Below, piece after piece: positions 1-64,000 of a stretch of DNA of 64,000 nucleotides. The DNA is taken from NCBI RefSeq assembly GCF_004010195.1, contig NC_057751.1, positions 6,414,699-6,478,698 on the forward strand, read 5' to 3'. The stretch is from Chiloscyllium plagiosum (taxonomy: Eukaryota). The notes beneath the pieces are model-generated. The model ran no database searches. It was given only the letters and a program-made list of their open reading frames with translations, and was not told the origin of the DNA. The translations under genes were made by a program, and so were the position numbers. The first letter of the stretch is position 1, and each line of letters begins with the position of its first letter.

Positions 1-148
1 CTTTTATTTTACAGGGAAGGTTATCTTCATCATCAACAAATTAAAATTCTAAGAGGACCATTAACGTCATACATGTTGTATTTTGTAAGGAGATCATGAG
101 CAGTATATGCAACATGGGAGATCTCTTGTTATGTACAATAAAGATAAA

Positions 149-316
149 TGATTTGGAGATGCTGGTGTTGGATTGGGGTGTACAAAGTTATAAATCACAC
201 AATGCTAGGTTATAGTTCATCGGTTTTATTTGGTAGCACTAGCTTTTAGAGCGCTGCTCCTTCATCAGGTTCCCAAATAAACCTGTTGGTCTATAACCTG
301 GTGTTGTGTGATTTTT
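149..316. mobile_element. Short hairpin-type insertion derived from a probable Penelope-like terminal repeat (family B)
   Basis: Long minus arm followed by an inverted partial plus arm (aaatcacacaatgctaggttatag / ctataacctggtgttgtgtgattt). Flanked by direct repeat AATAAAGATAAA at 137-148 and 317-328. Carries a degenerate hammerhead on the minus strand at 237-270. Confidence 0.7.
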
Positions 317-1896
317 AATAAAGATAAAGTTCACATAGAGTAAATTGGATTGACCTGTCACTTCAATAGATCATTATTCAGTGAGAAAACAAGTTGCTCA
401 TTGTCATGTTGGTGTTCTCCTTTATGCCGTGTTAAACTTGGAGATCTCAGGCAAATGTTACATATGAAGCATTGGATGGAGGCATGGTTCAAGACGTACT
501 TTGTCATGTGCTCACATGTCCCCGAAAGACCTGACACTGTTCTTCTCAAATGTTGGGTTGTCTTGATGACAGATACTTTGCTTTGCAGAGTTATTTGCAT
601 CCACATAACTGGATACAACTTACAGACTCTGAGACTGGCTTTCAAAATATCTTTATGTTTAATTTGGGACATTTTAAGGTGTGGGTTCCTATGCAATGCT
701 GGCTGGAGAACATTGCCTTCCAAATGCTGGAATCTTCCATACAAATCAGATGCTCGACCCAGTGAAGCTGAGCTCTGTCTCAGAATAAAGATCGTGTTCT
801 GACAGATCGCAGGTGTCATACCTCCTCTAACTGAATCTGAGGCATGGACAGCCTGCCAACTTCAATTAAAACAAATAGGTGAATTTCACCCTTTTCTCTT
901 GGCAAACATGAAGTAACAGGACAATATCCCTTCCATCCAAGTTCTTGCGAAGTGCAACATATCTTGAATCAAAAGCATGCATACAAAGAATGCAGGAAAT
1001 CCTTGTTGAATATTGTCAGATGTAGATTCAACATCACAAAATTATTGGGACCTAATATCTTGAGCATTATAAAATTCACTTCAATATTATTTACTGTACC
1101 TGACCCCCAATTAGTTACATTTGACATGACCCCTCTCACTTTCTAATTTGCGGACTCGCCTCATGCTGCTGCCTGCACAAGTGAGCACCCAACCACCAGT
1201 CACAGACCAACTGCTGGAGCTGTTGTCCGTCCCGGCTATCTGATAACATATTCTGGGAAAGACAGCAGTGACCATTGTCTCTGGCTGCCACCAATCCCAG
1301 TTCGCAACTGGACACAACACTTATCAGGTGTCTTTGGGTCCCCGGTCCTCCAATTTCAGTGGCCCAGTGGTCCAAATAAATGGAAGGATGCAGGGGAGAG
1401 CCCAAACTTCACCCAGACCCGAGCAGTCACCACCCTCCACCACAAACTTTTCTTCACTGAATCCCATCTCCCTTTCCCTACACAGAATGACAGAATTAAT
1501 AACTACCTTTTCACAGAGACTACCACACAGCACGAATCAGGCATCACCAAGTATTTGATTTGGCAGTAGAGAAAAAATATATAAGCATTTTCAAGGGACC
1601 ACTCAGGGATCAGTTCCAGTTCCACACCACCCATTGCTGCTTCTCAGCTTGTGACTCCACAATGTTGTCTTGAGGCTGCACTTGGGATTGTGACACAAAG
1701 AGTGGGATGCCTTGACCTGTAATGTAGAAGATGCACATAAATCACAGTGTTGCTTATGACTCAAAGTCATAGACTGTACATATTACATGACAGGTTATTT
1801 GCATTCCACATTGGATCACAGATTGTGCCTTGTTTGACAGGAAGATACAGATATTCCATTTCCAAGAAAAGACTTTAAGCATCGTCAGAAGTTCAT

Positions 1897-1968
1897 AGAA
1901 GAATACAGCGCAGTACATGCCCTTTGGCCCTCGATGTTGCGCCGATCCAAGCTCACCTAACCTATACT
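1897..1968 (-). mobile_element. Ultra-short CR1 LINE 3' end with 19-bp target-site duplication
   Basis: Matches the 3' end of the CR1 copy near 40560 (acagcgcag..ggccctcgatgttgcgccga). AGCATCGTCAGAAGTTCAT is repeated at 1878-1896 and 1969-1987. Confidence 0.75.
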
Positions 1969-2396
1969 AGCATCGTCAGAAGTTCATCCCGATGGAATGT
2001 CAAATTTTCCATTTTCCCATTTTAATACTTGAAAACTGTTGCGACCCCTCAATGAGAAGGAGAACACATTTTAGAGCAAAAAAATCGGGGTTCTGGTTTG
2101 TGGGGGTTTGCTGGGAGGTTGACCATTGCTATTTCCAGTGCATAAGCCACTTGGAGATTCCAATCTTTACTTTGAGCAACCTTTTTATAAGATGCGGCAG
2201 CATTTTGAACAGGTCAAATGCCTTATTTGCCCACAGTGATATTCCAAATAGTTATCATCATTTGAATTAATGATGACTGGCACTTCATATTTATCTTCAA
2301 AGGGATTTGGATAAATGTCTAAAGGATAAGAAATGCAGGGGCACTTGGAACAGTGCAGTGTCGGACTAGCTGAAGTTCTCTTCAAAATAGCTGGAT

Positions 2397-2516
2397 AGAC
2401 TGCAGATGCTGGAAATCAGAGTCAAAATGTGTGGTGCTGGAAAAGCATAGTTGGTCAGGCAGCATCCGAGGAGCAGGAGAATCGACGTTTCGAGTGTAAG
2501 CTCTCCATCAGGAATG
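2397..2516 (-). mobile_element. Penelope-like 3' terminal fragment (family A) with variant hammerhead
   Basis: Same sequence as the tail after the Penelope-like piece at 28130-28259. Minus strand reads ATTC-CTGATGG-AGAGC-TTAC-ACTC-GAAACGTC-GATT. Confidence 0.75.
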
Positions 2517-3421
2517 TCACAGATTGTCGGGTAGAATAGCCTCTTTCCTTGTTATATTATTCTATTGCAAAGTTTCTACACATTCAAGATACTTGGTTCT
2601 TCTGTCCTTTTTTAAATTTACCATTATTACTTGTCACTTGCATCTGTGGCATACTATAATAGAGTTAACCATGCTACGAGATGAGTAATTTAGAAGTCTG
2701 AACTCATGATTTGAAGTCACAGGTTCAAAACCAAAGGATTCAAATTCAATTCATTTCATAAATCTAGATTAAGAAGCTGGTGTCATGAACTATGAAATGA
2801 TTGTATTGTTGTAAAATCTCATCTGATTCATAAGTGTCTTTAAGGGAAGGAAGTCTGTTGTCTTTACTGATCTAGCCACACAATGTAACTTGACCCATAA
2901 ATGCCCTTCAAAATGCCCTTTAAAAAGCCATTCAATTGTATCAAAGAGGACAAATCATTGCCACTGAATCAAAAGCAATTAGGGAAGAGGAACAAATGTT
3001 GGTGACATCCAGCAAAGGTCTGTTTGAAAAAGAGCTTCTTTGTTTAATTTCAAGTAACATTCTGAACTTAGCTTGGATACTTTAAGTTAATAATTGACCC
3101 ATCTTTTGTCAGTTGCCATGCTTGTTACTTTCTTTCCAATTTGTAGGCTTCTCTGTGTCTTGTGCATAGTTCCCGCCTGTTATAGCATGATTACTCTTCT
3201 ACACAACCAATCATTTTTATTGTAGAAAAGTGCCCAGAACTGCAAACATCACATTTGATTGGATCAGTGCACCCATAAAACCAGAGCATCATCGTAAGAG
3301 ACTTGCAGGTTGAGAGCTTCAATTTGCTCCTGATGTGTCTTCTTGCCCATGTGGAGCATGTAACAGGAACTTGGGCACATACTTCCACCCATTAAAGCAT
3401 CATTTTGGCTCAGTTGGTAGT

Positions 3422-3614
3422 TGTTATGTATGTATGTAGTTGGTGTGTTGCCCCTTTAAGAGAGTGGGTCAGGTGACTTGGAGCGGGAGCGAGGCAAGAC
3501 AGTCTAGAAACTGACTGTGGAGCTGAGAGGACCCACAATAAAATATTCCCTGTTCAAGTTTACCTCCATCGACCTTGTCTTCTCCGCATCGGCCATGTGA
3601 ACCATCAACATAAC
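3422..3614 (+). repeat. Putative 5' LTR of the Gypsy element
   Basis: Starts TGTTATGT, ends ACATAAC (terminal inverted repeat), contains AATAAA near 3537, and is followed at 3615 by PBS-like TGGTGACAAG. Confidence 0.7.
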
Positions 3615-5338
3615 TGGTGACAAGAGTAGGATCCCACCCATAAACTGTGTATGAACTTTTCCTTGCCAGGCAGAAGGATGTCGCTCAGATTTCAAAAACA
3701 GCGCAGGATTGTTGAGATTATGTCAAAGGAAGCGGTTACTAGGAGACTTGGGCTGCGCTCATTGCCAGGGAAGCATGGTATGCACGAGGGAGTGGGCTGA
3801 GAGCAACAGTCATGAGTGAGCTCAGGCTGTAGCTGACTGCTGAAGAGGGGAGTACTCATTTGGGAGCTTACCAAAGTCATCACAGTATGCGATCATGAAA
3901 GGGCTGTGGTCGACGCCAGGGAAGAGTGGTCCGTAAATACAGTCGGTGAGGGAGAGACTGATGTGGACAGCATTCACTGAGGGGATCCAAGTTGCAAACA
4001 TCTACAAAATAGAGGGCCAGTTTGGAGTGATGGAACTGTTTGATGAGAAACATAAAGTTGGACTCTGTACACCGAACGTTTTGATGTGTGCTTAAAGTAA
4101 ATGAAGTGGCTGAATGGTACCCATTTTCCTGAGCACTATTGGGAGATAGACCTTCACATTCTAAAGAGACTAGTACAACTAGAGGCGAACCCGTGGAGAA
4201 GACATACCATGAACTATTCAAAATGTTGGGAAGTTATTTTGAACCAAAGCAGCTGAAGATTGCAGAATGTTTCCGCTTTTATTAATGGGTAAAGCACGAA
4301 GGCAAGTCCATTGCCCAATTTGTGGCCATCTTAAAAAGGTTAGCAGAACATTGTAAATTTGGAAAATTCCTCCAAGATGTTTGTGGGACCATTTGGCTTG
4401 TGGCATCTGACCAAAGACATCGAGTGCAAGCTACGAACAAAGAGAGACCTAGATTTCAAGGCAGCTTTCAACATTGCTACCTCAATGCAGTTGCCTAACC
4501 GTGAAGCAACACTGTGAGTGATGAAGCCCGGGGTGCGAAAGTAGTGGATACTCAGCAGAATGTGGTACCAACCGTAGAATGCCATTGATGTGGCAAACGT
4601 AGCCGCAAGTAGTCAGCATGTTGGACTCGAGCAGCCCAGTGCTGCATGTGGGTCATATTGCCTAAAATTGTCAAGTCCAACTCAAGCATGAAAAGAGGTG
4701 TCCAAAGGAGACAATTCAGACGACAAGGCATAAGGTGCATGCCCCCAGCCAGGGAATAGTTGGGGAGTCAGCTGGGTCTGCGGGGGACGCTGAAGGCTCA
4801 GAGACAGCAGAGTTTTGGTTAAAAATCCTGTTTGTATGGGGTCAAGCTGATCATTTTTGGGTTCTTCCCAAATTAGGGAGTAAAGATGATTTGGTGCAGC
4901 AGTGTCTCTAATCCCAGAATCAATAAATAGGGAAAAGTTATTGAAGCCTGCCAAGAATACACAATGGACATACAAATGATCCCACCAAAGGGCTATTTAC
5001 TTGTAAAAGTTCATGTAAGGGACCAGTGTGCCAAATTCCCTCGATACATACTGAAAGCTGACTATCCAGCATTATTCGGATGCCCTGGTTACAGAAATTA
5101 AAGTTAAATTGGGATGTGGTTATAGGCTGGAGGACTCAAAAATGAGTTTGCAAGAGATTTTAGACAGGGAAAAATATATCTTCAAGGGAATTCTGAGGAA
5201 AATAAAGGAAATAAAGAAATTGAACTTAGGTTGAGGTGGGAGGCTTATTCAAGGGAAAAAAAGTTCTCAAAAATGGATCTATCACAGGTCAACTTGTACA
5301 TGGCGGTCATGACCGAGTCCTAGCTGCCACTGAAGATA

Positions 5339-5581
5339 ATGACACAGAAGGGACTGTTCCACAACAAGCAACTTCCTTTTGGCATTATGTCAGCACTGGT
5401 TCTATTCCAGAGGGCCATGGACCAAACTTTGAGTGGATTTCCTGGTGTCCAGTGTTATCTGAATGACATTTTGGTTACTAGATCCTCCAAAGAGGAGCAT
5501 TCGAAAAACCTAGAAGAAACCCTAAAATGGTTTCAGGAGCGCGACCTACAAGTAAAAGGTGAGAAATGTGAGTTTTTTTGA
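5339..5581 (+). pseudogene. Gypsy reverse transcriptase fragment
   Basis: TQKGLF..LPFGIMSA..FQRAMD..YLNDILVT, with the catalytic YxDD decayed to YLND. Confidence 0.9.
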
Positions 5582-5836
5582 AGACACGATTGAGTACCAG
5601 GTTCATGTCATCACTGATGGGGGACTACACAAGGCATCCAAGAAGATGGAGGCTATCATGAAGGTCCCTAGACCAGAGAACGTGTCTCAACTGTGATCTT
5701 CGGACTTGCAAATTACTGTGTGATGTTCTGGCAACTGCGCTAAAACTCCTGCAACTGTTGCGGTAAAAGGGTAGCCATGGAAATGGACCCAGGAATGTGA
5801 GGAGGCTTACTAGGAGATGAGCAAGCTCTCAAACGT

Positions 5837-6097
5837 TTGGAAGTGTTGCCACTGCAGTTGACGTGTGATGCCTCACCTCTTGGGGTTGGCACTGTCCTAT
5901 CACACATCTTACTAAAAGGACAGGAGTGTACTATTGCGTTCGCATCGAGGTCAGTAACAAAGACAGAGGAGAAGTATGCCCAAGTGGAAATGGAAGGATT
6001 GAGCATTGTGTTTGGTGTAAAGAAATTAATCAATTTCCTTCATGCTGCTACAAACCGCAGGCCGCTAACGTCCACTTTACAGGAATATCCTCAATGA
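5837..6097 (+). pseudogene. Gypsy RNase H fragment
   Basis: LQLTCDASPLGVGTVLSH..IAFASRSVTKTEEKYAQVEMEGLSIVFGVKK. Confidence 0.9.
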
Positions 6098-6377
6098 CTG
6101 CAGCACTACCTCAAGAAAAGGGCACTCGCTCTGTCAGTCCATTCAATTAAATTAGATATCAACAGTCAAAGAAACATTGCAATGCAGATGCTTTGTCAAG
6201 ATTACCCCGACTGGGAAATAAGGATGTTTCCAACTGGAAACTGAAAATTATGTGCTTTTCCTAGGAAAGTAAAGTACTGGTGTCGGCGAGTCAGGTGTAC
6301 AACGCTCCCTGGAATGACCTGATCTTGAGCCTAGTGCTGGACTTGGTCCTGAGGGGAAGGACTTGTCATAGAAACTG

Positions 6378-6505
6378 CCCTGAAGAAGGGCTTTTGCCCG
6401 AAACGCGATTCTCCTGCTCCTCGGATGCTGCCTGGCCTGCTGCGCTTTTCCGGCACCACACATTTCAACTCTGGTCTCCAGCATCTGCAGTCCTCACTTT
6501 CTCCT
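6378..6505 (+). mobile_element. Penelope-like 3' tail (family A) nested in Gypsy pol
   Basis: cctgaagaagggcttttgcccgaaacgcg..cagcatctgcagtcctcactttctcct interrupts pol. Pol-like coding (LSISGECFMWGMRVVI) resumes after it. Confidence 0.8.
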
Positions 6506-6812
6506 AGTTGTCCATATCAGGGGAGTGTTTCATGTGGGGAATGAGAGTTGTTATCTGTCCTCCCCTTAAGAGGAAAGGTGCTGGAACAAGTGCGCCAAGG
6601 GCAGCCTGACGTGGTGCAAATGAAAGAAGTAGCCAGGAGCTACTTTTGATGGGCAAGGATGGACTCCCAGATTGGAAAGAAAGTAGGATCATGCAAATCT
6701 TGTGCATTATTTCAGAAAGTTATGCTGTTGTCGCACCTTCATGCATAGGAATGGCCTCAATCACCACGGCAGTGGATTCTTGTTGACTTTGCAAAACATG
6801 TAGAAGTCCTGG

Positions 6813-7172
6813 ATGCCCACAGTGGTGGTCAAGAAATCAGTATCAGCAGACACAATGATAGACCAACTGGGTGAAATGTTTGCCAGGTTCGGGAACCCTG
6901 AACAAGTTGTGAGTGACAATGATCCACAGCTTGTGGGACAAGAGTTCAAGGGGTACCTGGAAAATCATGGAATCAGACATGTGAACTTGGCTCCGTATCA
7001 CCTTGTGATAAACAGCCAAGCGGAGAGACTGTTACAAACCTTTAAGCAGGCCTTAAAGGCCCAACAAGGGGAAGATTCACCAGGACAGCGACTCAACAAG
7101 TTCCTCAGCATTTACAGGAACACAGCGTGTGCAATGACCCAGTGCTCGCCAGTGTCCTTCATGTATAACTGA
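6813..7172 (+). pseudogene. Gypsy integrase core fragment
   Basis: FARFGNPEQVVSDNDPQL..GIRHVNLAPYH..NSQAERLLQTFKQALK..YRNT. Confidence 0.9.
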
Positions 7173-8789
7173 GAGTTGAGAAACATGTTTGACTTACTGC
7201 GGCAGGAAGAGATCAGAGAATTGGCAGAATGAAATGAAGAAGGATGGATGGTCAAATGGGCAGGAACATTGAGGTCGAGGGTATTCCAAAGAAGGGAGAC
7301 CAGGTTGGCCCAAAATTTGAGGAAAAATGTATTGCCAGTGGTGGTAGTGGTGTCTCAAGCAGGATCATTGCCATGCACAGTGCAGATGAGGGATGAACTT
7401 CTCTGGAGGAGACATGCAGACCAGCTGGTTGCTGCATCTCACCAATGGGGGATGTCCCCCAGAACACTGAGCTTGTCCAGGTAGGACCAGTTGTGTCAAC
7501 CGAGTCATGTGTCTTTGAGACAAAGTTGACCGTACCCAGGAAGGAGACAAAGGCAGTGTATCAGAGAGGAATTTACCTGCAAAACAACAGAAACTCAGGA
7601 GACTAAACCAGAAAAGGTTCCTGAGATGAGGAGATGGTCTTCTAGGAATTGTCAGCCCCTTGAGAGAGCGTTCAGTGTAAACTACGGAAGGATCGTTCAA
7701 CTGTTTTAATCTGAGTTTAGTTGCAAATATGCATTTGCACCAATGCGAAACATAGTTTGATTGGATTTATGGCAATGTTTTACTTTTGATCAGTAGTCAC
7801 AGTTTGATTACGTAAACTGGGTTGTCAGCGTGATGAAGTGTGTAATCTTAGCAAAGGGAACATTTACTTAATTGGAATTTCCAGCTCACAATATTAAAGT
7901 AAACAAGAAAAAATGGATTTTGTTTCTGCAATGTAAAATTCGTTTAACAGAAGAATTAATTGATTTAAGTGTATCGGAAAATGAAACATTAATTTGATTT
8001 GTTTTTCCCATGTTGGAACGTGTTATTGACATCTGAACTAATGTTCTATAATTTAAACAGACGGTTGCATTAGAAAACAATTAAAGGATATTTGCTCTTT
8101 GTTTGAATTTATGTTTGTTGCTTTAGTTTTTTTTGTTTGCTATCAATTTCTCTGCCCTTCACTTGCTACTGTAAAGTTGAACTGCATCCAATTGTTTTGT
8201 ACCTTTGCTTGCCAATTCTTTCTCTGCACCTCTTCCAAAGACACAGGGCTAGAAATTTGGGTGACTCGTTTTTGTTTAGTAAAGTAATGGTGTGTTACTA
8301 TCCTACCACTGAGCTAAGAGATGTCAAGCCTTACCTGTTGCATTTAAGGAGTCAGTTCACCACTCTGCTGTGCATTGTGCAGCAGGTATCCCAGATGATA
8401 TTTCTTTCGTAGCTCAGGAACATAGATGAATACTGCTGCATGGTGTGAGCTACGTTAGTGCAGACAGAGGATCAATCCTGGATTCTCTCACCTCTGTGGC
8501 TTACTCCTGCACTCGAAAATGCTTTTACCCACAAGAGTTCCCAGGTTTTGAATGAACTTCTTTTGAGATACTATGACTTTATTGAAAAGATTTAAAGATA
8601 TGCAGTCGTAAGTCAAATGGATTCCTACTAAAAAAATTCATTGCGTGATGATGGGTCATGAAGCTGTCGTGATTATCCATGTTTTTGTCTCTCTGTCAGG
8701 TGTTCATATGCACTGTGCAATCATGGAATGACACACCTCATGTCTGGAAGGTCATGAGGGTCCTTTCAAAACTGGAACAGACAAATTAG

Positions 8790-9020
8790 GATAATGAGGC
8801 CATTCAACTCCTTGAGCCTGCTCTGCCATTCAATAAGATCATGGCTGATTTGTTTGTGATTTGAATTCCACATTTCTAAGTACTCCTCATACCATTTAAG
8901 CCTATTAACGAACAAAAATTTATCAACCTATGCCTTAAAAATTTTCAGTAAACACTTGTGTACCATCTGAGGCACAGTATTCCAAACTTGTGAAAGCTGT
9001 TGAGCAGAACGAATTATTTT
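8790..9020 (-). mobile_element. Old CR1 3' fragment
   Basis: ggccattcaactccttgagcctgctctgccattcaataagatcatggctgat is a typical CR1 3' UTR in reverse. A similar piece lies at 42270-42510. Confidence 0.6.
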
Positions 9021-9029
9021 TAAAAATGT

Positions 9030-9760
9030 ATTCATTTGTAGAGGTGGGCATAGCTGGCCAGCCAGCATTTATTGCTCATCCCGAGTTGCCCTTGAGAAGG
9101 TGGTGGTGAGCTGCCTTCCTGAACCGCTGGACTCCACCGCTGTGAGTTGACCCACAATGCCTTTAGGGAGGGAATTCTAGGATTGTTACCCAGCGACAGT
9201 GAAGAAATGGGGATATGCAGTATTTCCAAATCAATATGATGAGTAGCTTGGACAGGAACTTGAAAGTGGTGATATTGACATATATCTGTTGCCCTTGTCT
9301 TTTTAATTGGCAGTGGTCATGAGTTTGACTGACGATCTTTGTTAATTTTCTGCAGTCACATCTTGCAGATAGTACACACTGCTTCGACTGAACTTCAGTG
9401 ATGGAAGGAGTGGATGTTTGTGAATGTGGTGCCAATCAAGTAGGGTGCTTTGTCCTGGATGGTGTCAAGCTTATTGTTGTTGTTGGAGCTGCACTCATGC
9501 AGGCAAGTGGGGATTATTCCATCACATTCCTGACTTGCGCCTTGTAGATTGTGGACAACCTCTGGGGATTCAGGAGGTGAGTTACACACCACAGTATTCC
9601 TAGCCTCTGACCTGCTGTTGCAGTCTCTGTGTTTATGTGGTGAGTCTAGTTAAGTTTCTGATCAATGGTAACCCCTGGATGTTGATTGTAGGGAATTCAG
9701 TGATGGTAACACAATTGAATATCAGGGGCAGTGGTTAGATAATCTCTTATTGGTGATGGG
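9030..9760 (-). mobile_element. Non-LTR retrotransposon 3' part (RTEX-like), continuing at about 10694-10785
   Basis: Reverse-strand LDTIQDKA motif and tail gggatgagcaataaatgctggc. Homologous to 56325-57048. Confidence 0.65.
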
Positions 9761-9774
9761 AGCATTCTTGCTAG

Positions 9775-10692
9775 GTTTGCAGATGATACAAAGATAGGTA
9801 GAGGGATAGGTAGCATTGAGGAGATGGGGAGGCTGCCAAAGGAATTAGGGAGTTAAGGAGAGTGGGCAAAGAAATGGCAGATGGAGTACAATGTGAGAAA
9901 GTGTGAGGTCATGCACTTCAGCAGGAAGAATAGAGGTATGGATTATTTTCTAAATGGGGAGAAAATTCAGAAGTCTGAAATGCAAAGAGACTTCGGTGTT
10001 CTAGTGCAGGTTGAGTCAGTCATTAGGAAGGCAGATGCAGTGATGACATTTGTTTTGAGAGGACTTGAATATAAAAGCAGGGATATACTTCTGAGGCTCT
10101 GGGAGGTTCTGGTCAGACCACATTCGGTGCGTTTTGCACAGTTTTGGGACCCATATCTCAGGAAGGATGTACGAGCCCTGGAGCGTGTTCAGAGAAGGTT
10201 CATGAAAATGGTCCCAGGAATGAAAAACTTAACAGAAATGGAATGTTTGAGGACTCTGGATCTATACTCGATGGAGTTTAGAAGGATGTGAGGGAGGATC
10301 TAATTGAAACATACAGAATACTAAATGGCCTGGACCGAGTGGACATTGTCAAGATGTTTCCACTGGTAGGAGAGAAGAGGATCCGAGAGCACAGCCTTAG
10401 AGAATAGGGGAGACCTTTTAGAATGGAGATAAGGAGAAACGTCTTTAGCCAGAGAATGGTGAATCTGTGGAATTCATTGCCACAGAAGGCTGTGGAGGTG
10501 AGTCTATTTAAGACTCACCTCCACCTATTTAAGTCATTGAATCTATTTAAGACTAAGATAGATAGCTTCTTGATTGTCAAGAGGATCAAGGTTTTGGGGG
10601 AAAAAGTGGAAGAATGGGGTTAAGAAACTTATCAATCATGATTCTATGGGCATAATGGCCTAACTTCTGCTCCGATGTCTTATGGTCTTATA
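9775..10692 (+). mobile_element. CR1 LINE 3' fragment (RT C-terminus plus 3' UTR)
   Basis: FADDTK, MEYNVRKCEVMHF, LVRPH, LERVQRRF, FSQRMVNLWNSLP, ending in a tcttatgg tail. Confidence 0.9.
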
Positions 10693-11195
10693 ATTACTGC
10701 CTAGCATTTGTGTGGTGTGAATGTTAGTTGCCACTTGTCAGCACAAGCCTGGATATTGTCCAGACCTTGTTGCATTCGAACATGGCATATTTGGTTTTCT
10801 AACAGCCAGCCAGTCTTCTGGACATGCTAGTATGTTACCCCAAGACTATGAGCTCCCACATTGCGAAATAATCATTTTTTTGTGGCACCCTGTCAAATGT
10901 CTTCCATAAATCCAAGCAGTTTCGTTTTATCTGCGCTACATGCTATTCCTTAAAAAAGCTTGAATGGGTTGGTTCAACCAGTTTTCCCTTTCACAAAATT
11001 ATGCTGATTCTTTGTGATGACTGTGAGTTGTTCCCAAGTGCCCAGCTATAATGCCCTAAATGATCAATATGAATACCTTCCCTATGGCAGATTTGAATCC
11101 ATTAGCTTATATTTCCTGTCTGCTGGGTCCCTCCCTTCTTGAATCAAGGAGTTATATTTGCTTCTTTTTAGTTTGTTGGAATTTTTCTAGACCAC

Positions 11196-11510
11196 TGGTG
11201 GCCGAGTGGTTAGCCCTGCTGCCTCGTTGCACCAGGGACCCAGGTTTGATTCCAGCCTTGGGCAACTGTCTGTGTTGGGTTTGCACATTCTCCCCGTGTC
11301 TGTGTGGGTTTCCTCCGGGTGCTCCGGTTTCCTCCCACAGTCCAAAGATGTGCAGGTTAGGTGGATTGGCCATGCTGAATTGCCCATTATGTTAGGTGCA
11401 TTAGTCAAGGGTAAATGTAGGAAATGAGTCTGGGTGGGTTACTCTTCGGAGGGTAGGTGTGGACTTATTGGGTCGAAGGGCCTGTTTCCACACTGTAGGT
11501 AATCTAATCA
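11196..11510 (+). mobile_element. HE1-type tRNA-derived V-SINE
   Basis: Pol III A-box-like tggccgagtggtt and B-box-like ggtttgattcc, V-domain tttgcacattctccccgtgtctgtgtgggtttcctccgggtgctccggtttcctccc, and a CR1-like tail ending aatctaatc. Confidence 0.88.
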
Positions 11511-12030
11511 AACTAATCAATTTTTGAAAATAAATCCCAACACATCTACTCCATCATTGAGTACTCGAGGATGAAGGCCTCTGTGGACTCAGGGTGTTGT
11601 CCAACCATAGATCCATCATTTTGCTGAGTACCATGTTTCTTGTGATTGCAATTTCAACAAGTTCCTCTTTCTCTCCCTCTTCCATCTCTTGATTTACAGC
11701 CATTACTGGCATTCTCTTTGGTATTCTCTTTCATTATCCTGAAAGGGAAACAAAACATTTGTTCACTTCATTTGAAATTTTCCTTATTATTTAATATAAC
11801 ATTTCTGACTCTGTAAGTGACCAACGCTCACTTTAAATATGCTTTCACTTTCTAAATATCAAGTGATGTTCTTGCCATCCATTTTTAAATTTCAAACTAG
11901 AAAGCATTAAATGATTCATTTCTTTGAATACAAGTTCTTATTCAAATACCATAATTCTGTCATGGTAAATATTTGTGAAATATTTATTTTGTTTATATGT
12001 TTCACAAACATGGAACTTCTCAAAGTATTT

Positions 12031-12182
12031 GCAAGTCAAAAAGCGTGGTGCTGGAAAAGCACAGCCAGTCAGGCAGAAACGTCAACTCTCCTGCTCCCCG
12101 GACGCTGCCTGACCAGCTGTGCTTTTCCAGCATCACACTTTTCGACTCTGATCTCCAGCATCTGCAGTCCTCACTTTCTCCT
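12031..12182. mobile_element. Hairpin-type Penelope-derived short insertion (family A)
   Basis: Short inverted arm plus a longer plus-strand tail beginning gaaacgtc. Flanked by AAAGTATTT at 12022-12030 and 12183-12191. Confidence 0.75.
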
Positions 12183-13549
12183 AAAGTATTTAACAGCCAA
12201 TTAAGGATTTTCTGAAGTGTCGTCTCTGTCAAAATGAGGAAAACATAGCAACCAATTTGTACACAGTTTGCTCTAACAAGCAGTAATAAGACCATGTGTG
12301 GGTAATGTGCTTTTATGACTGATTTTCAGGTTTGGCTTGTAGTTATTTTGCTGGCTGTGGGATTCACACAAAGGTCTGCACAAATTGATACACCAATAAC
12401 GACTCTGTATAATTACAGGCTTGGTCAAAAGAATACGTGTTATGAATGAAGAATGATTGGTTGAAGGAGGAAATTAACAGGCTATAACTGTCTTCCATAA
12501 ATTCTTGAAATTAATTGTCTAACAAGAAAGTAATTGTAATGTGAAGAATTAATTGACAATACCTAGTCAGCATCTAGCTTCTAATTCCCATTAAAACATC
12601 TAAGACTTATCTCCAAGTCTGAAGTCAGGGGTCAGAGTTGGGGTTACTGGTTACTGCGTGACAAAATTGCACAATGTATCAAGTGTAAATTGGAGGATTA
12701 GATACGCTAAGATTTACCTATGATTGATTTCCTGGATGATCTTAGAAGCCATTAATCATTTTAAGGAAAATTCAAGTTAAAGGTAAAGTTTAAAGAATAT
12801 TCTTTCAGTACCGGAATGAAATAGTTTGAAAACTGATAAAAAAAACAATCAAGTCCTGAAGCATGGCTCCCTGTTGAAGAGTTAGGATTGTGCGCGATTT
12901 GAGTGTGAATCATTTGTCCTTTTATTTTTGAAACTGCGTCTCCGAGATTCTGTTTTCCTTCTGGCTTCTCACAACATTTGTCTCAGATTTGCTTTTGATG
13001 CCCTTTGCTTCCTGGATTCTAAATTGGATCTTTGAGACACACAGAGTACCAGAGCATTCAGGGCTCCACATACTATTCTATTCTCCCTCAAGATAACATT
13101 ATTAAGACTGTATGCTGATATATTAGTTTTTGAAATATACCTTGACTTATTCAAGATAACTAAACTACTATTGTCTCATGAAGATTAATGAACTTAAAAA
13201 ACTATATTAGAGGCTAATAAGAATCCGGAAATAGAATGATTTCATCTGAGACTGTAAAACTTTTTGTTTTGAGTGGTCTCATGCCTCTAATAGGATTGAG
13301 GATCTCTTGCGTTCAGCTGAAGGAGGCGAGCGGGACTCAATCTAAGATTTCATACAAAAGACAGGACCTCAACACTGCAACAGGAAGATTGTTGAGCTTT
13401 TTGTACTCATGTTCCTGCAGTGGGAGTTGAACTTATAATATTGTAACTCAGAAGAAAGAGTGCTCCCAACTGAGCCATATTTAACATCCTAGGCTGCACT
13501 CTCACCTGAACTGACCACATAGTCTGATGCAGAAACTGAATGAAATTTT

Positions 13550-13695
13550 AAATAAATATAGAAATGCTGGAGAAATTGTGGGTCAAGCAGCATCTGTGCA
13601 CAGAAAACCAGAGTTAATAAAGGACAACCCATATTTTACTGATGCATTTTTTGTCTCATATTTCCAGCATCTGCAGTATTTTGCTTTTATTTAAA
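13550..13695. mobile_element. Older hairpin-type insertion (family C)
   Basis: aaatgctggagaaa..cagcatctgtg followed by inverted tttccagcatctgcagtattttgctttt. Similar to 22490-22680. Confidence 0.5.
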
Positions 13696-13827
13696 TTATT
13701 TGTTACAATGGTGTGTAACAAAGATTCTGTTCAGAGGGCACAGCTGAGTTCCGCCATTCTTTGACTAGCCAACAAGTTTTGATGTGCTCTCCTTCATGAT
13801 GTACTTTTTCAAAATTGGTCACTTATC

Positions 13828-14175
13828 GGGGAGATGATGTCGTTCTGATAATGTCATGGGTTTGTAATCCAGAGGTCCAGACCAATACTCTAGGGTCATG
13901 GATTCAAGTCCCACCAATATGAAAGGAATTTCACTTCAACGAATAAACTCAGAAATTAAAAACTGGCCTCACAAATGATCCCATGAAACGATGTGATAAA
14001 ACCTTGTCTGATTTACTGGTTCTCTTTGTGGAAGGAAACTGGATTTCTTTCCATGGCTGAGAAAGCTTGTGACTCCAGACTCTCAGCAATGTGGTTGACA
14101 CTGGACTGCCCTCTGACATGGTCTGATCACTAACTCAGTTCAAGAGCAAATGATTACCTTGAAAATGACATGCAT
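13828..14175 (+). mobile_element. Degenerate tRNA-derived SINE
   Basis: B-box-like ggattcaagtccc. A similar decayed copy lies at about 2680-3010. Confidence 0.5.
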
Positions 14176-14360
14176 GTCCCATCAGAGAATCCATAACTTC
14201 CACTTGCACATAATGTGGTGGATTTCCTACTCAGGAAACAGGTTGAAATTCAGAAATTTGATAACTGGTCTCGAGGAGCTGATTTTTTGATGTTGTTTTC
14301 AGAATACGGGTTATAAGTTTTCACGATTGAACAAAAAGAAACAAAATTTTTAGTCTACTT

Positions 14361-14498
14361 AGGTCAGAAGTCACACGACATCAGGTTATAGTCCAACAGG
14401 TTTATTTGAAATCATGTAAACCTGTTGGACTATAACCTGGTATCATGTGACTTCTGACCTTGTCCACCCCATTCCAACATCGGCATCTCCACATTTCA
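14361..14498. mobile_element. Hairpin-type insertion (family B)
   Basis: Near-perfect inverted arms of about 44 bp (14361-14404 / 14417-14460) followed by the family B tail gtccacccc..ggcatctccac. Confidence 0.75.
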
Positions 14499-14769
14499 TT
14501 GGTTAACCGTGTGCGCAAGTCAAAAATGTTTTAAAGATCAGTAAGCATTGTCAGACATTTTACTTGTCATCACCCAATCAAAGTAACTGATTATAAAAAT
14601 CAGTGTTAAGTTTAGACCAACTGGCCATTTGGTTCACCAATATTTTCAATGCTTCTGCTTCACCTCAGGAAAATGTATGGCTCAAACCTGTAATTTTCAG
14701 CGTTGCCCAAATTTATTTGGACAATACTTACTGCATTAAGAGTTTGCCATGATAGCAAGAAGGTATTGA

Positions 14770-14860
14770 TAAAGCGTGGCACTAGAAAAAGCACAATAGG
14801 TCAGGTAGCATCTGAGGAGCAAGAGAGGTGACGTTTCGGGCATAACGCTTCTTCAGGACT
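14770..14860 (-). mobile_element. Penelope-like tail fragment (family A) with hammerhead core
   Basis: Minus strand reads CTGAAGA-AGCGTTATGCCC-GAAACGTC, with stem II disrupted. Confidence 0.65.
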
Positions 14861-15479
14861 GAAGCTTTCATTCTTTGAACTACTTATTTTATTCATGAAC
14901 TATTGGATTTTTAACTGGAGACCACAGCTGTTTCATTGTATACTGTTTTCTCCAGTATGGAGTTCTCAGTAGTTCTCTCATTCCCAATTTGCAATTTGAT
15001 TGAGGGCTATTGTCTGAGATGTTGTAGGGGAACCAAGGAGAGAGAAAACATCTTTCAACCTTACTGTTTCCAATCCATTTCTCTCTTCTGCCCATAAGCA
15101 GAAAAATTGTTCAGCTAGCTCCATTATCTGGCTATTTTTCTTTGAATTTCCTGTGCACGTGTGGATTTAAACAGGAAGTGCAAATTTCTTGATGCTGACT
15201 CTGTTGCTTTGTTTCAATGCTTTTAGAAAAAAATGTTAACTTCAGTGCAATCAGTTTTGTTTTATTCGCATGGGTCTCATGAAACCAGTGACAGACGGTG
15301 GTCATGTGATCAATGCAACCATTTTAGGACTGCATTTTCTCCATTTTATAAACCATTTTAGTCTATGAACGATCTCAGGTTCACCTATCAGATGATGCAC
15401 GTTATCATTCTGTCATCCATATTTACCACTATTATAACAATAGTCAATGCCATGATGTTCTATCCTCGTCTCTGGTTTT

Positions 15480-15797
15480 TAGATTAGATTCCCTACAGTA
15501 TGGAAACTTGCCATGCGGCCCAACAAGTCCACACCAACAATCCGGACATTAACCCACCCAGACCCATTCCCCTCCATTTACCCCTGACGAATGCACCCAA
15601 CACTATGGGGAGTTTAACATGGCCAATTCACCTAATCTGCACATCTTTGGACTGTGGGAGGAAACCGGGGCACCCAGAGGAAACCCACACAGAGGAAGCC
15701 CACGCAAACTCCACACAGACGGTTGTCCAAGGCTGGAATCGAACCCTGGTTCCTGGTGCTGTGAGGCAGCAGTGCTCACCACTGAGCCACCATGCTA
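15480..15797 (-). mobile_element. HE1-type V-SINE
   Basis: Reverse-complement match to 11196-11510. Confidence 0.88.
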
Positions 15798-15934
15798 CCC
15801 TTTGAGTCGCAAAGCCAAAAAGCTATACTGTCCTGACGTTTATTCCATAAGTTTTTCACCCATTAGAGAAAGAAGTATATGATAATGTCAATGGCCAACT
15901 GCTTTTTATGTCATATGGCTGAATATAAAATCTG

Positions 15935-16153
15935 TAGTCAATTCTGCTAGAATGCGGTAGTTCCATTCTCGTGCAATCACGTGTTATTAGAAAATCGAGT
16001 AATGGCAGCACCATTTAAACTAATGGGACCAGAATCACTTTATAACTAATACATGCATTAAAAGGTCACGCTTTCGTAACAGTGTCCCCAAATTGTCAAT
16101 CGCGTTATAGCAAATTTGCATTAATGAAACATGCATTATAGCAGAACAACCTG
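15935..16153. mobile_element. pogo/Tigger-like MITE
   Basis: Imperfect terminal inverted repeats tagtcaattctgctagaatgc / gcattatagcagaacaacctg followed by TA. About 220 bp, no ORF. Confidence 0.55.
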
Positions 16154-17158
16154 TACCTTTTCTATTCCCTTGTGTATAGTGAATACCTCTGAAGAAAAAT
16201 TGCCTTTCACTCTTTACAGTTGGACTTTTGTAGCCCTCTATTATAAATCATTCCTTTGACAGCAGAAATCAGCATCCCAGACCTTTTTAGTATCTTGGAT
16301 GTTAACCTTTGTGCCTCAGTTGCTTCATGGTTGAAATTCAGTGAATCTTGCAATTCTCTGGGAACCCTAGCATTCTTTGGGATAACATGCTTGCAGCAGT
16401 GTACAATAAGGCAGTAACATGTCAAGTGTTTAAGATAGTGCCATAAATTTAGAGACAGAAGCTGTAACAGTTTTAAGACCTCTTTGTAATTCACTAAGGT
16501 CACCAAGAGCACACCAAGTGCATAACATAAACTGTATTTCACCATGACAAAGAAAGCACAACGTAACTGAGGTTTGATAAAATTGTAGTTAACACTACCA
16601 TCAGCACATTTAGAAGTCCCTAAAGCTAAGTCACTCACTCTCACAGTCAGTTAACGTGGAGAATTTATCTCAGAGATTGTCTACCTATCAGTCAACTCTG
16701 TTGATACTCTTTTTGTAGATCTGTGATCCAGGTATGGATGAGTTTTGTTTCCTATGAAGAAATCAGTCCTGAAAGAACTGTTTCACTGTAATAAAAACAT
16801 CAACCAATATTTGTGAAAGTTGATGTAAAAATTGCTGTCAAGAAACTTGCAAGTCTCTTCATTCTTGTGAGTTCCTTAATTGGTAGAAGGTACAAATGAA
16901 CAAAGACACGTGTTGCATTTTAATTTATATTAATCTTCAAATAACTTTAATTTTTATTGTGAACTAATTTCTTGATGGCGTGTTAGGGACATGATTTTGG
17001 AACCAATCTTCTCCCTCATCCTGACTCATTGATCGATGCATTTCTACAGCTGTCTAACTCTCTCTCATATTTGATGCAATCACAGTTCTACTTGTCAATG
17101 TTGTAAGGTTAGTCCTGCAGAGGACTTCACCTCAAACTATCCAAGTTTCATTTTCTTG

Positions 17159-17926
17159 TGTTACGACACAGAGGTGAACCCTTCTGTTAATTAAACCAAA
17201 CACCCAGAAAAGCTCACCTCGCCTCGTAATCTGTTAAAGTATGAGTGACAGAGAACTCCCAAATTCCACTACTTAAAGAAAATAATATCAATTTATTCTT
17301 TAAACTCGAAAAGTGAACATTAAACAAAAAGCTATTCACAACTCTAAGCCCCACTTTCTCTTAACTGGTTATTACCTGCCTCCAACTCTACAACAATGTG
17401 CTGTTCCAGTAAAATATTTATTGAAATTACATTAACTTAATTTCAAAACCATATGGCGGCTGTCATCTCTGGTGTCTTTCTTCTTTCGGCTGAAGATTTC
17501 CCTGGGTCGTCTTCTTTCTTTCACTGCAAAGATGATTCATATATAAAGGTACCTTTGATAGAGAGTGTTTCAAATGGCAGTTGCTTTCTCGATGGCAGTA
17601 ACTCTGTCTGACTTTCAAAACGCCTGCTTTTTTATGCCCCCAACATCAGATCGTCTCATTGGTTCAATGTTGGCAAAACAATAGATCAAACTCGATTGGG
17701 ATTAAGCATCCTAGGCATAATTTAAACTGATTGGTTAAATTCAAATTGTTGTCAAAACAGCAACCAACTCAGGTATTTATTTCACAGCCAAATGTTACAT
17801 ATTTTCAATATTCCAGTCCATTCTGAGACTGCTGGCCAGTCATATGACAGGTCCTTGAAAGCTCTCAGTGCAAAACAGCTTTCACTCTCTCTTAAAGGCA
17901 CAGGACACTCCTTCAACTTCACAACA
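17159..17926 (-). mobile_element. Solo LTR-like element
   Basis: TGTTACGA..TTCACAACA ends, flanks CTTG/ATTG (3 of 4 match), AATAAA on the minus strand, and colinear homology with 50711-51515. Confidence 0.7.
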
Positions 17927-20256
17927 ATTGCAAATATAGCCCCTGTCCTGCAACTCTGCCTGAAATGAACTCATTCAGCACAGATCACAATTGATACAAA
18001 AGTAAAATAGTGCGGATGCTTGAATTCTAAAATTAAAAACACTAAGTGCATAGTATTCACTCAATCTAGGATTGTTTGTTCAGTCATCTGGTTCAGAATC
18101 ATAAGAGTAACTATTGAGGATCCTTGAGTACAGAGGAAGAAAGGCTGAATTGGTACAGTTGTCTGTCTTCATGTCCTAACAGTGTATCGTTTCGAGGGAA
18201 TCTGAAGTTGATGGTGTTCCCACATATCTCTCCCCTCTTTTGTCTTGGTAATGGGGGTTTTTGGTTTAATGAGGGATTACTGTTTGTGACATTGTCATGT
18301 ATCCTTTTGTGAATTGCTGCTATGTGCAGAGGGAATAATTAGATGCTGAAGGTGGTATGTCACCTGGTGATGAAGGATACAACTTTGTTCTGAATGGTGT
18401 TTATTCTGTGTCAGTTTAATTTGGTGTTCTTTTTTCAGTGTAGTTTGTATGCAACCAAGTATTCATTTGAATTTTTTTCATTTGTTGCTCATTTTTAATA
18501 TTGCTGTCAAGGCATTTTGAAATTCATATTCGTTGTAATATTTCTCATAGTGTAACATTTTTATGAATAGTTTGGCATAAAGTGATTTTGGATTCAGGTA
18601 CAGTACTTCATAAGTCACTCGTGCATTTTTATCATCAAAAATCAATTGCTTTTTAATATAAAATAAAAGGAAAATACAAAGGCCCTGAGGTTAAGTGCCA
18701 AGCCACATTTTACATATCATAACTTAGATGTGTGTCAATGTAATTTACTTAAGGATTGTGCAAGAGTATTGTCAGAATTCTGATTACAAAGTTTCTTCAG
18801 TTGCCTTGAAACCAGTGAAAAATTCTAGTCCTGGTTGTTGCTGCATCTTTTGAAGGTTCCCCTGTCTATTTCGACATGTCAGCGTTTGCAGAACAGTATT
18901 GATCAGTTGCCTGTTATCCTGAGAATTCTGACTCAGAGTGGAGGATGAGGTAAACAGGTAGAATGGAACTAGTGGAATGGCGATTAATTAGTAGTTTCAG
19001 TTAGAATTGAAGAAAATACTCTTAACTGGTCTCTGCAGTTTGTACAGTTTAACAGAGAAATGCAGGTCGTCATCAAAGCAAAATGAAGCAACATGACTGG
19101 GGAAGATTGCACTTATCCCAGTCAAATGACAACCTGTCTTCTTTGACTCACTATTGTTTCCTTTGCTTTGATATCTCTCTTCAAATTGTTGATTTGTAAT
19201 CTTAAAATTCTGTGGTATCTTGCCCAGTTAATTACATTTCACACATGAATGCAACAGCAGCAACCTCAGTTGGTTGGTTGACCTCAACAAGAAAGACTAA
19301 CATCTGTACTGGATGTTATCTCAGAAACATCTCAAAATACTTCACATGAAATCAATTAATTTTTCAACTGTCGTGGCTATAATGTATGACAATGGCTATA
19401 TGCAGCTAAGGTACGTGATGTCGATTGATATATCCACATGAGCAAGTTGTCACCTAGTTTGTTTCGTTCCTTTTCTCCATCACAAAAGTACTGTAGCTAA
19501 TTTTGTATTGCTTTTGCTAACAAGGCTGAAATGTGCAAAATCAACACAGGCAATGGATTAAATGAAAAGTCCTTTGTGCTCAGCATAGCTCATATGATAC
19601 ATTTCATCGCAAATCCATCAGGGGAGTCCAACCATTTAATTTTTAATTGAAAATCGTATAGTTCAACAACTTTGGTTCATGTTGTGCTCAGGTATTATAA
19701 ACTTTGCTGTAGACCAGTAAATTAAATTATAGATTTATGGAGAAATGAGAATTGAAAATCACAAGTCTCCTCTAAGTTGAGTTAAATGAGCAACATTAAT
19801 TTAAGAAATGGTGCTGTCAACCTTTACTTACAAACACACCATAACAAAAGAAAAACACATTGTCTCTGGTTTATTGTACAAGTAGTATTGACAAAAAAGA
19901 TTTTTGACTCTTTTAGTTTTGGCAGTACTTTTGAAGACACCATTTCTTTAGGACTTAAAAACATAGCAGAAGAATTGACAGCCTATTAACTAGAAAGATG
20001 CTAAGATTAGAAGTAAGCCTGTCAGGATCTGAAGAAAAAGCAAAGAATTTGTATTGTTAGTCAGAAAGTGCTACCAGACTCTTTAAGGTATAATCAAAAT
20101 GAACACAAGGAGACATGATATAAAGCAAATTTATTAGCTTAATCTACTTTAGGTATGTGCAAATTTATGATTTAAACTATTTAAGCCATATTCAACCAGT
20201 GAATCCCTTCTGCCTGCTGGGGACTCCTGGGTGACAGCTGGCATTTGCATTTCTCT

Positions 20257-20423
20257 GTCAAGAGTGTGGTGATGGAAAAGCACAACAGGTCAGGCAGCAT
20301 CCGAGGAGCAGGAGAACCAACGTTTCAGGCATAAGGCCTTCACAGCTGTCTGACCTGCTGCACATTTCCAGCACCACACTCTTGATTCTGATACTCCAGC
20401 ATCTGCAGTCCTCACTTTCTCCG
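20257..20423. mobile_element. Hairpin-type Penelope-derived short insertion (family A)
   Basis: Inverted arms with a truncated hammerhead at the turn. Flanked by ATTTGCATTTCTCT at 20243-20256 and 20424-20437. Confidence 0.8.
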
Positions 20424-20669
20424 ATTTGCATTTCTCTCTCAGTTTCCACAGCACTGGTCTGCGCCCTCCAGTCCACTGTGTGTCATGAACCCCAGTCCAT
20501 CATGGTGAAAGGATCCCCCCCACCACCCCCAAGGTGGGAAAAGTCCCCACATTAAAGCTATTCTGAATCTGATATCATGTGCTGAATTGCCACCTGTGAG
20601 TACTTTCCCAAGCATTTCTGTATGCCTGATGGTCACAAACAAATCCAGGTATTGCTGCAAAATAAACTC

Positions 20670-20910
20670 ATATAGCTTTGAAACAGACCCTTTGTTCCAA
20701 CTAGTCCATGCCAATCATGTTCCCAAACTAAACTAGTCCCACCTGCTTGTGCATGGCCCATATCCCTCCTAACCTTTCCTTTTCATGAATTTATCCAAAT
20801 GTGTCTTAAATGTTGTTACTGTACTTGCATCCACCACTTTCTCTGGCAAGTCATTCCATACATAAACCACTCTGTAGAAAAGATTGTCATTCATATCCTT
20901 TCAATTCTTT
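20670..20910 (-). mobile_element. CR1 3' fragment
   Basis: actagtcccacctgc..ccatatccctc..tatccaaatg is the reverse of the CR1 tail. Confidence 0.7.
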
Positions 20911-21439
20911 CTTTTAAACCTTTTTGAGTGAAGAAAACCTTCCTCATTTCAGTGTCATATGACTGGCTTCCTCTGAAACCATTACCACTTGTTCTCGTCT
21001 CTCCAGCCAAGGGAACAGAAGCCTTCCGCATCTACTAGTATTCTATTCTAAGAGTCTTGCATGCGTTTCGAGAAAAGCTTTTGCCAGATAAATTGTATGA
21101 ATCTCATGTGAATCTGTTCCTGGTCCCAAGACAAGGTGAGGTCATTGCAGTTAGCTTCCAGCCAAAACAGGCTGCATTTCGACAAAGTCTATCTTTCATG
21201 TATTTTCCTTCAACTGCCTGTTGCCATGGAGAGTTAACCCCTGAACAATCAACCTTAAATGATCTGCTTTGGAGATTTCATTGTTGAGCCTCAGACTATA
21301 GAGTTAAAGAAAAACTTGCTTTCATGCAGCACTTTTCATTGTCTCAAAGTGTCACAAAATGCTTTACAGCCAAAGTGTACTTTGGAATTGTGGTCACTGC
21401 TCTAATGTAGGAAATGTGGTAGTCAATTTATGCTAACTG

Positions 21440-22125
21440 TGGCATGATTGGTAGCACTTGCTGTTCTCTGAGTCAGAAGGTTTCTAGTTTCAAGTCCCCG
21501 CCCAGGATTTGAGCACAATAATTCAAATTAAAACCCCACGCAATCATCGTTGATAGACCCAGATTTCACATGTTGTGACAGGGCATTGTGACAGACCAAC
21601 AACTGAAACTGGCAGGACAGGCTTCTCATCTCCTGACTCTACGCCCCACCAGAGTGTCCATTGAGTGGACATCCCCGTTTGGGTAAAGAAGATGGGAATA
21701 AACAAAAAAAAAACCTGCTGAAATATATTTAAGGAGGACTTTAAATTGCTGGACATCACACAGCAACAATAGGGATTGGGATGCACCAGGGCTAATACTG
21801 GAGTCTTCCTGCCCATCACCACACATGGAACTGGTGGAACGAAGTCAAAGACTCAAATGCAATAGTGCATTAAAGGTGTCACTTTTGAGGTGTTAAAGGG
21901 GCCAAGGGATGATCAGCAGTGGTTGCAATCTGCTCTCGGAAATGCATGGAAAGGGTACATTGCTATTAAATAGTAAAAGTGAGTTTCTTCTGTTGTCTGG
22001 TGAGTATATATGCCTCACTCAACCACAGAAACAGATTTTCTGATTGTTAATACATTATTATTGCTGTGAGCAAATTGCCTGCTCCTCTTCCTCCATTACA
22101 GTTGTGACCATACTTCAAAATACTT
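21440..22125 (+). mobile_element. Deu-domain SINE-like element, interrupted at about 21545-21850
   Basis: tRNA-like head (ttggtagcact..ctgagtcagaagg..ttcaagtccc) and Deu-like body ending tgctgtgagcaaattgcctgc..attacagttgtgaccatacttcaaaa. Confidence 0.55.
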
Positions 22126-22489
22126 GCAAAATCCAAATCTTCCTTTTTGATTTCTTACCCAGACACAGTAAATTACCACAATGATGAAATAATGGTCAAA
22201 TAATCATGTTTTTCAGTGATGTTGTTTGAGGGATAAATTGGAGAGGGAGACTGGATATGGGAATCTGTGATTCAGTAGGTTCAGGGTGAAGCTCAGGGGT
22301 GAAAGGAAGATAGTAAAGGGGCTGATATTAACAAGAGGAGATTGAGAAAGGACAGATGTTAAATTGGAGGAAAAAATACCATCAGCAGTTATGGGGTAAT
22401 GTATACACATAACAGGAAAAGGCAAAGGGTGAAAGAATCAAAATAAAAAAGTTTACCATAACCATCTCTCCCAACAGTATTTTCAAATT

Positions 22490-22680
22490 AAAAACAAATT
22501 ACTGCAGATGCTGGAATCTGAAACCAAAAGAGAAAAAATGCTGTAAATTCTCAGCAGGTCTGGCAGCATCTATAAGGAGAGAAAAGAGCTGACGTTTTGA
22601 GTCTAACTAACCCTTTGTCAAAGCTCTGACCAGCTGCCAGACCTGCTGAGATTTTCCAGCATTTTTTTCTCTTTTGGTTT
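22490..22680. mobile_element. Hairpin-type insertion (family C) with degenerate hammerhead
   Basis: Inverted arms of about 50 bp flanked by CAGTATTTTCAAATT at 22475-22489 and 22681-22695. Hammerhead-like motif on the minus strand at 22586-22626. Confidence 0.8.
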
Positions 22681-23387
22681 CAGTATTTTCAAATTGAGGG
22701 GTTATGACAATGTGTTAATATAAATGAGAAGGTCCAAGGTGGGTTTCCATGCATCGAGGCACATGAAATACACACCAAAAAGAAGCTATTGAGAGGACAA
22801 TCATCAAGTTGATAAACCAGTAACCCCATGCATCCTGGGCAAAGACAAAGTAAAAAAATAGATGAACAGGCTATTGAGAGACTGCATTATTTCAAGGTGG
22901 CAGCTCACCACCACCTTCTCAAGGACAACTGGGGACAGGCAATGAATGCTTCCCCAGCCAGCAATTCTCATGTTCCGTGAGTGAATTTAAAAAAAAAATT
23001 GATGAGGACAAACTCTCCAAAGTGAATGCGTACGTTCTTTTCTATGAACCTCAGAGAGCTGATGGGCCTGAATTTAACGTCTCGTCCAAAGCGCAGAATC
23101 TCTGCCAGTGTTGCACTCCTTTGGTTCACTTTTGGTTGCACTCTCCGACGTTCAGCATTTATTTTTTCTTGCACTCCATTGAAGAGGTTTGGTGACTGCA
23201 TCAGAATCCACGTTAGCCAAGACCTCATGGAATGACAGAATGTCCTTCAGCAGATCAAAGGTCTGTCCTGTTCACATTGTTCCATTAAGCCATGTCTATA
23301 ACAACATGGTATCAATTTCAAAGCAGCTTTGAAGCCTTTTATTTTAAAAAAACGTTGCATTCTTCAAATGAAATCTTGTCACGACAA

Positions 23388-23550
23388 ATTACAACATTTA
23401 AAAGGCATCTGGAAAGATATATGAATACGAAGGTTTTAGAGGGATATGGGACAAGTGCTGGCGAATGGGACTAGATTAGGTTAGGATGTCTGGTCTGGTG
23501 GAGTTTGACCGAAGGGGCTGCTTCTGTGCTGTACATCTCTATGACTCTAA
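23388..23550 (+). mobile_element. CR1 3' end
   Basis: ITTFKRHLERYMN..LEGYG and tail ctctatgactct. Confidence 0.8.
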
Positions 23551-24349
23551 ATTTTTTTTAAAACAAAGGAGGGAAGGTCAATCATAATTCTCTTCACCTG
23601 GAACATGAAGTATAGTGTACAGAAAATTGATATCATGTATCATGTCACCCCTCGATAAGTTTCCCCATTTTGTTATGGTCCCAGACAGGATATCCCAAAA
23701 TGTTCAGTTCCCAGGGATGACAAGGAGTAAACTGCATCCCCCTTTTTATTTATTTGCCCCTTGAGATGATAACAATATTATTAACCTAAAAATAGATCTC
23801 TTCCCTTGTGGATACCTTTTTCTCATATTCAATTGAACTTATGTTGTAGAAGAAGCAAACCTAGAGAATTACAGAATTGTTATGGTGCAGTTCGCATTGG
23901 CTGTTAAACGGCTCATGTCAAGATTATGAGCTTTGCAGGATAATTGATGTTCTGTAGTTCTGATTCCTTTTCACCATGACTGAATTCTAGCATTTTGGGT
24001 GAGAGATAGTTATTTTGCCCTGTTTCCTTCATTCTGGCCTGCTGGCTTATCAATTTCTCGTATTCAGAAAGAGAGACTCTCTTTATCTGTAACACAATGG
24101 GGACAGTTCATCAACTGTGACCTTCATATCACATAACAGTTGAACCCAGGCTGGTCCACATGATTCTCTTGATCCACTGGCACCCTCAAAAACCTCAGTC
24201 CTATTAGTACAGACATGTACCCCTCAGTTGTACCCACACAATCCAGCAGAGATGGAACCGGCTTCAATACTCCTGTGCTTGTATAGTTTACAAAGGGAGA
24301 AACAGAACATTTATGCGCAGTTCAGGACATTACCTGCATGGGATGACTT

Positions 24350-24885
24350 AGAGTCATAGTCATCGAGCTGTATGCACAGAAATAGACCTTTCGTCCATGC
24401 CAACCAGCTTTCCTAAAATAATCCAGTCCCATTTGCCCACATCCCCCTAAACCTTTCCTATTCATATACCCATCCAGGTGCCTTTTGAATGCTGAAATTG
24501 TACCAGCAGTTCATTACATACAAGCGTCCCCTCTGTGTGAAAAATTTGCCCATTATGCTTCTTTTAAATCTTTATCCTCTCACTTTAAACCTGTGCTCTC
24601 TCGTTTTGAACTCTGCTACCTTGGGGAAAAGACCTTGTCTAATTACCCTATGTATGCCTCTCACGATTTTAGGAACTTCTATAAGATCATCCCTCAGCCT
24701 TCGACGCTCCAGGGAAAACAGCCCCAGCCTATTCAGCCTCTCCCTGTAGCTCAAACGCTCCAACCCTGGTGACAGCCTTGTCAATCTTTTCTGAACCCTT
24801 TCAAGTTTCACAACATCCTTCCAATACCAGGCAGATCAGAATTGAACACAACCTTCCAAAAGTGGCCTAACCAATATCCTGTCCA
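24350..24885 (-). mobile_element. CR1 3' fragment
   Basis: KLERVQKRLTRLSPGLERLSYRERLNRLGLFSLERRRLRDDLIEV. Confidence 0.9.
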
Positions 24886-25424
24886 ACGACAGTGGCTTGT
24901 GAAAGAGGACGGGGGGATCATCTCTCCTTGTTTATCCAACAGATACAGTTGAATTTGTTTTGACTTGACTTGTTCTGACCTATGCTCATGACAATTGTTT
25001 GTTCAGTAATATTGCATCTGAATTCCATTTCTGTACTTTGACTATCATGGAATAGCGAAAAAAAAGAAATTATCTTGCAGCCAATTTCAGTGTATTTAGG
25101 ATATATGATTGACAGAAATAATTATTACTTCTTCCTTGCACATGCTCTGAATGCTGTTGGAAGTGTAGCTTGAATTGACAGACTTTGGAGAACTCAGGGT
25201 TCCGGCTGTGCGCAGAAAATGTGTATAAATACCTTTCAGATAAGGTCTCCTGCTCCCCTGCTGAAGGAAATCTCAAATTGAGAGGCATCTTCCTCAGAAA
25301 CAGGTCCCTGATCTATGATCAATGTCGGGGGCTGGCCTCCAGCCTTGATTCAGAAGGATGTCCAGGCCTTCTGTTTAAACTTTCATTGAATTGTTGAAGG
25401 ATATAGAGTAGACGATTTAGTGTC

Positions 25425-26390
25425 AGAGAGTCATAAAAGTTTACAGCATGGAAACATGCCCTTCAGTCCGACTGCTGACCAATTTTCTCAACTGAACTTG
25501 TCTCGTTTTCCTGCATTTGGCCCGTATCCCTCTAAACCTTTCCTATTCATGTATCTGTCCAAATATCTTTCGAAGGTCCTAACTGTATCCACCTCTACTG
25601 CTTCCTCTAGCAGCTGGTTAAATGTACACACCATCCTCTGTGTAAAAAAGATGCTCCTCAGTTCTCTTTTAAACTTTTCCCCTCTCACCTTCAACCTATG
25701 CCCTCTAGTTTTGGATTGCCCCATCATGGGGAAAAGACCTTGGCTATTCATTTTAATTATGCTGTCTTGATTCTTTCAGACCACCCCTCAGCTTCCAATG
25801 CTCGAGGGGAAAAATTTCCCAGCCTATCCAGTCTCTCCTTATAACTCAAACCTTCCAGTCTCAGTAACATCCTTCTACATCTTCCTTGCACCCTTTCCAG
25901 TTTAATAACCTCCTTTCCACAGCAGGAAAACTAGAATTGTATGCAATACTGCAAATGTGGCCTTACCAATGTCTTGTACCGCTGCAACATGATGTCCCAA
26001 CCCCCGTACTCAATAGTCTAACTGATGAAGGCAAGCATGCCAAACGTTTTCTTCACCACCCTGTCTGTCAGTGATACCTTTTTCAAGGAACTATGTACTT
26101 GCACCCCTCGGTCTCTCTCTGTCTGACAACACTCCCCAGGACCCAACCATTAACTGTTTAACTCCTTCCCTGGATTGTGTTAACAAAATTGAACACATCA
26201 CACTTATTTGTTTTAAACTCTAAGTACCGTTCCTTGGTCCACTGGCCAAGTTAATCAAGATCCCACTTTTAGATATCCTTCTTCACTGTCCACTGTACCA
26301 ACAATTTTGGTGTCATCTGCAAACTTACTAACCAAGCCTCCTGTATTCTCATCTAAGTTGTTTATATAAATGATGAACAACAGTAGACCC
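25425..26390 (-). mobile_element. CR1 3' fragment
   Basis: FIIYINNLDE..SKFADDTKI and KTRGHRLKVRG..FFTQR. Confidence 0.9.
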
Positions 26391-26394
26391 GGTA

Positions 26395-26850
26395 TCAAGA
26401 AGAAATTTCTTTGCCCAGGGTGTGGTGACCCTGTGGAATTCTCTGCCACATAAAGCAGTTGAGACCAATACTTTGATGATTTGAAGGAGGAGTTAGATAT
26501 ATTTCTTTGGACTTAGGGAATTGGAGGGAATGGGAAGAAGATGGGAAAAGGATGCTGAACTTGATGATCAGCTGTGATCATATTGAATGGTAGAGCAGCC
26601 TTAAGGACCAAATGGTCTATTTTCGATGTTCCTATGCAACACTTTTCCCAAATAGGCTAGTGGAAATCTGGAATGGTCTGAACTGACAAAATGCTGTTGA
26701 TCTGCGGTTCAATCGAAAACATCCAAATGGAGATTGAGTTTTATTAAAACAAAGCATTCAGGGATATCAATCAAAAGGTGAAGAAATGGTATTGAAGCTC
26801 AGAGCTGTCATGACGTAATTGAATGGTGAACAACTCCATGGTCGACTCCT
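26395..26850 (+). mobile_element. Two adjacent old CR1 3' ends
   Basis: ctgtggaattctctgccaca and gatcagctgtgatcatattgaatgg, then a second more decayed copy. Confidence 0.6.
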
Positions 26851-27752
26851 GTTTCTATTATTAGCTGGTGTTTTATCCTCTTGTTTAGGCACTAAAGTAT
26901 TCTTATCAGGTGGAGAATGCACAGAACACAATAAACTCATCTACACTTTTCACATCATGTCTGGAAGACAGGAAAACCAGCCTTATTTCGTTGTTCCGCT
27001 GACAAATCAACTTGCATAACTATCCACATTTGAAGCAAATTGTACAGCAGACTCTAAGATGCTGAACTTAAAATCATTTACATTCAGCACAGACAGTATG
27101 TCTGAACTGAATAAGAGGTGTTAAAATGTATCAAAAATAAATTAATTGCCTTCAAAGTGAAATCAGCATCACAAAATGTTTATTGTGCTCGTAGAAGGAC
27201 CTGTTCACTTGTAGAAGCACCAGATGAGCAGAGCCTGACCCCACATTAGCAATTCTGGCACAAGTTTGGCATGCGGCTTCAAGGACAAAGGACTTTTATC
27301 TTGGACAAGCTCAATGATGAATTTCTAGAGCCCTCTTGAGTTGTGAACTCCATTGCTTTAGCACTCTCTGAATGAATAAATGCCTCTTTTACTTCAATTT
27401 TAATGTAATGTAATGATAAGGTCCGAGGGAGTGTTGCTGAACAAAGAGACCTTGGAGTGCAGGTTCATAGCTCCTTGAAAGTGGAGTCGCACGTAGATAG
27501 GATAGTGAAGAAGGTGTTTGCTATGCTTTCCTTGATTGGATAGAGCATTGAGATAAGGAGTTGGGAGGTAATGTTGCGACTGTACAGGACATTAGTTAGG
27601 CAACTTCTGGAATATTGTGTGCAATTCTCGTCTCCCTCCTATCAGAAAGATGTTGTGAAACTTGAAAGGGTTCAGAAAAGATTGACAAGAATGTTGCCAT
27701 GGTTGGAGAATTTGTGCTACAGGGAGAGGCTGAACAGGCTGGGGCTGTTTTC

Positions 27753-27946
27753 NNNNNNNNNNNNNNNNNNNNNNNNNNNNNNNNNNNNNNNNNNNNNNNN
27801 NNNNNNNNNNNNNNNNNNNNNNNNNNNNNNNNNNNNNNNNNNNNNNNNNNNNNNNNNNNNNNNNNNNNNNNNNNNNNNNNNNNNNNNNNNNNNNNNNNNN
27901 NNNNNNNNNNNNNNNNNNNNNNNNNNNNNNNNNNNNNNNNNNNNNN
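27753..27946. other. Assembly gap (194 N)
   Basis: Run of n characters. Confidence 1.
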
Positions 27947-28259
27947 CCAACCCTCAGACTCAGCACCGCCTTCTTGACCTGCAATCTTCTTCCCGACCTC
28001 TCAGCCCCCACCCCCTCTCTGGCCTATCACCCTCACCGTAACCTCCTTACACCGATTGCATTCTCAATGCCCCTCCCCAAAGTCCCTCCTCCCTACCTTT
28101 TATCTTAGCCTGCATGGCACACCCTCCTCATTCCTGAAGAAGGGCTTATGCCCGAAACGTCGATTCTCCTTCTCCTTTGATGCTGCCTGACCTGCTGCGC
28201 TTTTCCAGCAACACATTTTTAAGCTCTGATCCCCAGCATCTGCAGTCCTCACCTTCTCC
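27947..28259 (+). mobile_element. Penelope-like element 3' terminal region
   Basis: Near-identical in reverse to the sequence following the GIY-YIG ORF at 32025-32480. Confidence 0.85.
28130..28165 (+). ncRNA. Minimal type I hammerhead ribozyme motif (intact core)
   Basis: ATTC-CTGAAGA-A-GGGC-TTAT-GCCC-GAAA-C-GTC-GATT: CUGANGA core, 4-bp stem II, GAAA and GUC triplet. Predicted cut after 28161. Confidence 0.75.
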
Positions 28260-28849
28260 TGGGGTGGGGGAGTCCAGAACTAGAGGGCATAGGTTTAGGG
28301 TGAGAGGGAAAAGATATAAAAGAGACCTAAGGGGCAATGTTTTCATGCAGAAGATGGTACGTGTATGGAATGAGCTGCTAGAGAAAGTGGTGGAAGCTGG
28401 TACAATTGCAACATTTAAAAGGCATTTGAATGGGTATATGAATAGGACGGGTTTGGAGGGATAAGGGCCGGGTGCTGGCAGGTGGGACTAGATTGGGTTG
28501 GGATATCTATTCGGCATGGACAGGTTGGACCGAAGGGTCTGTTTCCATGCTGTACATCTCTATGACTCTTATGTAGTAATCCCTCATCTCGGATTGGCTG
28601 CCATGTGACCCAAGGACCAGGAATATCAAATCATGAACAACATGAAGCATGCAGGCTCATTACAATGTTTGAAATGCAAATCCTCACCTGGGAACTTGTT
28701 GCCTGTTTGGTCCTTGGCATGCCTCTACTGAAACCAAACATGCTGACGCAGAGGGGGCTTAGGGTTGGGAGTCACACTTTAAAACATTTTAATTCTCTAG
28801 GTACCTGTCTTACGGGGTCTAATTCATCCTTACACAACACTTCATACTC

Positions 28850-28972
28850 CATAACCACCTGATGAAGGAGCAATATTAGTGCTTCCAATTATACCTGTTG
28901 AACCATAACCTGGTGTTGTTTGATTTTTAACTTTGTACACTCCAGTCCAACACCGACATCTCCAAATTATAA
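28850..28972 (+). mobile_element. Family B tail with internally deleted hammerhead
   Basis: ccacctgatgaaggagca..tagtgcttccaatt..ataacctggtgttg..atctccaaat. Confidence 0.7.
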
Positions 28973-29189
28973 ACCACCCTTGTTTTTCTGGTAGTCACTT
29001 GCTTCCAGTGCTGATGCCAATGCATATGAACAAGGTAATTCATTAGCTTTCCGACAGTAACAATTTCTCCTTGATCATGCCACACTGCATTGGCTCAAGC
29101 TCTCTAAATATTTAGGAATTAATGGGATTGCATGCAAAAAGCTAGGTGAACTCAAAGTCCTGAAATGCAAATTGATTTATAGAATTATA

Positions 29190-29852
29190 GAAACCATAGA
29201 AATGATACACCACAGAAAGGGGCCATTTGACCCATCTTGTCCATGCTGACTCAAAGACACCCAGATGTCCTTTCTAATCCCACCTTCTTGCACACAGCTC
29301 ATAGCCCTGTTGCTTATAGCACATCAGGTGCAGAATGAGGTACTTCTTAAATTAGTTCAGCGTGTCTGCTTCCAACATGAACCCAGGCAGTGAATTCCCA
29401 TACCCATCACGCTGTGCAAAAAAGTTTTTCCTCCTGTCGCCTATAATCCACCTGCCACTTAGCTTGAAACTAGGGACCTCTGGTTTTTGAACTCTTTGCC
29501 AAGGGAAACAGGTTCTTCCTGTCTACTCTTCCCCCATCACAATTTTGTATATCTCAATCATGTCACCTGTGAGCCTTCACTGTTCCAAGGAAAACAACCC
29601 CAAACTCTTCAATTTCTGCTTGTAGCTGCAATTATTCAGCCCTGGCACATTTCAGTGAATGTTCTTTGCACTCTCTCCGGGGCAATTGCGTCCTTCCAAG
29701 AATGTAGTGGCTAGAACTGCATGCCATATTCTGATTGTGGACTCACCAGTGTCTTACAGAGCTTCGTTATTATATCTCTACTTCTACATTCTAGACCTCT
29801 CCCAATGAAGGCGAGTATTCCATATCACTTCTTAACAGCTTTATCTACCTGT
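29190..29852 (-). mobile_element. CR1 3' fragment
   Basis: Reverse CR1 RT C-terminus and tail (ttccaaggaaaacaacccc, ctttgcactctctcc). Confidence 0.75.
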
Positions 29853-30329
29853 GCGGAAGCGTACATGTACATTTATGATTTTCACTTTAAAACTTTCACA
29901 GAAATATTAATGCTCTGCATGAAATGAGACTCAGCAGCATACAAGAATATAGTGACTTGAGATGAGGTGCACAGAACCCAAAAGGCAGCCCCTCAAGTTG
30001 ATCTGGTTGTAAAAATGACTATTATAATTTTAGATTTTATAATGAAAAACATAATATTAAAAGTGACATAATCATGTGTCTCCATCAAACCTTCATAAGA
30101 CCTCAGTGAGAGGATAATATGCAACACTGGGCTTCAAATGTTTTAAAATTTTGAGGCTTTGTAGAGGACACCAAGAAATCAAATTTAAAAACTTGCCTTT
30201 GCTGCATCTCATTCAAACTCTCTCTCTTCTCAAAACTGCTGAATTTCTGACAGAACTTTGCAGCCTTGAAATACTTGTTGAAATATAGCGACTGTTGCAA
30301 TGGCAGAAAGACACCGGCCAGTATTTAAA

Positions 30330-30532
30330 CAAAAGCAGAAGTTGCTGGAAAATCTCAGCAGATCTGACAGCGTCTGTGAAGAGAAATCAAAGTAAATGTT
30401 TCGGGTCCAGTGACACTTCTGGGGACATCAATTTCTCTTCACAGATGCTGCTAGATCTGCTGAGCTTTTCCAGCAACTTCTGGTTTTGTTTCTGATTAAC
30501 AGCATCTGCAGTTCTTTCAGTTTTTGCTTTTA
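30330..30532. mobile_element. Hairpin-type insertion (family C-like)
   Basis: Inverted arms gttgctggaaaatctcagcagatct / agatctgctgagcttttccagcaac. Flanked by GCCAGTATTTAAA at 30317-30329 and 30533-30545. Confidence 0.75.
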
Positions 30533-30586
30533 GCCAGTATTTAAAACCAAACTCACACAAACAGCAATGTGATATTGTCCAATGTA

Positions 30587-31426
30587 GAGGATCCATTTCC
30601 GCTACCTACAGTCAGATCCCACCACCAGAGATATATTTCTCTTCCCACCCCTTTCAGCATTCCACAGAGACCATTCCCTCCGTGACACCCCCCCCGCCCG
30701 CCTCCCAGAAAAAACACACCCTCCGCTCCTAGCATCTTCCCTTGCCACCGCAAGAGGTGTAAACCCTGTTCCCTCACCTCCCTGTCACTTCCATCCAAGG
30801 CCACAAAGGATCCTTCCACATCTGGCAGAGATTCTCCTGCACCTTCAAACACCTCATCTACTATATCCTTTGCTCTTGATGTGGTCTCCTCTACATTGGG
30901 GAGACAGGGCTCCAACTTGTGGAACATTTCAGAGAACAACTCCGGGACACATGCACCAATCAATCACCTGTGGCTGAACACTTCAACTCCCCCTCCCACT
31001 CCGTCAAGGACATGCCTCCTTGGTTCTTGGCCTCCTCCATGGCTAAGTGCAAGCCATCTGACACCTGGAGGAAGAATGCCTCATCTTCCGCTTTGGGACC
31101 CTCGAACCACATCAGATTAATGTCGATTTCACCAGTTTCCTCATCTCCCCTCCCCCCACTTTATTCAAGATCCAACCCTCCAACTTGGCACCGTCCTCTT
31201 GAACTGTCCTACCTGTCCATCTTCCTTCCCATCTATCCACTCCACCCTCCACTCTGACCTATCACCATCAAACCCCCACCACGTACATCTACCTACTGCA
31301 CTCCGAGTTACCTTCCCCCCAGTCCCACCTTTTCCCATTTATCTCTCAGCCAGCTTGCCTCCCCCCGTGGCATTCCTGATGAAGGGCTTATACGCGAAAC
31401 ATCGACTCTTCTGTTCCTCAGATGCA
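30587..31426 (+). mobile_element. Penelope-like element fragment (GIY-YIG endonuclease plus tail)
   Basis: FPCHRKRCKPC, LIYYILCS*CGLLYIGETG, EHFREQL..PVAEHFNSPSHS. Decayed hammerhead cctgatgaagggcttatacgcgaaacatc at about 31375-31403. Confidence 0.88.
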
Positions 31427-32024
31427 CTTAAAACACTGCTGTACTCCCTTCAAAACTAGAATGGATTGTCTGCCTTGATTTTGCACTCAAGCCTGAATGT
31501 GGGTCTTGAACCAAGAATCTTATGACTCAGAAGAGAGAGGCTACAAATTGAGCCATTGGACAAACATTTGATAGAATGCTTTCTGATTGCAGCAAATGTA
31601 GACATCGTGAAACATTTGTCAACAGTATCAAGAGCAATATCAATTAGCATTGTTAGGGAAATATTCAAAATGATTGGATGTACTAGGTTGAAGCAGTATG
31701 TGAAATATCTAAAATGACAGGAGAGAGCATCACAGCTGCAAAATTCAAGTGATTAAATCTAGACAAGAAATGTCTTGACAATGGAGTTTGCTGGCTACTG
31801 CATTCAGTTCCAGACTTGGTGGTGGAAGCAGGAACTATTGATTGACTTTGACTAGAAATCAGCTAATCGTAGTTTCAGGGAGGGTTTCTCTTTCCTGGTG
31901 AGCTATCTTCTTAAACATGCCTTAGTACCTATGCTCCATGCTCATATGACACCCCACTTGTCACAGGTAGAAGCACTGGCTAACACCAAAAACTCACATA
32001 TTTCCTGGCTTTGGTATCATCTTT

Positions 32025-33002
32025 AAAGCTGAAAATGTGTTATTGGAAAAGCGCAGCAGGTCAGGCAGCATCCAAGGAACAGGAGAATCGACGTTTCGGG
32101 CATAAGCCCTTCTTCAGGAATGAGGAAAGTGTGTCCAGCAGGCTAAGATAAAAGGTAGGGAGGAGGGACTTGGGGGAGGGGCGTTGGAAATGCGATAGGT
32201 GGAAGGAGGTCAAGGTGAGGGTGATAGGCTGGAGTGGGGTGGGGGCGGAGAGGTCAGGAAGAAGATTGCAGGAGTTCATCTCTTGTGGTTGGAGGGTTCC
32301 TAGGCGGAAGATGAGGCGCTCTTCCTCCAGCCGTCGTGTTGCTATGGTCTGAGGCTAAGATAAAAGGTAGGGAGGAGGGACTTGGAGGAGGGGCGTCGGA
32401 AATGTGATAGGTGGAAAGAGGTCAAGGTGAGGGTGATAGGTCAGACTGGGGTGGGGGCGGAGAGGTCAGGAAGAAGATTGCAGGTAAGGAAGGCGGTGCT
32501 GAGACATGGTGGGGGGAGGGGAAATGAGGAAACTGGTGAAATCTGAGTTCATCCCTTGTGGTTGGAGTGTTCCTAGGCGGAAGATGAGGCGCTCTTCCTC
32601 CAGCCGTCGTGTTGCTATGGTCTGGCGATGGAGGAGTCCAAGGACCTGCATGTCCTTGGTGGAGTGGGAGGGGGAGTTGAAGTGTTGAGCCACGGGGTGG
32701 TTGGGTTGGTTGGTCCAGGTGTCCCAGACGTGTTCTCTGAAACATTCTGCAAGTAGGCAGCCTGTCTCCCCAATATCGAGGAGGCCACATCGGGTGCAGC
32801 GGATGCAATAAATGATGTATGTGGAGGTGCAGGTGAATTTGTGGCGGATATGGAAGTATCCCTTGAGGCCTTGGAGGGAAGTAAGGGGGGAGGTGTGGGT
32901 GCAAGTTTTGCATTTCTTGCGGTTGCAGGGGAAGGTGCCGGGAGTGGAGATTGGGTTGGTGGGGGGTGTGGACCTGACGAGGGAGTCACGGAGGGAGTGG
33001 TC
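32025..33002 (-). mobile_element. Penelope-like element fragment (probably Neptune-type) with partial tandem duplication
   Basis: FPCNRKKCKTC, then IIYCIRCTRCGLLDIGETG..VAQHFNSPSH..RRLEEERLIFRLGTLQPQGMNSDF, followed by the 3' repeat. Confidence 0.9.
32086..32121 (-). ncRNA. Minimal type I hammerhead ribozyme motif (intact core)
   Basis: Reverse complement is identical to 28130-28165. Confidence 0.75.
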
Positions 33003-33849
33003 TTTTAAACCTCATCTTTAAACCCCATCATATGTTCTCTAAAGCTCTAGCATTCTGCAACTGCCCTCACAGTTCCTGACAATTGCCCCAGACATGTTGG
33101 GCAGAAGGGCATTGGTCACCATTTTTACCAGTGGAGACCTGGAGAAACATGCAGTCGCTGCCCAAGGTGTGAGTTGAAGATGTTTATGATTGATGAAGGT
33201 TTAGAGAAGCAAGTGGCAAACTCGAGTCATTAGGTTTTGGCTGTGGCTTTCATGCCAATAATTGTCATTGTCTGGTTTGTACCTGATGGTTGGAAAAATG
33301 GGAGGCAGCATATCAATAAGGTGAAATTATGTCTTAATAAATGTTAATGCACATCAATGTACCCAAAGAGGCCTTAGACTGCACACTGGCGACTATCAGG
33401 ACTTAGCATACAAGACTTGGTTGGAAAATGGGACTTCTTGCTTACTAAGTGCAAAGCTCCTTTGCTGACTCTCTCTCACAATTCTCTCAACTTTCCCATC
33501 TTTGCTCACATCATTCAGGACCACGCTGTTTCACAGTTCAACAGTAGATTTAATTGGAATGCAGAAGGCGTAAAATGGATCTGGTGACAGAGTGGGGGAA
33601 TGTGATTCGGATTTTGTGTGCATGTGCAAGGCAAATGCTGGCATGAACTGGAAAGGCCAGTGGCGTCTCAATTGGTTACAACATCGGCATAAACTTCTGT
33701 GACCAGCAGTTAAATGTCCCCAGGCACTTTACTGGATGATAATCAGATACAATTTGCCACCAAGACAGAGGTAATTGTTCTGATGAAAGACCTGTTTATT
33801 TATACTGGTAGACCTGAATATTTTGAGCATTTCATGTTTATATTTAGGA

Positions 33850-34095
33850 TACATCATGTCAGGCAATGAATGCGGGTGATGACACCAATGGGGGTGAGAG
33901 AAGACAAGTCTAAGAAGGGAATTCCAGAGCTTAGGGCTGATAGAGCTGAAGGCCAGAGTTGGAGGATTGCTGTGGCAGGCATGGAGATAGGGAGGAAACA
34001 AGGCCCCAAAGGGATTTGAGCATAAGAGTGACAATTTCAAAATAATGGTGCTCAGCAACCAGGCACAAAGGAGCATTTGGTAAACAGGACAGTTC
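33850..34095 (-). mobile_element. L2-like LINE 3' fragment
   Basis: Reverse translation AFSSISPKLWNSL resembles the L2 C-terminal AFS..P.LWN.LP motif. Confidence 0.5.
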
Positions 34096-35361
34096 GAATT
34101 TTAGATGATTTTTATTCATTTTTACACTGGTATAAATGAGCCAAAAAAAATTGACAAAGTGCCAGCCTTTCTTCCCATTTATTCATAAGAGATTTGTTAA
34201 TAATAAATTGCTGTTCTGGATAATGTATGCTGCCTGGCACAGGCCTAAGTTATGTAGCTGTCTAAATTGTCAATTCACGCATATAATATTTCCACATTTT
34301 GTAAACACAAATTAAAAGGTAGATCATGCAGACACACCACTCCCATTACTTCCTTTTCTACATTTAACAAGACAAATGGGAGCAGATATATAAAATTAAT
34401 GAAGTAGTGGGATTTAATTAAGCATAATAGCTGTTATATGGGAGTCTAAATTCAATCAGTAACAATCAGTTTTGACCTTCGCCGGAAAGGAAAATTTGCA
34501 TTTTCAGTGCCCTGTTCCATGTGTCGGAAATGTCTCAAAGTGCTTCATATCCAACAAGTTTACTTGGAGTGGAGTGGCTGTTATACTAACAGAGGTGACA
34601 CAATTATTTTCCATTTGTCATCATGAGGGTGTGATCCCAAGTCAATTTAATTAAAATGTAAGTTAATTAAAATGTGGCTTCAAAAAATTCACTCCCAAAA
34701 ACAAAACATTCAAATAGAATGGATCCTGCTGTTTATGATCTTCCCAATTATGAAGATCTAGTCTTCAAGGCAACAATGTTAGTACCTTCAGACAGTCTGC
34801 AACTAATATCAGGACAGCAGTCTGAAAAACATTGTCTGCACTTTTTAATAAGAGAGTGAAATAGCTTCCACCTACATGTTAATCTCTACATCTTCTGAGC
34901 CCCCTTTTCATGGCTTGAAAATCACTGTGACTGCTCAGTGAGGACTGATCGAGCAGGAGAACTGGGGTGCTGCTGCAATAACTTGGTTAACTGCTCCATG
35001 GCAGCCTTTGCTCTGTCAGACCTCAGGACCCCATACTCACTTATGGACACGACAAACTACCCCTCACCTTATACGATCACTTCTTGCCTTGGTTTGTCCA
35101 AGTGTCTTTATAACATTTAAACCCTGTAACACAGTGGTTATTGCTGTTAAATAAAGGGCCAGTGATTTGACCTCAAGTGCTGATCCTGTACCTTGCTCAA
35201 ACATTGCCCGAATAGGTGTGCTTCATATTTTAGTGGTGGCCCAAGTCCAATGTCCAGGTGCAAATTGTGGAGCCACGGGTCAGGGCAAGTTGTAATGAGT
35301 GGAGTGGCAATCTGAATGAATGTCACTTGCAGGATGATTTGACCAACTGTTCCTTTGAATG

Positions 35362-35655
35362 ACATGGTGGCTCAGTGGTTAACACTGTTGCCTCACAGCA
35401 CCACGGTCCCAGGTTCGATTCCAGCCTCGGGCTGTGTGGGGTTTGCACATTCTCCCCGTGTCTGCATGGGTTTGCTCTGGTTTCCTCCCCCAATCCAAAG
35501 ATGTGCAGGTCAGGTGAATTGGTCATGCTAAATTGCCCATAGTATTAGGCGCATTAGTCAGAAGGAAATGGATCTGGGTGGGTTCCTCTTCGACGGGTCG
35601 GTGTAGATTTGCTGGGCCGAAGGGCCTGTTTCCACACTGTAGGGAATCTAGTCTA
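35362..35655 (+). mobile_element. HE1-type V-SINE
   Basis: A box tggctcagtggtt, B box ggttcgattcc, V-domain and tail. Confidence 0.9.
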
Positions 35656-35661
35656 ATAGCT

Positions 35662-35843
35662 AAAGTTAAGAGTGTGGCACTGGAAAAGCACAGCAGGAGA
35701 ATCAATGTTTTGGGCATTCCTGATGAAGGGCTGTTGCCCGAAGCATCGTTTTACCTGCTCGTCGGATGCTGCCTGACCTGCTGTGCTTTTCCAGTGCCAC
35801 ATTCTCCACTTTGATCTCCAGCATCTGCAGTCCTCACACTCTT
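35662..35843. mobile_element. Hairpin-type Penelope-derived insertion (family A) at the SINE tail
   Basis: Inverted arm, then attcctgatgaagggctgttgcccgaagcatcg and tail. ATAGCT occurs on both sides. Confidence 0.75.
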
Positions 35844-38800
35844 ATAGCTGTTGTTAGTGCTATGTGCAAACTTGCCTTTCATGTTTGCTTGTGAACACGA
35901 TCTTCTGTTGGTGTATTATATTTTGTTTCAGAAAGAAGTGGAACAACTGAAATTGATAGCACCACTGCTGATGTAATCAACCAGCATTCACACATAAACA
36001 CTTAACATCCGCAATGTAATATTACTTTTGCCACTGAATTTGATCTATTTGGATTATTAATACAACCTGGAAGTCAGATAGCTGACAATGATTTAGCTGA
36101 TGGAGCAAAAAATGGAGCAAAACAAAACGAATGTAATTTTCTTCTTTACTGTAATTTTGATACGGTTGCTGAATATAATGTTTTGCAACTGTAATTACAT
36201 TTTAGATGGACACCAATTACAAAGAGGATAATTTTAAAATATTCTTGCTGCTATGTATTTATAGAGAATATTGCGTAGGTTCCATTAAACTTAAGTACCA
36301 ATGTAGATATATGTGTTTTATTTATAGAAGGATTTTTCAGCTAGTTTCCTTCACTAGCCTTTAAGTTCTCCATTTAATGTTTAAGAAATTACTCTACTGT
36401 GGAGCACAAATCCAAAGGAATAGAGGTGAGAGAAGGGTCATAAATATATTCTCAAGAAAGAATTTCCAAATTGGTTCACCTAGCTCCAAGGGGAGAAATG
36501 CAAATTGCATAAAAATACCATTGAAATCATTGAAAAAAGTCACCAAAGAAATTCCTCCCAGATAAAAACTAAAATGTTGCATACCTTTTTCCCTATGTCA
36601 AAGGGTTTTAGTTGCCAATGTGAAATTTAGCTCACAACTTCAAACTCCAAGTTGTTTATTATGCAAGGTAAAAGTTTACCTTATTTCCTGATTCACAAAT
36701 ATTTCCCCAAATGTATTCATCATGCAGCATCAGATATTAATGTGTCTTCACTGTTCTGCACAAGTAATGACATGCAAGGTAAGAAGTTTCAACTGAATCT
36801 TGAAAACACTAACATCAAGGACATAGGAAAAATGTTCCTCTACATCAAAAAATTGGATCATTGTCTTTTGTTAGCAGTTCATTGAACGTTCTTGGACCTA
36901 TCATGCCATTTTGCAGTACAGAGCCTCCTTTTAGTCTTGCCACAGAGTCTTTTGCTGCAGAGTGTATATATTCTATATAAAGCTCCCTGTCTGATGAATA
37001 TGGCTCAAGACAACTTGTCATTACCAGAGGCACTTCAGATTTGTTATTAGAGCTTTACTGTGTTCCAAAAAATTTCTTTTGCCTTTAGTGACTGTGACAA
37101 TTGCAGGAAGGACAGCATGAACTCTGCTGAACTTGTAAGTTCCGATTATTTCGTGTATTGCTGTTTTGTCACGATTTCTTCGTAAATTAAGTTGATTGGT
37201 GGTAACATTAATGTGTCAAACCAATAGCTTGCATGTGATTTCAGGTGAAATACATGTGGACTTTGTGACGAATGACTTGAAAAGTAAAGATGTCTTTCCT
37301 GACTGCACAAGTTTGTAAACACTTTATTGAGGAGTCAAGCAGGAGTGGCAACATCAAAATGACACAGCTCAGAAGTTGAATATCTTCCAAGGTATGCGTG
37401 GGTTGTACGTATGTTGTTTCTACTCCAGTTGATATTTATTGTTGACTGCATATTATTGTGGATGAAGCTGTTGTGTTTTTGAGTATACGTTCGATCGTTA
37501 TGATTTTATTCCTCTTACAGTAAGTGACACAGATTCAAGTAACTCTGAGTCTATTCCCCTTGTGGTAGGTGACACAGATTCAAACAACAGTGAAGATCTT
37601 ATGCAATCATATTTTTATCATTGTATGCTTGCTTAAAGAGATAACTTACAACTATTTGGTGATGAGTATTAGATTTTGTGAAAAGTTAAATTCATTTGGA
37701 ATTATTCAATACCAAAACATTGCTTCATGCAAACTCTTCCTTTTGACAAATACTTGGGTGACCTAATCATTGATGTAATTTTGCAACTGAACTCATGGTA
37801 AACAGTCGACTGTTTGCAAGAAAAATATACAACACAGCAAAACATTGGAATTTATGTTGGACACATCAAGAGAAATGAGGCTGTATGAGGTGTGAAATAT
37901 CTCATCCGCAAGACAATATCCTTACACCTCTCTTTTAGCTCCCCACAGAATACATTTCTTGATTGTTCCCTTTGCTACACATAATTCAGTTAACTAAATT
38001 TTCAAGCTGCATCTCAGGTAATGCTTTCAAGTTGCCTTGCTAAGGAAAGTCAGAAGGATCTTTCTCAGCACATGAAAGTGGTGATTAAATGTCTTCTCCC
38101 ATGGTGATCCAAGTTTTCCCACAAATGTTAAATCCCTACGATTATCTTAGTTGAACTAAGTTACTCAGTGGCTCTCCATTGAACAGAGGAGTGACAATGA
38201 TTTGAGGGCAAAAGAAAATGTGGCTGCTCCTTCAAATTTACACTTGATAAGAAGCACAAAAGGAGGTGCAAGGGTTTTGTCTCATCATTTTGGTTGGGGG
38301 GTGGGGTGCAGGGGGAAGCAAGTCACAGGACAGAGTGCTTTCTTCAGTTTTCAAAGTATCATGGAACAACTGACAATCACGATTTGGAAACAGTGTTCAT
38401 GGATCTCTCTCTTACCATCTGGCAAGTTGGATGTTCTATAGTCAAGAAGACATCAAAGAATATTTGAGAAAATATACTGTTGTGGATTCATGTGGGACCT
38501 GACATGTGACAAAATTGGATTCTCTAGTTCAGCCAGGTTTACTCAAAGTGGGCTAAAGTGAAAAAAAAACATTCATGGCTGTTAAGGTAACTTTCACAAT
38601 CATTGCATCCTAACAGGCTAAAATTGTTGAGGTTTTGCACACTGAATGATATTGATGATTGGGAATGGAAACTGGATGTGTTCAATTTTATTTTCCATGG
38701 AGAAACCTATTGACTCTGTTTCTCGGCCATAACCTATGTGCTGAAGAATTGAAATTTCAAGCTGCACTCTGTTCAATGCAATCTAGTTGCTCTGTCAAAG

Positions 38801-39252
38801 CAGGTCAGAAGTTTCTCTCCAAGGATATGAAAGCAATGATTGAATGTCTGCTTAGAAACAAAGCACAAGTCACCACTAAAGTTGAAAAGAATAGAAAAGT
38901 GGAAGAATCATTAAGTAGTATCACAAGTGTGGATTTTAAAAGGTCGAAGACTTGAGTCTTATTTTTGTGCTGAAACCCAGGAATTACTTGACAAATGGAA
39001 ACCATTTAAACATACGAGTTGGAAACTAATATTAATGAGGCTACTCAGAGAGAAATTTACTGCCCTAGACTGCTCATACTTGAACATCAAAGGATAAATA
39101 ATGTTTCAAGAAATTGCCAGCAAACTTTTTATTAACTGGCAGCGATGGGATAAGGAGAATGCCAGTTGACCAAATATTCCAGATAATCAAGAGGCACACA
39201 CAACCGAAGTAAATCCTGACCAAGCAAAGCTGCCACACATCAACATCTCTCA

Positions 39253-39427
39253 AAATATCAACGTAAAAACATAACCCACCTCCTAACATTATTGTAAAAA
39301 ATATAACCCACCTCCTAACATTAATGTAAAAACATAATCCACCTCCTAACATCAATGTAAAAACATAACCCATCTCCTAACATTAATGTAAAAATATCAC
39401 CCACCTCCTAAAATCAATGTAAAAACA
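39253..39427. repeat. Minisatellite, about 31-bp unit, about 5.5 copies
   Basis: Unit AACATYAATGTAAAAAYATAACCCACCTCCT. Confidence 0.9.
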
Positions 39428-40544
39428 CACAATAAATAATAGAAATGTAATGTGGCGGGTATATACATGGCTCTGTTATAGCATAAATACTTGGGCAAAG
39501 TGACGAAAATGGTATTTGAGATATTTTTGCTGGTTTGTCAGGAGTGCCACAAACAAAGTTTGCTGTACCATCACCTTGCACTGATTGTAGGTTCATGTGT
39601 GACTCACCAAGTCACTTGTCTTCCGAGTGCAGTATAGAATGCTTATTTTCAGCATATTTTATGTTCTATTTTCCCCGAAGAATGCACAGCATGTGAGATT
39701 GACAGAACCTTTGGGTCCGATAAAAAAATCAGTTCAACATAAAATGTCTGATGTCATGTAAAATTATTTGCCTAAATCACAGACTAAAACCTTAATTTTA
39801 GGTTGTCAACATTTCAACAAGACCTGTTTCTCATACCCACTTATCAATAGTACTTAAACTCAGCAGTGTGCATTAAGGCAAGACCTGGAGATTTAAACTT
39901 GTGTCACAAATGTTCCTATGCAAAGCTTCTCCGACCTGTGAAAAGTATGAAAGCATGTCATACTTTACCTTAGCTTGGAAAGTTTTTGGCCTTGGAAAAG
40001 TTGGTGACGTTTTGTCAATTTTTCAGTTCAGTAAAAATTTGGCAAATTTGTACTCTGACAAATCTGTAAATTGTCAGATGAAGGGGAAGTTCTAGCAACT
40101 GAGAAATCCCACAGCTTCAATGCTCAGAGAAAGAATCAAGTGTAGTCAGAAATGTTGCTGAGAGACTTCATCTCTGCACAGGTGATTCTGTTGATGATGT
40201 TGTAATCTCTGCAATCACATGTTGAAAACTCCAGTATGTTTAATTAGACACGGCAACTAGCGTAATTGACACAATGTTTGCATGCTTGATCCAGAAGAAA
40301 ACTCCAAATTCCCAGTAGCAGTACACAGTGGCAGGTTTAAACTCCTCCAGAAAAGGTTAGCCAACCAAGGGCTGTGATCTTGAGACATGAGCTGTAAGCA
40401 TTGAACTAAACAAAAGGTGTCAGTCAGTAGATGGCACGAGAATGTCTATTCAGTGTCATTCACCAGGTTATCAAAGCAGGAAGTGACCTTTATTTCAAGT
40501 GTTGGACACTGGGATATGCTTGGTGGATCTCAGTAGTAATTTTA

Positions 40545-40940
40545 GAATATAGAACATAGAACATAGAACAACACAGCGCAGAACAGGCCCTTCGGCCCTC
40601 GATGTTGCGCCGACCTGTGAACTATTCTCAGCTCCTCCCCCACACTGTCCCATCATCATCCATGTGCTTATCCACAGATTGTTTAAATCTCCCTAATGTG
40701 GCTGAGTTAACTGCATTGGCATGTAGGGCATTCCATGTCATTACCACTCTCTGAGTAAAGAACCTGCCTCTGACATCTATCTTAAATCTATCATCCCTCA
40801 ATCTGTAGTTATGACCCCTCGTACAAGCTGACGTCATCATCCGAGGAAAAAGACTTCTACTGTCTACCCATCCAATTCTCTGATCATCTTGTATGTCTCT
40901 ATCAAGTCCCCTCTTAGCCTTCTTCTTTCTCACGAGAACA
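40545..40940 (-). mobile_element. CR1 3' fragment
   Basis: TRGHNYRLR..RGRFFTQRVVMTWNAL and (agaacat)n tail. Confidence 0.9.
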
Positions 40941-43900
40941 GTATCCTTCAATATCCTTGGACAAGTTTTAGCTTAAGAGGCATAAGACATACACAACCTT
41001 GATGAAAACATTACGTTCCAGCCCAAGGCTCTGGTAGACTAAGCAACATAAATATGTCAACATTCTTTCCAGGCTAAAATGCAGATATCTTTTGATGCAC
41101 CTTGTGCTGTATTGATCAATTTATCATTCAAGTAATGTGGACGCAATAAAATCAAGACCTTCCCCAAGAATCAGTGTCATTGAAGAAATCCCGGGGCAGT
41201 GAAAGATGACAATAATTGCACTTCCTCAATGAAAGTCTTCTTGTCATGCTTTCATTATGTGAGGTTTAACTGTAATCCCACACTAATTCAAATATGCTTA
41301 ATTCAGCTGATCTGTAACTAATTTCTTTTCAACAAAAAAATCCCAACTTTGCTGTGTTATTTATGATCCATGTTGCTAATTTTAGATAGCTCAATGTTTT
41401 AAAGATTAGAATACATGGAATTGCATGCACCACTGATTAGTCTATTCCTGAAACTCAGAGCACAGATCGGCCTGTTTCATATCTGGCACTAGCCATAACT
41501 CAGCCATGGATTCATGAGCTCGCTTACTTTCTGATACTGTATTTTGAAAATTGGTCCATATTTTATCTGTTCACCTGAATACCTTTGTGTACACGGACAT
41601 GAAATCATTACCCTTTTCTGTACCTTTGTTTTTCTCACTCACTAAACAGTCAAGTTTGCCTGAGGGCTCAAAATCTTAAATTAGGTGATTAAAGATCTGG
41701 TGTTTTAGTTTAAATAAAACTCATGCTGCAATTTTCACAATAGGCACGCAATGTACATTTTCTTCTTCCATTACCACTTAAATGAACAAGTAATGAATGT
41801 TTATTTATTAGACCTGGAGTTGGTGTTTAACAGTGAGCTTACAAAATGTAATCTACGTTATTTTGGATTCGAGCAATAATGCAGCTTTAAGTAGGTTGAT
41901 TTATATATTGCCATTTCATGATAATTAGGGTCATGCTGTCCTGAAGGCTTTCCATTTGGCATTCTGCTGCTTGTGTACATATATCATTTTCATTACATCT
42001 TTGCACTGATAGGTATGGTTACACACCATTAGCTACAAAGGAATCGAAAATATAATTCAATGGGCTGCATTCACTGCAAATGTACAAGATTAACTCTGAA
42101 GAATCAGTGACTTTATCAGGAAGGGGTGAAGGAGAGAAATCCCAACCAGTATACTTGAAGAAGGACTGATACGGTTTCCTTTCACTGCTACTTTAAATGA
42201 GATTCCCATCAGTTTATTAGTAAAATGGTAAAACTCTTAAAAAAGCAAACACAAAATCTGACACACAAGAACATAATAGGATACTGAGTTGGCCTTGTGG
42301 CCTCATATGTTTGCTCTGCCATTTATTAAGCTCATGGGTAATATTTTATCTCAATTTTGCATTCTAGCACAATTTTGATATCCTTTGTGTCTAAAAGTCT
42401 ACCACTCTCCATCTTGAATGTAGACAACAGCTGATCATCCATAACTGTCAGGGGGAATGAATTCCACAAAGTCACAATCACTTGACTGAAGGAATTTTAC
42501 CTCATCTGAGTCTTACGTATAACAAAAAAACCAACTGAAGTGTAATTGATGGAAAGTCAACTGCTCGTACAGTACTTTTGCTCACAAATACACCAACTTT
42601 GCTCAGTACTTTGCAACCATGACCAACATTGTACATGTAAGTAGTTCCAATACGAGACACATTTCTAACTATTACATTGTTGTTGAACTAACAGGAAAGT
42701 ATTTTGTACAAGTACGATCATTTCACAGAGTTTGCTCTGAAGTATATAATTTGTTGAGTGAAAATGTTCAATGTTTTTGTTTTTCTTAAGCTTGTGTGTT
42801 CCTTTCCATTTTTAAGTTGCAATTCATCTGGTCCAGATCAAAAGGACTTAGATTCAGTTCCTACATCTTTCTTTTCTTGAAATGAAGCTCAAGAAAGAAT
42901 AAATAAACACGGTAAAGAACTTGAGCAATGAAACCGAAAATTATTGTTTTCACTGAGACCAATCCTTGGTAAACTGGGATTTGCCATCCTGCCTATAACT
43001 GACGCAGATCTGTAAACCAAGGGTCAGTGCCCTGAAAGTGATGTTTGATTTCCTATAAGTAGGGATTAGCAGTCAAAGAGATTACAGGGAAGCTTTGGAA
43101 ATTCTTCAGGCACTGAACAGTCTTTAAAAGCCACATTAGGGATATTTGACTTGACATCTTGCAACTGTAATGAGCAAGGCAGAAGCAAAATCAAGTTCAA
43201 AGCTGGATGCCTGTCCTTCAGTGTCACAGCAGAATGTTTGTTTTTCTCTCTCAGTTTTGCAAGTAAATACTATTAAGAATTCTAATCATGACGACAAAGA
43301 AATTTCATAAAATGTTCCTTTTCCTTGTACACACATAGTCTGGCATAATGGCAGAACCCAGTTACAATTCCTCAGTGCTATTTAAGCAGAAACTAATCTA
43401 CAATAGAAAAAGGTTCTGTGATATTAACATTATGATGTGAATTACAATTGACTTTGACATTCACTTGACCTCAGCAAAAATGTTATTTCTTAACTTCCTT
43501 GCTGAATTGGTTTCTGAAAAATCTTCAGAGTACAATTTTTCATTTCATACGTCTCCTGAAGAGTTAATATGTGCTTACAAACCTTTATCCTGATTCAGAA
43601 ATACAAGTTGGAAGTGACATTTATACAGGAAAAGTTGTCAAGGACGAAAGAAGATGGCATTAGCAGCCTTTTGCTGAGGGATATTTGCTGACCAGGCCAT
43701 CTGGAGGATTTTCATGCTTTGTTTTGTTAGTGAGCTCTTTTATTTTCCATTTGAAAAAGCAATTAGAGCTTTGGTTTAACAATTCATTTGCAAACCTAAG
43801 AATTGCATTGGTACATTCACACTGGTACATCCTGGTATGGAATTTTGATCATGAGGACAATCTTAGAAACTGAAAATCTCCCACTCTAATCAAGTGAATA

Positions 43901-44262
43901 ATTACATCTGTTTGTCTGGAATGGATACAAAGTGGAAATTTAGTGTGAGCTATATCGAGAGCGGGAGTGCTGCAATATTTAGGGGATTTTCACTCTTGGT
44001 GGTCTTTAGAGATCAGGGATGCATTTGGTGAACAGGGGAGACAATTTGCCTTCAGCCATTCCCACACAACATGAGTATCTTTATCATGTCACACATGGTG
44101 CATGAGAAGTGACGCAATGACACTTGCAGTTCATCACAGAATATTTTGTGATTTTTAAGCAGCAAGTTATGATTCCAGAGCTCCTTTGCAGTGTAGAGCC
44201 CCCCACCCCACTCCACCCGCCCCCCCCCCAACTTGAATCTGTAGCATTTTATCTCCAGTGGA

Positions 44263-44408
44263 AGAAAGTGAGGACTGCAGATGCTGGAGATCAGAGTCAA
44301 AAAATGTGGCGCTGGAAAAGCACAGCAGGTCAGGCAGCATCCGAGGAGCAGGAGATTCAACGTTCATCAGGAATGTGCTGTGCTTTTCCAGCACCACACT
44401 TTTTGACT
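44263..44408. mobile_element. Hairpin-type Penelope-derived insertion (family A)
   Basis: Minus-strand tail plus inverted tgctgtgcttttccagcaccacactttttgact. The hammerhead is internally deleted (aacgttcatcaggaat). Confidence 0.75.
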
Positions 44409-44599
44409 TATATCTTTAGTAAGATCATGGCTTTTTAAATAATAGGTTTGAAGATTCTTCATGAAGCCTCACAGAGGTTAAAATCAAAAGTGTATGTGAG
44501 ACTTAATGTTCTATAGAACTGTGAAGATGAAGAAGAAAGATGGGGAAAAGAGAGAGCTAAAGATACAAAGAAAAATGGGAATAGATCAAAAATCAAAAA

Positions 44600-44880
44600 G
44601 ATGCTGAAGATTTGAAAACGGATGTTGCCAGATATGGAAGGTTTGAGTTATAAAGAAAAGTTGGAGTGTAAGTGTTGAGAGGCAACCTGACAGAAGTTTC
44701 TAAAGTTAAGAGAGTTATCGTTGGAGTTAATGGAAAAAGGGATTTAGTTAGGTACATGAATAGGAAAGATTTGGAAGGATATTGGCCAGGAACAGGCAAT
44801 ACTTTCATTTGGGATGACATTCATCACAGACTGGTTGGACCGAAAGGTGTGTTTCCGTGCTGTATGTACATATGGCTCTG
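44600..44880 (+). mobile_element. Deleted CR1 3' fragment
   Basis: LRGNLTEVSK..RYMNRKDLEGY and tail. Confidence 0.7.
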
Positions 44881-46584
44881 AAGAATACACAGAGAAACAG
44901 AGTGATTGTTTCAGGTCTATTACCTTTCCCAAATCATGTCTGAAGGGAGCTGATTTTACACCATTCTCTTTGAGCAACTGTTCCAATTGTAAGGAGGTGC
45001 CAGTTTTCTACTTGCAATACGAAATACATCTCTTTCACTTTCAATTAGCAACAAGTATTGCAGTGTCACTTCAACTGTACAAGAAAAACCTGCAGCTGTC
45101 ATTCATTACTCCCTCTGACATTTAACAAGAAAACCCAGTACTCCTTCAGTTTGGGAGCCTTTTACATATATTAAGACAATTGAATGCCACAAGTCAGTGG
45201 CACATTGGTGAAACACATTTTGCATAAGAAATACTTAATCAAGAGGCAAGATGTTGAGAGAGTTAAGCACATTTTCATGAGAGTTGGTTCAGGTTAACTT
45301 GAAATATCAATTGAGTGGCTTGTGCATCAGCCCAACTCGACCTCTGATAACAAAGTACTCGACTTATTGACAAGCCAAGTAAAAGCACCATTGAATCACC
45401 AATAAACTCTCGGCAAGGTAATTTTTCAACCTTAATACAGTATTGGTTGTTGAAATGAAGGGGAAAAAACATGCATAGCTCAAAGGCTGCAAAATCATCA
45501 TTGTTATTTGTTGTTACATGTGAGACCACACAGGGATTTCAATTTTTATTTGAAGAGAGAGCCTTCCTAGTCTGTGTAATTAGTTTAGCTATGTTGCTCA
45601 CTTCACAATGAGGAAATACAAACTTACAGTGAAGAACATGTTGCTCAACTTAACCTTGCACAATTGAATGTGAGAAACTTGCAGAATCAATAGGTATGAG
45701 AAAAATATGACAAACAAAATAAATGCTCTCACTTCTTCGATTGGAACTGCACAAACTCAAAACAATGAACAGCGTTATGATTGTTTTATTGAGATTCAGT
45801 TGAAATGACAAAATTCACAGAAGCTCTACCTTTAATTGACATTTGTTTGATATTTTTCCATTGCATTGGCTTTGATATAACTGGCTGTGTTTCACCAAAT
45901 GAAATTACTGTATTTTAAGATGCGCTTTTCAGAAAGCTTCAATTCTTTCATCATGTGAGAAAGAGGCAATTATTACCTCATAGGAACAGGGTTATTAAAA
46001 AAAATGATGCTTTTAAACTGTTGTAAAATAATACAAAAAAGTGCTCCAAAACTTAAGTCTTGCCTTTCAGTTACTTTTGCCTTTCAGTTACTTTTGCCTT
46101 CCACACTGTATCATTTAGTGTTTCCTTTATTGGAGTTCAGACTTTCAGAATTAAAATGTAAATTGACACTGATTTTCATTTGTTTCCACTTTCCTATCTC
46201 ATCTTCCTTTTCAATAACTTTCTAACAGTCTCCTATTTCACTGCATCTTTGGTCGCCTCAACGTAACTACTCCTGCTTTGCCTGCTCAGTATCATACAAT
46301 TTGTTCTAAGTAATCTTACAGCCTTTTATTTTGTTAAAGAGGCTGCAAAAATGCAAGGAAGATGAGACCATATTTTGATCTTATGTCTGTCCTGTGCAAA
46401 TGCTGTGCAGAATAGCAGCTGCCAGGAAATTGCTGATGAATGGATTTACTTTTTAAAATGTGTTTTTTTCAAAACATACGTACAGAAGCATTTGCATGAC
46501 TTTCAGGTCATGGATAGGCTGACCGTAGTTAACCTAAATGTAACTGAAAGGAGTTGAGAAGTTGAAGCTGTCTGTCTTGCACTC

Positions 46585-46740
46585 ATGATGTGGAGGTGCT
46601 AGTGTTGGACTGGGTGGACAAACTTAAAAATCACACAACACCAGGTTATAATCAAACAGGTTTATTTGAAAGTACAAGCTTTCGGAGCACTGCTCCTTTG
46701 TCAGGCAGCTAGTGGGCTGGATCATAGGACACAAAATTTA
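46585..46740 (-). mobile_element. Family B tail with hammerhead motif
   Basis: Minus strand reads TGC-CTGACAA-A-GGAG-CAGTG-CTCC-GAAAGCTT-GTA at 46673-46707. Confidence 0.7.
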
Positions 46741-47174
46741 CAGTCCTGCACTCAGCAGAAGGAAGGTGCAACAAACAGACTTTCAAAAGAGATACCATTT
46801 CATACATATTGAGAAGAGGATACTGATTGGTTGAACCATAATTAGCATGAAGGTGTAGCAATTAACTGTCAATCTTAATTTTCAGACCAGCCAAGTAGAT
46901 TCTGATTGGTGACAATGTTGCCGTGAGGATGGAGTGGAGATTGGCTGTGTCTCTTCCATTTGTTTTGTTGACATAAGCAGGGTATTGAATCATCTTGAAT
47001 GTCACATTTAGCCCAGAAAAATATGTCACATTGGATGTTCTTTTCTGAGGCTGTCGAACATGGGCTAGTCTTCTCTTTCTGCTGTTTAAGTCTGAACTGT
47101 CAAGAGTACCTAATTAATTAAAGATTGCTGAAAATTTATAGGTATATACATTGACGGTTACACATAAATAGAAT

Positions 47175-48350
47175 TGCATGCGGAAACTTGTCACCATTGT
47201 GCTTCATGATGACATGCAATCTATGCTCCTCACCAGCGGATCCAGAACAGATGAGTACAAACTAGACTGCATCGTCACACCACTGCTTTTCTTCATCGTC
47301 CTTACTGCAACACTCCATGCCATCTCCATGAAGGTCTCTGATGGAGTGGAGCTAACATACAGGATGAGTCAGAAACCAATCAGCCTTCGATACATGCAGG
47401 CCAGAACCCAGACTACCCCAGCTTTGAGCTGCAGTATCCAGACAAGACTCGTGTGTGCGCACACTCAGAGGCTAAGATGCAAACTATCATAGGCGCATTC
47501 AACAAGATGTATAGGAGAATGGGCCTCAGAGTGAACGCCTGGAGAACAGAGGTTATTTACGAGCTCAGTCCAGCCACACAACACTGTCTGACAACCATAA
47601 AAATCTATAGTGAGCCCCTGGACAACATGGGTCATTTCCCATACCTCAGGCGCATCCTCTCAGCACAAGCAAATATTGACTATGACTTTCATGTGCCAGT
47701 GCGGTCTTTGATCACCAAAAGAGCTGTGTGTTCCAAGTGCTCAAACCCAGCACTAAGTTCATGGTCTGTAGACCAGCCATGGTCCCTACCCTCCTAAACG
47801 ATTCGGACACCTAGACCATATCTAACAGACCTCAAACCCCTGGAGAATTGCCAACAAAAGTGGCTTCTGCAAATTAATTGGGAAGATAAATGCAACAATG
47901 TGATCATCCTTTCCCAAGCCAATATCCCCAGTGGCTACACAACCAGCTGCAGTGGACAGGCCACATTGTCCACATGCCCAACACAAGTGCTCTACTCTGA
48001 CTTTGGGAAGCTATCACAAGGTGGGGGCAGAGGAAACACTGTAAGGACACCCTGAAAGTCTCCCAAAGCAAATGCAGTGTCCACGTCACCAGATAGGAAA
48101 TCAGTTTCCTTTGAATGCACAAACTGGAGGAGAAGCATCTGCAACCCCTTTGAAGACCAAGTGGAACACAGGGAATCCAAGTGCAAACAGTGGAAAGATA
48201 GTGCACCATCCAGAGTATTCCATCCACCTGCCTCAGTGAACACCACCTGCCCTATCTTTGGCAGATCTGCAGATCTAGGATTAGACAATTCCGCTGCCGC
48301 AGAAACCCTTCCCCCATCCTTGACCACGAGTGACTGCCAAGGAAAGAAGA
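47175..48350 (+). mobile_element. Degenerate RTE-clade LINE 3' half
   Basis: KLVTIVLHDDMQ, FNKMYRRMGLRVN, HFPYL, QLQWTGHIVHMP, QRKHCKDTLK, WRRSI. Confidence 0.8.
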
Positions 48351-50710
48351 GGATAGCTGTATAATTTTACACAACGGTGGGTAGGTCGGATTTTACCACG
48401 TGGGTGTGGAGCTGGAAAGGATTATTGTTTGAGTTCCCGTTGTGGTATTGTCTAGGGCAGGTTAGGAGTTGGATAACACATCCAAAGTCCAGTTGACCCA
48501 TTTTACCAGCACCTGGTGAATGCTTGCCACCTGCAAACACTGCCAAGCAGCGCCCTCAGCAGGTTACAGGATGAAGTGGGGGCCTCCTTTATAGGTATTC
48601 CTTGGCTTAGAGAGGGACCCTCCTGACAGCAATGGTCAGTCCACTGCTACAGTGCCACCTGTTTCTCAGCAACCAAATCTCAATCTCACATCTTCACGAG
48701 GTCTGCCTGACTGGTCGTGCAATCCCAGATCCTACCAACCTGACTTTGAAGGCTCACAGTCTTGGAAATACCATCACCTTATTGGTGTAGCCCAGCATTG
48801 GCTGCCAGGGGCATTGAGATTGCTGAGCTTTGCAGCCTTTGCTTCAGCTGGCAGGACTTGTGGGGTGTGCCACTGTCCTTAATTTAGCCTCTTTAAATCT
48901 TGTGATGATGAATTATTTTTCCTCTCGACAAAATGGAGTTGCTACATGTTTAAAAATTAATTATGGAACAGTTTTAAATATTACCAACATTTATGTCTCC
49001 TACTTAATTGAAATGAAAGAGAAATAATTAGGTGCATTTTCAATTTGGATCTTGCAATTAAGAACTTAGTCCACATATATGATGCTGGGATATTGTATTT
49101 TTATGTTTGAATTAACTGTTAACTCCATAAATGCATCAGGAATCGCATGTGCCTAATGGAATTTCTCTCCCATAATAAGGATCAGTCAAACCTTACATAT
49201 TAGTGAATCAACCATGGCAATAAAGTCAAACTAAATTAGGCATCAAAAAGAATTGAACATTAAAGGAAAACACACTAATCATGAGCAAATAGTGATATTT
49301 TTTAATTGAATAAATAATTGGAATATATCAGTGGTTGACAGTAATTGGAATTTCTGACATGCGCGTATTTTGAAATGCTATTTGCTTGTCAATGCTGAAA
49401 AACAGCCTTGACTCATGGAGGCCCCTGTGATACTGAATGAGATGGAGTTGTCAGTAATAAGTTTAATTCAGCTTTGGTTGAAGCGGATTTCCTCTTTATT
49501 TGAGGAACTTGATTTTTTTTTCTGCTCTGATGCCTCTTGTGTCTTATCTCGAGTGGCTGAAGCTTACTTTTTTTTGACTAAGTCCAAGTTGCATCTTATT
49601 TTTTTGAGTGGTTTTTCACCGTGGGACTTAGAAATTTTTCTCACCGTATCAATCACAACTGATTTCTGCCCCACCTTAACATGCGCAATTGCTGGAACAA
49701 CAAGCCACTCAGTAGATATCTGCCAAAAGACTGATACCCCTTGTGCCTGCAGCATCATTGAAAGGCTGATAAGCATACTTAGAGGCAATGGCAATCTGGC
49801 ATCACCCTCACTGGCAATGTCATGGCACAGCAGCCCACAGGACATTACCACAAACTGCTCAGCATCCTCACTCTGCATGCAATGAAATGATGGCCAATTA
49901 ATTATAGCTGAGCTTTGCAAATAGTTGCTTCACGTATTTCTTGGATCAAGACCCAATATCCAGTAAATGTTGAACCAGCGCTTTTGCCCATCAACCTGAT
50001 GTTTACTCCACTCAGCCGAAACATTAGTGCCGACCATTCTCGAGAAGCACTCCATGCCGAGAGAGGGGAAAGTGATGGCAGGGAATGCAGCTAATAGTAG
50101 GCACCATCAGTAGTGGGCTCTGCTTGGATGCCAGGTACTGCCCCAAAGCTTTCATTGCACCCTATTACTTCGCACCACCCTGTCAGCCCATTTACACCGA
50201 TCGTCTCATGAAAAGGCATATCACATTGAACTTCACATACAACTGTCCTCCTTGACCTCTGAATTCCAGCATTAAATCTACTCTGCTCACCCTATGGAGG
50301 TTGTGATGGTGGGCACTGTCAATAACCCTCACCCCATAGCCTGCCATGTCCTCTGATGCTGTTCTGTAAAACCCCTTCACCTTGTGATTTTCCCCATTAC
50401 CGTTAGCACGCAATTAATATCAAAAACATTGATGAAGTGCTGTGTTGTGTTGTCAACAAGGCGGTTAACAAACAATAAACTCCATTAATTGGCAACTTGC
50501 TGCTTGTTAGTGAGAATCAGAAAAGATGGCGCAAGTTGCTCCCAACGTTGCGATGGGATTCACTGGACTTCTCATCAGATTCAGCAACACATTTCACCCC
50601 GGCCCACACCACTCACAACCCAATAGGATTCTTCCCTGTGTTTACTGGCGGTTAAATTGGGCAAGGCAGTGCCTCTTTTTCACTTACCTCTTGCCCTCTT
50701 TAAGGCTCAA

Positions 50711-51515
50711 AACAGAGGTTGAACCCTTCTGTTAATTAAAATCAAACACCCAGAAAAGCTCACTTCACCTTGTAATTTGCTAAAGGTGTGAGTGAGTGAG
50801 TGAAAGAGAAGTCCTAATTTCCACTATTTAAAGAAAAATAACAATTTATTTTCCGAACTCTACTAATGAACACTAAACAAAACTATTAACAAACAGAACA
50901 CTCTTTCGCCTCACTATCCCTTAAGTAAACACAATTCTATTAACATGCTGTTCCAGTAACACAATTATTAAACATTATATTACCTTAATCTCAAGTCCAC
51001 ACAGTCTCTTGTGATGTCTTCCTTCTGGTCTTCTAATTCTGTTGGCTTCTCTCTCCTGCTTTTTATTGCAAATATTTTTAAAGGAAAAGGTACCTTTTGA
51101 TAGATAGTGCCTTCTGAAATTTATTTGAGAGCAAGATGTTTATGTCTTTAGATGGCCTTTGCTCTCTGGTTCTCCGGCAGTTGCTTTGACCAATGTTCAA
51201 AATGCCTGTGTTTTTTATACCCCCAACTATGTTCCCTCTCATTGGTCCAATGTTGTCAATGCAATCAATTCACACTCAATTGGGTTTTAGTATCCAGAGC
51301 ATAATTTAAATTAATTGATTAAATTTGAATTGTCAAAACAGCAACCAAAACTCAGGTATCCATTTAACAGTCACTTGTTACTTATATCTATTTTGGAATA
51401 ACACGTCTTGTAGCTGTTCTGTTCTGGCAGCTGTGGCTGTATTTCAAATTTACTTTAAAATTCAGAAAATGCTTTCTGTCTCAAAGTGAGCAGAGACTCT
51501 TTCGACTTCATAACA
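50711..51515 (-). mobile_element. Solo LTR-like element, related to 17159-17926
   Basis: Shared gaacccttctgttaattaaa..aaacacccagaaaagctcac and gtcaaaacagcaaccaa. Ends cttcataaca. Confidence 0.7.
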
Positions 51516-52320
51516 ACAGCAAACAGGATGAATTCACACACCATCTGGGGAATGACACACAGGATATTGCCAGGAATGGAGGATTTGAGTTATAAGGAAA
51601 GGCTGGATAGGCTGGGACTTTTTTCACAAGAGCATGTGAGGTTGAAAGGTGACCTTATAGCGATCTATAAATTAAAGAGGGGTATAGATAAGGTGAATGG
51701 CAGGTGTTTTGTCCCTCGGGTGGAGGATGTCAAGACTAGGGGGCATATTTTTAAGGTGAGAGGACAAACATTTAAAATAAGACATGAGGAGCAATTGTTT
51801 TTACACAGAGTGGCTCGTATGTGGAATGAATTTCTAGAGGAAGTAATGGATGAGGGCACAGTTACAATGTTTAAAAGACATTTAGATAAGGACATGAATA
51901 GGAAATGTTTAGAGGGGTACAGGCCTGGAGCAGGCAGGTGGCATGAGTTTAATTTGGCACAGATTGGTTGGACTGAAGGGTCTGTTTCCATACTGTATTA
52001 CCCTATGACTCTCTGACTCTAAGTGTACCATAGAAATAATTGAAACACCTCTCAACCTCACATGCTCTTGTGAAGAAGGTCCCAGCCTATCCAGCCTCTC
52101 CTTATAACTCAAATCCTCCATTCCTGGCAATATCCTGTGTGTCATTCCCCAGATGGTGTGTGAATTCATCCTGTTTGCTGTTGTTATGAAGTCGAAAGAG
52201 TCTCTGCTCACTTTGAGACAGAAAGCATTTTCTGAATTTTAAAGTAAATTTGAAATACAGCCACAGCTGCCAGAACAGTACAGCTACGAGACGTGTTATT
52301 CCAAAATAGATATAAGTAAC
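51377..52320. repeat. 275-bp inverted duplication (51377-51651 / 52046-52320)
   Basis: Arms align end to end with about 6 substitutions by manual count. The ORF track shows twin MSRDSFDFITT.. ORFs on opposite strands. Confidence 0.95.
51556..52020 (+). mobile_element. CR1 3' fragment
   Basis: RILPGMEDLSYKERLDRLGLFS..KTRGH..WNEF and tail ctatgactct. Confidence 0.9.
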
Positions 52321-54029
52321 TTTGTTTGAATAGATAACAATCTCCTGTGATTGTACTGACTCCCACTTATGTTTGTTCCAAGGTAGCCATCACGTGTACT
52401 CTTGAGGCTAATGTGCAACATTGCTGACATTAAAACAAGTGTAAGAGTAACAACTATTACTATCCCCATTACATCTACTTCCATCCCCAAGATTCCCTCA
52501 CCCAGAGATCTAAGCAATAACCTTTTGGTTTTGGCCATGATGTTGAATGTCCTTTCCCGGCTCCCTCCCTCTGCCCCCATTTTGCATGCCTGCCCCTGTA
52601 ATTATGAGAGACATTGGAGAGAATGGACAGTCAGAATCATTGTCCCAGAATAGAAATGCTAATTACTAAGGGACATGAGTTTAAGCTGAAAAGAGGAAAG
52701 TTTAGAGGAGATGCAAGAGGTAAGTTTTTTTGTGAGAACCGGTTTGTAAACTGCAACTGGTCTGTCTTTACCATTTGTTTGTAGCGTGTGGGGCAGCTCA
52801 GTTTCACAATGAGATCCAAAATTGATACACAGAAAGGGTTTAACTCCTGTGCACCCTGGAATCCTCTTTTTATCTGCTGTCACCAAAACAGAGTAACATT
52901 TCCATCTAATTAACCAATAAACCCAGCAGCCCACCTGCAATTTAACATGCTTCAAGAGCTGTTTCATTCCTACAATATGGGAATGAGGCTATTAAATTCC
53001 ATGGCCATAAAATCCGAAGAGTTGCTTCTTCCTTTCACGTAATATTGTAGTCATTCATTAGAGTAATGACGTGACTTCTAAATGATATCTTTGCTTCTAA
53101 GTTTTGTGAATGTCTTACATGTTATCCAATGTATGACTGACATCGATCTACGGTCCAAAAGCACTCCAATCAGAAGAAGCAATCTAGCTGAGATTGCGCC
53201 CATTCTGAGAGTGACCGAAGATATACTGGAATTTATTTGAATAGTTAAATGCCCACTGAGTTAAACTTCTTTTCGAGAACATTATCATCACTACACTATT
53301 GTGATATAATAATCCATGCAGGACTTCCTTTCTTGCAAGGAGAAAGGAACTAGAATCAGATATCACAGCAGCTCAGGTAACACAATTTGATCTTGCTTCA
53401 CTTGATATTAGAACCAGGACTGAGTATGTGCATTATTGGGGAAAATTAATTTTTATTTTATTTGTGCAGACCTAATTTAGATTGAAATTTAACTAAACTG
53501 GAGGCGACAGTTTTAATTTTAAAAGCTTCTGAAAGCTTAAATAAGAACCAGCTGAAACTGGAACATCATTAAGTGACTCAGAATGCCTTTTGTGTTAGGT
53601 GTATGGATAAGTCAGCAACTTAGTCCAATTTACAACGCTGGAATTGAGCACTTTCGGGACTTAAGTACAGGAAGGGACAGAGATATTTGGTTGCTTTTAC
53701 CTGAACTCATTTACCCTTTAGGAATGATTCTTGCTGTTGCACAGGGGAAGAACTTAGTGAATTGATGAGTTAAGGTTAAGGTTTATTCCCTTGCTGAAGC
53801 TCAAAATAGTATATTTTGAGTGAGAGTGGGTGAGAATTAAAGGCACAGATTGACGCCTACCTGTAGTGGGACCAGTGGCGGAGTCGTTAGAAATGGCAAC
53901 ATCATGTGAATGGACAGAAGGCAGCTGATTGCCGAGTATCTAGCTTTCAAAGCAAGATGTATGGTCTTCAATTTCTGTTTCTGTCCCTATTCTTTTATCT
54001 CTCTCATTTTATTAGCACCTGAAGAGCCT

Positions 54030-55240
54030 CAGCCCTTGCAACTTTCCAACAGTTACAAGAGTCTAGCAAGCCCATGTGGATGATAGTGGGGTCTATTGAT
54101 AGGATGAATAAACTGATCACAGCGCAGAGTAATGGGGAGCCTTTCATCTCAAAGGAGGAAGTAGGCATGTCGCAGTTGGGGAAAGTAAACGTAGGTGAGA
54201 GATACTGTTCTCACCAGCCATGTGCATGAGTACCAACGGCTGTGTTGTCAGCCTGCTGTCAGTGTTAAGTGTTATCGCCTCGGGACTGGAGAGGAACTTA
54301 GAGTGGGAGGGAGGGGTCCAGTTGTAATCCACATTGGCTGAATGACATGTTCGTGAATCAAAACATATAGAATTTAAAATGGGTAGAGCAAAGACATAAC
54401 AGGAGTAAATGACCAGTGTTGCGATTGGCCTATAGACTTCATAGCTGTAGCTATACTGTAGTACAGATAACTCATTAGAAGATAATGAAGATGTGTCAAA
54501 AACAGGCAGGATATTAATCATGGATTTCTTTAACATTTGCGCTGTTTGGGAAAATCAAATCAGAGGTAGCCATGAAGAAGAATTCACAGAGTGTACTGAG
54601 GACAGTTTTCGACAAAAGTACAATTTTTAAAAAATTCATGGGAAGAGGACATCACTAACCAGGCCAACATTTATTGCACATCCTTAGTTTCCCTCGAGAA
54701 GATAGAAGTAAGCTGCAGTCCACTTGCTGTCAGGAGAATCGCAGTGCCTTTAGGGAGAGAGTCCCAGGATTTTGATCCTCTGACATTGACAGAATGGCGA
54801 TACATTTCCAAGTCACTTTAATGAGTGGCTTGAAGGAGAACTTGCAAGGGGTGGGTGTTGCAATACATCTGCTGTCCTTGTCCTTGTAGACGGAAGTGCT
54901 CATGGGTTTGGAAGGTGCTGGCTGAGGTGCCTTGGTGAATTTATATAAGTTTGTATTGTGGATGGCATACAGTGTTGTGACTGAGCATCAGTGTTGTGGA
55001 TCCAACCAGGAATTGGATTATTTTGAATTTGGCAAGTTCAACGAATGATTTCAGAATAAAAAGAAACATTGGCCATAGCAAGCTAGCATCCAGTTTAAGA
55101 TTGAGCAATGATTTGGAAACAACTGTGATAAACTTAAATAAGGTTAAGTGCACGGCAATGAGTTGGCTGAAGTGAACTGGGAAAGGAGTTTTGCAGCAAA
55201 GACTGTTCAAGGACAATGGCAGATGTTTAAGGAAATACCT
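54030..55240 (+). mobile_element. Highly decayed CR1 5'/internal region, interrupted by an RTEX-like tail (about 54635-54985, minus)
   Basis: Remnants resembling CR1 ORF1 and endonuclease (ttgcaactttccaacag, ttaatcatggatttctttaac, aagtgaactggg). The inner piece matches 9030-9400. Confidence 0.45.
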
Positions 55241-56324
55241 GTTCTTAAATCCAATAATTGCTGGAAGTGAAATTAAAAACAAAACCTTTCCTGATTGCTA
55301 CCTGTATGCATTACACAGGATAAGTTTCTCAACAATTCATTGGAAAGAATAAGTACAAACAGAATAATGTTAGATGGTTCCTTCTTACTTGCCCTTTTGT
55401 TGAGTTGAACAATCCCAAGCTGCCAAATGAAATCTAAAGATGCTGGAGAAGTTTAGAAGGTCTAGCAGCAGCTGTAGAGAAAGAAATAATGTTTTGATTC
55501 CAATATGATTCTTCTTAGAGCTGATGTCACCTAATGGAGGTCCAGAAAATAATAAAAGTATAGAAATTGAAGGGGTTCAGGACCAGAAATTGTCGATGTG
55601 AGATTGTCATTAATGCTTCCAAAACAGAATTCAGGGAAATCTTCTCCACCCAGAATGTGGTGGGAATGTGAAGTACACTGATTCCAGTGTATGTGGGATA
55701 CACTCAGAACAAATGAATCCAGTTGAGTAATGAAGAACATCTTACTTTTCCAGTGAGAAAATGGAACTTGTTACCACATAGATGTGAATGGTGTAGCCAC
55801 ATTTAAGGGGAAGAAAGATGAACACATAAGAGAGAAAGGATGAGAATGAAGTTTGATGATGCGTGACTAAGAAGCATGGCAGGAGGGACACAAAGCACAA
55901 ATAGCAGCTCAGGCTAATTGAATTTATTGACTTTGTTGTTTTTATCAATGTTCAGAACTCAGCCCTTTCCTTTTATCTGTTATGTCTCCAGTGCTTGACT
56001 ATACTGGGAACTGGAACTGGTCATAACATTCAAGATGTAGTCTGAACAGAGCGTGAGAAAGTTGATTATGACTTGTTCTGGCTTTATGGAGCCGTACACT
56101 CTCGAGTGTGTTCATAAAATGAAGACAAATATTGTAAGAAATTCCTATGACTGGCACATGATTTTGACAAGGTCTTCTTGGGTAGAAATGCTGCCACCAA
56201 CTTTCTTCTTATACTCATTGCAGGGCTTATGAGTATTAAATGATGAGGGGTTAACCATTAAATATCTCCAGCAGAACAATACTCTTGTACTTGAGTGATA
56301 AGAAGTAGTTAATTACAAATTATA

Positions 56325-57048
56325 ATAAAATATCATTAGTACCACACAATGCCAGGCATGGACCATCTCCATTAAGAAACAAACCACCCACCAGCCCATG
56401 ACTGTCACCATCACTGAATCCTCTACTACCAACATTGACCAGAAACTGAACTGAGCTCACAGTATAATTACAGTGTCTACAAGCGCAGGCTAGCTGCTCA
56501 GAATACTTTATCAAGTGACTCACCTGTAGACTGTCCAAAGCCTGTCTACCATCTCCAAGGCACAAGCCTGGTGAGTGGAGCTCTAACAACATTCAAGAAG
56601 CTTGACACCATCCAGGACAAAGCAACTCACTTGATTGACACCACGTAGGGAAATACTATCATTCCACCATCAATGTTCAGTATCAACAGTGCATTCTATC
56701 TACATGATGCACTGCAGAAATCCACCAACAGTCCTTCAAAAGCGCCTTCCAAATCCATGGCCAATTCCATCAAGAAGGACAAAGGCAGCAGTTATAAGAG
56801 AGCACTACATCTGCACATTCCTCTCCGAGCCACTCACCATCCTGACTTGGAAATATATCACTGATGCTTCATTGTCGCTGTGTTAACATCTGGAATTCAC
56901 TCTCGAACAGCATTGTGGATTGATCTACAGCACATGCGCTGCAGCGGTTTAAGAAGGCAACTCATTACCACCAACTCACCAGTAACAAGCGATGGGCAAT
57001 AAATGCCGGCCAACCAGAGATGCCCATGTCCCACGAGTGAATGAAAAA
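56325..57048 (+). mobile_element. Non-LTR retrotransposon 3' part (RTEX-like)
   Basis: KLDTIQDKA, IYMMHC and tail gatgggcaataaatgccggcc..gtgaatgaaaaaa. Confidence 0.65.
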
Positions 57049-57464
57049 ACAGATAACAGGTTACATTCATCTGTCAATGTTATGTTATAAATTGTTTCGT
57101 TAATTGTTACATTAACTATTTAACCACATGAAGACTATTTTTATCGACTAAGAGACAGAAACAGGGCTGTGTCACACAGTTGCAGTTTGTAGAACTGACA
57201 AACTTAAAATGAAAACTTAGAACAACTGCTTAGAATGAACAAGTTTCTCCCAGAGACAGAAACACAGTCATGTTTTTGTCAGTAGTTAGAGAGTTCCAAA
57301 GCTTCGTAATTATCCTTTTCAGTCTGTCTTAAATAATTAAACCTCAGGATAAGAAGAGAAAAATACATTTTATGAAGCTTTATAAATTTAAGTAAACATG
57401 ACAAACTTAGACATGCTTAGATTCATGTTGGGCTCAATGCTAAGGAATACATCTGTTTCATGCA

Positions 57465-57860
57465 TTACTTAGTCTCAGTTAGAAGCACCTTCACTTCTGA
57501 ATCATATTTTCAGGCATCGTACCAAGAGCTCACAATTCTGTCAGCTGCTCCAGTATTGATGGAATGAATGTCTCTGGAGCTGTCTTTTGCATAAAACCTG
57601 AAACTGGGATGCCCTCCACCTGCTCAAGTGAATATTAAAAACCATGGTGCTGTGTGTGAAGAGCAGGGCATTCAAAAAAGCTTCACCTCTCCCTTAACAC
57701 CACAAAGTGGACATTAATTTGTCATTCATCTTATGGGTATTTAAGTTGTCATTACAGTCTGAGTAATGGTTACTGTGTTGGTTTGACTTCAGCACAATCC
57801 ATCACATGAAATTTTTAAGAGATTTGTGAGAGACATGTCAGTAATGTAAATCTTTTCTTT
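57465..57860 (+). mobile_element. Decayed Deu-domain SINE-like element
   Basis: Colinear similarity with 21440-22125. Confidence 0.4.
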
Positions 57861-59299
57861 CCTTCTTTAAACTTTAACAAAGAAAGATGTGTAAACTTAA
57901 TGCAGACAATGCTTGAAGTCATTGATTTTCCACATATACCAGATTATATTTCATGAATGTCAGATTCCTGGTCCAGATAAGGTTAAAAATTCAAACTAAA
58001 ACTGATCATCATCATTGCCTTCAGAAAAAAAACAAATTCCAATAACAGGAAGTAATAAGGCAGATTTAAACCTCGAAGTCTCTTACGTGGAGAAAACACA
58101 AACTGAACTATACATGACTGTTTTGCTGGTGACAGGACACTTGATAGAAGTTTTGAAAATATATTAATCATTTGTCTGGGCTTTCCACCCAAAGATGGAA
58201 CTATGACAAAGCAATTAGCTAAAATGTCCTTTTCTTCTCCCAATCTGTCAGTATCGTTGACATTGACCTCAAGAGGAGAATTTATCGTACACTTAGATAA
58301 TTTGACTATAAAGGATGAGATAAGTCCTTAAAGTGAAAGAGAGAATGTAAATCATTTTATTAGGTCCCTCCAGAACTTCCTAAAGCACTTACATCCAATG
58401 AGTGACTACACCATACATTCTGTAGTTAAGGGGAGCTGCAGTTTTGCCTGTAGGAAGGTCCATCAAACAGAAGTTAGATGATTACTCAGTTTGTCCGGAA
58501 TGTTGTTAGTTGCGACATGAACGTTCTATGTAGGGAATAGGAAGAAGCATTATGCAACAAAATCTTGCAATGATGTTCAATTCCTTATGTCTCTGAGGCA
58601 AAATGCGACAGACTTAGTCAAAACGGTAAACCAATAAAAAAACAACCTTGTATGTTACTGAAAAGAATGCGATCATGCATCTGCAGCTGTTTTGATAGCC
58701 TTCCCAATTTTCCCTTTTTGTCTGAAGGAGAAAACTGGATTAAATGAACTACAAATGAGAAAATTCCATCCTAAAATTTAGTTGAATTGAAATGCCTCAA
58801 TTTAAATATAAATTCAGCACAAAAAAAAGTGTGCTAAACATGTTGCTCTTTGACAGAAAATAACTTCAAATGACTTGGAGGTTAGATAGCAAGTGTGGGT
58901 CACACAATGACACCAACAGGATATGTTCAAACCCCAAGCAAAGAAAATAAGTAGCAGCACATATCATGCAGCTGAGGATTACTGATGTTACATTCTTTTT
59001 GTCTGTTCTCTCAACAAAGGTGACAATCCATTCAAAATGGCAGCATAAGTATCAGCTAAATTTCCTGTCTCAGCTTTGTACAGTCATCAGTCCTTTACCA
59101 AAATCTTCTTCCCCTGTCTCTCATCAAGCCTACATCAAATCCAAGATCAACTCATCCAAATCTGCCATCAACAGTGTGCTGAGTTCCATCTGATATAACA
59201 TCCAACTTATGCAAAAAGGTAGCATCCATGTGATAGTCTATTGAATATTGTGCACCAAAACCTCCAGTTCTCCTCAATCTTCATTTCTTTTTTATTTCA

Positions 59300-60150
59300 T
59301 TATTAACATGCTAGCATTGCTATCTGAGCCAGCATTTATTCCCCTTCCTTAATTGCTCTTGAAATGCGGCCGTGAGTTGCCTCTAGAAATGCTGAAGTCC
59401 GTTTGGTTTAGGTATTTCAACAATGTTGTTACATTATCCTGTCAACAATGTTATCCTATTGCAGGATTTTGGCTAAGCAACACTGAAGGAACAATGATGT
59501 ATTTCCAGGACAGGAAAATGAGGACTTGGAGAATAGCTTACAGATACATGAAATTGCCACGCAACTTGCTGTCCTAGGTTTGGAAGGTGCTGCGTAAGGA
59601 CATTTGGTGAATTTCTGCAGTGCATCTTATCGATGGTACACACCGCTGCTCCTGTGCATTGATTGTGGAAGATGTGCATGTTTGGTTCAGAATACAGCAC
59701 TTTGTCCATGTTTGAAACAGGGTTGTGATGAGGTCAGGGGCTGAGGGGCCCTCTGGTGCAACCTAAGCTGAGTGTCAGTGACCAGATTATTGTTAAGCAA
59801 GGGCTGCTTGATTGTAGTGTGGACCTCTTCCATTACTTAACCAATAATTGCGAGAGGACTGATGGAATAGGAATTAACCAGGTTGTATTTGTCCTGCTTT
59901 TTGTGTAAGACGTAACTGGGCAAATTTTCCACATTGTCAGCAATGTGTTGTAGCTGCTCTGGAACAGCTTATCGAAGGGCATGGCAGGCTTATGGAGCTG
60001 CAGCTTCCTGTCCTACTGTCAGACTGTTGTCAGGGCCTACAGCCTATACAGTATCCAGTGCCTTCAGCCCTTCCTTGATATCACATGATGTGAATCGAGT
60101 TGGCTGTGGACTGGCATCTGTGAAGTCAGGGACCTTTGAAGGAAGCTGAG
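59300..60150 (-). mobile_element. RTEX-like LINE fragment, with more at about 60835-61230
   Basis: HNQCTGAAVCTIDKMHCRNSP. Homologous to 56325-57048. Confidence 0.6.
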
Positions 60151-60220
60151 ATTTTTATTGATTTATTTGTTTATTGTCACTTGGATTTTAACATCAGTAA
60201 AATACAGTCACATGATTAAT

Positions 60221-60528
60221 TAGATTAGATTCCCTACAGTGTGGAAACAGGCCCTTCAGCCCAACAAGTCCACATCGACCCTCAGAAGTGCAACCCACCC
60301 AGACCCATTCCCCTACATTTACCCCTGACTAACACAATGGGCAATTTAGCGTGGCCAATTCACCTGACCTACATGTCTTTGGATTGTGGGAGGAAACCGG
60401 AGCACCCGGGGGAAACCCACACAGATACGGGGAGAATGTGCAAATTCTACACAGACACGCTTGAGGCTGGAATCAAACCCAGGTCCCTGGCGTTGTGAGG
60501 CAACAGTGCTAGCCACTGAGCCACCATG
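60221..60528 (-). mobile_element. HE1-type V-SINE
   Basis: Reverse-complement match to 35362-35655. Confidence 0.9.
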
Positions 60529-63500
60529 CCACTGGCTTCAATGCTTCAACAATCGCCACAACCCCGGCGCCATTTTGAATAGTTGAAGAATAAAAAGGAT
60601 GTAACTGAAAGAGAGCAATTTAAAAATAAAAAAGATAAATTATATTATTGAAAGTGAGTCCTGATCCCTGAGCTGGTTCATCAATGACACCCTGAGCGAC
60701 TAACCCTCCTCCACCGCCTGCACCATACCCACCAACAGAGAAGTCCCCAATCTTTAGGCACCGTCTCTTTGCCGCTGAGCTCACCTCATCAACCCAGCTG
60801 ATGCCGGGTCCTGCACTGATAGGTTGGAGAGGATCAGATCAAGTATGGTTTCTCCCTCTTGTTGGTGCCTTGACCACCTGCTGCAGATTCAGCCCAGAAG
60901 CCATATCTTTTATGTCTTGACCAGCTTGATCAGTAGTGGTGTTGCCGAGCCAGTATGGCTCAGTGTGAATTTCCCCTCCCAGGGTACATCCTGCAGCCTT
61001 GCCACTCTCAGTGCTTCTTCCAAGTGGTGCTGAACATGGAGCAGTAAGAATTCATCAGCTGACTAGTGGTGGGGGTGAGTTTGCCATATGTCATCATGAT
61101 CTTGCGGTTTTCTTCCCCATATTTGACTTAACAGGGTCTGAAGTCCATGTTGAGAACTTCCCAGGCAACTTCCTCTTGACTATGTATTGCCATGCCACCA
61201 TCTCTGGAGGGTCTGTCCTGCCAGAAGACTATTAAGAGTCAACTACATTGAACTATACTCTGTAACATTTTAAGTTCATGGTCCTTTGTGTGATCTTTGT
61301 ATCCCATCCTTGCCTTATACATTGCTGCAGCTTCCAATCAACCATGCCAAATGTGCTTGCACATCAGTTTCGACTCTATCCTCCTTTGTACTTCAAAATC
61401 CATCTGCTGTACCTTCTTCAGCCTTAGTTTGTGGTTTGATTCTTCTTTTCTATTTTATTTGGATATGATTTTGGGTACCTTTAGCCTAAATTATTTACGG
61501 TTCAGTTTCTTCGACCTAATACTGTCATCTGATTCTGCACATTTATGCAAAGTTCCTTTATTTACATGATTAAACATGCTCTACTGTGAGGTGGTACATT
61601 GCTGTCTGGTGCGAATGGTTTCTTTTCTCTGCCCAGACACATGACTGCTTATGCCACAGTTCCACCATCAAAAACATTACATTCTCATTTATTGACAGTG
61701 TTGACTATAAACTCTGGAATTCATCTCTGTTGCTCCCCTTCACCTCTTGCAAAGCTTCCTGAAGATGAAAGGTTTTACTCACCTCCTACAAACTTTCCAC
61801 TCACGTTTGGCCTCCAGTTTCAACTCTGTGAAGTAATTTGAGATGTTGTACAATGCATTAAAAATACTGTCAACCCGAGTTGCTACAATGGTGGAATTCA
61901 AAACATCTGTTATTTCCTGAAACTGCAGTATGGGAGTAGAACCTTTAATCATTTGACTTTGCTGCTTAATATAATTATCCCATTGAGATGTCTCTGAGCT
62001 CGTATGAACCATTGTAGCAAAACAACATGGTCAAATTATGATCCATAAGTCTGCATAGTGTGCTAAGGCACTCTGCTAAGGGCAGTATTCCATGGTTAGT
62101 GGCTGATTTAGTGTTTTCTTCGGTTTAGTGGAAAAAATATAGAAATGCGCTGACACACACAGAAAGAAAGAAAAATTGAAATCCCGCCTCAAACAGAAAG
62201 CAATCAGTAAATGGAACTCCGTTATTTTAAAAAGATTTTGTGATACATTTCCAACGCAATTTGGAACCACAAATCTTGTCACAAACGTGATATCTTTTAT
62301 GCAGCTATTACAGGGCCATATTTTTCTTCCACAACCTTTCCAGATAACATCAGCTCTTTCACTCGATGAGGAATGGTCAGGAAGGATGCAGTTGGCTAAC
62401 TACTAATCATCTACATAAATGATGTCAAGTTTAAAATGGTGTTCATTTGTTAGGAGGGAGACTGCTGAGAGATTGTCGAATTTACTGACTCCTACACCAC
62501 ACTTTTCTGAAAAAATAAAAAATGTGTTTTTAGCAACATACCCAAATACAACAGCTACTCTGTCACTTGGATGCAATGTAATGTTGCAGAGAGTAAAATA
62601 TTCTTGATCACATTGAGCTACTGAGGAATATTTACAGTCTCCTGAGGGAAAGGATACATTAACTTTATTTAAGAAAAATGTGGCTGTGGTTTCATCTTGC
62701 CATGAGGAGACAAGAGAGATCAAGATCAAATATCGTTTATTCACTTCCAGTAATGTTGCATACTGTCTCATCAGCATTTCACAGTTAGAATGAATCATTT
62801 AATAATGAAGGCTGAGGTTTTTGTTTGATTATCTGTAGATTTATGCAACATGGGGAGTCAGGCTGAAATCTAATGGAGGACTTTGGATGTTATGTTTTGG
62901 AAATTTGTGACTGAATGACAGCCTGAAATCTAATGAATTAGCTCAGATGGTTGATATGTAAGAGATCTCTGTAATACTTCTTGTGAATTACTCTGACTGG
63001 ATCGTTCTTACTTTGTTCACTGATTTCACACACTGAGCTAATGATTTGGATACCTCCTGGCCTTTCAGTGACAGGGATAATAATGGTGATGTCACCATTG
63101 CAAGATACTTCGGAAATAACTTGCAGCAGAAGTGAAAAATGACAAAGCTGATCAGAGCAAGGAAAGGTGAATTGATGCAAACACTACAAAAGAAAAATTG
63201 CAGCTGTTAAATTTAGGCATTTATTTAGACTCCTGAAGAACATTTGTGTCTTCTGCATGAATGAAAAATTTGTTCTTATGGAGCATCTTTCACAACAGGA
63301 TATTGGTTTGGCCTGTTACAAAGTTAACGATTATCTGGCTATTTCCTTATAGAATATCAGTGAAGAGAGCTGTTTTGGTGCTTGTGGCAAACATGAACAT
63401 ATAAGTTAAGAGCAGGATTAAGCTACTCGATGGCTTGAGCATTCTCAACCATTCTGGTGATCACAGTGAATCTGATCTCTACACAATCCTGTCAAATCTC

Positions 63501-63931
63501 CATATTGGTTTACCCCTTTAGTAATTAAGAATCTGTCTTAAAATTATTCAATATTCCTTACACCTCCCCCCCCCAGCCCTCCTTAGGACCTCATCTGATT
63601 GAACCAAATTGCTGTAGATAAAAGGAGATGGAAAGGTCCTCAGAATAATCAATGCTAATTCAACAAAATGGCAATATTTACATTGGTCTTTGACACCTCA
63701 GATAGGAATAAAATCATCAATTTTTATTTACCAGCTGAATGCAAGGTAACATTATTGAAGTTTGACTTCATTTACGAGGCAGTGTTATTAGCTTGGTGCC
63801 AGGATTTGCCAAGATGAATCCAATATCTTACTGAAATATTGTGGCAGTGTATCAGAGATACTTACTTTTGGATGAGATACTTAAAATAAAGCCCTTTTGC
63901 ATTTCTGACAGCTAATTAAAGATGTCGGTTG

Positions 63932-64000
63932 TGAGTGTGGTGCTGGAAAAGCACAGCAGGTCAAGCAGCATCCCAGGAGCAGGAGAATCGACATTTCTGG
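63932..64000 (-). mobile_element. Family A Penelope-like tail, cut by the window edge
   Basis: gagtgtggtgctggaaaagcacagcaggtcaagcagcatcc..gaatcgacatttc. Confidence 0.75.

Follow-up and report, generated by a model that had tools for sequence, protein, structure and literature searches.

What are the short, hammerhead-like repeats scattered along the 64-kb window (64,000 nucleotides of Chiloscyllium plagiosum contig NC_057751.1, all of which was analyzed here), and does selection act on their RNA fold? The first-pass annotation had described three distinct families sharing one hammerhead architecture with covarying stems, and had proposed selection on RNA structure and on dimer formation.

Identity of the repeats

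We consider it likely (probability about 0.85) that families A, B, and C are the 3′ ends (pseudo-LTRs, pLTRs) of endonuclease-bearing Penelope-like retrotransposons, mostly 5′-truncated stubs, each with a minimal type-I hammerhead. This kind was already described in 2014 as the min-HHR of Penelope-like elements (PMC4209133), a point that the annotation had missed; since the kind is known, the window reveals no new mechanism. The CUGANGA core, followed by one unpaired base before stem II, was present in A, B, and C′ (the sister family of C), with a U3-A8 variant in C. Stem II opened with G10.1-C11.1 and was followed by GAAA (pairing probability 0.87-1.00 in five natural copies). The loop-less stem III, which precedes H17, switched as claimed from ACGU (A, C, and C′) to AGCU (B) while staying palindromic. 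Stem I was short, with 2 bp in A, 3 bp in B, and 4 bp in C and C′. Inverted arms and a target-site duplication, typical of Penelope-like elements, were found, and in both A and B the putative terminal repeat lies downstream of RT and GIY-YIG ORF remnants. The three families are not independent, as A and C share a homologous tail.

A profile search located 17 loci in the window where a head is wholly or partly preserved (11 A-type, 3 C-type, and 3 B-type); the earlier figure of about a dozen motif remnants was, if anything, low. By the pattern that was used genome-wide, the core was intact in 4 of these 17. An Rfam covariance-model scan of the window returned no hammerhead among 9 matches (E up to 5), and its microRNA matches corresponded to inverted-arm hairpins of the stubs. 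The perfect-core descriptor matched twice in the window and not once in each of 10 Markov-2 simulations; relaxed descriptors yield chance matches (0-3 per simulation), and a descriptor lacking the extra base after A9 gave 0 motifs.

Family A

The proposed family A motif, CUGAAGA-A-GGGC/GCCC-GAA-ACGU-C, was borne out. It is intact at 28134-28161 (+), within a family A end at 28118-28230 (+), and at 32090-32117 (-), within the end of a young element at 32023-33011 (-) that comprises a GIY-YIG-type ORF (32466-33011), 3′ UTR, the min-HHR, and tail. Family A, the youngest and commonest family, has only 2 contiguous pairs in stem I, a feature absent from the annotation. An older A-type element end at 30722-31425 (+) carries a broken GIY-YIG remnant (30722-31163) and a head at 31376-31403 with intact core and ACAU. 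The remaining A-type loci are stubs with various lesions: 2423-2516 (-) has the stem II variant GAG/CUC and core change A9G, 6379-6473 (+) has lost U16.1, and 14780-14863 (-) has an intact core (14830-14856) and a damaged stem II. The stub at 12073-12152 (+) consists of GAAACGUC and tail only, with an inverted arm; inverted arms also accompany the stubs at 20261-20341 (-), whose head is decayed, and 35664-35815 (+), whose head (35715-35746) carries A15.1G. Stem II is deleted at 44299-44384 (-), and the stub at 63928-63999 (-) is cut by the window edge.

The ORF at 32466-33011 contains a CxxxxCxxC linker before GIY-YIG, and it aligned with the C-terminus of an RT + GIY-YIG protein at 39% identity over 155 aa. 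At another locus (L082), RVT_1 lay upstream of family A. Pfam recognized none of the three endonuclease ORFs of the window directly, also in a repeat run, and a search of solved structures with the window endonuclease ORF gave 0 matches. No RNA is listed on record as carrying family A. Single-cell poly(A) reads from one of 2 raw runs, labelled as a species with related copies, mapped to both strands of family A without an end pile-up, although cuts are not visible in a library that was fragmented.

Family B

Family B was confirmed at 240-268 (-), within a 5′-truncated stub at 149-270 (-) that has an inverted arm at 250-318 on the plus strand, and at 46676-46704 (-), within an element end at 46586-46738 (-). 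Both heads have a 5-bp stem II (GGAGC/GCUCC) and GAA-AGCU-H. The claim that B and C copies carry core mutations, often at CpG sites, held for these two B heads: each has one core lesion, G12A (accompanied by C11.1U) and G8A, respectively, both by CpG decay. In contrast, the copy reported at 28857 (28859-28882, +) does not keep the hammerhead architecture, since GAA-AGC and the stem II 3′ strand are deleted from this stub of the CAC/GUG subfamily (28852-28967, +). The two stem I forms, CAC/GUG and UGC/GUA, are real subfamilies.

In a hand count of the first 100 of 1,941 family B copies, C3 was present in 88, G8 in 86, and G12 in 74; the 11.1-12 dinucleotide was CG in 38, TG in 36, and CA in 23 of the same number. 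Fully intact heads number 13,708 genome-wide. Judged from the copies, the source core of family B is intact and the copies decay at CpG. Covariation within B was also sought at 2.3:1.3 (C-G 89, U-G 7, U-A 2, and C.A 2 in the first 100 of 13,708), but it was not significant because the search pattern lets 3/4 combinations pair. The link of family B to an ORF rests on 2/30 loci: in L028, same-strand RT and GIY-YIG remnants lie ~530 nt upstream of the head, and in L016 these remnants are inverted relative to it. The linker before GIY-YIG is degenerate in both.

Family C and its sister C′

The family C insertion spans 22490-22680 (-) and consists of an inverted tail arm followed by a forward stub that starts at the stem I AGCU (22622-22625). 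It is flanked by a 15-bp target-site duplication, with the upstream copy at 22681-22695 (-) and the other at 22475-22489. At its head (22591-22621, -), the proposed stem II (GGGUY/GACUC) and ACGU-C were correct, whereas the 5-bp stem I GAGCU/AGCUC was not: stem I is best described as AGCU/AGCU, because AGCU abuts the core upstream in 25/30 copies and the fifth G is present in 15/30. One fold suggested an 11-bp stem I, an artefact of the inverted arm; folds were recomputed with 5-nt flanks. Two further C-type loci are decayed, a C′ stub with an inverted arm at 30335-30418 (-) and an old C-related stub with a heavily decayed head at 55437-55503 (-).

U3 and A8 had been taken for damage to this copy, yet they are the family state, and the sole copy-specific lesion is G12A. 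Among the first 100 of 1,739 family C copies, U3-A8 was found in 98, C3.A8 in 1, U3.G8 in 1, and C3-G8 in 0; among the first 100 of 1,030 copies of C′, C3 was found in 90, G8 in 86, and U3 together with A8 in 1. The family-wide U3-A8 rules out CpG decay as the source of the UUGACAA core. These family-anchored counts were used instead of a genome search for U3-A8, which gave 3,714 matches vs 2,108 in the reversed-pattern control, a high background because the reversed pattern contains no CpG. Family C copies are stubs of ~135 nt whose tail is related to that of A; the family is young (about 3% divergence), and a search of 30 loci, selected for their similarity to a short inverted copy, found no contiguous ORF. 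We infer that the family is non-autonomous, made up of stubs, and derives from a source in which U3-A8 had replaced C3-G8 and become fixed. The annotation had named a consensus lacking CUGANGA as evidence against its reading; the family C consensus does lack it, but the reading survives because U3-A8 preserves the 3:8 pair.

The tails of C and C′ align with each other. Five paired positions differ between the two heads, and pairing is kept at all five: from C′ to C, 3:8 changed from C-G to U-A, 2.2:1.2 from U-A to C-G, and one stem II pair from G-C to G-U. The remaining changes are at N7, loop II, and H17, and no fixed change was found at U4, G5, A6, A9, G12-A14, A15.1, or U16.1.

Selection on structure

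These differences support the proposed selection on RNA structure in source elements, and the close sister families make a better case for it than the three distant families do. The informative covariation consists of single events between families. At the sequence level, the changes between sister families are compensatory, and the decay of individual copies at CpG is neutral; families covary while copies decay because selection would act on a few source elements only, leaving the copies to decay. That a family as young and successful as C carries a compensated change at the catalytic 3:8 pair is an argument for selection of the active fold.

Alternatively, the ribozyme of this non-autonomous stub could be dead, and the two transitions behind U3-A8 could have reached fixation by hitch-hiking, free of selection. 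Both changes are indeed transitions, a C at N7 would place G8 in a hypermutable CpG, no ORF is tied to family C, and the event is a single one. However, C also differs from C′ in another, independently compensated pair (in stem I) and in a stem II change that leaves pairing intact, no change between them breaks a pair, and family C has the best predicted dimer, so we regard hitch-hiking as unlikely. An equally unlikely explanation is that the fold serves the ribonucleoprotein as a landmark for protein binding or reverse transcription and is retained for that reason, with cleavage incidental to transposition. In an Anolis element, cleavage required protein and was not required for in vitro insertion, which catalytic mutations left unchanged, and none of the RNA-seq reads had its end at the cut site. 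The stubs described here start where stem I starts on its 5′ side (4-5 nt ahead of the core) and not at the cut site, and a stem I of just 2 bp did not keep family A from massive amplification. A mere landmark fits less well with the 3:8 pair, a feature of the active core that C kept by a double change, or with the core positions listed above that are free of fixed changes. The C/C′ pair is thus a natural experiment on the importance of hammerhead catalysis to Penelope-like transposition, and it supplies ready-made constructs for a rescue test.

Genome-wide load

Intact-core motifs numbered 227,323 in 3.56 Gb (918 in the reversed-pattern control), a density that rests on counts of a pattern covering the core only. 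The window held 4 vs 4.1 expected, and these counts support the very large ribozyme-derived load that had been predicted for the case of a typical window. S-S occurred at 15.2/16.2 in 165,198 of the 227,323 motifs, and of the first 100 of these S-S motifs 98 had ACGU or AGCU. That the motifs are chance matches in repeats is exceedingly improbable given this excess over the control, the family structure, and the Penelope-like context, even though Rfam detects no hammerhead and relaxed descriptors do match by chance. Printed counts are about 4,000 for coelacanth and 9,000 for Xenopus with a stem-enforcing descriptor (PMC4209133) and 126,247 canonical motifs for axolotl; the ~227,000 motifs exceed the printed counts for the other animals compared, with descriptors that differ.

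Dimer model and palindrome

Selection on dimer formation, the published model, is plausible by analogy with known Penelope-like elements. A single motif without loop III would be unable to fold an active core. Two motifs, on tandem pLTRs of one transcript or on two RNAs, would pair via the 4-nt palindrome and exchange strands of stem I, forming a double hammerhead that cuts after H17, probably aided by the element's own protein. The predicted gain of the double hammerhead over stem-II-only monomers, in secondary structure only, was +2.5 kcal/mol for A x A, +0.3 for B1 x B1, -0.5 for C′ x C′, -3.3 for B2 x B2, and -5.7 for C x C. It is weakest for family A, and other pairings outcompete it; published min-HHR activity is likewise low even as dimers (PMC4209133).

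Weak dimer energies, protein-dependent cleavage in Anolis, and the single palindrome switch (n=1) would fit a ribozyme that works without a partner RNA, as a protein-chaperoned monomer, its palindrome reflecting descent and a 15.2-16.2 pairing habit. We consider such a monomer improbable: a 4-nt stem III without a loop cannot close in one strand, a schistosome motif cleaved as a dimer and not as a single motif (PMC4209133), palindromes persist across about 56 published examples, and the first 100 of 4,609 motifs with a non-palindromic stem III included no amplified family of that kind.

A cross of ACGU with AGCU motifs does not isolate the palindrome, because stem I is intermolecular in the double hammerhead. 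Mixed pairs were predicted at about +13.5 kcal/mol for A x B and +3.6 for C x C′, and A x C and B x C were predicted to be unable to close both 1.1:2.1 pairs, though A and C share ACGU. A literature search on hammerhead heterodimers found none. We offer as a speculation, more doubtful than any of the above except chance matches, that stem I together with the 4-nt palindrome may act as a pairing code specific to each lineage. In a genome with ~200,000 motifs, many of them transcribed from both strands as part of host RNAs, selection against cross-cutting would have made these codes diverge, and family C would be a vertebrate non-autonomous element kept catalytically active via its compensated core pair. 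Each co-resident Penelope-like lineage would then form double hammerheads with its own members exclusively.

Comparison with known systems

The families share the consensus of the published min-HHR (extra base after A9, G10.1-C11.1, GAAA-NN-UH palindrome, and short stem I), and in both cases a genome holds several covarying families with mostly solo, truncated copies (PMC4209133). The entries of its Fig. S3 that were compared include ACGU, AGCU, and AUAU forms, with AGCU in at least five, one from a turtle, and no cartilaginous fish; a literature search found no report of Penelope hammerheads in sharks. The Penelope-associated variants of Lunse, Weinberg and Breaker 2016/2017 (RNA Biol 14:1499), which cleave as dimers according to PMC6765202, are also described as having a short palindromic stem III. 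In its C-terminal GIY-YIG with a CX2-5CxxC linker, family A resembles the Neptune clade (Craig et al. 2021, PMC8557442), as do the elements in general in their 5′ truncation, inverted arms, and tail; the family B linker, degenerate in two copies, departs from it. Non-LTR retrozymes (PMC7229834; 10.64898/2026.07.22.740005) resemble the stubs in being non-coding, pLTR-related, and type-I hammerhead-bearing. However, they form tandem arrays with canonical stems, whereas the stubs carry minimal motifs and are dispersed or head-to-head, and no tandem array of hammerhead units was found in the window or the loci.

Natural U3-A8 hammerheads were reported by Perreault et al. 2011 (PMC3088659) and in Schistosoma Cercyon elements, which account for about 1,300 schistosome motifs (PMC4209133); published reports describe such cores as active in vitro, and a literature search found none in a vertebrate. 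In Cercyon and in family C alike, C3-G8 is replaced by U3-A8 with the pair kept. Unlike Cercyon, family C belongs to a vertebrate, is young and putatively non-autonomous, and shares its genome with a sister whose core is canonical.

Hammerhead motifs in the window and in the genome

The window lies on contig C42 of a 3.56 Gb genome that is poor in CpG (observed/expected 0.27) and dense in interspersed repeats; its repeat types suggest a cartilaginous fish. A descriptor of the minimal type I hammerhead (min-HHR; the head of the repeats studied here) with one extra base after A9 matched perfectly at 28134–28161(+) and 32090–32117(−), with 0 matches in 10/10 simulations. When one core mismatch was allowed, the family B copies at 240–268(−) and 46676–46704(−) were added, for a total of 4 versus 0–1 per simulation; the hammerheads of the first-pass annotation are therefore real. 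An exception is its copy at 28857, which does not show the hammerhead architecture: its stem II has lost the 3′ strand, and GAA-AGC is missing as well. Profile searches (30 loci per family) located at least part of the head at 17 window loci, namely 11 A-type, 3 C-type and 3 B-type. The division into three distinct families held for B, whose flank is unrelated, whereas the tail (the sequence 3′ of the head) is homologous between families A and C. A head-to-head pair of the B-related tail, without any hammerhead, was observed at 14362–14494, and a tandem array of 31-bp units at 39234–39451. The ORF fragments at 9857–10291, 27544–27750 and 51459–52016 look like the C-terminal reverse transcriptase (RT) region of what we take to be CR1-type LINEs; the last sits inside a 275-nt, 98% inverted repeat (51377–51651/52046–52320). 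The fragment at 6804–7172 resembles, we assume, an LTR-retroelement integrase.

The pattern CUGANGAH-G-N(9-22)-C-GAAANNUH, which enforces no stems, matched the genome 227,323 times and the reversed control 918 times. The window holds 4 of these matches compared to 4.1 expected and is thus typical, which supports the very large ribozyme-derived load suggested earlier. S-S was present within the palindrome in 165,198 matches (control, 219), the first 100 of which carried ACGU (86), AGCU (12) or another sequence (2) by hand count. Among the 4,609 matches with purine-D at this site, the first 100 resembled mutated copies of the same families and included no AAUU family. Of the first 100 motifs with an intact core, 7 belonged to a fourth family (e.g., contig C1, 545601–545634) in which stem-loop II spans 18 nt and the extra base is U; this family is absent from the window. 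An A-type variant with stem II GAGC/GCUC in place of GGGC/GCCC, a compensated G-C to A-U change, was found at window 2485–2516 and at C1:604815 and C1:2971216.

Element context and insertion ends

Family A is young: its best 30 copies were 96–100% identical to the window copy, and the median divergence from the consensus was 2.7%. Its head in the window is preceded by an ORF (32466–33011(−)) that aligns along 155 residues, at 39% identity, with the C-terminal end of an RT + GIY-YIG protein of 924 residues. This ORF contains a CxxxxCxxC linker, the type that marks Neptune and Nematis elements (PMC8557442), and RVT_1 was detected upstream of the family A end at another locus (L082). Sequencing depth of family A drops sharply at 32121 in reads and contigs (window 32118–32122). 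Family B is older (10% divergence), and its link to ORF remnants comes from 2/30 loci: L028, with RT and GIY-YIG remnants ~530 nt upstream of the head on the same strand, and L016, with an inverted RT/GIY-YIG piece. Families A and B thus have a Penelope-like context. Truncation, inverted arms and tails have all been described for Penelope-like insertions (PMC8557442).

Family C (3.0% divergence) is a stub of ~135 nt with an inverted copy of the tail as an arm in front of it; no ORF tied to it was found at 30 loci. The window copy is flanked by a 15-bp target-site duplication. In 25/30 copies the stub starts with an AGCU that immediately precedes the core (window 22622–22625; loci L031–L060), and the inverted arm extends up to this AGCU in 6 of those 25. 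The two strands of stem I, being complementary to each other, provide microhomology for the inverted arm (6/30 copies). In families A and C the stub 5′ ends fall where stem I begins on its 5′ side, 4–5 nt before the core, and not at the cut site.

Core sequences of families B and C

In one B subfamily, the first 100 of 1,941 copies retained C3 in 88, G8 in 86 and G12 in 74 (hand count), so the source core was canonical. The 11.1-12 dinucleotide of these copies was CG in 38, TG in 36, CA in 23 and other in 3, which bears out the proposed CpG decay of the core. The loop CpG kept its C in 42/93 C/T cases. Its rate of decay is thus similar to that of the core CpGs, which is what copies free of selection would be expected to show. 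Fully intact B heads numbered 13,708, most with CAC/GUG as stem I. In B copies with A17 (L075 and L024), the palindrome, cut site and 3′ strand of stem I are predicted to form a local monomer hairpin, which would block the active form.

A search for the family C core with positions 3, 7 and 8 left open gave 233 matches, and 95 of the first 100 read UUGACAA. A shorter anchor gave, in the first 100 of 1,739 copies, U3-A8 in 98, C3·A8 in 1, U3·G8 in 1 and C3-G8 in 0, with G12 kept in 78. The window copy had been considered mutated in its core; U3 and A8 are the family state, and the copy is therefore damaged only at G12 (G12A). A sister family, C′, was found in the locus flanks and aligns with C along the tail; the first 100 of its 1,030 copies had C3 in 90, G8 in 86 and U3 with A8 in 1. 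C and C′ differ at five paired positions, and pairing is kept at all five. The changed pairs are 3:8, 2.2:1.2 (U-A versus C-G) and one in stem II (G-C versus G-U); outside these pairs, the two families differ at N7, in loop II and at H17. These changes are the best evidence here for the proposed selection on RNA structure, albeit from a single lineage comparison in which both core changes are transitions.

Dimer formation

In a double hammerhead, stem III and stem I both pair between two motifs. Nearest-neighbour energies (kcal/mol) were calculated on natural copies, each taken with 5 nt of flank, as differences from monomers with stem II only and ignoring tertiary contacts. Like × like dimers gave +2.5 (A), +0.3 (B1), −3.3 (B2), −5.7 (C) and −0.5 (C′), so that the weakest predicted dimer is that of the commonest family. 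Cross-dimers gave +13.5 to +13.8 for A × B and +3.6 for C × C′, and both 1.1:2.1 pairs cannot close in A × C, A × C′, B × C or B × C′. Incompatibility is therefore predicted even among families sharing ACGU. Since stem I is also intermolecular, the ACGU × AGCU cross suggested previously would not isolate the palindrome.

Unconstrained folds favoured pairings other than the double hammerhead. Together with the weak A dimer, this fits low activity or protein help, and counts against strong selection on RNA-only dimers. We suggest that two motifs of a tandem transcript form a double hammerhead that is cut after H17, probably with protein assistance. Alternatively, the fold may serve as a landmark for a protein or for reverse transcription. 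PMC11167929 reports both protein-assisted cleavage with 3:8 rescue and insertion in vitro without need of cleavage.

Comparison with known hammerheads

Our literature search found no report of shark min-HHRs, although Lunse et al. may list such motifs or heterodimer tests. It also found no vertebrate U3-A8 family; the supplements of bioRxiv 10.64898/2026.07.22.740005 cover one cartilaginous fish. This preprint, PMC6765202, PMC6155905 and PMC7229834 are further related sources. The min-HHR was defined in PMC4209133, which describes its consensus families as "full of covariations", the 15.2-16.2 positions as palindromic (ACGU, AGCU and AUAU among those listed) and the activity of dimers as low; the motif, the between-family covariation and the ACGU/AGCU palindromes are the same here. 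The compensated core of family C is the sole fresh detail, the rest being of a known kind and typical of the genome. U3-A8 hammerheads occur naturally, with in vitro activity cited (PMC3088659), and the U3-A8 of family C matches the variant carried by schistosome elements (PMC4209133).
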